IMG/VR virus record: IMGVR_UViG_3300033405_000009
Strand: one strand, 5' to 3'
From: a virus
Length of the DNA: 16,043 nt
Shown here: in pieces, positions 1 through 16,043 of the stretch
How the letters are laid out: the number at the start of each line of letters is the position of its first letter
How positions within the stretch are numbered: position 1 is the first letter of the stretch
Program-made: the position numbers and the translations under genes
The notes under the pieces: model-generated
Databases searched by the model: none
What the model was told of the DNA's origin: nothing
The model's input: only the letters and a program-made list of their open reading frames with translations

Positions 1-580
1 TGGTCACCATGATTTCCTCGATGAGGTCCCTTTGCTGGGACCTCTTGGTCTTGGAGAGCATCTCCCGTGCGCTCACGAAACCTGACGCGTAGGTCTCGCA
101 GAGCGTGCGGACATGGGCGATCTCGAGGGCGATCTTCTCGGGCTCGGCGTTCTTGTAGACGTCCATGAAGGACAGGTCCGGATTCACCGTAAGCTGCAAC
201 CTCGCTGGACGCGAATCCGTAGTAGGGAGCTGGGTGACCACAACCTCGACGCGGTATTTCATGCTTTGAAGCCCCATGGACACTTCCTGGGCCAGGCCCC
301 AGTCCTCCGTAGTCAAGATGGGCTTGGCGAGTACATCCTTGTTGGCCTCCAAAACTACATCCCGGCGCTTCTCGCGGAGAAGCTGGTCGTGCCAACGCAA
401 GAGAACACACACGCGTTCTGCTTGCTCATCCTTGCTCTTCAGCTGCTTCCAATCCGTGGGATGCTTGTGGTGCACGTGCTCGAGAGCCAAGAAGAGTCTC
501 TCCAACTCATTCTTGCTACATTCTTGCCCCAGCTTGTAAGACTCCCGCGGTGCATTCTCGATCGTGGTCTCAGGCGTCAT
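1..580 (-). CDS. Hypothetical protein, 3'-partial (runs off window start). My own translation of the minus strand from the ATG at 578-580 gives more than 190 codons without a stop (MTPETTIENAPRESYKLGQECSKNELERLF...). It is not in the ORF track because no stop lies inside the window.
   Basis: Long open frame in a GC-rich region. A GGAGG Shine-Dalgarno lies 6 nt upstream of the ATG (586-590 on plus, read as cctcc). The conserved promoter motif F sits immediately upstream. The plus-strand ORF 113..643 on the opposite strand is L/R-rich with an antisense look. Confidence 0.55.
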   Translation of the reverse strand, partial: MTPETTIENAPRESYKLGQECSKNELERLFLALEHVHHKHPTDWKQLKSKDEQAERVCVLLRWHDQLLREKRRDVVLEANKDVLAKPILTTEDWGLAQEVSMGLQSMKYRVEVVVTQLPTTDSRPARLQLTVNPDLSFMDVYKNAEPEKIALEIAHVRTLCETYASGFVSAREMLSKTKRSQQRDLIEEIMVT

Positions 581-597
581 CTGAACCTCCACGATCG

Positions 598-624
598 AGT
601 ACGCATCGGCCCGGACAACTTACG
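598..624 (-). promoter_or_regulatory. Conserved promoter/leader motif, instance F. In gene orientation it reads CGTAAGTT-N12-GCGTAC-N8-GGAGG-N6-ATG.
   Basis: One of 6-7 copies of a bipartite motif seen directly in the sequence (plus strand: GTACGCATC...AACTTACG). It is followed by an SD and the start of gene 1..580. The N12 spacer contains the inverted repeat CGGCCCGG/CCGGGCCG. Confidence 0.5.
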
Positions 625-658
625 CTGGCCGGGCCGATTGTGACGGAGGATGAGCCGG

Positions 659-1063
659 TCAGAAGCCAGGAACACCTGCGCCGCCGCTGTGGCCCTGCGC
701 GGCCTCCTTCTCCTTCTGTGCGGTATCGCCGTCGATGAGCATGGTGTAGAACTCGTTCTCCGACAGGATCTTCCAGCCGTTGCGCTCGGCCTCGATGAGC
801 TTGGAACTCTTCTTCGGCTGCACGGTGCTGTTCGCGTTCCAGTCCTTGTTCGTGATGAGGAACCGCTCCCGGCCCCAAACGTTCTTCGGGCGCTCCTCGA
901 AGGCCCCACCCGCGCGCTGGATGATCGCTACGATCTCTTCGCGAGGACGTCCGAGGTGCCCCGTGATGGAGAACGTCTTGCCCTTGAGCACACCCGTGAT
1001 CTCCATCACGTCGATCACTGCCGCCAGATTCGCCTCATCCGTCTTCGTTCGTGCCATGTTCAT
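659..1063 (-). CDS. BRCT-domain protein (134 aa)
   Basis: The central segment GKTFSITGHLGRPREEIVAIIQRAGGAFEERPKNVWGRERFLITNKDWNANSTVQPKKSSKLIEAERNGWKILSENEFYTML matches the BRCT fold pattern as seen in the C-terminus of NAD-dependent DNA ligase: a GKT(F/V)(V/I)TG... segment, a hydrophobic core and a W-(K/R)-I-L/ee-F motif. The gene is GC-rich, has an ATG start and a GGAGG SD, and motif B lies upstream. Confidence 0.55.
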   Translation of the reverse strand: MNMARTKTDEANLAAVIDVMEITGVLKGKTFSITGHLGRPREEIVAIIQRAGGAFEERPKNVWGRERFLITNKDWNANSTVQPKKSSKLIEAERNGWKILSENEFYTMLIDGDTAQKEKEAAQGHSGGAGVPGF

Positions 1064-1078
1064 TTCCTCCGCGGTCGG

Positions 1079-1104
1079 ATACGCGCACTGCTGCGCAATT
1101 TACG
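1079..1104 (-). promoter_or_regulatory. Conserved promoter/leader motif, instance B: CGTAAATT-N12-GCGCGTAT-N9-GGAGG-N7-ATG.
   Basis: Plus strand shows ATACGCGC...AATTTACG. It sits upstream of the BRCT gene start at 1063. The spacer has the dyad TGCGCA..TGCGCG. Confidence 0.55.
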
Positions 1105-1110
1105 ACGCGT

Positions 1111-1611
1111 TCATTTGTCCATCACATCAGTAATGAATGATTCTCGAAGATCACCGCTGCCTTCTCGACAACAATCCTCGTATTCCTTGTATGGATCTAG
1201 AAACAGTCGCACCAGGATGAGATCCATTCCTACATCGAATTTGGAAGAACCGATAGATGCTTGTAGTAGCGCCCTTGGAACTGCGAGGTGTGCCATAACC
1301 CGCACATTTGGATCCTCAAAATCATGCGAGTCCTCTTTGCGTTGCGCAAGATGACGAAGGACTTTCGCAAGGTCAAATTTTCCTTCAAGGAGAAAGACTT
1401 CATCTTCCATCAGTTCATTGTCGGCATCCGGAAGATGGCTCTTAAGCAGCCACACGGATCTCCACTTTTGAATAAATGCGTGGAGAGCGTCTTCGGTTTG
1501 GACCTGATTCAGTTCGTTTAGATACGACTCCACGATCTCATTGGTTGCAGCAGCCCTATCTCGGTCAAAAGGAATGACCGGCAAGTCTAGCAAACACTTA
1601 TCTTTGATCAT
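1111..1611 (-). CDS. Hypothetical protein (~166 aa). The start is probably the internal ATG at 1611, which forms an ATGA overlap with the upstream gene's stop. The ORF track extends it to 1665.
   Basis: ATGGCTTCATGATCAAAG gives MAS* followed by MIK at the junction. It is an AT-richer small gene in a coupled operon. Confidence 0.45.
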   Translation of the reverse strand: MIKDKCLLDLPVIPFDRDRAAATNEIVESYLNELNQVQTEDALHAFIQKWRSVWLLKSHLPDADNELMEDEVFLLEGKFDLAKVLRHLAQRKEDSHDFEDPNVRVMAHLAVPRALLQASIGSSKFDVGMDLILVRLFLDPYKEYEDCCREGSGDLRESFITDVMDK

Positions 1612-2015
1612 GAAGCCATCACTTCCCAGCACATCCATTCCTTGTGAGTCAGGAATTGGATGCAATCTCCTGGTTCCGATGCCCTAAGGGCCTCGTAACA
1701 TTTGACAATCTGAGTAACATCCACGCCCGGAGGGATCGCAATTTTACACGGGTACCTCTGGTCGATCTGATCTTTGGTATCCTTGAGTCCGTATCCGAGA
1801 TGCTCTCGGAGAATCTTGATGCACTGAATCTTATTTACAGGATGCTTTGTGATCACGAGTGAACGTTGTGTGGCGTCGGGCATCCCCATGGCCACTGCAC
1901 CACGCCAGGCCGTCTTGCAAAAGACAATGAACTGTTCTTCGGTCAGAGTATCCGATTCTTCGGACAACTCCATGACCAGGTTTGTGTCACCCGTTACGCG
2001 CAGGTAAATCTTCAC
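1608..2015 (-). CDS. Small protein with a ribosomal L7/L12 C-terminal-domain-like segment (135 aa, GTG start).
   Basis: NKIQCIKILREHLGYGLKDTKDQIDQRYPCKIAIPPGVDVTQIVKCYEALRASEPGD resembles the L7/L12 C-terminal domain (K-IGVIK-VRE-TGLGLKEAKDLVD-AP...VSK--AEE-K--LE-AGA). The GTG start overlaps the upstream stop as GTGA. Confidence 0.4.
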   Translation of the reverse strand: MKIYLRVTGDTNLVMELSEESDTLTEEQFIVFCKTAWRGAVAMGMPDATQRSLVITKHPVNKIQCIKILREHLGYGLKDTKDQIDQRYPCKIAIPPGVDVTQIVKCYEALRASEPGDCIQFLTHKEWMCWEVMAS

Positions 2016-2410
2016 ACTTTCGGTACGCGCGCGAGCGCCGCATCTGCGGCTTTCTTGGCATCATGTTCATCTGGGCAAACACCTGATTCAATGGCTAGTC
2101 CGACCTCAGATCCCCAGACTCTCCAAGCCCAACCTTCTGGGTTTTTCCAAACCACCGCAGCAAGATTCCTAGAATCGCCAAAATAACAACGATCCCAAAA
2201 ATTCAACTCTTCATCGTGAGCCCATGGACCCGGCCTCCCATCGGAAGTGTCCACAATCTTAATTTGTACGTCTTCCGGAACTGTAACACTAGCTTCAACA
2301 GGTTGAGCCTGACGGGTCTTAGCCTCTCTCTTAGCTGCAGCTCGAGCTTTGAGCGATGCAGAAATTTTGGCAAGAGTTTCTGCGCTATGAACTACCTTCT
2401 TTTCTGACAC
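2012..2410 (-). CDS. YegP/DUF1508-like protein with a Lys/Ala-rich N-terminal tail (132 aa, GTG start).
   Basis: The C-terminal NLAAVVWKNPEGWAWRVWGSEVGLAIESGVCPDEHDAKKAADAAL matches the YegP repeat pattern (gewRwRL-a-NGeiia-SegY-sk-a-kaI). The N-terminus KKVVHSAETLAKISASLKARAAAKREAKTRQ is a basic A/K-rich tail. Confidence 0.4.
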   Translation of the reverse strand: MSEKKVVHSAETLAKISASLKARAAAKREAKTRQAQPVEASVTVPEDVQIKIVDTSDGRPGPWAHDEELNFWDRCYFGDSRNLAAVVWKNPEGWAWRVWGSEVGLAIESGVCPDEHDAKKAADAALARVPKV

Positions 2411-2500
2411 TCTCTGGCACCCTTCACATCTCCATTACATTCTGCACCATTGGCTCGTTAAACACTTCCATTACTCGTTCAGGTGGACATTTCAGGTCCA

Positions 2501-2866
2501 TCAACTTTCCAAAACGGACTTTACGAGCGCCTCATCCAGGATTTTTTGCATCTCATCCGGAGTGCGAATATGAATCAAGGCCTCGAAAAGATATGATGCC
2601 GTCGTATCTTCTTTGAAAGAGCGACCCTTCCCAAAAATGAAAATCTTCTTCCGAGGAGAATGTTTCTTAAAACGCCACTTATCGATTACGGATGAGACGA
2701 GAGGATAAGGAGTCCCCGGTTGACAACGAAAATCCGGCCAAATGGAAAGAGCTTCCCAAATAGCGAGATCATTAATTTGCATGCCAATGACGCTAGTATG
2801 CGAAATGTGAGCCGTCAACTGCTCCACTTTAGTGGAGAGTGTACCGAATAGAGAATCTTTCTTCAT
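2501..2866 (-). CDS. Hypothetical protein (121 aa)
   Basis: ORF in a coupled minus-strand array. It overlaps the upstream gene by 4 nt and ends in the C-terminal motif ...VLES. Confidence 0.45.
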   Translation of the reverse strand: MKKDSLFGTLSTKVEQLTAHISHTSVIGMQINDLAIWEALSIWPDFRCQPGTPYPLVSSVIDKWRFKKHSPRKKIFIFGKGRSFKEDTTASYLFEALIHIRTPDEMQKILDEALVKSVLES

Positions 2867-3186
2867 TCCTCCATCACTAGCTTTACAATCGCGTTGTCAG
2901 TGATATTTTTCATTTCCGTGCGCGTGCGAATGTATGCAACAGTCTGCATTCGTACTTTGTGCACGAACAGGAAGAGCGTAAATCCTCGCGCGTCGTCCGG
3001 TTTGCATCGCCACATGTCTACTACATCGGAGATGAAATACTTCGAATGCCCGTCTCTCATGCGCTGATTGTCTTGCGAGGTGACAAGCACAGTCCACAGT
3101 GCTTCATCAGTCACATCGACACCGACAATCCGAGCCTTCGGCAACCTGCGACGAAACTCCGCCACTCTGTCAGATACGAAACTCAT
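2863..3186 (-). CDS. Hypothetical protein (~107 aa; ATG at 3184-3186, 1-nt TGATG overlap with the upstream stop).
   Basis: ORF in the coupled array. TTGATGAGT lies at the junction. Confidence 0.45.
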   Translation of the reverse strand: MSFVSDRVAEFRRRLPKARIVGVDVTDEALWTVLVTSQDNQRMRDGHSKYFISDVVDMWRCKPDDARGFTLFLFVHKVRMQTVAYIRTRTEMKNITDNAIVKLVMEE

Positions 3187-3734
3187 CAAGCCACCATGAC
3201 ACCTTCAACTAGGATGAGATCCATCATTTCGATGATCTCATCTCGAGTTACGCCGTTTTCAAATGCCGATTTCAATGCCGGTTGAATGATGTCAAGCGCC
3301 ATCTTCCTTCCATGGGCGCGCTGCTTCTTCTCCGGTTCACCTCGATTGATGTAATCCACCAACTGATCATGAAATTTCTTCCCAGCCCCATTACTGATGA
3401 TTGCCTCGAAAATGGCGTGTCCGTATCCAACTTGACCCTTCAATTTCGCTTGGAGTTCTTCGGTTCCATGCTTCTGGAAGGCATGCATGAGTTTACTATC
3501 ATAGTCGTACCAGGTACGACTATCCATGATCTCATATACTGGAAGACGCAATTCGAGCTTAGGTTCAAACGGAGGAGTTGGATCGCCTTCAAGCACGAGT
3601 CTCACCAGAATCGAAGAGCCCGTCTTATTAACAGGTCTAATACTTTTGATTGAATATCGTGCAATGGCTGCATCCACCCGTCGATACTCGGGTGTTGCCA
3701 AGATCTTGGCTCTCCATTCTGCATCCGAAAGCAT
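3186..3734 (-). CDS. Hypothetical protein (~182 aa; ATG at 3732-3734).
   Basis: GGAGGATTGATG provides a strong SD 5 nt before the ATG. The SD spans the upstream stop. Confidence 0.5.
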   Translation of the reverse strand: MLSDAEWRAKILATPEYRRVDAAIARYSIKSIRPVNKTGSSILVRLVLEGDPTPPFEPKLELRLPVYEIMDSRTWYDYDSKLMHAFQKHGTEELQAKLKGQVGYGHAIFEAIISNGAGKKFHDQLVDYINRGEPEKKQRAHGRKMALDIIQPALKSAFENGVTRDEIIEMMDLILVEGVMVA

Positions 3735-3744
3735 CAATCCTCCG

Positions 3745-4095
3745 TCATGAGTTTAGGACAGATTCCACGATAGCTCGATTCAGGCGCTCTTCGAGTGCGG
3801 CATGCGGACCGATATGGATGGTTACATATCCACGCGAACGATCTCGAAAGGCAAACAGAGTCAGAGGGACCGCGTTTTTGTGTGCCTTCACATTGCGCCG
3901 GTCCCAAATCTTGCGAAGTTCCACAACGCTGGAAGCACTAACGGATTCATCCCGGCGGAGAACATTCCACACAGGAGAATCTACGTTCCAGACTTTGCAA
4001 TTCTTGGTAACATGACGGCGAAGAGTGTCCTCCAGCAATCCGATATTCTTCACTCGATCTAGGATTCCGGCAGAGTAATCCATACACCGACTCAT
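3745..4095 (-). CDS. Hypothetical protein (116 aa)
   Basis: ORF with an ATG start 1 nt after the upstream stop (TGAAATG). Confidence 0.45.
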   Translation of the reverse strand: MSRCMDYSAGILDRVKNIGLLEDTLRRHVTKNCKVWNVDSPVWNVLRRDESVSASSVVELRKIWDRRNVKAHKNAVPLTLFAFRDRSRGYVTIHIGPHAALEERLNRAIVESVLNS

Positions 4096-4096
4096 T

Positions 4097-4291
4097 TCAT
4101 GAGTTCATGATCATCCCAACCAGATACTCTTCCATGGAAATCGGTGACGGCCAACCCCAATTCCGATGCGGTGCGCACCTGCACAAATAAAGCCCGGCAA
4201 GGTAGTGGAACTGCACTTTTTCAGCACCACAAGGCTTCCCCCTGAGAGGACCGTGCTCGTAAATGTAATCACATTGGAATTTCTCAGGCAT
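4097..4291 (-). CDS. Small Cys-containing protein (~64 aa, MPEKFQCDYIYEHGPLRGKPCGAEKVQFHYLAGLYLCRCAPHRNWGW...). The ORF track's longer 128-aa version overlaps the VWA gene and the hairpin, so I trimmed it.
   Basis: ATG at 4289-4291 with a GGGTG SD-like sequence upstream. There are four Cys residues that could bind a metal. The 20-bp hairpin lies immediately upstream of it. Confidence 0.35.
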   Translation of the reverse strand: MPEKFQCDYIYEHGPLRGKPCGAEKVQFHYLAGLYLCRCAPHRNWGWPSPISMEEYLVGMIMNS

Positions 4292-4302
4292 GATCGCACC
4301 CG

Positions 4303-4347
4303 TGCAGTATATGGCAGGGATCATTGCGATCCCTGCCATATACTGCA
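4303..4347. promoter_or_regulatory. Perfect hairpin with a 20-bp stem and 5-nt loop (TGCAGTATATGGCAGGGATC-attgc-GATCCCTGCCATATACTGCA). It sits between the VWA gene stop (4353) and the next gene start (4291).
   Basis: Exact inverted repeat read directly from the sequence. No U-tract follows on either strand, so it is not a canonical intrinsic terminator. It could instead be an RNase III-type processing site, a protein operator or an attenuator. Confidence 0.6.
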
Positions 4348-4352
4348 GACTA

Positions 4353-5954
4353 CTAGAGCCTGCTGTTGCGGAGCGGAGCCACGCGCCCGAAGGAGGGCTT
4401 GTACTCCTTCGACTTGCGGGTGATGACCCACACCACGTCCATCCCAGAGGGCCTGAGCTTCTCGGGGACCACGCCGCAGTCACCGTCCGTGATGATGATC
4501 ACCACGTCGAACTCCTTCCCCAACTTCTCAGGGAACTCCGCGAAGAACTGATCGAAAACCGTGCCTCCGCGGCCGACGATCTTCGTCCGCTTGATGTCGC
4601 TCTTCTGCGTGACCCTCTGCACCTCGTCCCACTTCGGCGAGGCATCGCAGCAGACCAGATGACCCTCGGTGTTGTCTCCGAGGACCTGAAGTTGGGAAAG
4701 CCCATAACGCAGATCATCGTCGCTCATGGACCCGCTCGTGTCGATCATGGCAAGCCACCGAGGCATGTGGGTGTGCCGGCGAGGCAGGTACTGCTTGGGG
4801 GTGGCATTGAGCCACCGCCGCCGCAGACGCTTCCAATCGTTCTTCATGCCGGCGTCCTGCACCTTCCGCATGAGAGCGGACCGCACGATATCGGTGAACT
4901 TGAGGGTAGGCTTGTACAGCTCCCCGAGGACATCCTCGATGTCGCTGGGAACCGACCCACGCATCGTGACAGCAGCTTGCGCTGCTCTCATGACATCGCT
5001 CATCACCTCTTCCTTGGTGACGGCCGCCTGCATGTGGGCGTCCATAGACGACAAGGGATCGTGCGAGGAGCCGCACTTGGGGCAGCTGTGGTCTCCCGGG
5101 TCTCCGTGTCCATCCCCACACTGATGGGGACCTTGCCCTTGACCACCACCAGGCTGCTGCCCGTTCTGGCCCTGTCCTTGGCCCTGTCCAGGGCTCTGGC
5201 CCTTCTGACCAGGCTTCTGCCCCTTCCCACCCTGACCCTGCTGTCCCTGGCCCTGCTTCTTCGCCTTGCCGGTCTTGGGATCCATGGAGAGAGCGCCGCA
5301 CTGAGGACACTTGCGGGGGCTCTTGTCCCAATGCTTCATGATCTCTTCGTAGATGCTCTCGGGCGAGCGCCCGTGGAGCGTCTTATCCGCGAAGACGCGG
5401 GACTTGCCGTCATCGGGGATCTCCTGCTTGCCGTCGATGAAGGCGAGGAGCTCTGCGAAGGGGAGGGCCTCACCGAGCGCACCACCCCAGAGCTTGGGAC
5501 CCTTGAAGCCGGCCTTCTCACGCGAGATCTCGATCACCGCGTTGACAACGTAGTCGATGGCCCAGTTGAAGATCCGGGGGTTCATCCCGAGCCCACGCTG
5601 GCAATGGTAGAAGATGACGTGGTAACCTTCGTGCTCCATGACGACGGGAACCTCGTCGCCGTTGAGGCTCGCGAGGAAATCCGGATGCCAGTAGAACTTC
5701 TTGCCATCCGTGGCCGCCGTGGTGAACATCCCCTTCGGGTGCCCCGGCAACTCGTCGGCCAGCTCGTGCGGCTTCGGCGCCGTCAGCGCAAAGAGGAAGG
5801 GGTTACCACCGTTCGAAGGTTGGCGGTAGAGCCGCGTCATGCAATTGGTGATCTTGGTCTGAAGCTCCGCCAAGCGGGCGTTGTCGTAGGAGCCGTCCTC
5901 CTGCTTCAACACCATGCGCGGATCCTTGAGCCGTGCTCCGATCGTCGTCATCAT
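4353..5954 (-). CDS. VWA-domain protein with an N-terminal HExxH putative metallopeptidase domain (DUF2201/vWA-MoxR-associated type; CobT/ViaA-like partner of a MoxR ATPase), 533 aa.
   Basis: HEGYH zinc-peptidase motif near aa ~110. MIDAS motif DTSGSMSD and VVIIITDGD in the C-terminal VWA domain. Central split Zn-ribbon CPQCG...CPKCG. GC-rich, ATGATG start, and motif A with GGAGG upstream. Confidence 0.75.
   Translation of the reverse strand: MMTTIGARLKDPRMVLKQEDGSYDNARLAELQTKITNCMTRLYRQPSNGGNPFLFALTAPKPHELADELPGHPKGMFTTAATDGKKFYWHPDFLASLNGDEVPVVMEHEGYHVIFYHCQRGLGMNPRIFNWAIDYVVNAVIEISREKAGFKGPKLWGGALGEALPFAELLAFIDGKQEIPDDGKSRVFADKTLHGRSPESIYEEIMKHWDKSPRKCPQCGALSMDPKTGKAKKQGQGQQGQGGKGQKPGQKGQSPGQGQGQGQNGQQPGGGQGQGPHQCGDGHGDPGDHSCPKCGSSHDPLSSMDAHMQAAVTKEEVMSDVMRAAQAAVTMRGSVPSDIEDVLGELYKPTLKFTDIVRSALMRKVQDAGMKNDWKRLRRRWLNATPKQYLPRRHTHMPRWLAMIDTSGSMSDDDLRYGLSQLQVLGDNTEGHLVCCDASPKWDEVQRVTQKSDIKRTKIVGRGGTVFDQFFAEFPEKLGKEFDVVIIITDGDCGVVPEKLRPSGMDVVWVITRKSKEYKPSFGRVAPLRNSRL
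5100..5290. repeat. Low-complexity CTGGCCCTG-type simple repeat. It encodes a GQ/PGQ-rich linker (KKQGQGQQGQGGKGQKPGQKGQSPGQGQGQGQNGQQPGGGQGQGP) inside the VWA protein, between the two CxxCG halves.
   Basis: Imperfect tandem repeats are visible in the DNA and the protein. Confidence 0.6.
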
Positions 5955-5970
5955 TCACCTCCACACACCA

Positions 5971-5996
5971 ATACGCGCGCGATTGCGGAATTTACG
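5971..5996 (-). promoter_or_regulatory. Conserved promoter/leader motif, instance A: CGTAAATT-N12-GCGCGTATT-N7-GGAGG-N6-ATGATG.
   Basis: Plus strand shows ATACGCGCGCGATTGCGGAATTTACG. It lies upstream of the VWA gene start at 5954. Confidence 0.55.
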
Positions 5997-6012
5997 CGGC
6001 GAATGCGAGTTA

Positions 6013-6237
6013 TCAGCTTTCCAAAATTGCATTTACGATAATTTCCTCACAAGTGAGACGTACAACTTTACGAACATTCCAAGCATCCGTAGCAGGGGTT
6101 CTCAAATGAACTTCCATTTGCAAATCTACCGGCGGAAGCTCAGGATTCCAAGAGGAGGATTTACAATTGGAGCAAATCCACTCGGGCGGCAAAGGTTTGC
6201 CACCGGAAATGACCCCGCGCCGCCATACATGACCCAT
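6013..6237 (-). CDS. Hypothetical small protein (74 aa), ends ...ILES.
   Basis: ORF with an ATG start. It is the first gene of the AT-rich cassette downstream of motif A. Confidence 0.35.
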   Translation of the reverse strand: MGHVWRRGVISGGKPLPPEWICSNCKSSSWNPELPPVDLQMEVHLRTPATDAWNVRKVVRLTCEEIIVNAILES

Positions 6238-6272
6238 TGATCACAGTACGCTCAGCCACGCAGGATTTCTGC

Positions 6273-6707
6273 CTATTTCTCAATGGAGAAGGCCAACTTG
6301 AGTTTATCAAATTCAAACCATGGAGGTCTTCCTCGTTGATAGTTTATGAGTAAGGCTCCGGTTCTATATAAAATGAAAACGCGAGCATGCTCTTGTGGAT
6401 TAGCGAACCACTCAGCGAACTTCCTATTCTTGTAAGAATCTCCGATCTGTGGACCTAAGAGGTCAATGTATTCCTTTGACATAGCAAAAACTTTAACGGA
6501 TGCTTTACCGTTCCATCCCATTGAACGTGCCAATCGTACTTCTTCATCATCCATATCCGGAGGAATAGCAACTACCACGGCTCCCATGCTTGTTAATCGT
6601 AGGATTCGTGTCTCATTAGGGAGAATGACGTTGCGCATGATGATGTCAATCACCTTCTGGCGCTCTTCATCATTATCCATCAAACTTGCGGGTTTGTATT
6701 CGTGCAT
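6273..6707 (-). CDS. Hypothetical protein (~144 aa; ATG at 6705-6707, TGATG overlap).
   Basis: AT-rich ORF, translationally coupled to the upstream gene. Confidence 0.45.
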   Translation of the reverse strand: MHEYKPASLMDNDEERQKVIDIIMRNVILPNETRILRLTSMGAVVVAIPPDMDDEEVRLARSMGWNGKASVKVFAMSKEYIDLLGPQIGDSYKNRKFAEWFANPQEHARVFILYRTGALLINYQRGRPPWFEFDKLKLAFSIEK

Positions 6708-6910
6708 CACGATTCCATGATTTCAAAAATCAAGAATTCTTCATCGGTCAGTTTCTTCCATTTATTGCGATTATCATTCTCGGATAGCATCGCCATAACT
6801 GAGCTTGGATGACACTCTTCACAAAAGAGATCCATTACAACAAGATCGTTCTGATAGAAGTACTCGTATCCAAATGAGGCATCCTTCTCACATCGGTCAC
6901 ATTGAACCAT
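6707..6910 (-). CDS. Small Zn-ribbon-like protein (~67 aa; CDRCEK...CEECH).
   Basis: Two CxxC pairs. ATG at 6908-6910 overlaps the upstream stop as TGATG. Confidence 0.4.
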   Translation of the reverse strand: MVQCDRCEKDASFGYEYFYQNDLVVMDLFCEECHPSSVMAMLSENDNRNKWKKLTDEEFLIFEIMES

Positions 6911-7203
6911 CAATTCTCCATAGAACTACGTACGATTTCGAGATCACACTCTGTCTCATCATGGTGCAATTTCGCTGTAGACCAGTAGAAACCACCACAT
7001 CTTGAACATGTCTCCGGACTCGCTAATCTGGGAAGGGGTGAGAGTGATTTATATTCAGGATGAGGTGGCCCATACCAAATCACCCCAACCACGATTGCAA
7101 TTAATCCGGCGATGCAAAAGACGCCTCCGAAAATCGAACGTTCAGCCGCAGCCCATGCAATACCAAACAGGAAAATTGTGAACCAAACTGAAAGAATCTT
7201 CAT
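6910..7203 (-). CDS. Small membrane protein with two predicted TM helices (ILSVWFTIFLFGIAWAAA; IFGGVFCIAGLIAIVVGVIWY) and a Cys-containing soluble C-terminus. It may be holin-like.
   Basis: Hydrophobic segments with an ATG start. The start has a 4-nt ATGA overlap with the stop of the upstream gene 7200..7586. Confidence 0.45.
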   Translation of the reverse strand: MKILSVWFTIFLFGIAWAAAERSIFGGVFCIAGLIAIVVGVIWYGPPHPEYKSLSPLPRLASPETCSRCGGFYWSTAKLHHDETECDLEIVRSSMEN

Positions 7204-7586
7204 TTGGCGCCATTCCGAATCTTAAGCACTTCTGCATGAAGCACATCCAACGCGGCTCGCGTCCGACCAAGAAGAAGAGCATCGTCCGCTGGAACTACAA
7301 CTGCTACAATCAAACGACTTCGTTTCTTTTGACGAAACCGCTGGGCTTCCTTCGGTGAAGATTTTGATTGAAGATAGAGAGGACCGACATCAGTCTCTAC
7401 TACCACATCAATCCCACAAGCATCTTCCGCTTTAGTCGCTAGACGTACGCTCGTGATCCACGCACGACCCGTGTTCAATCCCTGCGCGCCGAGTGTGGCG
7501 AGGTTTTGTACCGCATCGACAAGCCGACGCTCTGAGACTTGACCGCGCTCATTTGAGACATGCCCGAGTAGTTTAGAGACTCTCAT
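7200..7586 (-). CDS. Hypothetical protein (128 aa). GIDVVVETDVGPLYLQSK may be a PD-(D/E)xK-like motif, which is weak evidence.
   Basis: ATGA overlap with the upstream gene. Confidence 0.4.
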   Translation of the reverse strand: MRVSKLLGHVSNERGQVSERRLVDAVQNLATLGAQGLNTGRAWITSVRLATKAEDACGIDVVVETDVGPLYLQSKSSPKEAQRFRQKKRSRLIVAVVVPADDALLLGRTRAALDVLHAEVLKIRNGAK

Positions 7587-7765
7587 GTATCCAGCACCGA
7601 GCGTACAATTTCAAGAGTTGGATCTTCCAAACAATCGGATTGGACCCATTCTCGCCAGTCAAAATAATATGGGCGAAGCCCATTCATTTCGGCTTTGCAC
7701 TTAGAGCAAACATATTCATAATCCAGGTCCAGTTCCAGAACTGGTTGCCAGTCGTGCGCTGTCAT
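7583..7765 (-). CDS. Small Cys-containing protein (~60 aa, MTAHDWQPVLELDLDYEYVCSKCKAEM...). The ORF track's TTG-extended start at 7816 is less likely.
   Basis: Internal ATG. The long structured non-coding region lies upstream. Confidence 0.35.
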   Translation of the reverse strand: MTAHDWQPVLELDLDYEYVCSKCKAEMNGLRPYYFDWREWVQSDCLEDPTLEIVRSVLDT

Positions 7766-8045
7766 CCGGATTGATTTTACAGACAGACGAGAAGCCCGAA
7801 GCCGGGACCATCCCAAGCTACGGGCTTCTCTGGAGGCAACGCCATGCCTGGCGCCGACCTTCTTAGGGCCAACAGGCCCGAAATTACGAGCGGGAAATTT
7901 ACCAGTGATCTCTAGACGCCTCCCGCTCTACTAGGCGACGCCGAATCTTTCGATTCGACCCTGGGGAACCTGTAACGACCCGAGAGACGCCGGGTGATCC
8001 CATTGGCTTGCCCATCGATCACCCGTACGCGCGCGATCGAGCGAT
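7766..8045 (-). other. Highly structured non-coding region. It is a candidate ncRNA or a long regulatory 5' leader, transcribed from the motif variant at 8011-8040.
   Basis: About 230-280 bp with no ORF. It holds several perfect inverted repeats: GAGAAGCCCG...CGGGCTTCTC (10 bp), GAGCGGGA...TCCCGCTC (8 bp), CGGGTGATC...GATCACCCG, GGGCCaacaGGCCC, and a CCGAATC-tttc-GATTCG hairpin (GAAA tetraloop on the minus strand). Confidence 0.35.
8011..8040 (-). promoter_or_regulatory. Variant of the conserved motif (TAGATC-N12-GCGTAC) with no coding gene directly downstream.
   Basis: Plus strand shows CCGTACGCGCGCGATCGAGCGATCTATG. It has the same 12-nt spacing and GCGTAC box as instance F. Confidence 0.35.
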
Positions 8046-8240
8046 CTATGTAGTCTTCTTTGGCAGCCGTCGTACATTTTTGCATTTAGTGACTAAGATC
8101 ACTGAATTCATCTTGTCAGCTTTCACAGAGCACTCATCTCCGGATATTTCCATTACTTCTCCAGTGAGACTGCGGTGAGGTCCGGTTCTAATGTGAACCT
8201 TATCAGACACTTTGATGGGGACAATTGCCATACGCGCCAT
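8046..8240 (-). CDS. Small KOW-like domain protein (64 aa).
   Basis: IVPIKVSDKVHIRTGPHRSLTGEVMEISGDECSVKADKMNSVILVTKCKNV follows the KOW pattern (G-D-V-V-i--GpF-g--G-V-ev-----v-V-----------V---vek) seen in NusG C-terminus/L24-type proteins. The start overlaps the 3' end of the HNH gene. Confidence 0.35.
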   Translation of the reverse strand: MARMAIVPIKVSDKVHIRTGPHRSLTGEVMEISGDECSVKADKMNSVILVTKCKNVRRLPKKTT

Positions 8241-9117
8241 ATGAAAAATTACAATTATGGCATAGAACTCGATAACCAGTCGGGAATTTATTCTTGATCA
8301 ACCATTTCTGGAAAACGTTGCCCCTCTTGTCGATTTCCTTGCGATGATCATTTCCTCCACCGTGGATGTGATCAATCGCGAGAACATCAGTATCTTTGAC
8401 GGCACAACATGCACAAGATGGAATGGGAGCGCTGTAGTGAACTAGACATTCCATCTTGATCTTGCAATCGTAGGCATACTTTGCAAGAGCCATCTTCTTC
8501 AAGTCGACGGGATATGGCACTCCCTCGATGATTCGAGTCTTAAACGAATTAGTCTCATCCCAAATCTTGTTTTCAAAGGCTTTGCGTTGAAGTCGCAAGG
8601 ATTCTTTGCCGTTACAATTATGGCAAAGGACTCGATAACCGGGCGGGAATCCGGATTTCTCGAGCCATAGCAAATATCGCTCGGTTTTGCGACCGAGGAA
8701 CTCACGATGGATGTTGCCTCCACCCGTGATGTGATCTAGGCAGAGGAAGCGGAGCTTCAACTCCTCACACAAGAAGCACTTCGGGATTCCACCAGAGTAA
8801 ACGCCATAAACGCGAACTCTGATGTCCTCACGCCTATCCTTCATCTGCGCGAGGACGTCTTCCTTATTCTCTGCGTAATATTTGGCGTTGTACGCAGAAG
8901 CCTTATCGGGATTGGCTAGCTTGAATTGGCGGGTCTTTTCTTGACTCGCCTTCGGGTCAGCTGCGTATCGCGCCGCCCGTGCATCCTTATCACACTGGAT
9001 GCACTTGTACGTATATACGTCACGACCTTTGTAGGTATATGCCTTATATCGACGGAATCCCTCATCTAGAGATTGGATCCCATGAATACGACAAGCCCGG
9101 GTCGGTGTGTTGGTCAT
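8203..9117 (-). CDS. HNH endonuclease with two tandem HNH/Zn-finger modules (304 aa).
   Basis: Two copies of C..C...DH(I)xGGGNxHR...FPxGYRVLCHNCN: CLDHITGGGNIHREF...RVLCHNCN and AIDHIHGGGNDHRKE...RVLCHNCN. The gene is AT-rich. It is a paralog of gene 12453..13115. Confidence 0.75.
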   Translation of the reverse strand: MTNTPTRACRIHGIQSLDEGFRRYKAYTYKGRDVYTYKCIQCDKDARAARYAADPKASQEKTRQFKLANPDKASAYNAKYYAENKEDVLAQMKDRREDIRVRVYGVYSGGIPKCFLCEELKLRFLCLDHITGGGNIHREFLGRKTERYLLWLEKSGFPPGYRVLCHNCNGKESLRLQRKAFENKIWDETNSFKTRIIEGVPYPVDLKKMALAKYAYDCKIKMECLVHYSAPIPSCACCAVKDTDVLAIDHIHGGGNDHRKEIDKRGNVFQKWLIKNKFPTGYRVLCHNCNFSYGAYGNCPHQSV

Positions 9118-9147
9118 GCTGAGAACCTAACACCAACCCGGGCTTGT
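9091..9147 (-). promoter_or_regulatory. Long imperfect hairpin that encloses the HNH start codon and SD (ACAAGCCCGGGT(T/C)GGTGTT...loop with AGGTTCTCAGCATGACC...AACACCGACCCGGGCTTGT).
   Basis: 12 perfect bp plus 5 more bp of stem seen in the sequence. The ATG at 9115-9117 lies in the loop. The hairpin sits 20 nt after the MoxR stop. Confidence 0.55.
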
Positions 9148-9168
9148 GGCAAGATTACTGAGTGTGGA

Positions 9169-10287
9169 TCACTCGTCCTTCATCGCCTGACGAATTTTGA
9201 GGAATGCCTCCATGAACGGGGCCACCTTCGTGAGCTTGTGGTCCTGAATCATCTTCATGTTCATGACGCTCTTCGCAGCACCGATGCAGAACTCCGAGGG
9301 GAGCTTGCGGAGCCACCCGAACACGTTGTCCGTGGTCTTGTGGAGCTTACGCTCGTGCGCCTCCTTGTCGGAGCCGGAGGGCGTCACGCGGCAGAGGGCC
9401 GCCACGGCGTTCACGGCGGAGATGGCGCAAACGAACTGGCGATCGATCTCCATCTTGTCGAGATCGGGGTGCTTGCCCTCGCGGACCAGCGCCTCGATGA
9501 GCGGCTCGATGTGGCGGTAGTGCTCCAGCCACACCTTGAACTTGACCGCGGAAGCCATCCCCACGCGACCCGCCACCAGCATCGTCTGGAAGTCGACACT
9601 GGAGAGGTGGCGCTCCGAGCCGTTGGTGAAGTCCAGGTCCTTCGCCGCCAAAGTCCACGCGCGAGGCGAGGGGTGGCAATACGCCGTGGAGTCGCCCTCG
9701 GGCGGGGGCATCAGGAGCTGCTCCTGATTCTTGCTGAGGAACCCGACGATGAGGGGGTTGACCCCTGCGCCCGTGGCCCACTCCTGCCACGGCTCGAAGG
9801 CGTGCGTCACGCGGTAGACGCCGCACCGATTGGTGAGGGCGTGCGAGACGGGGAGCGAGAAGGCACCCTCGTCAGGCAGGTTGCCCGTCGCGATGACCGC
9901 GTGGATGTTCATCTTGCGACCGTTCATCGCACGGAACTGGAACAGCTCGAGGCAGGGGTTCTGCAGCTCGGGCTTGGCCTTATCCACCTCGTCCACGAGG
10001 AGGATCACCGGCCGCTCGTCCTTGTTGTAGAGCGGGATGGTCTCCGGCGGAGCATAGGTCGTCTTGCCGTTCTCCACGAGAGGCAGACCGATCATGTCGG
10101 GTGCCTCCAGGACGGAGAGGTTGAGGTAGACGTAGCGAAACTTCTCGTTCTCGCACGCCTGCATGGCCATCTCGGTCTTGCCGATACCGGCCGGGCCGAA
10201 GGTCATGAGATTGCCCCCGGTCCGAATCGTGAACTGCAGCACCTTCATGAGGTGCGCCTGATCGAGCTCCGTAACACCAGTTAGCAT
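9169..10287 (-). CDS. MoxR-family (AAA_5) AAA+ ATPase, CobS/RavA-like (372 aa).
   Basis: Walker A FGPAGIGKTEMA. Walker B VILLVDEVDKA. Sensor-1-like HAVIATGN. The length and single-AAA architecture are typical of the MoxR/CobS class. GC-rich, with motif C and GGAGG upstream. Confidence 0.75.
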   Translation of the reverse strand: MLTGVTELDQAHLMKVLQFTIRTGGNLMTFGPAGIGKTEMAMQACENEKFRYVYLNLSVLEAPDMIGLPLVENGKTTYAPPETIPLYNKDERPVILLVDEVDKAKPELQNPCLELFQFRAMNGRKMNIHAVIATGNLPDEGAFSLPVSHALTNRCGVYRVTHAFEPWQEWATGAGVNPLIVGFLSKNQEQLLMPPPEGDSTAYCHPSPRAWTLAAKDLDFTNGSERHLSSVDFQTMLVAGRVGMASAVKFKVWLEHYRHIEPLIEALVREGKHPDLDKMEIDRQFVCAISAVNAVAALCRVTPSGSDKEAHERKLHKTTDNVFGWLRKLPSEFCIGAAKSVMNMKMIQDHKLTKVAPFMEAFLKIRQAMKDE

Positions 10288-10308
10288 GAGTTATTGCCTC
10301 CGATCCGC

Positions 10309-10335
10309 AATACGCGCGGATTCGCCGAATTTGCG
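10309..10335 (-). promoter_or_regulatory. Conserved promoter/leader motif, instance C: CGCAAATT-N12-GCGCGTATT-N8-GGAGG-N9-ATG.
   Basis: Plus strand shows AATACGCGCGGATTCGCCGAATTTGCG. The dyad ATCCGC/GCGGAT flanks GCGTATT. Confidence 0.55.
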
Positions 10336-10385
10336 GATGCGGACCGCACCTTCTTCATGGGAATTGTACCGTACATCTTCACGAC

Positions 10386-10568
10386 TCACGACTCCATTAC
10401 CTTGGAAACAATTGCATCTTCACAAGTGGGATTGATTTTGAGCCAAGCTTGAGCCGAAGGACTCCAATTGTCACCATGCTTATTCCACTTGAGCCAGGAA
10501 TCGCACCAGCTACAGTGATAAGTCACCTGGTCATCCTGCGAGTATTGGTACCCCCAAGTATGTTCCAT
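10386..10568 (-). CDS. Small Cys/Trp-rich protein (~60 aa, MEHTWGYQYSQDDQVTYHCSWCDSW...), ends ...VMES.
   Basis: The ATG sits 1 nt after the upstream stop (ATGGAGTCCTGAGATGG). The SD is embedded in the upstream gene's last codons. Confidence 0.4.
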   Translation of the reverse strand: MEHTWGYQYSQDDQVTYHCSWCDSWLKWNKHGDNWSPSAQAWLKINPTCEDAIVSKVMES

Positions 10569-10569
10569 C

Positions 10570-10779
10570 TCAGGACTCCATAACCGTTGCCACAACGTGG
10601 GCTTTATGAAGTTCTCCAATTCGTTCAAACCAAGGTGAAATGTCCATCCCGCGACGGAAAGCGATGGCTCTCAATTTCTCAATATCTGCCGTAGTGGGAT
10701 TGGCTTCCATCTTTGAAATCAATTTCTCAAAAGCAGGAGTCTTCCAGTCCCGATCTTTAGGAGATCTCTGCCGGCTCAC
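10570..10779 (-). CDS. Hypothetical small protein (69 aa), ends ...VMES.
   Basis: ORF with an ATG start. Confidence 0.35.
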   Translation of the reverse strand: MSRQRSPKDRDWKTPAFEKLISKMEANPTTADIEKLRAIAFRRGMDISPWFERIGELHKAHVVATVMES

Positions 10780-10868
10780 GATTCGAGGACCTCTGCTACG
10801 AGAAATTCTGCGTGGGTGAAGGTTTCTACGGGGGTAGATGATTTATGCCGGAATTGGGAGCCGTCCAC

Positions 10869-11468
10869 CTAGTTCTCCATCAATGTGGCGACTTGTGCCT
10901 CTTTCAGGAGGTCTTGAATTTCCTCCATAGTCCATCCGCTTTGAATACGTTGAATGAACGTCTTGTAAAGACTCTTGCGTTGCTGAGCCTTTATACGATC
11001 TGCAGTCTCTTGGATGCGTCCTCGCATTTTACGCACCTGCGTTTTATTAGTGAACGCCGCTTTGCATGCATCCAGGACCGCATCATTCAATGCGCTGGCT
11101 TTCTTTGGCAAGACAGCCTGCACGATTTCTGCGAGATAATTCATGCGGGTGTCGTTCGTGCCTAGCGTCGACCCCATATAGTGGCGAACGACATGGAAGA
11201 CGCCTTGACTACCCAAAGCCACGATGATCGGATAATTCCGATTCCAGACCATCTTAGCCACGGCATACGGCTTTGTGCCCTCAAGACGCAATTCTGCGCC
11301 TTTCACCTTGCAGTGATGGACGTACCACGCAGCAGCTAGAAGGGCATTCTCGGTCCCTTCTGGGTCATGGTATCCCCGAATCGCATGAATCCATTTCGGT
11401 TGTCCTTGCAGAACCCTAGCCAGCCGCCTTCGAAACATCTTTTCGAAGAAAGCCTCAGCTTTGAGCAT
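10869..11468 (-). CDS. Hypothetical protein (~199 aa; ATG at 11466-11468, 2 nt after the upstream TGA, with a GGAGAG SD inside the upstream ...LES codons).
   Basis: TTGGAGAGTTGAACATG lies at the junction. Confidence 0.45.
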   Translation of the reverse strand: MLKAEAFFEKMFRRRLARVLQGQPKWIHAIRGYHDPEGTENALLAAAWYVHHCKVKGAELRLEGTKPYAVAKMVWNRNYPIIVALGSQGVFHVVRHYMGSTLGTNDTRMNYLAEIVQAVLPKKASALNDAVLDACKAAFTNKTQVRKMRGRIQETADRIKAQQRKSLYKTFIQRIQSGWTMEEIQDLLKEAQVATLMEN

Positions 11469-11470
11469 GT

Positions 11471-11683
11471 TCAACTCTCCAAGATTTGGAACACGACAGC
11501 TTCTGGATTAGAAAGAACATCTTCGTATATATACAGATACTCCGGTTCCGGTTGATGCTTCTTGCATCTATGACACCAATTCCCTCGAAATTTCAAGTGG
11601 ATGACCGGTGGATTAGTACAGAAATGCTTCTCATCGTTGATGATGGCATCGCACAGTGCCCAGTTCCAACACGACTGAACCAC
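11471..11683 (-). CDS. Small Cys/His-rich (Zn-binding-like) protein (70 aa).
   Basis: Contains C..C...C..HRCKKH. It abuts the stop of gene 11683..12351. Confidence 0.4.
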   Translation of the reverse strand: MVQSCWNWALCDAIINDEKHFCTNPPVIHLKFRGNWCHRCKKHQPEPEYLYIYEDVLSNPEAVVFQILES

Positions 11684-12351
11684 TATGACTCCAAAACGTC
11701 AGCCACGGCGAATTCGCGCAGAGCCTCGCGCAGTACGTCATCTCCGAGAAAGGAGAACTTGCAGAGGACTTCCCGTACGTCGCGCATGCAGAAGTTAACG
11801 AGAGCCGACTTCTTCTCGGCCTCGAAGGCCTCATTGACCTCGAAACCTGGGTTGTACATAACAGCCCAGGCCTCCTCGTTCAGCCGCTTTTCGGCTGCGA
11901 GCCTATCTTCCTTGAAGATTTCATCGACGTGATTACGTCCCCAGCTGGAGAAAGACTGAGCATCCTTGCGACCGCGCTGCTTCTTCTTGTCCACGGACGT
12001 GCCGAAGACCGTCTCCGGTTGGCAGTTGAATGTGGGGACACCGCCCTCCTTACCGAAGTGCTTCTTGGCGATGATATCGAAGTCTGCATCCTCCGCGAGC
12101 CGCCACGTGCTGAGATGGCAGTTGCCGTTCGTCCCACCTCGGTTGAAGGTGGCCTCCGGATGGAAATTGGTGTGGAAGACGACGCTTGCATAAGGACGCA
12201 TCGGATTACCGCGTTCGTCGTGGGTCTTCAGCTCGAAGGTGTGGCGTGTGATGCGCGCATTCTCGTACTTGGCACGGATTGAAGCGAGCAGCTCCTTACC
12301 TTCCGCCGTGTCGAGGAGAAGCTTGTAAATCCTATCGTAACTCGATGCCAT
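11683..12351 (-). CDS. Hypothetical protein (~222 aa, starts MASSYDRIYK). GC-rich. The ORF track's N-terminal extension to 12411 is rejected because motif D and GGAGG sit right before the internal ATG.
   Basis: CATATG at the start, with GGAGG 8 nt upstream. It contains HxD...H-like residues (KTHDE...FHTNFH), but I cannot assign a family. Confidence 0.5.
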   Translation of the reverse strand: MASSYDRIYKLLLDTAEGKELLASIRAKYENARITRHTFELKTHDERGNPMRPYASVVFHTNFHPEATFNRGGTNGNCHLSTWRLAEDADFDIIAKKHFGKEGGVPTFNCQPETVFGTSVDKKKQRGRKDAQSFSSWGRNHVDEIFKEDRLAAEKRLNEEAWAVMYNPGFEVNEAFEAEKKSALVNFCMRDVREVLCKFSFLGDDVLREALREFAVADVLES

Positions 12352-12371
12352 ATGACAACCTCCGCGATCGA

Positions 12372-12396
12372 ATACGCGCCGATCCGCGAGATTTTT
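12372..12396 (-). promoter_or_regulatory. Conserved promoter/leader motif, instance D: AAAATC-N12-GCGCGTATT-N8-GGAGG-N8-ATG.
   Basis: Plus strand shows AATACGCGCCGATCCGCGAGATTTT. It lies in a divergent intergenic region that also feeds the plus-strand HNH gene. Confidence 0.5.
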
Positions 12397-12452
12397 GCCC
12401 GATCTATTCAATTGTACAGATCGGTTAGAACTCTAGTACGGATTACAAAGAG

Positions 12453-13115
12453 ATGAAGTTCAAAAGATGTTCCAGATGCCGTAAGAAAAAACAAATCAAG
12501 GGCAATTTCACAATTCACAGGAAAAATCATGATGGATTGAGTGCATGTTGCAAAGATTGCAATAAGACCCGTGTTCGAATTCTAAGAGCCAAGAACCCGA
12601 ATGAACACAAGGAAGCCTCAAGGCTTTCTCGGTTAAGACGGAAGCTTCGAGTAATGACTCACTACTGTGGTGGAAAACCTCCCGAATGCGCGTGTTGCGG
12701 TGAGAAAATATTGGAATTTCTCACCATGGATCATATCAACAATGATGGAAATCAGCATCGTAGGAAAATTCCCAGAAATGAATGGGGAAGGATGGTAGGT
12801 TGGCTGGAAAAACATAATTTCCCGCCCGGATTCCAGGTTCTCTGCTGGAACTGCAATTGCGGTAAGAGCCATGATGGGATCTGTCCACATGTTAAATCCG
12901 TTTCTCTTTCATCCTTACAGAAACCAGATCCTGCTACCGCAGGACTTAAACAGCGTGAACGGAAATTAGTACAAAACGGGACCCACTATCTCTGCAAGAT
13001 TCACGGACCTGTGCTATTGAGAGATTGTTATGTGCGACTTGAAAAGCGACGAAATTATTCGAGTTATCGATGCAAAGAATGTGTTCGAATTCATAACAGT
13101 CACAGATACTCTTGA
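12453..13115 (+). CDS. HNH endonuclease, single module plus a C-terminal Cys-rich extension (220 aa). It is a paralog of gene 8203..9117.
   Basis: CACCGEKILEFLTMDHINNDGNQHRRK...FPPGFQVLCWNCNCGKSHDGICPHVKSV parallels the AIDHIHGGGNDHRKE...FPTGYRVLCHNCNFSYGAYGNCPHQSV block of the 304-aa protein. Its C-terminal CKIHGP...YRCKECVRIH resembles the N-terminal CRIHGI...YKCIQCDKD of the 304-aa protein. Confidence 0.7.
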   Translation: MKFKRCSRCRKKKQIKGNFTIHRKNHDGLSACCKDCNKTRVRILRAKNPNEHKEASRLSRLRRKLRVMTHYCGGKPPECACCGEKILEFLTMDHINNDGNQHRRKIPRNEWGRMVGWLEKHNFPPGFQVLCWNCNCGKSHDGICPHVKSVSLSSLQKPDPATAGLKQRERKLVQNGTHYLCKIHGPVLLRDCYVRLEKRRNYSSYRCKECVRIHNSHRYS

Positions 13116-13157
13116 TTTGTGCTCGGTTGTCGGATTGTCTTGATTGTAGTTTCATTC

Positions 13158-13526
13158 ATGAGCCATTCATCAAATCGATTTTCGCAAGATACTCACATGG
13201 AGCTCTTGCCTGAAGCAGATTCAGTCGTACGCCAGTTCATTGCATGCGTCATGGATGCCGCAGGACTCAAGAGAGAGGCTGCATATATCAGGAAACTTCC
13301 TCCTGTTCAGTGTCAACAGTCACTCGTCCAAGCGGCGCGTACACTCGCACGTGCGAGATCAAAAGGTGCAAAGCCAGGCCCGTGGAAACAGATTGTCGAA
13401 GATACTCTCTTCTTCGGTTCGGCTGCGCTCTGGGCAGCTCTTCAAGGGAATCAAGCTTCCTTCGACACCCATACTCAACGAATGAAGGCTTCACTCGTAA
13501 CAGCTCCTGAGCGGCTTCTCCACTAA
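13158..13526 (+). CDS. Hypothetical protein. The start is uncertain: the ORF track gives GTG at 13119, and internal ATGs lie at 13158 and 13197.
   Basis: Protein-like composition (AAYIRKLPPVQCQQSLVQAARTLARARSKGAKPGPWKQIVEDTLFFGSAALWAALQGN), but there is no clear SD. Confidence 0.3.
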   Translation: MSHSSNRFSQDTHMELLPEADSVVRQFIACVMDAAGLKREAAYIRKLPPVQCQQSLVQAARTLARARSKGAKPGPWKQIVEDTLFFGSAALWAALQGNQASFDTHTQRMKASLVTAPERLLH

Positions 13527-13754
13527 ACGTGGTATCATGAGAAATGGGTCTATGCGAAAAGTGTGTCTGTCGACGGGATAGTCGCACGCGCGTTCTCAAA
13601 ATTCGAGAAAAATCGCTCGCGCCAGGACTCATTTGCGTAGGCCCATTGAAAGATCCTCAGCCACGCACCGATTGCAAATGGCATGAAGGGTACGGAATCG
13701 TTCCAGCGAAGAGCCGTGTGAATTGCGACGATTTCGTCTCGGTTCAGGACTTCC

Positions 13755-14375
13755 CTAGCTCTCCATGATAGAGCATACTGTCGCGAGATCCATGAGTTCT
13801 TTCTCGTCCTGAGGAAATTCGTACGCTCCGGCGTCGTAAATGGCTGCCACCGCCCGAATCAGTGTCCTGTAAGGACCGCCGAGTTCGACTCGGACACCGT
13901 TACGCCAACGACAACAACTTTCTGCGATGGTATGCCAGTTAGGTTCCGTGGCGCGTTTCCCGATGTAAAAATCGAACATCACCTTCAGACCCTTCATCAT
14001 CTGCTCGGGAGTGAGATTGATGGAATACTCGTCCAGAGCAGCCGGGTCCCCGATCCGCCACATGAACTCCTTGAACGTGGCATCTTGAATTTTGCCAGGG
14101 AACGCCTTCATATATTTGAGAGCGAGTCCCACAAGTCCTTTGGACGTGCATCCGAAGAATTTCGCCCGTTGACGATCGTTGAGGTAGGCCCGCAAGATTT
14201 CCTCAGGATCGCATTTCGTGCAGTCCTTTGCGTGCTTGAAGATCATCTTGTAATAGGTATCGGACCCACTGATGAACTCTCGCAGAGGGCGGGTGGAATC
14301 TGCCTTTGTCCCTCCGCGGTGACTGCCACCTGTCTGTCCGTGACCTTTGCAAATTAGAATGCAATCCAAGGCCAT
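13755..14375 (-). CDS. Hypothetical protein (206 aa), moderately GC-rich.
   Basis: ATG with GGAGG 7 nt upstream, and motif E upstream. The gene is convergent with the plus-strand gene at 13158. Confidence 0.5.
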   Translation of the reverse strand: MALDCILICKGHGQTGGSHRGGTKADSTRPLREFISGSDTYYKMIFKHAKDCTKCDPEEILRAYLNDRQRAKFFGCTSKGLVGLALKYMKAFPGKIQDATFKEFMWRIGDPAALDEYSINLTPEQMMKGLKVMFDFYIGKRATEPNWHTIAESCCRWRNGVRVELGGPYRTLIRAVAAIYDAGAYEFPQDEKELMDLATVCSIMES

Positions 14376-14393
14376 TCGACACCTCCGCGATCA

Positions 14394-14419
14394 ATACTGC
14401 GCATCGCGCAGAACTTACG
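14394..14419 (-). promoter_or_regulatory. Conserved promoter/leader motif, instance E: CGTAAGTT-N12-CAGTATT-N8-GGAGG-N7-ATG.
   Basis: Plus strand shows ATACTGCGCATCGCGCAGAACTTACG. The dyad TGCGC/GCGCA lies in the spacer. Confidence 0.5.
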
Positions 14420-14446
14420 TCGATTCGCTGAGTGTAGAATGGGCTC

Positions 14447-14944
14447 ATGTCCGATTTTCTATCAGAGGCCGTTCAAGAAGAAATCATTCCACTCCCGGAA
14501 GGGCTCAACGACGAAGAGAAGGAACGCTATCTTGCAATGATCAGAACAGCTTCCTCGGATCCGGAAGGATTCATTCGAGCAGCGAGTGACATTCTTTCTC
14601 GAACGAGTGGTCCATCTGCCCGGATCGCCAAGGCGCATAAAGAGAGGGTACTTCAGTCAATCGCTTATTCACTGGCGAGCGCTTCTCCCTTGCTGGATTT
14701 ACCGTCATCCACACTCTGTCTCCTTCTCAATATGGAGACAAATTTCCTCCGAGTGCTCGTTCAAGCTGCTCAGGCACGTTCAAGTGGAAGAGTTGTCATC
14801 GAAGAAGTCGACATGCCCGGACTTCTTGATACTGCCAAGGTCGCACATGTGATGGAAGAAGGCAGTGAAGACCAATATGAAAGTAAACAAATGGTCGAAC
14901 AAGGGGCTCCTCGTCCCATGCTGAAAAAGGCTGCCAGGCGATAA
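14447..14944 (+). CDS. Hypothetical acidic protein (165 aa).
   Basis: ATG start. A TAGAAT -10-like hexamer lies about 15 nt upstream. The stop overlaps the next gene's ATG region (TAATTATG). Confidence 0.45.
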   Translation: MSDFLSEAVQEEIIPLPEGLNDEEKERYLAMIRTASSDPEGFIRAASDILSRTSGPSARIAKAHKERVLQSIAYSLASASPLLDLPSSTLCLLLNMETNFLRVLVQAAQARSSGRVVIEEVDMPGLLDTAKVAHVMEEGSEDQYESKQMVEQGAPRPMLKKAARR

Positions 14945-14946
14945 TT

Positions 14947-15249
14947 ATGGACGTTCTCGTGGAAAGACTCCACAAGATTGCCGATCGTTTCCTAGAACTC
15001 GAGCAAATTAACAAGGGAGATGGACGAGCTGAAATGGCTCTCTATCTCAGGAGCGGGCTTGAGCGCGGCGACCGTGACCGTATGTTAGAGATCGGCAGAG
15101 CGACATCGCTCATTGAACGACATAGCCTTGTCAAATGGATTTTCATCCAAGCGATGATGGCCGCACTCAAATGTGATGAATGTGGGACTCTTGGATGTAG
15201 TCCGCACGACCCGGATCTCTGCGCGGTAATTCAGATTATGGGAGCTTGA
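14947..15249 (+). CDS. Hypothetical small protein (100 aa) with a C-terminal CDECGTLGCSPHDPDLC Cys cluster.
   Basis: ATG 2 nt after the upstream TAA. Confidence 0.4.
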   Translation: MDVLVERLHKIADRFLELEQINKGDGRAEMALYLRSGLERGDRDRMLEIGRATSLIERHSLVKWIFIQAMMAALKCDECGTLGCSPHDPDLCAVIQIMGA

Positions 15250-15287
15250 TGCAACGTAGAAGAGTGCTTCTACGTCTGGCTTGTAGC

Positions 15288-15794
15288 CTACATCATCGTG
15301 TGGGAGTTGACATCTCGAGAAACAAATCGGGCGTAAGTCCCGTTTGGTTTCTCTTCTGCTTCTACGATCCGGTGACAATTAGCACATAGTAGATCACATT
15401 TAGCGATTTCTGCAAGAATCTTAGCGGCAGATCGGGTTACCTGCTTACTAATCGTGAAAGATTTAGTTGATTTATCCCGATGATGCCAGTCCATGCATAC
15501 TGCAGGGAACTTTTGATTGCAACGACCACATGGTCCATTACGTAATTGGAGAAGCCAATCTCTTCGAGCTTGCTTGTTCTTATTAAGTAAGACTCTGCGC
15601 TTTCGTTTCCGTCCTACTGGATCAGCAATGATGGCTGACCAATAACCAGTAGGTTTTGTTAGGATGTTTCGTTGCTTGCATCTTTGTCGCAAAGATCTTT
15701 CTGCGACACCTAACTTGCGAGCGACAGTAGAAGTAGGTTCTGCTTCTAGCAAAGCAGCCAATTCATTATCTTCAGGCCAATTTGGTCTTACCAT
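15288..15794 (-). CDS. HNH endonuclease (168 aa) with an N-terminal HTH-like segment.
   Basis: CGRCNQKFPAVCMDWHHRDKSTK...CDLLCANCHRI is an HNH His-Me finger with Zn ligands. The N-terminus LAALLEAEPTSTVARKLGVAERSLRQRCKQ looks like a helix-turn-helix. The gene is AT-rich. Confidence 0.65.
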   Translation of the reverse strand: MVRPNWPEDNELAALLEAEPTSTVARKLGVAERSLRQRCKQRNILTKPTGYWSAIIADPVGRKRKRRVLLNKNKQARRDWLLQLRNGPCGRCNQKFPAVCMDWHHRDKSTKSFTISKQVTRSAAKILAEIAKCDLLCANCHRIVEAEEKPNGTYARFVSRDVNSHTMM

Positions 15795-15853
15795 TCCCTT
15801 AAAACAGGGGGATAAAAAGCCAGATATGGGAACTCACCAGCAGACGCGCTAGA

Positions 15854-16043
15854 TCAATTGCCAAACAGCCAGAATGGCACCTGAACGGTCGAACCCGGCG
15901 TAGCCTTGGTGTTGATGCTGAGGCTTGTTACGGGCTCCGAAGCCGCTGCAAGTGGGAGTGCAATCATCACAAGGCTGTTCGTGGAAATAGCGAAGTTATC
16001 TGCCACAGACCCGTTGATGCGAACTCCAAGGTCCATTCCCGTC
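15854..16043 (-). CDS. Possible 3' end of a longer gene that runs off the window (it ends ...TVQVPFWLFGN at 15854).
   Basis: The ORF track shows 15854..16036. The frame probably stays open to the window edge. The sequence is Ser/Thr/Ala-rich and looks like a structural protein. Confidence 0.25.
   Translation of the reverse strand, partial: TGMDLGVRINGSVADNFAISTNSLVMIALPLAAASEPVTSLSINTKATPGSTVQVPFWLFGN

Follow-up and report, generated by a model that had tools for sequence, protein, structure and literature searches.

ECF sigma promoters of Bacillus subtilis have the form tgaAAC ... CGTA/CGTC, with spacers of 14-17 bp, and stay close to consensus (PMC5758882), and the sigma factor of phage 7-11 recognizes GTAAtg-(16)-aCTA, with transcription starting 6-9 bp downstream (PMC8948821). 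Some jumbo phage groups encode polymerases of their own (PMC7824862). The SAS/ESAS sequences of cluster K mycobacteriophages, which have been contrasted with 13-bp stoperators, are private to their lineage, occur in one orientation, are linked to gene starts and are confined to that half of the genome which is non-structural; no function is known for them (PMC3203893). In T4-type phages, promoter-stem-loop cassettes have been proposed as exchange junctions.

The window analysed here, that is, the whole 16,043-nt stretch of IMG/VR record IMGVR_UViG_3300033405_000009, belongs, as a fragment, to the genome of an uncultivated huge phage and carries a two-box signal repeated before conserved genes, with the consensus CGYAAATYCnnC-N9-CGTAT-N8-GGAGG. 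The six strong copies named in the preliminary description (F, B, A, C, D and E) were all found where it had placed them, on the minus strand. Allowing up to three mismatches, the pattern CGTAAATT-N12-GCGTAT has seven matches in the window, all on the minus strand, versus 0.76 expected, a count reached in 0 of 200 dinucleotide shuffles. Built from 91 copies in other genomes and limited to motif positions 1-28, hence devoid of Shine-Dalgarno (SD) information, a weight matrix assigns 17.7-30.5 bits to the six copies; in block-shuffled windows, the same matrix yields a mean maximum of 7.4 bits and an overall maximum of 16.4 bits. The layout described earlier, with 12 nt from box to box, 7-8 nt to GGAGG and 5-9 nt to ATG, was borne out. 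The spacing is almost invariant among the copies from the window and its relatives: 91 of 92 have 12 nt from box to box, and in 91 of 95 box 2 lies 8 nt from GGAGG. The genes behind the six strong copies have GC3 values of 0.62-0.89, versus 0.34-0.59 for every other gene in the window. Thus, the claim that only GC-rich genes are marked holds for the six strong copies but not for the two additional candidates described below, which precede genes of lower GC content.

Three of the copies precede genes with recognizable domains. Copy C (10335-10310 from the start of box 1 to the end of box 2, within a unit spanning 10285-10335; 30.5 bits, no mismatches to CGYAAATTC-N11-GCGTAT) consists of box 1 at 10335-10324 (CGCAAATTCGGC) and box 2 at 10315-10310 (GCGTAT), followed by a predicted start site at 10301, GGAGG at 10301-10297 and ATG at 10287-10285; it is predicted to drive a gene for an AAA_5 (MoxR-like) ATPase (9169-10287; Pfam AAA_5). 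In the ortholog from a 436-kb phage, both boxes are kept and the spacer has diverged. Copy A (5996-5971, unit 5952-5996; no mismatches, 27.7 bits) has box 1 at 5996-5985, box 2 at 5976-5971, a predicted start site at 5962, GGAGG at 5962-5958 and ATG at 5954 (or 5951), and would drive a DUF2201 metallopeptidase/VWA gene (4353-5954; Pfam DUF2201_N and DUF2201), the orthologous promoters being kept in the 436-, 427-, 393- and 242-kb relatives. Copy B (1104-1079, unit 1055-1104; no mismatches, 20.1 bits), with box 1 at 1104-1093, box 2 at 1084-1079, a predicted start site at 1070, GGAGG at 1070-1066 and a likely ATG at 1057, is the putative promoter of a BRCT-domain gene (659-1057; Pfam BRCT), and the relatives of 436 and 242 kb likewise have the motif ahead of their BRCT orthologs. 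Copy F (624-599, unit 578-624; two mismatches, 17.7 bits) comprises box 1 at 624-613 (CGTAAGTTGTCC), which lies in the loop of the dyad CGGCCCGG/CCGGGCCG, and box 2 at 604-599 (GCGTAC), with a predicted start site at 590, GGAGG at 590-586 and ATG at 580-578; the gene predicted to be under its control (1-580) is truncated by the window edge. All these features lie on the minus strand.

The remaining two strong copies, also on the minus strand, head genes of unassigned function. Copy D (12397-12372, unit 12349-12397; 20.7 bits) contains the weakest box 1 (12397-12386, CAAAAATCTCGC), box 2 at 12377-12372, a predicted start site at 12363, GGAGG at 12363-12359 and ATG at 12351-12349, and would drive gene 11683-12351, the product of which ends in ...VLES. 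This copy is located within a 104-nt divergent intergenic region; since its neighbour on the upstream side (12453-13115) has plus-strand orientation, gene 11683-12351 needs a promoter of its own. Copy E (14419-14394, unit 14373-14419; 19.4 bits), with box 1 at 14419-14408 (CGTAAGTTCTGC), box 2 at 14399-14394 (CAGTAT), GGAGG at 14386-14382, 7 nt after box 2, and ATG at 14375-14373, is predicted to drive gene 13755-14375, encoding a protein that ends in ...IMES. It is the sole conserved element in a 71-nt divergent intergenic region bounded by a plus-strand gene that starts at 14447. The motif is kept in the orthologs of both D and E in a relative.

A further copy, overlooked in the preliminary description, lies at 6244-6271 on the minus strand (unit 6235-6271; 16.5 bits) and has no GGAGG. 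Its box 1 (6271-6260, CAGAAATCCTGC) and box 2 (6251-6246, GCGTAC) are followed, 8 nt after box 2, by the ATG of gene 6013-6237 (6237-6235), which coincides with motif position 35. This copy, which is of the leaderless type, fills exactly the 35-nt gap behind the stop of ORF 6273-6710, and gene 6013-6237 has no alternative start, with an in-frame stop lying 6 nt ahead of its ATG. A copy previously listed as possible at 2021-2050 gained support as a plausible site at 2021-2048 (unit 2013-2048, minus strand; 18.4 bits with the matrix from other genomes), with a degenerate box 1 at 2048-2037 (CGCAGATGCGGC), box 2 at 2028-2023 (GCGTAC), no GGAGG, and the GTG of ORF 1608-2015 (2015-2013) 7 nt after box 2. 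As a leaderless start, this site is ambiguous: it sits in the last codons of ORF 2012-2410, and because the stop of that ORF overlaps the GTG (GTGA), ORF 1608-2015 could use translational coupling rather than a leaderless mRNA. The stretch at 8011-8040, listed earlier as a variant, is not a copy. Its best matrix score, 7.8 bits, is at noise level, and it contains only the word GCGCGTAC in a palindromic stretch, with no box 1, GGAGG or start codon, within a 437-nt gap (7766-8202) that has no called gene.

The same signal is common to the relatives of 436, 427, 393 and 242 kb. In the 436-kb genome, a boxes-only matrix trained outside that genome detects 63 sites in one 61-kb region (422105-436316 plus 1-46750 of the contig), versus 0 in shuffles, and the other 375 kb contain zero matches to the strict forms of the pattern. 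GGAG follows at positions 32-37 in 49 of these sites, and another 7 are followed by a start codon at position 34 or 35; accordingly, 56 of the 63 precede a GGAG or start codon on the same strand, and the motif passes the check on random or wrong-orientation occurrence by which the preliminary description would have refuted it. In locus L001 of a relative, there are 16 matches versus 0.7 expected, and the strand of the motif switches where gene orientation switches. Across five pairs of orthologous promoters, the proteins behind which are 36-73% identical, box 1 and box 2 retain 80% and 92% identity, compared to 35% for the flank, 49% for the spacer and 51% for the stretch between box 2 and the SD. 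Matches to strict motif-plus-SD patterns come mainly from three IMG/VR contigs of 393-436 kb, with further single matches in short viral contigs, two in number, and in some 20 small contigs from soil, peat or wetland; bacterial genomes yielded five scattered single matches, none having more than one copy. The motif is thus most likely private to a lineage of uncultivated, approximately 400-kb soil phages.

What does the motif do? We infer from the sequence that it probably is a lineage-private promoter, read most likely by the RNA polymerase of the host, an enzyme of bacterial type, after its redirection by a specificity factor that the phage specifies and that is like those of the sigma-70 family. 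Box 1 (CGYAAATYCnnC) would represent a -35-type element (-34 to -23) and box 2 (CGTAT) a -10-type element (-13 to -9), with transcription beginning at motif position 35, the ninth base after box 2. The evidence favours what the preliminary description put first, a promoter specific to the phage and read by a factor that the phage specifies. The start site is suggested by the SD-or-ATG rule together with the geometry. In 95 of 99 copies, a pyrimidine occupies position 34, and the base at position 35 is a purine; in a perfect SD, position 34 would be A. Among the 32 copies without GGAG at its usual place, seven, including the one before gene 6013-6237, show an ATG precisely 8 nt behind box 2 that begins an ORF of 74-511 aa, and another two show GTG at 7 nt, versus approximately 0.5 expected by chance. 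That ATG often replaces the missing GGAGG at the same position points to leaderless mRNAs starting 9 nt after box 2. Position 35 consistently holds the start of the SD or AUG, whereas the spacing to the start codon is not constant, and this points to a 5' end. Most mRNAs then would open with the SD itself (5'-GGAGGUGA...), and in a minority the first bases would be the start codon. An mRNA that begins exactly at the SD is unusual, which counts against this explanation.

In its geometry, the motif agrees with an ECF-like promoter of the sigma-70 family whose -35 box is unusual, rather than with a housekeeping promoter. With the start at position 35, CGYAAA and CGTA are 15 bp apart, within the ECF range, and CGTA matches the ECF -10 word; however, ECF -35 elements are typified by AAC, whereas box 1 has AAAT, with AAAC only in the 242-kb relative. 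The housekeeping -10 element has a T at -7 that box 2 lacks, and the window shows no excess of housekeeping-type promoters (7 versus 11.3 expected). The proposal that box 1 is a TAnnnT -10 element fails, given that, among 99 copies, only 37% have T at position 3 and 63% have C at position 8, and the objection that the spacing does not fit a -35/-10 pair applies to the hexamers chosen earlier but not to CGYAAA and CGTA. The promoter would stand before each conserved GC-rich gene of the window. The variable, lower-GC genes behind these have no such signal and are probably co-transcribed and translationally coupled, as many of their start codons overlap the preceding stop. Promoters are needed at D and E, and the short divergent regions there contain nothing else conserved.

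Behind the motif, two relatives encode a protein combining XRE-HTH and sigma region 4, which is a candidate for the reader of the boxes. Alone, this protein could not melt DNA; no homolog was found in the window or in 21 kb of its contig, and no proteins with a sigma region 2 domain were found in approximately 270 kb of clade DNA. An unlikely alternative is that the promoter is read not by the host enzyme but by a phage-encoded RNA polymerase, either single-subunit or non-canonical multisubunit (phiKZ, AR9 or N4-type). The signal is lineage-private, unlike housekeeping promoters, and its rigid spacing and unbroken run into the transcribed GGAGG resemble phage-polymerase promoters; the AAA and DUF2201 genes bear a distant likeness to N4 gp24/gp25 (~25% identity), and the jumbo phage groups with own polymerases provide a precedent. 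However, the 34-bp bipartite -35/-10 layout, with a pyrimidine at -1 and a purine at +1, and the ECF word at -10 fit a bacterial holoenzyme; the protein found behind the motif contains sigma region 4 and is not a polymerase, and the clade loci examined, which represent a minor part of each genome, showed no gene for a polymerase.

It is quite unlikely that the motif acts in RNA, either as a processing site for the cleavage of polycistronic transcripts at 34/35 or as a start-associated translation signal like SAS/ESAS, although both versions would leave messages starting at the SD or AUG. The fixed distance to translation signals, the similar behaviour of SAS/ESAS (PMC3203893) and the occurrence of the anti-SD CTCC in the spacer of 24 of 95 copies, compared to 0 and 6 in the flanks, speak for such a role. 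There is about one copy per kb, upstream stops abut or overlap box 1, and terminators are absent between the genes, a density with which a processing signal is equally compatible. Nevertheless, there is no consistent RNA structure, and masking of the SD does not gain from the native spacers (3.72 paired bases versus 3.69 with swapped spacers). A signal acting in RNA would not supply the promoter needed by the divergent units headed by D and E, and the constant at position 35 points to a 5' end. The boxes occupy positions typical of sigma-70-family geometry, and the motif-linked protein carries sigma region 4.

Operator and translational-repressor alternatives are disfavoured. An operator-type site for a phage regulator, be it stoperator-like or an activator site, beside an unrecognized core promoter appears very improbable. 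Like 13-bp stoperators, the motif is asymmetric, coupled to orientation, intergenic and present in many copies; the boxes are 21 bp apart, on the same helix face, and the motif-linked protein has two helix-turn-helix domains, each of which could bind one box. Stoperators, however, keep no fixed distance to the SD or start codon, whereas that of the motif is invariant. No other promoter-like element is conserved in the 30 nt upstream of the motif (<0.35 bit per position), the 71-nt region at E is too short for a separate promoter, and the leaderless class requires a start site at position 35. Finally, a junction for recombination of variable gene cassettes, modelled on the T4-type cassettes and with the regulatory look being secondary, is hardly credible: the motif does lie at the border of variable lower-GC blocks, which contain HNH/EndoVII-like genes, and conserved GC-rich genes in the window, but conservation extends to only about 15 of 34 positions and spacer sequences vary freely, so that little homology is available, the motif also stands before almost all genes in those parts of a relative that lack variable blocks, and the fixed relation to the SD or ATG would be left unexplained.

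The dyads reported within the spacer are neither a general feature nor needed: those of at least 6 bp occur in 1 of 99 copies and are not enriched. The likeness of the boxes as direct repeats is neither general nor needed. Dyads bracketing box 1 are found in 16% of copies versus 4.7% expected, and those bracketing box 2 in 10% versus 2.9%. In this minority of copies, box 1 or box 2 is placed in a hairpin loop, an arrangement that the promoter model does not explain.

The six strong copies of the motif singled out in the preliminary description are all present on the minus strand, at 598-624 (copy F), 1079-1104 (B), 5971-5996 (A), 10309-10335 (C), 12372-12396 (D) and 14394-14419 (E). Each has the same layout, namely, a CGTAAATT-like box 1, 12 nt, the box 2 word GCGTAT, 7-8 nt, GGAGG, 5-9 nt and ATG. 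The pattern CGTAAATT-N12-GCGTAT, with up to three mismatches, matches the window seven times versus 0.76 expected, a number reached in none of 200 shuffles. We also scanned the window with a weight matrix spanning motif positions 1-28, counted from the first base of box 1, which was trained on 91 copies from other genomes and excluded the information of the Shine-Dalgarno sequence (SD). The six copies score 17.7-30.5 bits with this matrix, compared to a mean of 7.4 and a top of 16.4 for block-shuffled windows. The same scan supports a copy that had been considered only possible (2021-2048, 18.4 bits), adds an overlooked one (6244-6271, 16.5 bits) and reduces a presumed variant at 8011-8040 to noise (7.8 bits). 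The copy at 6244-6271 exactly fills an intergenic gap; it lacks an SD, and an in-frame stop lies 6 nt 5' of the ATG.

The six copies head six minus-strand genes. One is cut off by the window edge (1-580), three encode a BRCT-domain protein (659-1057), a DUF2201 metallopeptidase/VWA protein (4353-5954) and a MoxR-like ATPase of the AAA_5 type (9169-10287), and two have no assigned function (11683-12351 and 13755-14375). They are the top six of the window by third-position GC content (GC3, 0.62-0.89 versus 0.34-0.59 for all other genes). The proposal that the motif marks only GC-rich genes thus holds for the six strong copies but not for the two additional candidates, which head lower-GC genes; in the relative, GC3 statistics were taken from ORFs anchored on the motif. 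Five of the six genes are conserved in related phage contigs (36-73% amino-acid identity), and most lower-GC genes have no homologue in the relatives' loci examined. In the window, the motif sets conserved core genes apart from the variable accessory genes inserted between them. The ORF behind the ambiguous copy at 2021-2048 (1608-2015, minus strand) has a sub-threshold Pfam match to the C-terminal domain of ribosomal protein L7/L12 (E = 2.6e-5; 24.9 bits versus a cut-off of 25.9).

The window is part of a 33.5-kb contig from JGI sample 3300034091. It has no nucleotide match among isolated phages, and its best protein similarity to them, about 25% identity, is to the ATPase and VWA genes of N4-like phages. 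Given that its nearest relative is a 436,316-bp IMG/VR contig (hereafter, the 436-kb phage), the window is a fragment of an uncultivated huge phage. Scans of the window for Rfam families (E < 0.1), tRNA or tmRNA genes, sigma-70 consensus promoters and intrinsic terminators returned nothing relevant.

A 21-kb locus of the relative contains 16 motif matches versus 0.7 expected, and the strand of the motif switches where gene orientation switches. Strict patterns that include the SD match mainly three viral contigs of 393, 427 and 436 kb, as well as two short viral contigs with one match each and some 20 small contigs assembled from metagenomes of soil, peat and wetland. A viral scan with the boxes alone (15 specified bases) was dominated by chance matches and hence was uninformative. 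Bacterial genomes, 596 Gb in total, yield five matches, each single and scattered from the others, and no locus with more than one copy, so that no lead to a host or prophage emerges. In the 436-kb genome, all strict matches fall within contig positions 422,105-436,316 and 1-46,750, that is, one region of about 61 kb across the contig ends, and the other 375 kb yield none. A cross-validation matrix built from 55 copies, all from outside this genome, and blind to translation signals identifies 63 sites in this region, whereas shuffled sequence gives none. These sites are followed by GGAG at positions 32-37 in 49 cases (46 exactly at position 35), by a start codon at position 34 or 35 in seven and by neither in seven; thus, 56 of the 63 are co-oriented with a downstream SD or start codon. 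Random occurrence in the wrong orientation, which the preliminary description had named as the observation that would count against the motif, is not what this region displays. The motif is a genuine signal, conserved within its lineage and private to it. Assemblies of one and the same phage, compared for population variation, are 99.99% identical and hence uninformative in this respect.

The motif-rich region of the 436-kb contig also carries an ATP-dependent DNA ligase gene, genes for tRNA-Lys(UUU) and tRNA-Leu(UAA), neither of which has a motif of its own, and dozens of ORFs of 44-120 aa, each with its own motif copy. It resembles an early or middle region for 'takeover and DNA metabolism'.

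Alignment of 99 non-redundant copies gives the consensus C1 G2 Y3 A4 A5 R6 T7 Y8 C9 n n C12, followed by a C-rich stretch, G20, n, C22 G23 T24 A25 T26 Y27, six variable positions, Y34 and G35 GAGGTGAc. C22 is present in 95 copies and G23, T24 and A25 in all 99, the copies having been picked by a CGTAT-containing pattern with up to three mismatches. Upstream, at positions -29 to 0, information never exceeds 0.35 bit. Spacing is nearly invariant: AARTYN and CGTAY are 12 nt apart in 91 of 92 copies, and box 2 and GGAGG 8 nt apart in 91 of 95. In five orthologous promoter pairs from the window and the 436-kb phage, identity reaches 80% in box 1 and 92% in box 2, compared to 35% in the upstream flank, 49% in the spacer and 51% between box 2 and the SD. 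Two features ascribed to the motif do not extend to this larger set. Box 1 does not fit a TAnnnT -10 element of the actinobacterial type, as position 3 is T in only 37% of copies and position 8 is C in 63%, nor is any -35-like box conserved 5' of it; and a dyad inside the spacer, found in 1 of 99 copies, is not enriched.

The copies that lack an SD are informative as to where transcription might begin. Among 32 copies without GGAG 8 nt past box 2, about half of which are probably chance matches, seven have an ATG exactly 8 nt past box 2, at the usual position of GGAGG, and open ORFs of 74-511 aa, versus about 0.5 expected by chance at that single offset; two more have a GTG 7 nt past box 2. 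A start codon that has no SD and keeps a constant distance to a promoter-like signal typifies leaderless mRNA, which must begin at that codon. The most economical interpretation is therefore that both classes have their 5' end at position 35, so that transcription would start there whether an SD or a start codon follows. This is supported by position 34, which is a pyrimidine in 95 of 99 copies and is followed by a purine at position 35; perfect SD pairing would want an A at position 34. Bacterial RNA polymerase prefers to initiate at a purine that is preceded by a pyrimidine. If position 35 is +1, CGTAT would occupy -13 to -9 and box 1 -34 to -23, leaving a gap of 15 bp between CGYAAA and CGTA. 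Copies D and E lie in short divergent intergenic regions of 104 and 71 nt, where the 5' neighbour is on the opposite strand; hence, the genes behind them must have their promoters there, and the motif is the sole conserved element in both regions. This geometry is that of the sigma-70 family, of the ECF kind, and the motif is most probably a promoter with a predicted start at position 35.

The ECF (group 4) promoters of Bacillus subtilis (sigma-W, -X, -M and -V) have the form tgaAAC ... CGTA/CGTC, with spacers of 14-17 bp, and stay close to consensus (PMC5758882). Like these, the motif consists of two short near-consensus boxes at a fixed spacing, co-oriented with genes, in which changes of spacer length are scarcely tolerated; its -35 box is purine-rich (G-Y-A-A-A), its CGT-containing -10 word, CGTA, matches the determinant of sigma-W exactly, and the start would lie a few bases past that word. 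When CGYAAA is aligned to TGAAAC, the gap is 15 bp, inside the 14-17 bp range (PMC5758882). However, the -35 box ends in AAAT(Y)C instead of AAC, reading CGYAAAT(Y)C in the window and in the 436-kb and 427-kb phages and CGSAAAC only in the 242-kb relative, and it extends over six more conserved positions, to C12. Furthermore, the motif is fused at a fixed distance to an SD or start codon and occurs in about a hundred copies in a virus, whereas ECF promoters constitute a stress regulon with an anti-sigma partner. The SigB promoter, GTTTAA-N14-GGGTAT, of the general-stress or sporulation type (group 3), comes close in its downstream half, GCGTAT being one base from GGGTAT, and in the short gap between hexamers (13 nt for GYAAAT/GCGTAT), but its upstream box is unrelated to CGYAAAT and it tolerates N12-N17, unlike the invariant spacing seen here (PMC9847131).

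Among phage sigma factors, gp47 of Salmonella phage 7-11 reads GTAAtg-(16)-aCTA, with mapped starts 6-9 bp downstream, and gp36 of phiEco32 reads tAATGTAtA (PMC8948821). The motif shares with these promoters a phage-private consensus unlike that of the host and, probably, the definition of a temporal gene class, and with those of 7-11 the bipartite form and a GTAA upstream box; its predicted start, 9 bp downstream, would agree with their mapped starts. It differs in the downstream box, in spacing (about 14 nt versus 16) and in abundance (63 copies in 61 kb of a 436-kb genome versus 6-8 per 70-kb genome); their promoters have no fixed link to the ribosome-binding site, and their sigma factors are demonstrated, whereas the factor here is a candidate. 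Housekeeping sigma-70/sigma-A promoters (TTGACA, 17 bp, TATAAT, with A at -11 and T at -7) number seven in the window versus 11.3 expected, none of them at the motif, which lacks the -7 T; no T is conserved 3 nt past TAT. The motif belongs to a known kind, the phage-specific promoter class, in an unusually rigid design in which promoter and leader are fused. Our literature searches on huge-phage promoters turned up no description of it.

As to the protein that might recognize the boxes, the 436-kb phage encodes, behind a leaderless-type motif copy, a 511-aa ORF (locus L128, 4451-5983, minus strand) with a KOW motif, a coiled-coil region and a Sigma70_r4 match just below threshold (22.8 bits versus a cut-off of 24.1). 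An exhaustive profile search recovered 31 relatives of this protein. All ten that were scanned match Sigma70_r4, with E-values down to 7e-17 and two just under the gathering score, and none of the ten matches region 2. Proteins of this family have an XRE-type HTH followed by sigma-70 region 4, with no detectable region 2; the gene is motif-driven in two genomes, the second being the 242-kb contig (locus L174, about 5905-6723, plus strand). On that contig, a variant of the motif, CGSAAAC ... GCGTACCG-N6-GGAGG, precedes three genes, namely, DUF2201, the sigma-4 gene and BRCT, and the 240-aa protein P0002 is encoded between the DUF2201 gene and the helicase plus BRCT gene, in synteny with the window. 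The AlphaFold model of P0002 (mean pLDDT 84) comprises two domains, and its best PDB matches by Foldseek are all sigma factors (E about 3e-3). Such a protein could recognize box 1 and bind the polymerase flap; lacking a domain for melting DNA, it would depend on a partner or on the host sigma factor. Homologues of the sigma-4 protein were absent from the window and from the 21 kb of its contig searched, and phmmer searches with RpoE and SigF detected no sigma genes in the clade loci searched, which cover less than 15% of each large genome. The XRE/sigma-4 protein is a lead rather than a finding, and our confidence in it is far below that in the promoter reading.

Such a division of labour between a flap-binding and a -10-reading protein has parallels in phage T4, where a phage protein likewise replaces or mimics sigma region 4 and a non-host upstream box lies about 12 bp from the -10 element. 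At T4 middle promoters, sigma appropriation by AsiA and MotA combines a MotA box at about -30 with the host -10 element, and at T4 late promoters, gp55 reads the single box TATAAATA and gp33 sits on the beta flap. The motif belongs to neither type: neither word of the middle promoter, (a/t)(a/t)TGCTT(t/c)A about 12 bp 5' of TAnnnT, appears in its logo, and both of its boxes are conserved (80% and 92% in orthologous pairs), with box 1 at least 26 nt from the predicted start, unlike the lone TATAAATA at -10. A full scheme of this kind, with a split or non-canonical specificity system, an XRE-HTH plus sigma-region-4 DNA reader, zero-length leaders and SD masking in read-through RNA, is one we put forward tentatively and consider rather unlikely as a whole. 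Under it, region 4 would sit on the polymerase flap and box 1, and a second HTH or a separate region-2-like partner would read box 2. The promoter would be deliberately fused to translation, with the SD or AUG at +1 and a leader length of zero, and the C-rich, anti-SD-like spacer of read-through RNA would mask the SD, so that only self-initiated transcripts would be translated. T4 lysozyme provides a precedent for an SD masked in read-through RNA with translation of self-initiated transcripts. The anti-SD words CTCC and CACCTCC are enriched in the spacer. When spacers are exchanged between copies, predicted masking is just as strong (3.69 versus 3.72 paired bases); shuffled spacers give slightly less (3.46, p = 0.001).

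That the motif is instead the promoter of a phage-encoded polymerase appears improbable beside the ECF-like geometry, on the evidence of loci that cover less than 15% of each large genome. The hairpin promoter of the N4 virion polymerase (stem of 5-7 bp, 3-nt loop) was considered separately and rejected: a required N4-like hairpin in the spacer is incompatible with spacer dyads in 1 of 99 copies, and dyads around box 1 occur in 16%.

An RNA-level signal, either a processing site or a start element akin to the start-associated sequences of cluster K mycobacteriophages, would likewise produce fixed distances. [quoted passage not shown] The motif behaves much like these elements, being lineage-private, linked to starts, inclusive of the SD, single in orientation, confined to the non-structural part of the genome, kept upstream of orthologues and absent from host genomes. 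Nevertheless, it is not itself SAS or ESAS, with which it shares behaviour alone: its sequence differs, it has two different non-palindromic boxes at fixed spacing 5' of an ordinary SD, and its leaderless subclass points to a transcription start. The RNA-level explanation is disfavoured because no consistent RNA structure accompanies the motif, because copies D and E need promoters and because the constant is the beginning of the translation signal, not the distance to the start codon.

A conserved RNA structure across the unit is rejected as flanking dyads occur in only 10-16% of copies. A dyad of 8-13 bp places box 1 in a hairpin loop in 16% of copies (loops of roughly 8-14 nt in the examples examined), for instance, CGGCCCGG/CCGGGCCG in copy F, and stems of at least 8 bp occur in 8% versus 0.3% expected. 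Box 2 is bracketed by a dyad in 10%, and in copies C, D and E such stems abut the SD. At 10479-10545 of locus L128, two box 1 sequences are inverted (GGATTTACA, 15 nt, TGTAAATCC), with the plus-strand box in the loop of a 13-bp stem, CGACGCGGGCCGG/CCGGCCCGCGTCG; this plus-strand 'copy', which lacks an SD, points towards the 3' end of a gene on the minus strand. The inverted arrangement recurs on a small contig (L147).

Stoperators, the asymmetric 13-14-bp intergenic sites to which the phage repressor binds in cluster A mycobacteriophages, share with the motif the coupling of orientation to transcription, but a stoperator-like operator explains neither the leaderless class nor the fixed distance to the SD or ATG, a property of the motif and not of stoperators, and we regard it as very improbable. 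A recombination junction is hardly credible, as it too leaves the fixed distance and the leaderless class unexplained and the shared sequence is too short.

Almost no gene regulation has been described for huge phages known from metagenomes alone. Under the promoter reading, the motif defines, by sequence alone, a regulon of about 60 transcription units in one 61-kb region of the 436-kb genome, probably a single temporal class. It also provides annotation with exact gene starts, including leaderless ones, and predicts that the lineage has its own promoter-specificity factor, for which it names a testable candidate. If the start site is confirmed, the 34-bp unit would be a compact, probably orthogonal promoter with a built-in minimal leader, and its mRNAs would offer a natural test case for ribosome loading when the SD is the very 5' end.

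Two further repeated features of the clade came to light. Many proteins unrelated in sequence end in approximately E-x-x-V-x-x-V-M-(E/D)-S-stop, which we refer to as the VMES tail. The tail or a close variant is present in 17 of 30 window genes, with ends at 13755, 11683, 11471, 10869, 10570, 10386, 7583, 6910, 6707, 6013, 3745, 3186, 2863, 2501, 1608 and 1111 on the minus strand and 15249 on the plus strand, and occurs as well in the 436-kb relative (contig 1-46750) and in two further clade loci (L145 and L170). In about 116 kb of clade DNA, 49 ORFs carry it, and it is 24 times commoner at C-termini than internally; with the tail trimmed, the 49 proteins form 44 BLAST clusters. The Ser codons are both TCN and AGY, indicating that the tail is conserved as a peptide. 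Genes that have the promoter motif and genes that lack it both carry the tail; the relative's most GC-rich block has none. The tail might be a sorting, packaging or degradation tag; a literature search on shared C-terminal motifs gave no description of it.

The second feature is the palindrome atatGGCAGGG(G)ATC-loop-GAT(C)CCCTGCCatat, which in the window (4303-4347) forms a perfect 20-bp stem with a 5-nt loop directly 3' of the DUF2201 stop. It occupies the same place in the 436-kb phage, which has at least four more copies; copies in that genome lie at about 15490-15550 of locus L001, at 12515-12545 of L128 (GGCAGGG core from about 12518) with a second core from about 12904, at about 2730-2780 and 3362-3390 of L136, and at about 6760-6810 of L130. 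The stem is conserved in sequence, beyond pairing, and may be a terminator, an attenuator or the site of a dimeric protein.

Three lower-GC ORFs, 8203-9117 (minus), 12453-13115 (plus) and 15288-15794 (minus), have PHROG matches to families with HNH endonuclease or endonuclease VII annotations. All three are flanked by conserved genes, and two, with their neighbours, make up the only plus-strand blocks; they look like free-standing homing endonucleases inserted in the conserved gene row. In the 427-kb phage, a homologue of 8203-9117 adjoins the AAA gene. Just 3' of the AAA gene stop in the window, an imperfect 18-bp hairpin (9091-9147; 94% complementary, 21-nt loop) encloses the ATG (9117) of 8203-9117. 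In read-through RNA, this hairpin could hide the start of the gene, which is homing-endonuclease-like; the hairpin has no conserved counterpart in the relatives' loci examined. The 437 nt at 7766-8202, where no assembly has a called gene, show stops in every one of the six frames and a GC content of 0.53-0.57; they contain a hairpin (7789-7830) and a palindrome (8013-8050) and show no Rfam or tRNA match and no similarity to relatives. In the lower-GC runs 1111-4299, 6013-7816 and 10386-11683 (minus strand), starts often overlap the preceding stop (ATGA, GTGA, TTGA), TTG and GTG starts are frequent, and the GGAG of the '...M-E-x-stop' tail is only 1-3 nt 5' of the next start. The genes of these runs are probably translated by coupling, not from ribosome-binding sites of their own.

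Follow-up and report, generated by a model that had tools for sequence, protein, structure and literature searches.

Genes and sequence around the hairpin

The window analysed here, the whole 16,043-nucleotide stretch of IMG/VR record IMGVR_UViG_3300033405_000009, carries a perfect hairpin between a gene for a VWA-like protein (VWA gene) and a small ORFan. Both flanking genes lie on the minus strand, which the first-pass annotation had left unstated. The features are listed from high to low coordinates.

9169..10287, strand not given: AAA_5 ATPase gene, upstream, from the domain search
4353..5954, minus strand: VWA gene, 533 aa, putative metallopeptidase plus VWA-like domain (DUF2201_N and DUF2201; Pfam E = 3e-22 and 5.5e-11)
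4350..4355, minus strand: two consecutive in-frame TAG codons as the stop of the VWA gene, read from the sequence
4328..4347, minus strand (sense): 5' arm of the hairpin, UGCAGUAUAUGGCAGGGAUC
4323..4327, minus strand: 5-nt loop of the hairpin, GCAAU on the sense strand, not conserved in sequence across the family
4303..4322, minus strand: 3' arm of the hairpin, GAUCCCUGCCAUAUACUGCA
4313..4337, no strand assigned: conserved family core at the stem top, GGCAGGGATC-N5-GATCCCTGCC, from the family alignments
4292..4302, minus strand: 11-nt spacer before the next ATG, CGGGUGCGAUC, with a weak Shine-Dalgarno-like GGGUG at 4301-4297
4097..4291, minus strand: downstream ORFan, 64 aa, first gene of the variable slot, from the ORF list

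The VWA gene sits about 8 kb into a long co-directional array in which many genes are small and unannotatable, and from this array we infer that the spacer holding the hairpin is transcribed. Only AAA_5, DUF2201 and BRCT domains were recognised in the 20 window ORFs that were scanned; these ORFs are mostly unannotatable, no HTH or other DNA-binding domain was recognised among them, and no recombinase or integrase was found. The VWA gene is a GC-rich island (~63% GC), and the G+C content steps down at the hairpin to ~49% downstream. Five nucleotides separate the first stop codon from the hairpin, which starts at the 6th, and 11 nt separate its other end from the ATG at 4291-4289, in agreement with the 6 nt and about 10 nt that the first-pass annotation had given for these distances.

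The 64-aa ORFan has no Pfam or PHROG match, and no homologue of it was found 3' of VWA in 12 related loci. The JGI gene caller begins it, in frame, at an ATG made up of loop and 3' arm (4325-4323); we rejected this start codon, which would be hidden by the stem and lacks a Shine-Dalgarno sequence. In the MFE fold the spacer at 4292-4302, with its weak Shine-Dalgarno sequence and the start region, pairs with the stop-codon region at 4348-4353. Translational coupling through sequestration of the Shine-Dalgarno and start sequences in this lower helix was dropped as the main mechanism because the pairing is not conserved in the relatives. The word TATGGCA was likewise considered as a regulatory motif (8 matches in the contig versus 1.5 expected) and rejected, the excess coming from a direct repeat inside a 304-aa gene.

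The VWA protein is encoded verbatim on the 33.5-kb JGI metagenome contig Ga0326724_0002049. Homologues of it number 614 at E<=1e-20, the largest of their contigs measuring 436, 398, 377, 330, 303 and 296 kb; one relative is the 436-kb IMG/VR contig IMGVR_UViG_3300032782_000001, whose VWA protein is 63% identical. A megablast search with 2.4 kb around the hairpin gave no match to GenBank phages, and tblastn of VWA found no close cultured relative (at most 28% identity, to N4-like and other GenBank phages). Since the homologues lie on huge contigs and no cultured phage is close, we assign the window to an uncultured huge-phage clade. Loci of VWA relatives were gathered from IMG/VR, from a metagenome collection and by exact-protein look-ups.

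Structure of the hairpin

The two arms, 4303-4322 and 4328-4347, are 100% complementary and form the exact 20-bp inverted repeat with a 5-nt loop that had been described. It is indeed the longest inverted repeat of the window, and its length is not due to chance: 100 mononucleotide-shuffled versions of the window had as their longest perfect inverted repeat (loop of at most 12 nt) one of 7-13 bp, versus the 20 bp observed. No second copy of the arm was found within the window with up to 3 mismatches allowed. Folding of 111 nt around the hairpin as RNA gave -52.8 kcal/mol (z = -5.7; none of 200 shuffles was as good), and the hairpin alone gave -37.5 kcal/mol. As single-stranded DNA, 55 nt folded with -24 kcal/mol (z = -9.5).

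A G+C-rich stem-loop directly 3' of a gene is what an intrinsic terminator has, the stem here being much longer than typical. The first-pass annotation had nevertheless judged the hairpin not to be a canonical terminator, and its flanks bear this out. No T-run follows the stem on the minus strand (CGGGTGCGATC) or the plus strand (GACTACTAGAG), a run meaning five or more T among 8 nt at a distance of 0-2 nt from the stem; the hairpin was not listed by the terminator scan, and in the relatives no consistent T-run follows it. Canonical intrinsic termination is therefore unexpected. A complete stop of transcription is also unlikely, since the next gene starts 11 nt downstream, and in 9 of the 12 family copies described below the distance is 11-21 nt; with efficient termination the downstream genes would be silent, barring a promoter that overlaps the hairpin, and a promoter scan found no promoter-like site near 4290-4360. 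As to processing, the continuous double-stranded RNA in the intergenic spacer, 20 bp in the window and 23 bp in one relative (L046), reaches the ~20 bp or more that RNase III sites have, and judged by its length the hairpin is a plausible substrate for an RNase III-type enzyme.

Conservation of the hairpin 3' of VWA

A homologous hairpin lies directly after the VWA stop codon in seven relatives (L002, L046, L123, L129, L131, L126 and L127), whose VWA proteins are ~50-63% identical to that of the window. It starts between -1 and ~10 nt past the stop, and its core reads (G)GCAGGGATC-N5-GATCCCTGC(C), or the close variant GCCAGGGGTC. The hairpins found 3' of VWA in these loci are the following.

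L002: TATATGGCAGGGGTCGT-t-ACGACCCCTGCCATATA
L046, 23 bp: GGAGGACATATGGCAGGGATCGT-a-...
L123: AAATATGTGGCAGGGAT-cgttcaa-...
L129: GTGGCAGGGATCTCG-t-...
L131 and L126/L127: GTCTGCCAGGGGTC-N5-GATCC(C/T)TGGCAGAC

Three other loci (L047, L050 and L053) have perfect 17-19 bp hairpins at the same place after VWA, those of L047 and L050 with the TATGGCA word on the opposite arm. The homology of these last two to the family is uncertain, the covariance model giving 34.5 bits for L047 and E = 0.13 for L050. No comparable perfect hairpin (at least 8 bp) was found within 150 nt of the VWA stop in L130, L124/L125 and L128, and L121/L122, with the VWA protein closest to that of the window (69% identity), retain a 7-bp hairpin remnant only. 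The VWA gene is thus not strictly dependent on the hairpin.

The exact arm of the window is absent from IMG/VR, and the full outer palindrome matches one relative only. Another 42 matches to a 15-mer half-site in IMG/VR were set aside as chance, with no dyad surrounding them. The first-pass annotation had advised looking for the same palindrome elsewhere, allowing that it might turn out unique and unconserved; that doubt is removed by the relatives, in which the hairpin is both conserved and repeated.

Covariation and further copies of the family

In an alignment of eight copies, 90.6% of the cells are paired and two-sided changes occur at 12 of the 20 pairs, a level reached by none of 500 shuffles; sliding the partner by 1-3 columns lowers pairing to 35-47%. 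The corresponding values for 12 copies are 88.3% paired, compensatory changes at 15 of 20 pairs, no shuffle out of 500 as high, and 33-42% in the slid controls. One compensatory change falls within the half-site (G-C to C-G at alignment columns 20/46). The loop is unconserved and the outer stem varies freely in sequence with its complementarity kept, while the stem-top columns A-G-G-G / C-C-(C)-T (U in RNA) are invariant or nearly so in the 12 copies. Between the words GGCAGGG and CCCTGCC nine copies have a spacer of 11 nt, L129 and L132 one of 13 nt. Judging from these alignments, the pairing is under selection.

A covariance model built from eight copies, together with pattern scans, was used to find copies away from VWA. 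Five more were found at other small-gene boundaries, in three relatives.

L046, second copy: after the gene next to VWA, which is thereby bracketed by two hairpins; the copies are less than 700 bp apart
L132, on an IMG/VR contig of 274 kb: just past a 68-aa gene
L268, 20-bp stem and 5-nt loop: directly after a stop codon
L268 copy 2, 16-bp stem and 5-nt loop: 168 nt past the previous stop codon and 21 nt before an ATG, followed by TGGTAAAAT
L268, 12-bp stem that includes a U·G pair: just past a stop codon

The L132 copy may lie between convergent genes, although small minus-strand ORFs follow there. The three copies of L268 span no more than 600 bp, close to the opposite end of the 436-kb contig, and in both L046 and L268 family copies in direct order bracket genes. 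A search of 24.6 kb of the window's own contig with the covariance model, filters off, gave no further copy; genome regions hold from 1 to about 4 copies, with ~3-4 in the 436-kb relative. Stems are 20-23 bp long in three copies and 15-17 bp in L002, L123, L129, L132 and L268 copy 2. The placement of the copies suits a 3'-end element, as 10 of 12 begin 0-10 nt past a stop codon; in 9 of 12 the distance from the hairpin to the following start codon is 11-21 nt. Some conservation is seen in the 3' flank as well (CAYAYAT...), unpaired stretches included.

The clade also has long perfect palindromes of unrelated sequence, such as one of 25+25 bp without a loop in L268, and in each of the seven loci looked at, a strong hairpin, again unrelated in sequence, comes after the AAA_5 gene; hairpins behind genes seem to be a general trait of the clade, which accords with a role at transcript ends. 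Hairpins follow VWA, AAA_5 and several small genes; many window genes overlap or abut with no hairpin between them. The scans TGGCAGGG..CCCTGCCA and CAGGGATC..GATCCCTG returned mostly unrelated hairpins among the matches listed, and among those matches huge contigs are represented by L132, L268 and, less surely, L262 and L339 only. When 20 bases are specified, the core is present at 35 single sites in very diverse bacterial genomes, many of them with a T-tail like that of ordinary terminators; no host clue, CRISPR array or REP-like family emerged from these 35 sites. To judge from this distribution, the core is a workable terminator stem that arises repeatedly and is neither host-specific nor CRISPR-like. 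We regard the hairpin itself as belonging to a family of stem-loops at gene boundaries that is specific to this clade of uncultured huge phages.

The genes on the 3' side of the hairpin vary between loci. The first of them is an ORFan in every hairpin-bearing locus, and the genes further on are common to subsets of loci. In L130, which has no hairpin, VWA overlaps by 4 nt a conserved gene whose L046 homologue sits after the series hairpin-gene-hairpin-gene. The hairpin is placed at a junction of conserved and variable genes. The boundary between conserved gene and variable slot had gone unseen in the first-pass annotation.

RNA or DNA as the active form

A stem of this length had at first been taken for either an RNase III-class substrate or the operator of a dimeric protein. 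The former part of this claim stands, a structured RNA remaining plausible in view of the 20-bp stem, the compensatory pairing and the G·U pairs on the sense strand, if with stems of only 15-17 bp in many family members; the operator is weakened by outer complementarity in non-conserved sequence, the 11- or 13-nt spacer and the preference for folding on the sense strand. This preference is seen in the imperfect copies, which fold better on the sense strand by 11.6 (L126), 6.7 (L131), 2.3 (second L046 copy, L046b) and 2.3 kcal/mol (L268_3), the reason being that on this strand the non-Watson-Crick pairs are G·U. The strands of perfect copies differ by at most 1.8 kcal/mol. Counted as independent events the wobble bias is ~4-5 versus 1, a difference short of significance.

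In the majority of copies all pairs are Watson-Crick over 15-23 bp. Stems so nearly perfect exceed what RNA folding needs and suit a DNA cruciform or a homogenising process at the DNA level. Conservation of the stem top beyond structural need hints at a sequence-specific partner. Folded RNA rather than DNA is nevertheless favoured as the active form, if not proven, since complementarity is kept without conservation of sequence, the spacer length varies, and the imperfect copies fold preferentially on the sense strand.

Proposed role and alternatives

With moderate, roughly even, confidence we propose that the hairpin is an mRNA stem-loop that punctuates a polycistronic transcript at the junction of a conserved gene and a variable slot, as an exonuclease barrier, an RNase III site or an attenuator without a U-tract. 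Most likely it marks the end of one message and the start of the variable gene slot. The palindrome would be transcribed within a long minus-strand polycistronic message, and the transcript would fold into a very stable stem-loop (~-37 kcal/mol) right behind the VWA stop codons. This stem-loop could halt exonucleases that work 3'-to-5', offer a cleavage site to an RNase III-type enzyme, or terminate some of the polymerases without a U-tract, with the outcome that the conserved VWA message and the downstream accessory ORFs would reach different levels. Precedents for roles of this sort are the jumbo-phage terminators with conserved motifs (PMC11512511), the hairpin-ended transcripts of Mimiviridae (PMC4402537), the RNase III sites of T7 and the REP stabilisers. 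Both the activity as RNA and the choice among these three RNA-level outcomes are what we infer. As near-identical hairpins recur at several small-gene boundaries, they could also serve as short homologies for the gain and loss of cassettes; cassette exchange would then likely be a consequence of the repeated regulatory hairpins.

A double-stranded DNA operator, on which a dimeric phage regulator would bind the half-sites GGCAGGGATC and GATCCCTGCC and repress or activate the downstream genes, is quite improbable. It accords with a 10-nt half-site that is conserved at ~50-63% VWA identity and recurs in different gene contexts, with the N5 spacing of most copies, which puts the GGGATC and GATCCC centres ~11 bp apart, with the clustering of copies, in L268 three to 600 bp and in L046 two to 700 bp, and with the short distance to the next start codon in 9 of 12 copies. 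Conserved inverted half-sites are thus present, but neither is the spacing fixed nor is conservation limited to the contacted bases: complementarity runs 5-13 bp past the half-site through non-conserved sequence, for which a protein operator has no need; the distance between the GGCAGGG and CCCTGCC words differs by 2 nt between the nine copies and L129 and L132, which a rigid dimer would tolerate poorly; and half-site positions change as compensatory pairs, as in the G-C to C-G exchange. The much better folding of imperfect copies on the sense strand, the lack of an overlapping sigma-70-like promoter and the lack of a recognised HTH protein nearby weigh on the same side. A promoter or 5'-UTR element of the downstream gene, either an N4-like hairpin promoter or a 5' stem-loop that stabilises the message, is very improbable. 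The same proximity to start codons would fit it, as would L268 copy 2, far from a stop (168 nt), near an ATG (21 nt) and followed by TGGTAAAAT, the partial conservation of the unpaired 3' flank, and the way in which the hairpin seems to travel with inserted ORFans. In L002, L129 and L131, however, a strong Shine-Dalgarno sequence lies 4-10 nt after the stem and so leaves no room for a start site 3' of the hairpin; the stems are 15-23 bp long as against 5-7 bp in N4-type hairpins, no match to -10 or -35 elements was found, and L268 copies 1 and 3 come directly after stop codons with a start far off or absent nearby.

A recombination element at the DNA level, a cruciform or repeated microhomology through which a recombinase, a resolvase or homologous recombination would insert, delete or swap small-gene cassettes beside conserved genes, with any effect on RNA secondary, is unlikely, if worth keeping in view. 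It would be like the shuffling that PeSLs mediate and, at a further remove, like integron attC sites. The gene content speaks for it, with an ORFan first after VWA in all hairpin loci and a conserved gene in that place in L130, which lacks the hairpin; so do the genes of L046 and L268 that are bracketed by directly ordered copies and the sharp step in G+C from 63% to ~49% at the hairpin. Stems that are nearly always perfect, short loops and the loopless 25+25 palindrome of L268 would favour cruciform extrusion, and the PeSLs of T4-like phages offer a precedent (PMC4122927). Yet the link with variable slots may mean no more than that such slots house the intergenic regulatory signals, the window scan turned up neither recombinase nor integrase (AAA_5, DUF2201 and BRCT being the domains recognised), the strand asymmetry of imperfect copies is not what a cruciform or a symmetric enzyme would favour, and the copy number is low (1 in 24.6 kb of the contig, at least four in the 436-kb relative). 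To the narrower proposal of a dedicated sequence-specific system, in which a phage factor would recognise the GGCAGGGATC stem top on a folded strand or cruciform and insert or excise ORFan cassettes, we give a slim chance; it would be akin in function to capture at integron attC sites, with unrelated sites. Least probable is the view of the palindrome as a miniature mobile element whose insertion is selfish or neutral and does nothing for the phage. Several family copies in differing contexts would agree with it, as would a core that is found singly at 35 places in unrelated bacterial genomes and is in this respect not special to the clade. The orthologous position is, however, kept down to ~50% VWA identity with compensatory changes that preserve the stem, no target-site duplications or terminal features were found, and the copy number is very low.

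For huge phages known from metagenomes only, essentially no regulatory signals have been mapped so far, and a conserved, covarying and easily searched hairpin family would provide a handle for finding transcript boundaries. The family is a testable case of 3'-end formation without a U-tract in a bacterial virus, and its hairpins mark junctions of ORFan gain and loss in huge-phage genomes. Should they be recombination sites rather than RNA signals, they would help to explain how accessory genes build up in huge phages.

Comparison with known systems

The RNase III sites of T7 early and late mRNA and of lambda sib are intergenic stem-loops of about two helical turns without U-tracts, which separate cistrons and leave a protective 3' hairpin; in T7, internal loops direct a single cut. 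The hairpin of the window resembles them as an intergenic stem-loop of about two turns, without a U-tract, in a polycistronic phage mRNA (if transcribed as proposed), and differs from the T7 sites in its perfect stem, for which a double RNase III cut would be expected. Enterobacterial REP elements stabilise mRNA 3' ends and are imperfect, chromosomal and present in hundreds of copies per genome. An extragenic palindrome after a stop codon that would block exonucleases independently of a U-tract is common to both; unlike REP/RAYT palindromes, the present family is perfect, low in copy and phage-borne. Integron attC sites differ in that here the inner rather than the outer part is conserved, the stem has no bulges, and no integrase domain was found in the scanned ORFs. 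Promoter hairpins of the N4 type have a 5-7 bp stem and a 3-nt loop, with the start site a few nucleotides downstream, whereas the window has a 20-bp stem and a 5-nt loop, and in relatives a Shine-Dalgarno sequence comes right after the stem.

In the Mimiviridae, hairpin signals occur after most genes. Mimiviridae transcripts end at palindromic hairpins that are cut by a viral enzyme (PMC4402537). Shared features are palindromic hairpins directly after genes in a very large viral genome and the lack of U-tracts, with cleavage a proposal in our case; the Mimiviridae signals are those of a eukaryotic virus, precede polyadenylation and have no conserved sequence, whereas here the stem top is conserved and hairpins are documented for few genes.

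Searches of general collections did not place the family. No Rfam family scored above its gathering threshold (the best hit, miRNA-precursor noise, had 24.5 bits against a threshold of 100), no CRISPR array was found in the window or the loci, and the bacterial core matches are single sites only.

Other large phages offer parallels. The PeSL and PmSL elements of T4-like phages are stem-loops that combine terminator and promoter (PMC2839356, PMC4122927); PeSLs join a short stem-loop to a sigma-70-like early promoter, are present in many copies, flank variable ORFs and mediate their exchange (PMC4122927). Like them, the present hairpins are sequence-conserved intergenic stem-loops of large phages, found where conserved genes border on small variable ORFs or ORFans, and in some relatives they recur and bracket genes; unlike them, they have perfect 15-23 bp stems and no promoter consensus, with 1 to ~4 copies per genome region. 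Experimental 3'-end mapping in the jumbo phages phiKZ and 201phi2-1 gave terminators with conserved motifs, 52 of 132 sites being predicted as factor-independent, and long stems were discussed as resistant to antitermination (PMC11512511). These terminators share with our family that they are phage-specific, sequence-conserved hairpins after genes; ours lack the U-tract, are known from sequence alone and belong to an unrelated uncultured clade. Set beside these systems, the hairpin is best described as a clade-specific intergenic stem-loop of phages, one without an Rfam family, which would be regulatory and of a fairly ordinary kind.

Hairpins and Start Codons

Two window hairpins enclose the start signals of the gene that follows, and a third inverted repeat lies within one of these genes:

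Stems with start signals in the loop, and a third inverted repeat, in the window
9091-9147, minus strand: start signals in loop; next gene encodes a 304-aa protein (8203..9117)
548-608, minus strand: start signals in loop; next gene starts at 580
8414-8458: third inverted repeat, 12 bp with a 21-nt loop, within the 304-aa gene

The stems at 9091-9147 and 548-608 are 18-20 bp long, each with at least one mismatch, and their 21-nt loops, which resemble each other (TAGGTTCTCAGCATGACCAAC vs AGGTTCAGATGACGCCTGAGA), contain both the Shine-Dalgarno sequence and the ATG of the next gene, the 3' arm coinciding with codons 4-9. This design may serve to control translation.

An ATG is also present in the window copy of the conserved-core hairpin family, downstream of the VWA gene. 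Spanning the junction of loop and 3' arm, with two bases from the loop and one from the arm (4323-4325, minus strand), it is in frame with the downstream ORF, and the JGI gene call (75 aa) begins there. Loops ending in AT occur in three family copies (the window, L131, and copy 1 of L268, part of a 436-kb contig). Use of this ATG as a start is probably an annotation artefact.

A Hairpin Trails the AAA_5 Gene

A strong hairpin lies ~10-100 nt 3' of the AAA_5 ATPase gene in all seven loci that we examined. Its position is conserved, while the sequences are unrelated.

Hairpins 3' of the AAA_5 gene
Window 9091-9147, the same site as the start-codon-in-loop stem
L046 3519-3644
L047 1861-1902
L050 2797-2828
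L121 3029-3057
L123 2326-2359
L129 871-902

Gene Content of the Window

The VWA (4353-5954) and AAA_5 (9169-10287) genes have a GC content of 61-63%, vs 44-49% in their small neighbours, a pattern suggestive of a mosaic in which conserved core genes are interspersed with accessory genes of recent acquisition. In the VWA protein, a Q/G-rich, low-complexity linker (approximately residues 216-300; window about 5100-5350, minus strand) separates the metallopeptidase-like and VWA-like domains. It is flanked by two CxxC pairs, zinc-ribbon-like in appearance, whose cysteines are invariant among 36 homologues.

Many of the small window proteins end in a similar motif, (I/V)-V-x-S-(V/I)-(L/M)-(E/N/D)-(S/N/T)-stop:

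Small genes with the C-terminal motif, all on the minus strand
2501..2866
2863..3189
3745..4095
4097..4291
6013..6237
6707..6913
6910..7203
7583..7816

The products of 2501..2866 and 2863..3189 are paralogues detectable by BLASTP, and that of 3745..4095 is similar to this pair by eye. Several of these genes have stop/start overlaps. The motif could reflect a shared helix or constraints imposed by the ribosome-binding site of the next gene.

Elsewhere, a 134-aa ORF (659..1063, minus strand) encodes a BRCT domain; several relatives also carry this conserved ORF downstream of VWA. The match of a 135-aa ORF (1608..2015, minus strand) to the ribosomal protein L7/L12 C-terminal domain falls just below threshold (24.9 bits, cut-off 25.9). 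The 304-aa gene (8203..9117, minus strand) contains a direct DNA repeat of ~40 nt, ATTCCCG.C.GGTTATCGAGT.CT.TGCCATAATTGTAA (L001 7305-7345 and 7668-7710), which is why TATGGCA appears over-represented in the contig.

Palindromes Elsewhere

A perfect intergenic palindrome of 25+25 bp, lacking a central loop, is found at L268 11949-11998, ~350 bp upstream of the three-hairpin family cluster on the 436-kb contig, IMGVR_UViG_3300032782_000001. In unrelated viral contigs of 23-63 kb (L324, L331, L340, L361, L396; L346, L357, L377), hairpins of the form GCTGTGCAGGGATCG..CGATCCCTGCACAGC are adjoined by a third, direct copy of TGCAGGGATC. These look like alternative-pairing or multi-site elements; their core word is identical to that of the window hairpin family, but the arrangement is different.

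Follow-up and report, generated by a model that had tools for sequence, protein, structure and literature searches.

Why do the genes of a MoxR-clade AAA+ ATPase and its VWA-domain partner lie 3214 nt apart in a phage genome? NorQ-NorD, CbbQ-CbbO, RavA-ViaA and midasin are MoxR-clade ATPases with MIDAS-containing VWA partners, and the original prediction for the 16,043 nt stretch of DNA analysed here (IMG/VR record IMGVR_UViG_3300033405_000009; hereafter the window) held that two such genes, normally neighbours, had been split by an AT-rich cassette. The window is part of the genome of a huge uncultivated phage; sequence identical to it was found on contigs of 28–98 kb, and its relatives are 180–436 kb in size. 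The split pair is real, but represents fairly ordinary phage mosaicism. We consider it likely that the pair is a system of the phage N4 gp24/gp25 type, ancestrally adjacent yet organized as separate transcription units, in which the spacer has turned into an accessory-gene hotspot, and whose function would resemble that of NorQ-NorD, CbbQ-CbbO and midasin.

The gene at 9169..10287 on the minus strand encodes 372 aa, as predicted, and on sequence criteria its product is a MoxR-clade AAA+ ATPase related to N4 gp24. It scored 27.7 bits against Pfam AAA_5 (cut-off 22), and its Walker A (GPAGIGKT) and Walker B (LLVDE) motifs are intact and invariant in 19 homologues. The MoxR clade is defined by a beta-hairpin insert in helix 2 and a pre-sensor-1 hairpin (PMC7159879), and the protein shows both elements. 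The partner gene, at 4353..5954 on the minus strand, encodes a gp25-like protein of 533 aa that passed the cut-offs of two models, in the order DUF2201_N (79.9 bits, cut-off 23.2, E 3e-22) and the VWA-like DUF2201 (43.1 bits, cut-off 26.4, E 5.5e-11).

This partner had been described as an HEGYH zinc-peptidase domain and a MIDAS-containing VWA domain, with a zinc ribbon between them whose halves are split by a low-complexity linker, and each part of that description was borne out. HEGYH occupies residues 108–112, the MIDAS is complete (D405/S407/S409/T465/D490) in a predicted VWA fold, and CPQC (216–219) and CPKC (291–294) stand on either side of a G/Q-rich linker of approximately 70 aa. The HEGYH, MIDAS and Cys4 residues are invariant across 21 homologues, among which the Cys4 linker varies in length from approximately 10 to approximately 150 aa. 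Together, the Cys4 ribbon and its disordered, hypervariable loop make up an insertion, specific to this clade, that separates the zincin from the VWA domain; the ribbon probably serves as a structural zinc clasp for a flexible tether. For the DUF2201_N plus DUF2201 family, we found no proven peptidase activity in the literature for any member.

Families and motifs identify the two proteins as a MoxR-clade ATPase and a VWA/metallopeptidase partner. Judged by sequence family, its closest known counterpart is gp24 (an AAA ATPase) and gp25 (a vWFA protein) of phage N4 and the N4-like phages (Schitoviridae), and not CobS/CobT, the phage homologues named in the original prediction. The best PHROG matches of the ATPase and the VWA protein were 1297 (E 4.7e-42) and 1314 (E 5.9e-59), the same families that hold the N4 pair, and far stronger than the partial match of the ATPase to the CobS-type PHROG 249 (‘porphyrin biosynthesis’; residues 15–115 only, E 1.3e-9). 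A cobaltochelatase-type auxiliary metabolic pair could be read from that partial match and from the fact that CobS/CobT pairs, known from cyanophages and from other phages, likewise combine a VWA protein with an AAA_5-type ATPase. Such a role is extremely improbable, as CobS/CobT pairs fall into other PHROG families, a search of the window pair for CobS and CobT Pfam domains found none, and the zincin domain of the window partner is missing from CobT.

The N4 pair has the same two-gene architecture, order and strand as the window; gp25 has the same DUF2201_N plus DUF2201 architecture (E 3e-87 and 1.4e-46), and gp24 falls just under the AAA_5 and AAA cut-offs. The window and N4 proteins are only approximately 25% identical, and the window’s phage genome is several times the size of that of N4. 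N4-type partners, at approximately 380 aa, have roughly 200 aa from HExxH to MIDAS and no Cys4 site, whereas the window VWA protein has 292 aa over the same interval, which includes the Cys4 ribbon with its long, disordered loop. The function of gp24/gp25 is likewise unassigned (PMC2784036).

A pair with an N-terminal metallopeptidase is already known from jumbo phages: in ‘group 2.2’, a MoxR ATPase is paired with a vWA co-chaperone that has a metallopeptidase fused at its N-terminus (Iyer et al. 2021, Viruses 13:63, PMC7824862). The window pair fits this description; that report does not mention a split of the two genes, a Cys4/loop insertion or a promoter motif, all of them features of the window. 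The role proposed there is virion assembly and processing (PMC7824862). In the window, as in N4, the neighbours of the pair are small genes of early/middle type and genes with DNA-related products (a BRCT protein, nucleases), a setting that does not point to morphogenesis. By analogy with NorQ-NorD, CbbQ-CbbO and midasin, we infer a physical interaction in which the VWA domain would dock onto the ATPase ring, its MIDAS metal allowing it to capture an acidic residue of a putative client protein that would be remodelled by ATP hydrolysis and then cut by the zincin. The NorQ-NorD, CbbQ-CbbO, RavA-ViaA and midasin proteins are 12–17% identical to those of the window, and the VWA partners in those systems act on defined enzyme clients and have no protease domain, whereas the window partner has a zincin domain.

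Gene order among relatives shows that the two genes are normally neighbours, as had been supposed. In 84 of 99 related loci the two genes shared a strand, with the ATPase gene upstream; the gap was no more than 300 nt in 45 of the 84 (≤100 nt in 29, 101–300 nt in 16), 301–1000 nt in a further 25 and more than 1 kb in 14. N4-like phages vary in spacing too: N4 has 167–171 nt, MIF8 approximately 0.9 kb, and VBP47 5 kb that include an HNH gene. The pair is co-conserved: at least 21 pairs of ATPase and VWA homologues had a longest contig of equal size, and both proteins lose identity to their homologues in step (73/63, 72/69, 60/58, 55/60 and 42/45%).

Groups with ≤39% VWA identity nearly always had a gap of ≤100 nt. 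Among the 14 relatives with ≥44% VWA identity, 11 had a gap of approximately 1 kb or more in the same place as that of the window (995, 2898, 2779, 3788, 3543, 2330, 1206, 3306, 2439, 1199 and 2151 nt), and the remainder had gaps of 217, 573 and −1 nt. Across the window’s subclade of 180–436 kb phages, gaps span 0.2–3.8 kb, mostly approximately 1–3.8 kb, a range confined to this subclade, and their contents are non-homologous from genome to genome. Large gaps with unrelated contents in this subclade argue that the split is a derived accessory-gene hotspot, and not one foreign insertion. A spacer like that of the near-adjacent relative L017 (223 nt, with a terminator-like hairpin and a promoter-like motif) would, in the window’s subclade, have become a site of repeated accessory-gene gain and loss.

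Linkage of the pair is not absolute: the 8 kb preceding the VWA gene contained no ATPase gene in L009 (398 kb) and L093, and five distant loci had their best ATPase match downstream of the VWA gene (3.5–7.8 kb away in four). L009 and L093, together with the separate transcription units of the two genes, might be taken to mean that the proteins no longer cooperate, through functional uncoupling or another partner for the ATPase. We regard this as highly improbable, given that in all other subclade members the two genes agree in order, strand, promoter-like motif and GC3, that the two proteins diverge in step, and that the catalytic and MIDAS residues are all invariant.

Each gene had been credited with its own copy of a shared promoter motif, and a full, promoter-like composite was indeed found at both start codons, 14–20 nt 5′ of the ATG and followed by GGAGG. 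Upstream of the ATPase gene it reads GCAAATTC-N11-CGCGTAT-N-GGAGG (10298..10334, minus strand), and upstream of the VWA gene GTAAATTC-N11-CGCGTAT-N-GGAGGTGA (5959..5995, minus strand). The composite motif occurs six times in the window against 0.07 expected, and all six copies precede the window’s six highest-GC3 genes (GC3 0.62–0.90); CGCGCGTA has four copies on the minus strand, against 0.3 expected. A partial motif (CGCGCGTAC; 8025..8049, minus strand) has a weak upstream half, with no GGAGG or ATG downstream. The composite motif was also found upstream of the ATPase gene in L001, L005 and L008, and upstream of the VWA gene in the same three loci and in L009 and L016. It is clade-specific and promoter-like, with a putative promoter role, although it could be an operator or a 5′-UTR element. 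Because both genes have kept this motif, and each a strong ribosome-binding site, their expression is probably still coupled.

The island between the two genes comprises seven genes, including a nuclease, and approximately 440 nt of non-coding DNA; a nuclease and a structured region had been foreseen, but the count of about eight small genes besides was too high. The island was seen at 99.97–100% identity on contigs from two separate samples. The small genes, all on the minus strand, encode 60 aa from an internal ATG (7583..7765; CxxC...C pattern, tail ...IVRSVLDT, absent from the public gene call), 128 aa (7200..7586), 97 aa (6910..7203; hydrophobic N-terminus, CxxC, tail ...IVRSSMEN), 67 aa (6707..6910; CxxC...CxxC, tail ...LIFEIMES), 144 aa (6273..6707) and 74 aa (6013..6237; CxxC...C, tail ...IIVNAILES). 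Family searches with the island’s small proteins, those of 128 and 144 aa included, gave no match. Throughout the window, a V-x-x-V-M-E-S tail ends approximately 60% of the proteins.

The structured non-coding stretch (7770..8025, minus strand; MFE −119 kcal/mol, z −4.9) is closed by a terminator-like hairpin at approximately 7785–7830 on the same strand (hairpin z −5.0). Searches with it found no Rfam family, no tRNA and no homologue in related loci, and the public gene call is empty at 7587–8202. The gap has a GC content of 0.48, against 0.63 and 0.62 for the ATPase and VWA genes, which are GC-rich as described; GC3 is 0.89 and 0.82 in these two genes and 0.34–0.59 in the window’s accessory genes. 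The island is therefore AT-rich only relative to the ATPase and VWA genes: the window’s other accessory genes have the same composition, and the two flanking genes are the compositional outliers.

The island’s nuclease (304 aa; 8203..9117, minus strand) is a putative double His-Me finger (HNH/EndoVII-like) protein, in line with the original prediction, with two repeats that are 45% identical and each contain C-x2-C...DH-x-GGGN-x-HR...C-x-N-C-N. It matched PHROG 2255 ‘HNH endonuclease’ (E 1e-4); no Pfam family matched at E ≤ 0.01 and no curated HNH-type model passed, the second repeat reaching Endonuclease_7 at only E 0.14. Of its 594 homologues, the majority are without a Pfam match, one matches PF02945 and several match PF05265; a paralogue lies at 12453–13115 on the plus strand. 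The gene stands between the ATPase and VWA genes in the window, as does its homologue in L117; L115 and L007 have a homologue upstream on the other strand, L007 has one downstream of the VWA gene as well, and in L123 one lies 4 kb upstream. Most other loci have none. This sporadic, position-variable occurrence beside conserved genes is that of homing endonucleases, and the protein is probably a free-standing one, which may aid the exchange of flanking DNA between co-infecting phages.

Genes for free-standing homing endonucleases, and hyperplastic regions flanked by conserved genes, are known from T4-like phages. The window resembles them in having an intergenic nuclease gene beside a conserved gene, sporadic and variable in position among relatives, and islands of small ORFans between conserved anchors with contents that are unrelated across genomes; it differs in that its nuclease family is poorly annotated.

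The nuclease gene begins 51 nt past the ATPase stop codon, and HNH genes follow the ATPase gene in L117 and in Vibrio phage VBP47 too, where an HNH_3 gene unrelated to the window’s nuclease comes directly after it. These positions, and a GC content below that of both flanking genes, would suit one recent, nuclease-driven insertion of a mobile element that split an adjacent operon, the 3.2 kb being a single foreign cassette. Such an event is unlikely, as the comparable gaps of the 11 close relatives have unrelated contents and mostly lack the nuclease, the composition of the gap is that of accessory genes window-wide, and the island’s small genes share their C-terminal tail with genes outside the gap. 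The shared tail argues that the small genes are native to the phage lineage, and the notion of one odd AT-rich insertion has to give way to that of an accessory-gene hotspot.

Coupling of MoxR-vWA pairs to variable effector modules is known (PMC7159879). Just as the MoxR-vWA ‘ternary’ conflict systems of bacteria carry hypervariable effectors, the island genes might supply the MoxR-VWA-zincin system with variable clients or effectors; the subclade’s variable island always lies between the ATPase and VWA genes, and most island proteins have the shared tail with its conserved Glu. We consider this very unlikely. The tail is just as common on genes outside the island and is missing from outgroup phages that carry the pair, similar variable islands separate other conserved genes within the window, and the island proteins are without a family match. 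No VMAP, inactive STAND, FtsH or beta-propeller, the alternatives for the third conserved component of a ‘ternary’ system (Kaur et al. 2020), was found among the genes between and around the pair.

Directly 3′ of the VWA stop codon lies a perfect 22-bp hairpin (4300..4350, minus strand; −43.4 kcal/mol, z −9.5). A miRNA-like match at this site, on both strands, was rejected as spurious; the hairpin, which has no U tract, is terminator- or processing-like.

The gene at 9169-10287 on the minus strand encodes a 372 aa protein of the MoxR clade of AAA+ ATPases, which matches Pfam AAA_5 (27.7 bits, cut-off 22) and, in the PHROG search, PHROG 1297 ‘ATPase’ (E 4.7e-42). Its partner, a VWA-zincin protein of 533 aa encoded at 4353-5954(-), contains DUF2201_N (E 3e-22; ‘putative metallopeptidase’ in Pfam) followed by DUF2201 (E 5.5e-11; ‘VWA-like’), and matches PHROG 1314 (E 5.9e-59). 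The PHROG 1314 label, ‘HNH endonuclease’, has been passed on to many RefSeq phage records and does not fit the domains found; it is an evident mislabel, because gp25 of phage N4 (3165-4307 of the RefSeq locus) shares both Pfam domains with the VWA protein and bears this label too. Tblastn against phage records recovered relatives of both proteins at approximately 25% identity, mainly from N4-like phages (‘N4 gp24-like’) and also from some jumbo phages. By the PHROG search, CobS/CobT, the analogue named in the original prediction, is more distant than the N4 gp24/gp25-type families. Neither protein had a relative in the PDB by sequence search, and the whole window, compared with 50,697 phage records by Megablast, gave no match. 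A scan of genome contigs matched only three MAG contigs, which are probably mis-binned phage and gave neither a host assignment nor gene-order data from bacteria. NCBIfam and PADLOC yielded no meaningful matches, and hence no link to known defence systems.

A pair of this kind with an N-terminal metallopeptidase has already been described in the group 2.2 jumbo phages, where it was proposed to act as chaperone and co-chaperone in virion assembly (Iyer et al. 2021, PMC7824862). In N4-like phages the function of the pair is listed as unknown (PMC2784036), and no functional data on DUF2201 or N4 gp24/gp25 were found in the literature searched. Few phage gene pairs that lack a known function are as widely conserved as the N4 gp24/gp25 type, which occurs in N4-like phages and in a number of jumbo and huge phage lineages. 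The pair studied here is a variant of this described system, distinguished by a Cys4/loop insertion and a split arrangement, and we hold its identity and linkage with high confidence.

The original prediction raised the question of whether the two genes are neighbours in related genomes, and for the most part they are. Among 99 non-redundant loci, each with a gene for a relative of the VWA protein, 84 have the ATPase gene upstream of the VWA gene on the same strand, at distances of up to 100 nt (29 loci), 101-300 nt (16), 301-1000 nt (25), 1-2 kb (3) or more than 2 kb (11). In N4 itself, 168 nt separate gp24 from gp25. Of the eleven gaps longer than 2 kb, eight fall in the window’s subclade, its own branch of related huge phages with at least 44% VWA identity and contigs of 180-436 kb; eleven genomes there have gaps of 995-3788 nt, and three others have 217, 573 and -1 nt. 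In groups at 39% VWA identity or less, almost all loci have adjacent genes. Adjacency is therefore general and probably ancestral, and the large spacer is derived within the subclade. The linkage is strong rather than absolute, as the VWA gene lacks an ATPase gene within 8 kb in two subclade loci (L009 and L093).

An assembly artefact does not explain the cassette, since the window sequence that includes it is 99.97-100% identical on contigs from two different samples. Nor does a single inherited insertion account well for the pattern: spacer contents show essentially no homology from genome to genome, which points to a hotspot of gene turnover. That the spacer is such a hotspot for accessory genes, located between the members of the pair, we consider a well-supported reading. 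The split reported in the original prediction was correctly observed, and the interpretation given there is partly supported. What the split reflects is a hotspot of accessory genes lying between two genes that are promoted independently. Such a split is ordinary mosaicism in phages, and nothing at this locus overturns current views.

The contrast in composition between the pair and the cassette is likewise genuine; its direction is not that of an AT-rich intruder, as the cassette, at 48% GC, resembles most of the window. Six genes, including those for the ATPase and the VWA protein, have GC3 values of 0.62-0.90, and every other gene in the window lies at 0.34-0.59. The same contrast between pair and gap is present in every relative that has a gap, and the AT-rich relative L026 has a pair that matches its genome in composition, with a GC3 of about 0.2. 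The genome contains two sharply different gene classes, as do related genomes.

The six GC3-rich genes share a composite motif, G[CT]AAATTC - N10-12 - CGCGTAT - N5-11 - GGAG(GTGA) - ATG, of which the window holds six copies (587-623, 1067-1103, 5959-5995, 10298-10334, 12360-12396 and 14383-14418, all on the minus strand) where 0.07 would be expected. All six copies lie on the coding strand directly before these genes, the other genes lack the motif, and relatives conserve it in front of the two genes of the pair. The motif is a clade-specific promoter-like element accompanied by a strong ribosome-binding site, and we infer that it acts as a promoter. It is unlike a sigma-70 promoter, and scans for sigma-70 promoters and intrinsic terminators gave results at or below chance. 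In one relative (L017), in which the pair is 223 nt apart, the spacer includes a terminator-like hairpin followed by the motif; the two genes therefore form separate transcription units even when adjacent, so that DNA can enter between them without harm. A gene set with its own motif and extreme GC3 offers a handle on temporal class in an uncultivated phage.

Genes at 1-12411 are nearly all on the minus strand. Behind the VWA stop codon lies a perfect 22 bp inverted repeat (4300-4350; -43 kcal/mol, z -9.5, no U tract), a hairpin that extends over position 4324, where the next gene is called to start. The ATPase stop codon has no structure behind it, making read-through into the nuclease gene plausible. 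The word GATGTACGG recurs behind some stop codons, but no more often than expected by chance.

That the pair retains its linkage, orientation and apparent co-regulation despite kilobases of changing DNA between its members argues for a joint function. In an alignment of the VWA protein with 21 homologues (identity down to 47%), the HExxH residues H108, E109 and H112, together with H117, are invariant, as are the residues of the VWA metal site, the MIDAS (D405, S407, S409, T465 and D490). As all catalytic residues are conserved, both predicted activities, ATPase and zincin, are probably live. If the pair works like NorQ-NorD, CbbQ-CbbO and midasin, its VWA domain would bind to the ring formed by the ATPase and use the MIDAS metal to grip a client, which ATP hydrolysis would then remodel; the fused zincin would add a cutting step. 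We put this model forward tentatively, at slightly less than even odds. The pair sits among small early/middle-type and DNA-related genes (a BRCT protein and nucleases), as it does in N4, a setting that suits a role in host takeover or the replication phase at least as well as one in virion assembly.

The same alignment revealed four invariant cysteines, C216/C219 and C291/C294, and between the two cysteine pairs a G/Q/P/D/K-rich segment that ranges from ~10 to ~150 residues among the 21 homologues. The AlphaFold2 model (mean pLDDT 78.5) is confident outside residues 235-288, which are predicted to be disordered (pLDDT below 50). These cysteines are missing from N4 gp25 and from the homologue in Vibrio phage VBP47, in which HExxH and MIDAS are only ~185-195 residues apart and a short G/D-rich loop occupies the corresponding position. 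The two-CxxC form has a spacer of 250-420 residues and is shared by the window’s subclade with a further group of large phages (~29% identity). A large huge-phage branch of the family possesses an invariant Cys4 site that clasps a hypervariable, disordered loop.

The island between the two genes (3214 nt, minus strand) encodes a 304 aa protein, has approximately 440 nt with no convincing ORF, and contains six small genes (60, 128, 97, 67, 144 and 74 aa). The 304 aa protein is composed of two repeats, 45% identical, each with the His-Me finger (HNH/EndoVII-like) signature C-x2-C ... DH-x-GGGN-x-HR ... C-x-N-C-N. It passes no curated model (Endonuclease_7, E 0.14; PHROG 2255, E 1e-4), and belongs to a family of ~600 members, mostly unannotated, many of which are also ~300 aa long. 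A single-domain paralogue on the opposite strand, at 12453-13115(+) and 42-48% identical to each repeat, sits between two conserved genes. Homologues immediately follow the ATPase gene in one related locus (L117) and, on the opposite strand, immediately precede it in two (L115 and L007); L007 has another behind its VWA gene, L123 has one 4 kb upstream, and the other loci have none. The distant VBP47 has an unrelated HNH_3 gene directly after its ATPase gene. Such sporadic occurrence at shifting positions next to conserved genes is typical of free-standing homing endonucleases, which the 304 aa protein probably is.

Within the island, a structured stretch of ~250 nt at 7770-8025(-), which folds far better than shuffled controls (z -4.9), begins just after a partial motif (8025-8049) and ends in a terminator-like hairpin at ~7785-7830. 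Searches of the window for tRNAs and Rfam families gave nothing credible, no homologue of the stretch was present in related loci, and blastn and nhmmer searches of all loci with the stretch and the whole cassette matched only the identical contigs. The region 7770-8049(-) could encode a lineage-specific small RNA. The genes of the island and the flanking genes had almost no matches in PHROG or Pfam.

A more interesting lead than the split may be a C-terminal tail, [VI]-x-x-[VI]-[ML]-[ED]-[ST]-stop (consensus V-x-E-V-M-E-S), found in 17 of the ~28 genes of the window (about 60%). It is carried by minus-strand ORFs at 13755-14375, 11683-12351, 11471-11683, 10869-11468, 10570-10779, 10386-10568, 7583-7765, 6910-7203, 6707-6910, 6013-6237, 4097-4324, 3745-4083, 3186-3734, 2863-3186, 2501-2866, 1608-2015 and 1111-1632, and by one on the plus strand at 14947-15249; it is missing from the ATPase, the VWA protein, both nucleases and the BRCT protein. 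The tail also ends 71 ORFs in nine related huge-phage loci (including L001, L005, L016, L117 and L125), ‘-ES’ outnumbers every other C-terminal dipeptide in the subclade by a wide margin, and none of the outgroup loci scanned (L124, L126, L015, L019, VBP47 and N4) contained the tail. An embedded GGAG ribosome-binding site does not by itself account for the tail: the wobble positions of its codons vary, Ser is encoded by both TCN and AGY, and several copies have no coupled gene downstream, so that selection acts on the peptide. It may be a C-terminal tag, acting as a degron, targeting signal or hub-binding motif; the literature searched held nothing on a C-terminal tag of huge phages. Conceivably, the MIDAS of the VWA-zincin reads the tail through its conserved Glu or terminal carboxylate, which would make the pair a tag-directed remodelling or proteolysis machine and the island a store of its clients. 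A phage-encoded MoxR-VWA-zincin would then mature or clear the phage’s own early accessory proteins. This link is speculative, because outgroup phages possess the pair and not the tail, and we think it very unlikely.

Just before the tail, the products of 6013-6237, 6707-6910, 6910-7203, 7583-7765 and 10386-10568 (all minus strand) have a CxxC ... C-[ED] pattern. From their sequences these small accessory proteins look like a family of zinc-binding paralogues, and one of them weakly matches PHROG 21735.

The small BRCT-domain protein is encoded at 659-1057(-), with the promoter-like motif and a GC3 of 0.84; it is kept in four relatives (L005, L007, L008 and L009), where its gene lies a few kilobases downstream of the VWA gene. 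The syntenic block comprises a 206 aa gene, a 222 aa gene, and the ATPase, VWA and BRCT genes. Four plus-strand ORFs, at 4290-6041 (583 aa), 9073-10284 (403 aa), 113-643 (176 aa) and 650-1354 (234 aa), were rejected as antisense shadows of GC3-rich genes; one of them mirrors the BRCT gene and for that reason yields tblastn matches in relatives.

Follow-up and report, generated by a model that had tools for sequence, protein, structure and literature searches.

Does the alternation of GC-rich genes and low-GC gene blocks in a phage genome record the invasion of a GC-rich backbone by AT-rich foreign DNA? This question is raised by the window studied here, i.e., the whole analyzed stretch of 16,043 nucleotides from the virus record IMGVR_UViG_3300033405_000009. 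An earlier note had read it as mobile-element or moron-style insertion into a GC-rich backbone, possibly driven by homing endonucleases, with acquisition of the GC-rich genes as the alternative. Nine huge-phage contigs from IMG/VR (180-459 kb) served as relatives, and composition was sampled over ~26 kb of the window's own phage and ~50 kb of a 436-kb relative.

Two gene classes that differ at synonymous sites

The compositional mosaic described in the earlier note is genuine. The GC content of 300-nt windows ranged from 0.41 to 0.69, with a standard deviation of 0.065 compared to 0.028 in shuffled sequences (z = 15.9), and the switches in composition fell at gene boundaries. The conserved genes are as follows, the first six forming the GC-rich class.

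1-580, minus strand: GC-rich gene cut by the window edge (GC3 0.77; 205 amino acids in L001)
659-1063, minus strand: BRCT-domain gene, conserved anchor (GC3 0.84; Pfam BRCT, E = 2.2e-8)
4353-5954, minus strand: DUF2201 gene, conserved anchor (GC3 0.82; Pfam DUF2201_N, E = 3e-22, and DUF2201, E = 5.5e-11)
9169-10287, minus strand: MoxR-like AAA+ ATPase gene, conserved anchor (GC3 0.89; Pfam AAA_5; phrog_1297, E = 4.7e-42)
11683-12351, minus strand: conserved GC-rich gene with a C-terminal tail (GC3 0.72)
13755-14375, minus strand: conserved, marginally GC-rich gene with a tail (GC3 0.62)
13197-13526, plus strand: conserved low-GC3 gene (GC3 0.45)
15854-16036, minus strand: 3' part of a conserved gene (GC3 0.61; 46-49% amino acid identity in L003 and L007)

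The six GC-rich genes had a GC content of 0.527-0.632 (pooled, 0.599) and GC3 values of 0.62-0.89, compared to 0.34-0.61 for the remaining 25 ORFs, a complete separation (Mann-Whitney, p = 1.4e-6). The proposed clustering by codon usage gave the same result, since unsupervised k-means recovered both classes, gene 1-580 aside. The preference for G/C-ending codons ascribed to the GC-rich genes thus holds for all six, with 13755-14375 (GC 0.527) as a marginal member, whereas the GC content of about 40% ascribed to the intervening blocks was too low (45.6-48.8%; pooled, 47.8%). The contrast between GC-rich genes and low-GC ORFs resides almost wholly in third codon positions (GC1,.594 versus.552; GC2,.409 versus.407; GC3,.795 versus.471) and is a synonymous-site effect. 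Third positions are nearly uniform in the low-GC class (A.23, C.23, G.24, T.30) and dominated by C (.40) and G (.37) in the GC-rich class, and C over T and G over A are both enriched in the ATPase and DUF2201 orthologues of the relatives.

The sampled loci do not support a GC-rich backbone. GC3-rich genes are a minority of about 8 of the 36 called genes in the 26 kb of the window's own phage, the low-GC class is the majority composition at every locus sampled, and in the 436-kb relative, a helicase encoded away from this region has a GC3 of only 0.46. Conservation alone does not confer a high GC3, as is evident from the conserved gene 13197-13526.

Conserved anchors and variable spacers

The order of the ATPase, DUF2201, and BRCT genes, 11683-12351, and 13755-14375 is the same in the relatives, and the ATPase and DUF2201 genes are present and syntenic in nine of nine. 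The BRCT protein shares 60-61% of its amino acids with those of L003 and L007, and the DUF2201 protein shares 34-69% across all relatives. The latter is predicted to combine an HExxH metallopeptidase-like domain with a VWA domain carrying a DxSxS MIDAS motif, and H107, E108, and H111 as well as D404, S406, and S408 are invariant in the alignment. Just 3' of its stop codon lies a perfect palindromic hairpin (4303-4347), which is terminator-like but lacks a T-run. The ATPase resembles N4 gp24, and the two genes are reminiscent of the gp24/gp25-like pair of a MoxR ATPase and a VWA protein in Schitoviridae, in which the VWA partner is likewise encoded downstream on the same strand and, in LUZ7, the pair is also interrupted by a small ORF. 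However, the similarity is very distant (25% identity to the gp24-like protein of LUZ7), the partner in the window has an additional HExxH DUF2201_N domain, and the genes are split by 3.2 kb of unrelated genes.

The spacer between the ATPase and DUF2201 genes varies from 5 nt to 3.8 kb across loci, e.g., 5 nt in L013, 226 nt in L014, and 3,214 nt in the window. When the ~25 low-GC ORFs were compared with the nine relatives, 13197-13526 was alone in having a clear homologue; apart from this, there were a few weak matches. Empty sites, which the earlier note had suggested looking for, were found for 12453-13115 and 14447-15794: both are absent from the nearest relatives L003 and L006/L007, in which the flanks are 100-300 nt apart. 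Syntenic anchors, variable spacers, and empty sites together support variable insertion between conserved genes, in line with the expectation that the blocks vary while the GC-rich genes are retained.

The orthologues of the ATPase and DUF2201 genes are the top GC3 outliers among ~40 neighbors in genomes of 38-60% GC (.72/.67 versus a neighbor median of.41 in L010,.81/.71 versus.38 in L011, and.92/.84 versus.55 in L007), the excess being small in L012 and L013, the relatives with the highest AT content. With amino acid identities of 34-73%, their synonymous sites are saturated, so that a GC3 excess stemming from an old acquisition would probably have decayed.

Small genes of the low-GC blocks

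The low-GC blocks and the parts of the focal block distal to its nuclease gene are listed below.

1111-4324, minus strand: block of ~10 small translationally coupled genes (GC 0.48), with tandem paralogues at 2501-2866 and 2863-3189
6013-7816, minus strand: six small genes that make up the distal portion of the focal block
6013-6237, minus strand: small gene with a tail (..AILES)
6273-6710, minus strand: strict ORFan
6707-6913, minus strand: small gene with a Zn-ribbon and a tail (..EIMES)
6910-7203, minus strand: small gene with a hydrophobic product
7200-7586, minus strand: small gene of a widespread uncharacterized family (402 clusters)
7583-7816, minus strand: small gene with a tail (..SVLDT)
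7766-8050, minus strand: gene-free, GC-richer patch (about 0.57 GC)
10386-11683, minus strand: block of four or five genes without an HNH gene (GC 0.49)
14447-15794, mixed strands: two plus-strand genes (14447-14944 and 14947-15249) and a minus-strand HNH gene (15288-15794)

The chaining of low-GC ORFs by ATGA/TGATG-type overlaps was confirmed at seven junctions. None of the six small genes in 6013-7816 has a homologue in the nine relatives, and neither flanking repeats nor tRNA genes were detected at the block junctions. The patch at 7766-8050 folds better than shuffled controls, had no Rfam or tRNA match, and is a candidate structured RNA.

About a third of the window's proteins share a previously undescribed C-terminal "VMES" tail. 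This lineage-specific tail is present on at least seven low-GC ORFs, including 2501-2866 in the first block and 10386-10628, 10570-10779, and 11471-11683 in the block 10386-11683, and on two GC-rich core genes (..ADVLES in 11683-12351 and ..CSIMES in 13755-14375). The ORFs that carry the tail of core genes therefore belong to this phage lineage, which speaks against a foreign origin of the blocks. Purely by analogy, the tail may be likened to encapsulin cargo-loading peptides, which are also short conserved C-terminal peptides on otherwise unrelated proteins; it differs from them in sequence and has no known shell partner.

Free-standing HNH-superfamily genes

Three of the five low-GC blocks harbor an HNH gene, as had been noted. 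These assignments are based on PHROGs and motif inspection; a Pfam search at E <= 0.01 detected no HNH domain in the three genes.

8203-9117, minus strand: free-standing nuclease gene with two tandem EndoVII/DHHRN-type HNH domains (CFLC114...DHIT128...CHNCN165 and CACC235...DHIH249...CHNCN286)
12453-13115, plus strand: free-standing EndoVII/DHHRN-type HNH gene (phrog_1035, E = 1.8e-10; CACC79...DHIN93...CWNCN131)
15288-15794, minus strand: classical HNH endonuclease gene (phrog_3106, E = 1.5e-26; CGRC89, HHR104, CANC137)

The first gene contains a 363-nt internal repeat, begins 51 nt past the ATPase stop codon, and lacks a promoter-like motif of its own; the second occupies a divergent intergenic region. 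Both show the EndoVII/DHHRN-type pattern CX2C ... DH ... R ... CX2C-N, match a PHROG with the annotation "endonuclease VII," and stand alone beside conserved genes. They have no associated intron, one has the tandem two-domain architecture, the second His of DHDH is kept in one of three domains (DHIH; the others are DHIT and DHIN), and nuclease activity is predicted from these motifs. The catalytic cores of the HNH genes are 35-50% identical to those in phages of many unrelated hosts, and homologues in L008, L009, L010, and L011 occupy different positions, so movement by homing appears plausible; among strain-level variants, no recent gain or loss of an HNH gene was seen (L034 and L035 are a single nucleotide apart). 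A driving role of homing endonucleases in the insertions is not borne out, since of the 10 kb of low-GC DNA the HNH genes make up about 2.1 kb, two blocks contain none, and no link to the other ORFs was found.

In T4, free-standing endonuclease genes lie between conserved genes, many of them as promoterless cassettes using upstream promoters (PMC2988022). T4-like phages also share the conserved gene order with variable small genes in between (PMC2988022, PMC2993671), and their seg/mob homing endonucleases are likewise intergenic, sporadic, and mostly devoid of their own promoter. In contrast to T4-like phages, the gene classes in the window are also split by a GC3 gap of about 0.3 across a lineage of 38% to 60% GC, each anchor has a lineage-specific promoter-like motif, homing is putative, and one endonuclease has two tandem catalytic domains.

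A promoter-like motif and signals of expression

The arrangement CGTAAATT-N10-GCGCGTAT-N7/8-GGAGG-N4-8-ATG (minus strand) precedes each of the six GC-rich genes, as the earlier note had stated.

598-625, minus strand: upstream of 1-580
1078-1105, minus strand: upstream of the BRCT gene
5970-5997, minus strand: strongest copy (PWM 36.5), leading into GGAGGTG and then the start codon of the DUF2201 gene
10309-10336, minus strand: upstream of the ATPase gene
12371-12398, minus strand: upstream of 11683-12351
about 14393-14421, minus strand: upstream of 13755-14375, with a spacer one nucleotide shorter than the others
6245-6272: weak copy in a low-GC block, directly upstream of 6013-6237
2022-2049: weak copy in a low-GC block, upstream of the GTG of 1608-2015
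8024-8051: weak or degenerate copy preceding the patch 7766-8050

The claim that the intervening blocks lack the motif holds for full-strength copies, but not for the last three. Promoter or terminator signals of their own did not exceed chance in the low-GC blocks, which speaks against moron-style insertion. The exact pattern has two matches in all of IMG/VR, both in relatives, and 14 of 15 matches in the 436-kb contig fall inside one region of ~37 kb; the motif is confined to this lineage and, there, to a single module. From its position and geometry, we infer that it acts as a promoter from which transcription continues into the low-GC genes downstream.

In four loci, motif-led genes exceeded the remaining ORFs in GC3 (p = 6e-6, 4e-3, 3e-4, and 4e-4), some motif-led genes reaching just 0.50-0.57. 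In the window's own phage, GC3 correlated with the length of the Shine-Dalgarno sequence (rho =.47, p =.004), with the score of the motif (rho =.41, p =.012), and with the amino acid identity that the proteins share with those of the nearest relatives (rho =.71, p =.0098, n = 12). Codon bias linked to expression and conservation in prokaryotes and phages (e.g., PMC7374057) likewise concerns synonymous sites only and is more pronounced in conserved genes and in those with strong translation signals. The bias in the window differs in being a general G/C-ending shift that lasts in orthologues within AT-rich genomes.

Origin of the mosaic

The contrast sits at synonymous sites, gene by gene across the lineage, and is therefore one of codon usage and probably not the trace that AT-rich imports would leave in a GC-rich backbone. 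Repeated invasion by AT-rich cassettes is improbable, even though the blocks vary between conserved anchors, three contain HNH genes, two HNH-bearing blocks have clean empty sites, and the widespread family of 7200-7586 is compatible with import from elsewhere. The majority status of the low-GC composition at the loci sampled, the small share of HNH genes, the core-gene tail, the lack of promoter and terminator signals above chance, and junctions without repeats or tRNA genes all argue against it. Very improbable is an acquisition of the GC-rich genes, e.g., of a MoxR-VWA operon from a GC-rich bacterium that is still drifting toward phage composition. MoxR-VWA pairs are common bacterial operons and the GC-rich genes are compositional outliers, but this alternative is refuted by their conservation and synteny in the relatives. 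Moreover, the pair also occurs in N4-like phages, the identities of ATPase and DUF2201 drop broadly in parallel, the excess persists even at 44% GC despite saturated synonymous sites, and the same bias and motif are found on the unrelated BRCT, ligase, and 11683-12351 genes.

Unlikely, though conceivable, is GC-biased gene conversion, by which only genes common to coinfecting relatives would recombine homologously, also when HNH-induced breaks are repaired and the flanking sequence is co-converted. This would push the synonymous sites of the shared genes toward G/C and leave unique accessory genes to reach mutational equilibrium by drift. To our knowledge, GC-biased conversion has not been demonstrated in phages, and it does not predict that GC3 tracks Shine-Dalgarno strength and motif presence. 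The low GC3 of 13197-13526 and of the helicase and the coincidence of transitions with gene boundaries also disagree with it. In its favor, third-position G and C are both raised in all amino acid classes, GC3 scales with conservation and hence with the opportunity for recombination, HNH genes adjoin the most GC3-rich genes, and flank co-conversion is a documented consequence of homing (PMC2988022). The G/C shift being a general one, the same pattern would also arise from GC-biased gene conversion or from selection acting on the composition of DNA or RNA.

In the probable arrangement, codon-biased lead genes come first and accessory genes devoid of a promoter come after them, with free-standing endonucleases of the homing type in addition; the GC3 excess may reflect selection on codon usage linked to expression. 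The window would belong to a module of DNA-metabolism genes in the genome of an uncultivated huge phage. This module would be composed of short units, each opening with the promoter-like motif, which keeps a constant spacing to a strong Shine-Dalgarno sequence. A conserved lead gene would follow (the MoxR-type ATPase, DUF2201 peptidase/VWA protein, or BRCT protein; DNA ligase in relatives), with almost all of its codons ending in G or C. Small genes without their own promoter, often translationally coupled and with nearly unbiased third positions, would lie after and among these anchors and turn over fast among relatives, and the three HNH-superfamily genes would fill intergenic sites beside conserved genes like the seg/mob genes of T4. 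The overall core/accessory layout is fairly ordinary. The two sides of the mosaic may be genes that evolve slowly and carry strong expression signals, and genes that evolve fast and carry weak ones.

Composition and gene content

The overall GC content of the window is 52.0% (16,043 bp), and its composition is bimodal: 300-nt windows range from 0.41 to 0.69 GC, with a standard deviation of 0.065 versus 0.028 in shuffled sequence (z = 15.9). The six GC-rich genes named in the earlier note (1-580, 659-1063, 4353-5954, 9169-10287, 11683-12351, and 13755-14375) have GC contents of 0.527 to 0.632 (pooled, 0.599), and the five intervening blocks (1111-4291, 6013-9117, 10386-11683, 12453-13526, and 14447-15794) have 0.456 to 0.488 (pooled, 0.478). 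The sharp mosaic described there is thus real, but the intervening blocks contain about 48% GC and not "about 40%." The contrast lies almost entirely at the third codon position, with pooled GC1/GC2/GC3 values of.594/.409/.795 for the GC-rich class versus.552/.407/.471 for the 25 other ORFs. The classes are fully separated by GC at third codon positions (GC3; p = 1.4e-6), and both are recovered by k-means clustering on codon usage, with gene 1-580 out of frame in that run. Third-position bases are near uniform in the low-GC class (A.23, C.23, G.24, T.30) and dominated by C (.40) and G (.37) in the GC-rich class. Chaining of the low-GC ORFs was also correctly described, seven of their junctions being ATGA/TGATG overlaps.

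Genes of the window with an assigned family
659-1063, BRCT protein
4353-5954, DUF2201 protein with invariant HExxH and DxSxS MIDAS motifs
8203-9117 (minus), nuclease with two tandem EndoVII-type domains (363-nt internal repeat and similarity to 12453-13115)
9169-10287, MoxR-like AAA_5 ATPase (AAA_5, E = 3e-6; phrog_1297, E = 4.7e-42; distantly like N4 gp24)
12453-13115, EndoVII-type nuclease (phrog_1035, E = 1.8e-10)
15288-15794, classical HNH endonuclease (phrog_3106 HNH, E = 1.5e-26)

A megablast search with the entire window as the query gave no match among cultured phages. The MoxR ATPase is encoded together with a MIDAS-VWA partner, the DUF2201 protein, whose VWA-like domain has an invariant D404-x-S406-x-S408 motif; the two genes are adjacent in two relatives (L013 and L014) and 3.2 kb apart in the window, and a small ORF likewise lies between the gp24-like and gp25-like genes of LUZ7, an N4-like phage. 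The DUF2201 metallopeptidase/VWA protein is matched by phrog_1314 (E = 5.9e-59), which yet carries the annotation "HNH endonuclease." This label looks like a misannotation and could distort automatic counts of HNH genes.

Conserved anchors and variable blocks among relatives

The same phage was found in several metagenomes at 99.9 to 100% identity (L001, L002, and L034 to L036). Every contig with the exact ATPase or DUF2201 sequence belonged to it, and no strain-level variants showing recent gain or loss of an HNH gene were found; a single nucleotide distinguishes L034 from L035, whose differing gene calls are due to different gene callers. According to the amino acid identity of DUF2201 and ATPase, the nearest relatives are locus L003 (69 to 72%) and a 436-kb IMG/VR viral contig, IMGVR_UViG_3300032782_000001 (L006, L007, L022, and L030; 63 to 73%), and further relatives are viral contigs of 180 to 459 kb with a local GC content of 38 to 60%.

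The ATPase and DUF2201 genes are present in all relatives, and the BRCT gene and the ORFs at 11683-12351, 13755-14375, 13197-13526, and 15854-16036 recur in several of them with their order kept. Almost none of the other low-GC ORFs had any match in searches against the relatives, and in the block 6013-9168 similarity was confined to the HNH-superfamily gene. The spacer between the ATPase and DUF2201 genes measures 5 nt in L013, 226 nt in L014, 995 nt in L003, at most 3,788 nt in the relative L008, and 3,214 nt in the window. The earlier note had advised a search for empty sites, and these exist: L003 and L006/L007 lack both the nuclease gene 12453-13115 and the block 14447-15794, and there the flanking genes lie 100 to 300 nt apart. 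The gene comparison therefore upholds the picture of variable low-GC blocks, some with HNH genes, between conserved GC-rich genes.

GC-rich genes as the compositional outliers

The compositional outliers are the GC-rich genes. Whatever the local GC content, the ATPase and DUF2201 orthologues of each relative rank at or near the top in GC3 when compared with some 40 neighboring ORFs. These values were taken from in-frame tblastn segments and motif-anchored ORFs, longest-ORF calling being unsuitable since it picks antisense shadow ORFs within GC-rich genes.

GC3 of the ATPase and DUF2201 genes and median GC3 of neighboring ORFs in five relatives
L003: ATPase,.87; DUF2201,.81; neighbor median,.54
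L007: ATPase,.92; DUF2201,.84; neighbor median,.55
L010: ATPase,.72; DUF2201,.67; neighbor median,.41
L011: ATPase,.81; DUF2201,.71; neighbor median,.38
L012: ATPase,.47; DUF2201,.38; neighbor median,.32

In the 26 kb available for this phage, GC3-rich genes number only about 8 of 36 called; most genes of the sampled DNA fall in the low-GC3 class, so the GC-rich backbone assumed in the earlier note is not supported. Elsewhere on the 436-kb relative, an SF2 helicase of 546 aa has a GC3 of 0.46. The converse proposal, that the GC-rich genes are the acquired ones, is refuted by the presence of ATPase and DUF2201 orthologues in all relatives and by the persistence of the excess at saturated synonymous sites: at 34 to 73% amino acid identity such sites are saturated, and we infer that the excess is kept up genome by genome rather than left over from an old acquisition. 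The low-GC blocks are not supported as a horizontally acquired genomic island either, given their majority composition in the DNA sampled and the lack of a tRNA gene and of flanking repeats; scans of the window found no tRNA gene, no Rfam family, and no group I intron, which argues against a tRNA-linked island and against an intron. A moron-type architecture is equally unsupported, because promoters of the sigma-70 type (7 found versus 11.3 expected by shuffling) and sites resembling intrinsic terminators (16 versus 14.2) are not enriched in the window, and the copies of the promoter-like motif in the blocks are weak. Nor do the data support HNH genes as the drivers of all insertions.

We favor expression-linked codon selection as the cause of the GC3 excess. 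The bias is restricted to synonymous positions and follows both conservation and expression signals, with Shine-Dalgarno (SD) length and motif score as the expression proxies: GC3 rises with SD length (rho,.47) and motif score (rho,.41) as well as with amino acid identity to the closest relatives (rho,.71; n = 12), and motif-led genes exceed the other ORFs in four loci (p, 6e-6 to 4e-3). The main rival is GC-biased conversion acting in only those genes that are able to recombine, which would likewise raise GC3; C over T and G over A are both enriched.

Promoter-like motif and other putative regulatory signals

On the minus strand, every GC-rich gene is preceded by the arrangement CGTAAATT-N10-GCGCGTAT-N7/8-GGAGG(TG)-N4-8-ATG. 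The two-box motif thus stands before each of these genes as claimed, but the low-GC blocks are not free of it: a position weight matrix detected weaker copies at 6245-6272 (just 5' of the gene 6013-6237), 2022-2049 (5' of 1608-2015), and 8024-8051. The motif is specific to this lineage; its exact 18-base pattern has two matches across all of IMG/VR, both in relatives, and a second motif pattern has 15 matches in the 436-kb relative, 14 of them within a single stretch of about 37 kb.

Several copies of the motif in relatives (L003 around 6781 and 1401, L022 around 7206, and L007 around 20087) have CACCTCC in the spacer between the boxes. Because this heptamer is complementary to the downstream GGAGGTG, the SD could be masked in read-through transcripts and left unmasked in those begun at the motif. 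Another locus of the 436-kb relative (L028, outside the motif-rich module) encodes at 4448-5983 (minus) a 511-aa protein that has a KOW motif and weakly matches Sigma70_r4, next to an SF2 helicase gene; it is a candidate phage transcription factor that might read the motif. Directly 3' of the DUF2201 stop codon lies a perfect 45-nt palindrome (4303-4347), which has weak, symmetric matches on both strands to an Rfam miRNA model and is probably a hairpin, lacking a T-run, that acts in termination or processing.

HNH-superfamily nucleases

None of the three nucleases was detected by Pfam at E <= 0.01, so that their assignment had to draw on PHROGs and motif inspection; these support the nucleases 8203-9117, 12453-13115, and 15288-15794 and hence the claim of three HNH-bearing low-GC blocks. 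Both domains of 8203-9117 are 42 to 48% identical to that of 12453-13115, and the 363-nt DNA repeat within the gene is seen at 8249-8287 and 8612-8650. Endonucleases with the DHHRN/EndoVII motif have an N-terminal CX2-4C, a central DH(D)H, a conserved Arg, and a C-terminal CX2C followed by Asn, the second His being conserved in most members and not in all (PMC6083498). The CX2C...DH...R...CX2C-N signature of this DHHRN/F-CphI family (PMC6083498) is present in 12453-13115 (CACC79-DHIN93-HR-CWNCN131) and in domains 1 (CFLC114-DHIT128-HR-CHNCN165) and 2 (CACC235-DHIH249-HR-CHNCN286) of 8203-9117, but only one of the three domains has the second His (DHIH249).

Matches to PHROGs and domain identity place all three proteins in homing endonuclease families. 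Their genes are intergenic, lie between intact conserved flanking genes outside introns and inteins, and occur sporadically among relatives, with empty sites; a homologue of 8203-9117 occupies the same site in L010 and other sites in L008, L009, and L011. The catalytic cores of the HNH genes are 35 to 50% identical in phages of many unrelated hosts. In phage T4, the seg and mob genes are free-standing homing-type endonuclease genes adjoining conserved genes (PMC2988022), and in the best model the nucleases of the window are candidate endonucleases of this kind. The tandem catalytic domains of 8203-9117 are unusual for a free-standing homing-type endonuclease.

Heterogeneous content of the low-GC DNA

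The low-GC DNA is heterogeneous in content. At one extreme, 6273-6707 is a strict ORFan with no homologue among 5.8 billion proteins. The 128-aa product of 7200-7586 (minus) belongs to a widespread family whose members are about 120 aa long (402 clusters at E <= 1e-3; best match, 57% identity), some homologues being fusions to longer proteins; it had no Pfam or PHROG match, and Pfam scans and cluster names of the homologues gave no function. The ORFs 2501-2866 and 2863-3189 are tandem paralogues.

Within the block 6013-9168, a patch at 7766-8050 (minus) is gene free and richer in GC. It is preceded by the degenerate motif copy 8024-8051, after which no GGAGG-ATG follows. The patch folds with a z score of -5.1 relative to dinucleotide shuffles, was matched by no Rfam model, and has no conserved counterpart in relatives. 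Its interpretation as a uniquely structured RNA was rejected, because 3 other windows of 56 fold about equally well compared with shuffles; a small RNA driven by the motif, or a gene start that has decayed, could account for it.

A C-terminal tail shared by unrelated proteins

Nine ORFs of the window, seven low-GC ORFs and two GC-rich core genes, end in a common tail with the consensus E(-10)-x-x-[VI](-7)-x-x-[VI](-4)-[ML]-[ED]-[ST]-COOH, e.g., ..EIMES, ..AILES, and ..KVMES.

Tail-bearing ORFs of the window (all minus)
13755-14375
11683-12351
11471-11683
10570-10779
10386-10628
7583-7816
6707-6913
6013-6237
2501-2866

About one-third of the module's proteins end in the tail, with 75 nonredundant instances, and comparison of the protein bodies in a set of 67 instances gave 63 unrelated families. 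Observed counts far exceed expectation in the window (9 versus 0.21), in L001 of the same phage (16 versus 0.33), and in L007 (13 versus 0.21), and the tail recurs in the relatives' loci L003, L022, L030, L025, L008 to L012, and L014. As a control, viral loci that are distant or unrelated, about 190 kb in all, yielded one loose match and no strict match. An artifact of SD or ATGA junctions at the nucleotide level was considered and rejected: Ser in the tail draws on TCN as well as AGY codons, Val on its full set of four, and for Glu, GAG and GAA are used equally with or without an adjacent downstream start (Fisher p = 0.51). These mixed synonymous codons indicate conservation at the protein level.

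The tail is lacking in the ATPase, DUF2201, and BRCT proteins, in all three HNH-superfamily nucleases, and in the two blocks with clean empty sites. It thereby validates small ORFs as genes, assigns many of them to this phage lineage, and sets them apart from the mobile HNH cassettes. Among the small tail-bearing proteins, several (6707-6913, 6013-6237, 7583-7816, 10386-10628, and 11471-11683) have one or two CxxC pairs; these look like putative Zn ribbons, although no similarity is detectable among their sequences.

Nothing relevant on a similar C-terminal motif in huge phages emerged from a search of the literature. It is conceivable, if somewhat short of probable, that the tail is a new sorting or docking signal of this huge-phage lineage that sends many unrelated small proteins to one common partner, the module being a factory of tagged effectors and the low-GC blocks its fast-evolving cargo genes. 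Candidate partners are the capsid or another compartment, or the module's pair of MoxR ATPase and MIDAS-VWA/HExxH peptidase.

Implications

Overall, the mosaic observation is confirmed with corrections, and its interpretation as HNH-bearing insertions into a GC-rich backbone is partly supported. In the model that best fits the data, conserved lead genes with strong expression signals would keep their G/C-ending codons, promoterless accessory genes would turn over behind them, and homing-type endonucleases may settle beside the conserved genes, as seg and mob do. Conserved anchors, variable small genes, and free-standing homing-type endonucleases are a familiar layout of large phages, i.e., a known organization in a new instance. 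The window serves as a warning: a sharp GC contrast can stem from gene classes that differ in codon usage and is not in itself a sign of foreign DNA; without the relatives, the wrong class would have been taken as inserted and the backbone composition misjudged. Beyond the ordinary is the GC3 excess of the same orthologues in genomes of 38% to 60% GC, tied to a lineage-specific motif, and its persistence provides a clean natural system for weighing selection against biased conversion at synonymous sites of phages. The C-terminal tail was an unexpected by-product and is most worth following up; should it prove to serve in targeting, the sorting of proteins by uncultivated huge phages would become directly testable.

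Follow-up and report, generated by a model that had tools for sequence, protein, structure and literature searches.

The lambda nut/boxB and HK022 put elements are about 15–70 nt long, consist of one or two hairpins and are present at every regulated operon. Metagenome-only giant phages contain many orphan regions, and very few regulatory RNAs have, to our knowledge, been described in them. A different combination of promoter and stem-loop is known from the promoter-early stem-loop (PeSL) cassettes found in the hyperplastic regions of T4-type phages (PMC2839356; PMC4122927). These are short composite terminator/promoter units that are repeated in the genome and in which the stem-loop precedes the promoter (PMC2839356; PMC4122927). 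The element analysed here is real, non-coding, strongly structured, headed by a promoter, of no known family and limited to one phage lineage. With PeSL cassettes it shares a conserved promoter motif that recurs at the gene borders of a variable region, which is a matter of analogy and not of homology; a repeated recombinogenic stem-loop is absent, and only the promoter core ATCGCGCGCGTA(C) recurs in 20 kb.

The window, that is the whole stretch of DNA that was analysed, is 16,043 nt long and corresponds to IMG/VR record IMGVR_UViG_3300033405_000009. Its source phage is uncultivated and known from metagenomes only, with near-identical contigs (L003–L005) in JGI 3300034091, ENA ERZ27256985 and Logan SRR9711196. 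The AAA+ (MoxR-like) ATPase encoded in the window has hundreds of homologues, the closest of which is 73% identical, and their location on contigs of 180–436 kb assigns the phage to a jumbo-phage lineage. By TBLASTN, the nearest cultured relatives of this ATPase are N4-type gp24 ATPases only, at 25% identity. Every gene around the element lies on the minus strand, with no switch in orientation. The genes framing it are the following:

10287..9169, minus strand: AAA+ (MoxR-like) ATPase, a conserved core gene, full length when compared with 37 homologues.
8203..9117, minus strand: free-standing tandem HNH/EndoVII-like endonuclease (PHROG: HNH endonuclease and endonuclease VII).
8046..8240, minus strand: KOW-like ORF of 64 aa, directly upstream of the element and absent from the depositors' gene calls.
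7583..7765, minus strand: p60, an ORF for a small CxxC protein, called by JGI and first gene of the downstream operon.

The operon comprises five small genes, p60-p128-p97-p68-p145, which are joined by start-to-stop overlaps (7765..6273, minus strand) and are followed by p74 and then by the gene for a DUF2201/VWA protein (5954..4353, minus strand). The p60 protein is a complete member of a paralogue family of 60–97 aa; a search for homologues of p60 returned nothing beyond p60 itself, and p128 has a single homologue, 55% identical, on a 1.8-kb contig that does not include the upstream region. PADLOC gave no defence-system match for the neighbouring proteins, p60 and p128 included, and the downstream proteins had no Pfam match to ToxN-type toxins. 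From these comparisons, the genes neighbouring the element appear to be orphans themselves. The endonuclease gene, whose ATG lies inside an 18-bp hairpin, has paralogues and scattered homologues around the ATPase and DUF2201 genes of relatives and marks the region as a hotspot for the insertion of mobile genes; used as an anchor in the search for homologues of the element, its protein yielded a remote match only. In 12 related loci the ATPase and DUF2201 genes are both kept, with anything from 45 nt to 3.8 kb of DNA separating the two, none of which is shared with the window. GC3 is 0.82–0.89 in the flanking core genes versus 0.4–0.5 in the genes of the island. Taken together, the variable interval, the scatter of HNH genes and the GC3 contrast place the element within a hyperplastic island that a homing endonuclease has invaded.

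The KOW-like ORF matches Pfam KOW7_SPT5 with an E-value of 5e-5, which is under the gathering score, and has weak PDB matches to the KOW domains of Spt5, uL24 and NusG. Its codon score is positive in-frame and negative off-frame, no homologues were found, and its stop codon, TAG, doubles as the opening triplet of the promoter motif described below. KOW domains function in transcription elongation and termination, which makes the position of this ORF beside a promoter-proximal RNA intriguing; the analysis produced no evidence tying it to the structured element.

The structured gap between this ORF and p60 covers 280 nt (8045..7766, minus strand) and contains no gene. That it is free of ORFs, as claimed in the preliminary description, was borne out: codon log-odds are below zero in all three minus-strand frames, GC is 0.55–0.63 at each codon position as opposed to a GC2 of 0.25–0.48 in the real genes of this locus, so that the low GC2 typical of genes is absent, and a Pfam search of all ORF fragments in the gap returned no match. 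The same Pfam and codon results led to the rejection of a pseudogene or small-protein reading. The accompanying claim that this is the only sizable non-coding stretch holds in a narrower form, as it is the largest uncalled gap in 20 kb but other gaps of 215–282 nt exist. According to the depositors' calls the gap measures 438 nt (9384–9822 of L003), and it measures 280 nt if the KOW-like ORF (8240..8046) is real. Over 11.5 kb, the near-identical contigs differ by a single transition, at 7974, which falls in a linker outside the local helices.

The region is headed by TAGATC-N12-GCGTAC, located at 8048..8025 with 0 mismatches and previously described as a variant of a promoter motif; this sequence is a normal variant of the family motif A[AG][AG]TY-N11-13-GCGTAY. 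Eight copies of the family motif are present in the window, each on the coding strand, versus 0.6 by chance (0.5–0.8 in shuffles). Three relatives (L008, L015 and L019) harbor 10 copies each per 21 kb, several copies are found in other relatives, and in L015 and L019 many of the copies take the AGATC...GCGTAC form. About 40 of the approximately 55 copies have GGAGG(TGA) 7–9 nt downstream, often with GATC in the spacer, followed by ATG. Judging from this arrangement, the motif is a conserved promoter/short-leader module of this group of jumbo phages, with a CGTA core and a short spacing that we take to recall ECF-type rather than sigma-70 promoters. The copy at the head of the element, otherwise typical, is among the few that are not followed by GGAGG and ATG; about 255 nt of structure are found instead. 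Two other copies without a Shine-Dalgarno sequence precede regions of different kinds, namely 260 nt that are ORF-free and unstructured (z -1.24) downstream of position 15898 in L008, and a region with a tRNA-like element on the opposite strand downstream of position 3387 in L019. The stretch from 8030 to 6251 contains no further motif copy, so transcription of the p60-p145 operon has to pass through the element and its last hairpin, H6. A near-copy, AAATC-N13-GCGCAC, is located at 7780..7757 and has one mismatch in the core. As it overlaps the ATG of p60, it could not serve this gene, and it could be a trace of a former promoter of the operon's own.

Folding of the minus strand from 8050 to 7760 (291 nt) gave a minimum free energy (MFE) of -132.4 kcal/mol and a z score of -4.70, while the 260 nt from 8029 to 7770 gave a z score of -5.08; of the 200 dinucleotide shuffles made for each segment, 0 were as stable. 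The element ranks first among 244 minus-strand windows of 260 nt, ahead of a runner-up at z -4.23 (200 shuffles), with the reservation that its boundaries had been picked to fit and those of the other windows had not. Since the genome background already has a mean z of about -1.2, the structural excess is real yet not extreme. The plus strand folds as well (z -5.55), so folding energy alone does not settle the strand. Nevertheless, the MFE is lower on the minus strand by 16 kcal/mol and 7 of the 68 helix pairs are G.U pairs that would be A.C on the plus strand; together with gene orientation and the promoter, these two features favour a minus-strand RNA. The five hairpins named in the preliminary description were all recovered at their minus-strand positions, together with a sixth, H5, and the parts of the element are, from 5' to 3':

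8025-8017/7999-7991, minus strand: H1, a 9-bp helix CGGGUGAUC/GAUCACCCG with a 17-nt loop containing a 3-bp inner stem; pair probability 0.96.
7960..7990, minus strand: linker GCGUCUCUCGGGUCGUUACAGGUUCCCCAGG, engaged in the MFE structure in long-range pairing with 7787..7761 that covers the p60 AUG.
7959-7940, minus strand: H2, an 8-bp hairpin GUCGAAUC-GAAA-GAUUCGGC with a GNRA tetraloop; pair probability 0.93.
7928-7919/7897-7888, minus strand: H3, a 10-bp helix GAGCGGGAGG/UUUCCCGCUC; pair probabilities 0.96 and 0.99.
7879-7866, minus strand: H4, GGGCC-UGUU-GGCCC, followed by UAAGAAGG; pair probability 0.97.
7860..7834, minus strand: H5, 3 + 8 bp including two G.U pairs; pair probability 0.79-0.84.
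7830-7821/7798-7789, minus strand: H6, GAGAAGCCCG/CGGGCUUCUC, extended to about 18 bp; pair probability 0.84-1.00.
7763..7788, minus strand: 3' tail GUCUGUCUGUAAAAUCAAUCCGG and the p60 AUG, with no GGAGG ribosome-binding site.

Mean pair probabilities of the local helices range from 0.79 to 1.00 and are at least 0.84 except for the 3-bp outer AGG/CCU stem of H5, the core of which is CGGCGCCA-GGCA-UGGCGUUG at 7856-7837 (minus strand). Part of H1 may precede the transcription start: if transcription began about 7 nt past GCGTAC, the 5' arm of this helix would not be transcribed, and the remainder folds with a z score of -4.18. Inside H3 there are internal loops, a 4-bp CUAG/CUGG inner stem and the loop AGAUCA, and its loop region GAUCACUGGUA has an alternative partner, UACGGGUGAUC, at 8027-8017 (inverted repeat I3, 82% complementary). 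The long-range helices formed between 7988-7960 and 7787-7761 have a probability of only 0.2–0.57, and the polymorphism at 7974 would break one pair of this AUG-covering helix. H6 is near-perfect, has a UGG loop, lacks a U tract and ends 23 nt before the start codon of p60. Comparable long hairpins without a U tract are present past the stop codon of p533 and around the HNH gene start. From its position and shape, H6 could be a candidate attenuator, a terminator, a processing site or a stabiliser of an upstream 3' end.

A search of the whole window with Rfam 15 (4227 covariance models) gave 0 matches at the gathering score. Over all Rfam searches, which covered 16 kb, 3.5 kb and 321 nt, only generic hairpin matches to miRNA models appeared when the threshold was relaxed to E<=10, at 21 bits at most. 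The check that had been suggested for a phage ncRNA, by Rfam and Infernal, thus assigned the element to no family at either threshold. The same library did find a 258-nt group I intron, tRNAs and a wcaG RNA in related loci. ARAGORN predicted 0 tRNA or tmRNA genes in the window, and neither RF00005 nor a tmRNA model matched at E<=10. As for homologues, BLASTN with a 3.3-kb query found no match among 50,697 phage records, nhmmer with the element against all related loci fetched returned the identical contigs only, and a covariance model of the element (R1; 251 positions, 68 bp) recovered only the element itself in 315 kb of related jumbo-phage loci. A few exact or gapped patterns of loops and junctions were also used, with 0 and 0 matches in viral contigs, 0 in genome contigs and 3 in metagenome contigs, the last being AT-rich chance matches rejected by R1. 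None of these routes, nor anchoring on p128, the KOW-like ORF, p60 or the HNH protein, led to a homologue of the element. Likenesses to RNase P, SRP and T-box RNAs (CCCGGCUU, AAGGUCGG) were discarded: the P4 pairing is impossible and Rfam is silent. A canonical 11-nt GAAA receptor was likewise discarded, the opposite strand reading UUCGG and not UAUGG.

Given a promoter, hairpins, an AUG without a Shine-Dalgarno sequence and a translationally coupled operon of five genes, the most economical explanation is a cis-acting structured leader. The reading that we tentatively prefer is accordingly that the region gives rise to a minus-strand RNA, transcribed from its own promoter, that acts in cis as a structured 5' leader of the p60-p145 operon. 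The layout is that of the leader class: on the coding strand, a non-coding, structured segment separates the promoter from the operon's first gene. The structure exceeds chance, the segment is non-coding, the promoter is genuine to its family, there is no Shine-Dalgarno sequence and no further promoter motif is available to the operon; what we infer is the production of an RNA from this promoter, the start and end of that RNA, and any regulatory effect. Three readings had been offered beforehand: a phage ncRNA and a regulatory leader of the gene at 7583..7765 are both compatible with these results, and an origin or packaging-related site found no support. In the proposed mechanism, transcription would begin at the phage-type promoter (8048..8025, minus strand), and about 255 nt of five or six hairpins would fill the slot normally held by GGAGG and ATG. 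Such a leader would limit or time the expression of the p60-p145 operon, with H6 possibly terminating part of the transcription or directing processing, and/or with pairing of 7988-7960 to 7787-7761 possibly occluding the p60 AUG. The leader might be modulated by a factor, from phage or host, that binds the hairpins. Read-through from the upstream promoter of the ATPase gene could be an alternative supply of transcripts for the operon.

The features that suggest a leader also suit, in part, a free-standing ncRNA of about 230–250 nt, transcribed from the same promoter, ended or processed at H6 and acting in trans as a sponge or decoy, as a guide, or as a compact fold using the GAAA tetraloop; this possibility, the main rival, is distinctly less probable than the leader. 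A promoter, a multi-hairpin body and a strong 3' hairpin do form the layout of an independent RNA gene, and the GC content of 0.57–0.60 is higher than that of the surrounding island genes. There is a GNRA tetraloop, and the base of H4 contains CCUAAG, which makes up half of the classical 11-nt receptor, but this putative receptor is not canonical, as the opposite strand has UUCGG rather than UAUGG. Similarly, three occurrences of GGCGUC fall within 77 nt, each of them beside a helix, but its clustering is only marginally significant when all hexamers are counted. Efficient termination at H6 would moreover leave the five downstream genes promoterless, the RNA matches no Rfam family, and neither the 315 kb of related-phage DNA nor the scanned collections yielded a second copy. 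The more ambitious version, in which the element would be the founding member of a new phage RNA class of about 230 nt with six helices, a GNRA tetraloop, perhaps a docking site and a function in trans, is quite improbable. An RNA of this kind might, for example, sequester a host or phage protein (perhaps the KOW protein or a termination factor) or be catalytic, and it would travel in a mobile, HNH-invaded island of jumbo phages. Another unlikely possibility is that the element is a functionless structured remnant, left in a hyperplastic region by the turnover of mobile cassettes such as a homing-endonuclease gene or promoter/stem-loop modules; it could be a gene-less promoter next to residual terminator hairpins, or an ATPase-HNH-KOW unit could have it as its 3' UTR. 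The ATPase-DUF2201 interval of 45 nt to 3.8 kb that shares no genes with the window, the HNH genes scattered around it, the GC3 of 0.4–0.5 against 0.82–0.89 in flanking core genes and the orphan status of the element and its neighbours are all consistent with a remnant. However, H1–H6 have no other copy in 20 kb, where the promoter core alone recurs, and thus do not derive from a dispersed stem-loop module by copying. Stacked terminators would also need less than an unbroken series of six stable helices that includes G.U pairs and a GNRA loop, and the hairpins stand after the promoter and not before it.

A site acting at the DNA level, be it a replication origin, a packaging site, an operator or a hairpin-type promoter with H1 straddling the start, is less probable still. 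It would agree with the nearly equal folding of the plus strand, with H1 being a perfect 9-bp inverted repeat across the likely transcription start, and with the six GATC sequences in 7801-8100. This GATC cluster was considered as an origin or pac signal and rejected, since it is only tied for the top 300-nt bin and GATC belongs to the promoter consensus (initial transcribed region), which largely explains the local excess. Against a DNA site, there are no iterons, the direct repeats amounting to one 9-nt repeat in two copies, no AT-rich unwinding element, no turn in the cumulative GC skew or in gene orientation and, within the phage DNA examined, no terminase gene near; in addition, seven helix positions pair solely as G.U in the minus-strand RNA. 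Least probable of all, and hardly to be expected, is a small or degenerate self-splicing group I intron tied to the adjacent HNH gene and possibly joining the KOW-like ORF to p60. The size is fitting (about 250–280 nt), an HNH gene is next door, the GAAA tetraloop is present, two motifs vaguely resemble R and S elements (GUCUAGAGAUCAC and UAAGAAGGUCGG), and a relative, L011, has a genuine group I intron of 258 nt. Yet RF00028, which detects that intron with 65 bits and an E-value of 2e-16, had no match at E<=10 on 321 nt containing the element, and a typical group I intron would very likely have been found here. By inspection of the sequence, no P3/P7 pseudoknot or P4-P6 domain with its parts in the order needed can be traced, and the element is intergenic: the ATPase is full length, p60 is complete and the KOW-like ORF has a stop codon of its own.

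A structured leader of the p60-p145 operon therefore remains the preferred reading, and on the sequence features described the element is best filed as a new, putative example of a phage structured leader or ncRNA. As a lineage-specific singleton, it is a lead, not a discovery. Its interest is that a conserved promoter that normally comes with a minimal leader here precedes a 255-nt multi-hairpin RNA and small zinc-ribbon-like genes. If the element is regulatory, it would illustrate the way in which phages of this kind gate the expression of recently acquired cargo genes, and the family-wide promoter consensus helps to annotate transcription units in these genomes.

Among known systems, the HEARO/omega-RNAs of IscB-type HNH nucleases are comparable in that a structured RNA lies beside an HNH-domain gene. 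The element differs from them in having no match to the Rfam HEARO model and in being located downstream of the HNH gene, not upstream of it or overlapping its start; the nuclease is a tandem EndoVII-like homing-type enzyme without RuvC, and no such RNA adjoins the other copies of the HNH gene that this phage carries. With HNH-associated group I introns, the element shares its size, a GNRA tetraloop and an HNH neighbour, and true introns do exist in this phage group, but it fails the covariance model, splits no gene and has no P3-P7 core. Type III toxin-antitoxin systems of the ToxIN type have the same order of promoter, non-coding RNA, strong hairpin and protein genes. Their antitoxin RNA consists, however, of tandem direct repeats of about 34–36 nt that precede an endoribonuclease toxin gene, compared with one 9-nt repeat in two copies here, and the absence of tandem repeats shows that the element is not a ToxI-like antitoxin. 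Resemblance to PeSL cassettes lies in the genomic setting: in both cases, a short conserved promoter motif with stem-loops is found at the borders of small, variable orphan genes between core genes, in association with indels and gene shuffling. The phages of the present group are nevertheless unrelated to T4, and here about 255 nt with six unique hairpins follow the promoter and are repeated nowhere in 20 kb. Finally, nut/boxB, put and attenuator-type leaders are comparable with the architecture proposed for this locus. The element is single and much larger than nut or put, and no downstream terminators were identified, but in all of these systems hairpins come right after a phage promoter and before the genes that are controlled. 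As in nut- and put-type leaders, a strong hairpin precedes the first gene, and a small NusG/Spt5-like KOW ORF directly adjoins the element.

The variable island lies on the minus strand between two conserved core genes, encoding an ATPase and a DUF2201 protein, from which it is sharply divided in base composition. GC3 is 0.82-0.89 in the ATPase (9169-10287) and DUF2201 (4353-5954) genes vs 0.40-0.52 in the island genes (6013-9117), a split that suggests a foreign or recent origin of the island. The following features of the window and of L003, a near-identical contig of the same phage, are considered here.

604-12394, minus: copies of the promoter/leader consensus, ending at 12377, 10315, 8030, 6251, 5976, 2028, 1084 and 604
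4305-4347, minus: perfect 20-bp hairpin without a U tract, directly 3' of the DUF2201 stop codon
8046-8240, minus: KOW-like ORF of 64 aa, overlapping the 3' end of the HNH endonuclease gene and absent from the depositors' calls
9090-9145, minus: 18-bp hairpin, ACAAGCCCGGGUUGGUGU/ACACACCGACCCGGGCUUGU, within which the HNH endonuclease start codon (ATG at 9117) is enclosed
12453-13115, plus: paralogue of the 304-aa HNH protein
L003 787-1290: paralogue of the same protein, in the same phage

The promoter/leader consensus reads A[AG][AG]TY-N12-GCGTAY-N7-9-GGAGGTGA-N4-7-ATG, often with GATC in the N7-9 spacer between GCGTAY and GGAGGTGA. With 8-10 copies per 21 kb vs about 0.6 by chance, the consensus was also found in L008, L009, L015, L016, L017 and L019, and is kept between jumbo phages that share only 50-73% identity in their ATPases. 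Its CGTA core and short spacing suggest recognition by an ECF-like or phage-specific sigma factor.

Within the structured non-coding element (8045..7766, minus), the hexamer GGCGUC occurs three times in 77 nt (7915-7991, minus), immediately 3' of each of hairpins H1 and H2 and once within H3, out of 6 copies on the minus strand of the whole 16 kb; the significance of this clustering is marginal after correction for all hexamers. The element also holds the sole difference between the window and the near-identical contig L005 over 11,569 nt, at position 7974 in the H1-H2 linker (a U-to-C change in the RNA sense). At 15884-15959, 20 substitutions, mostly at every third base, separate the window from L003 and L004 within 76 nt, the contigs being otherwise near-identical; this stretch looks like a short recombinant patch derived from a divergent allele.

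Several RNA elements were found in the related jumbo-phage loci.

L011 3379-3636, minus: group I intron of 258 nt beside tRNA-Lys (RF00028, 65 bits)
L012 5601-5691, minus: wcaG RNA (44 bits)
L012 3058-6557: tRNA genes in arrays, 8 at most, lying a few kb away from the ATPase gene

In L019, an ORF-free stretch (about 3600-3760, minus) is preceded by two promoter copies without a Shine-Dalgarno sequence. The opposite strand, which carries a perfect T-arm sequence, GGGGTTCGAATCCCC, and a long acceptor-like closing stem, may encode an unusual or interrupted tRNA-like gene; neither ARAGORN nor Rfam called a tRNA or tmRNA there.

The 64-aa ORF shows in-frame codon bias and KOW-domain similarity (Pfam KOW7_SPT5, E 5e-5), with weak PDB matches to the KOW domains of Spt5, NusG and uL24, and no homologue of it was found in a collection of 5.8 billion proteins. 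Among the small proteins (6707-7765 and 10386-10779, minus), p60, p97, p68, p80 and p69 share CxxC motifs and similar C-terminal tails (...IVRSVLDT, ...IVRSSMEN, ...IFEIMES, ...IVSKVMES and ...VATVMES), which coincide with the GGAG ribosome-binding site and the overlapping start of the next gene. As annotated by the depositors, the start codon of the gene following DUF2201 lies in the loop of the 20-bp hairpin.

The HNH endonuclease (8203-9117, minus) contains an EndoVII/HNH-like module duplicated in tandem, with the motifs CxxC ... DH[IH]xGGGN ... GYRVLCHNCN. Given this tandem module, the paralogues in the same phage and the variable position of homologues around ATPase/DUF2201 in relatives, the protein and its kin fit free-standing homing endonucleases. 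Its gene has no Shine-Dalgarno sequence, and the enclosure of its ATG in an 18-bp hairpin resembles the masking of start sites by hairpins in the homing-endonuclease genes of T4.
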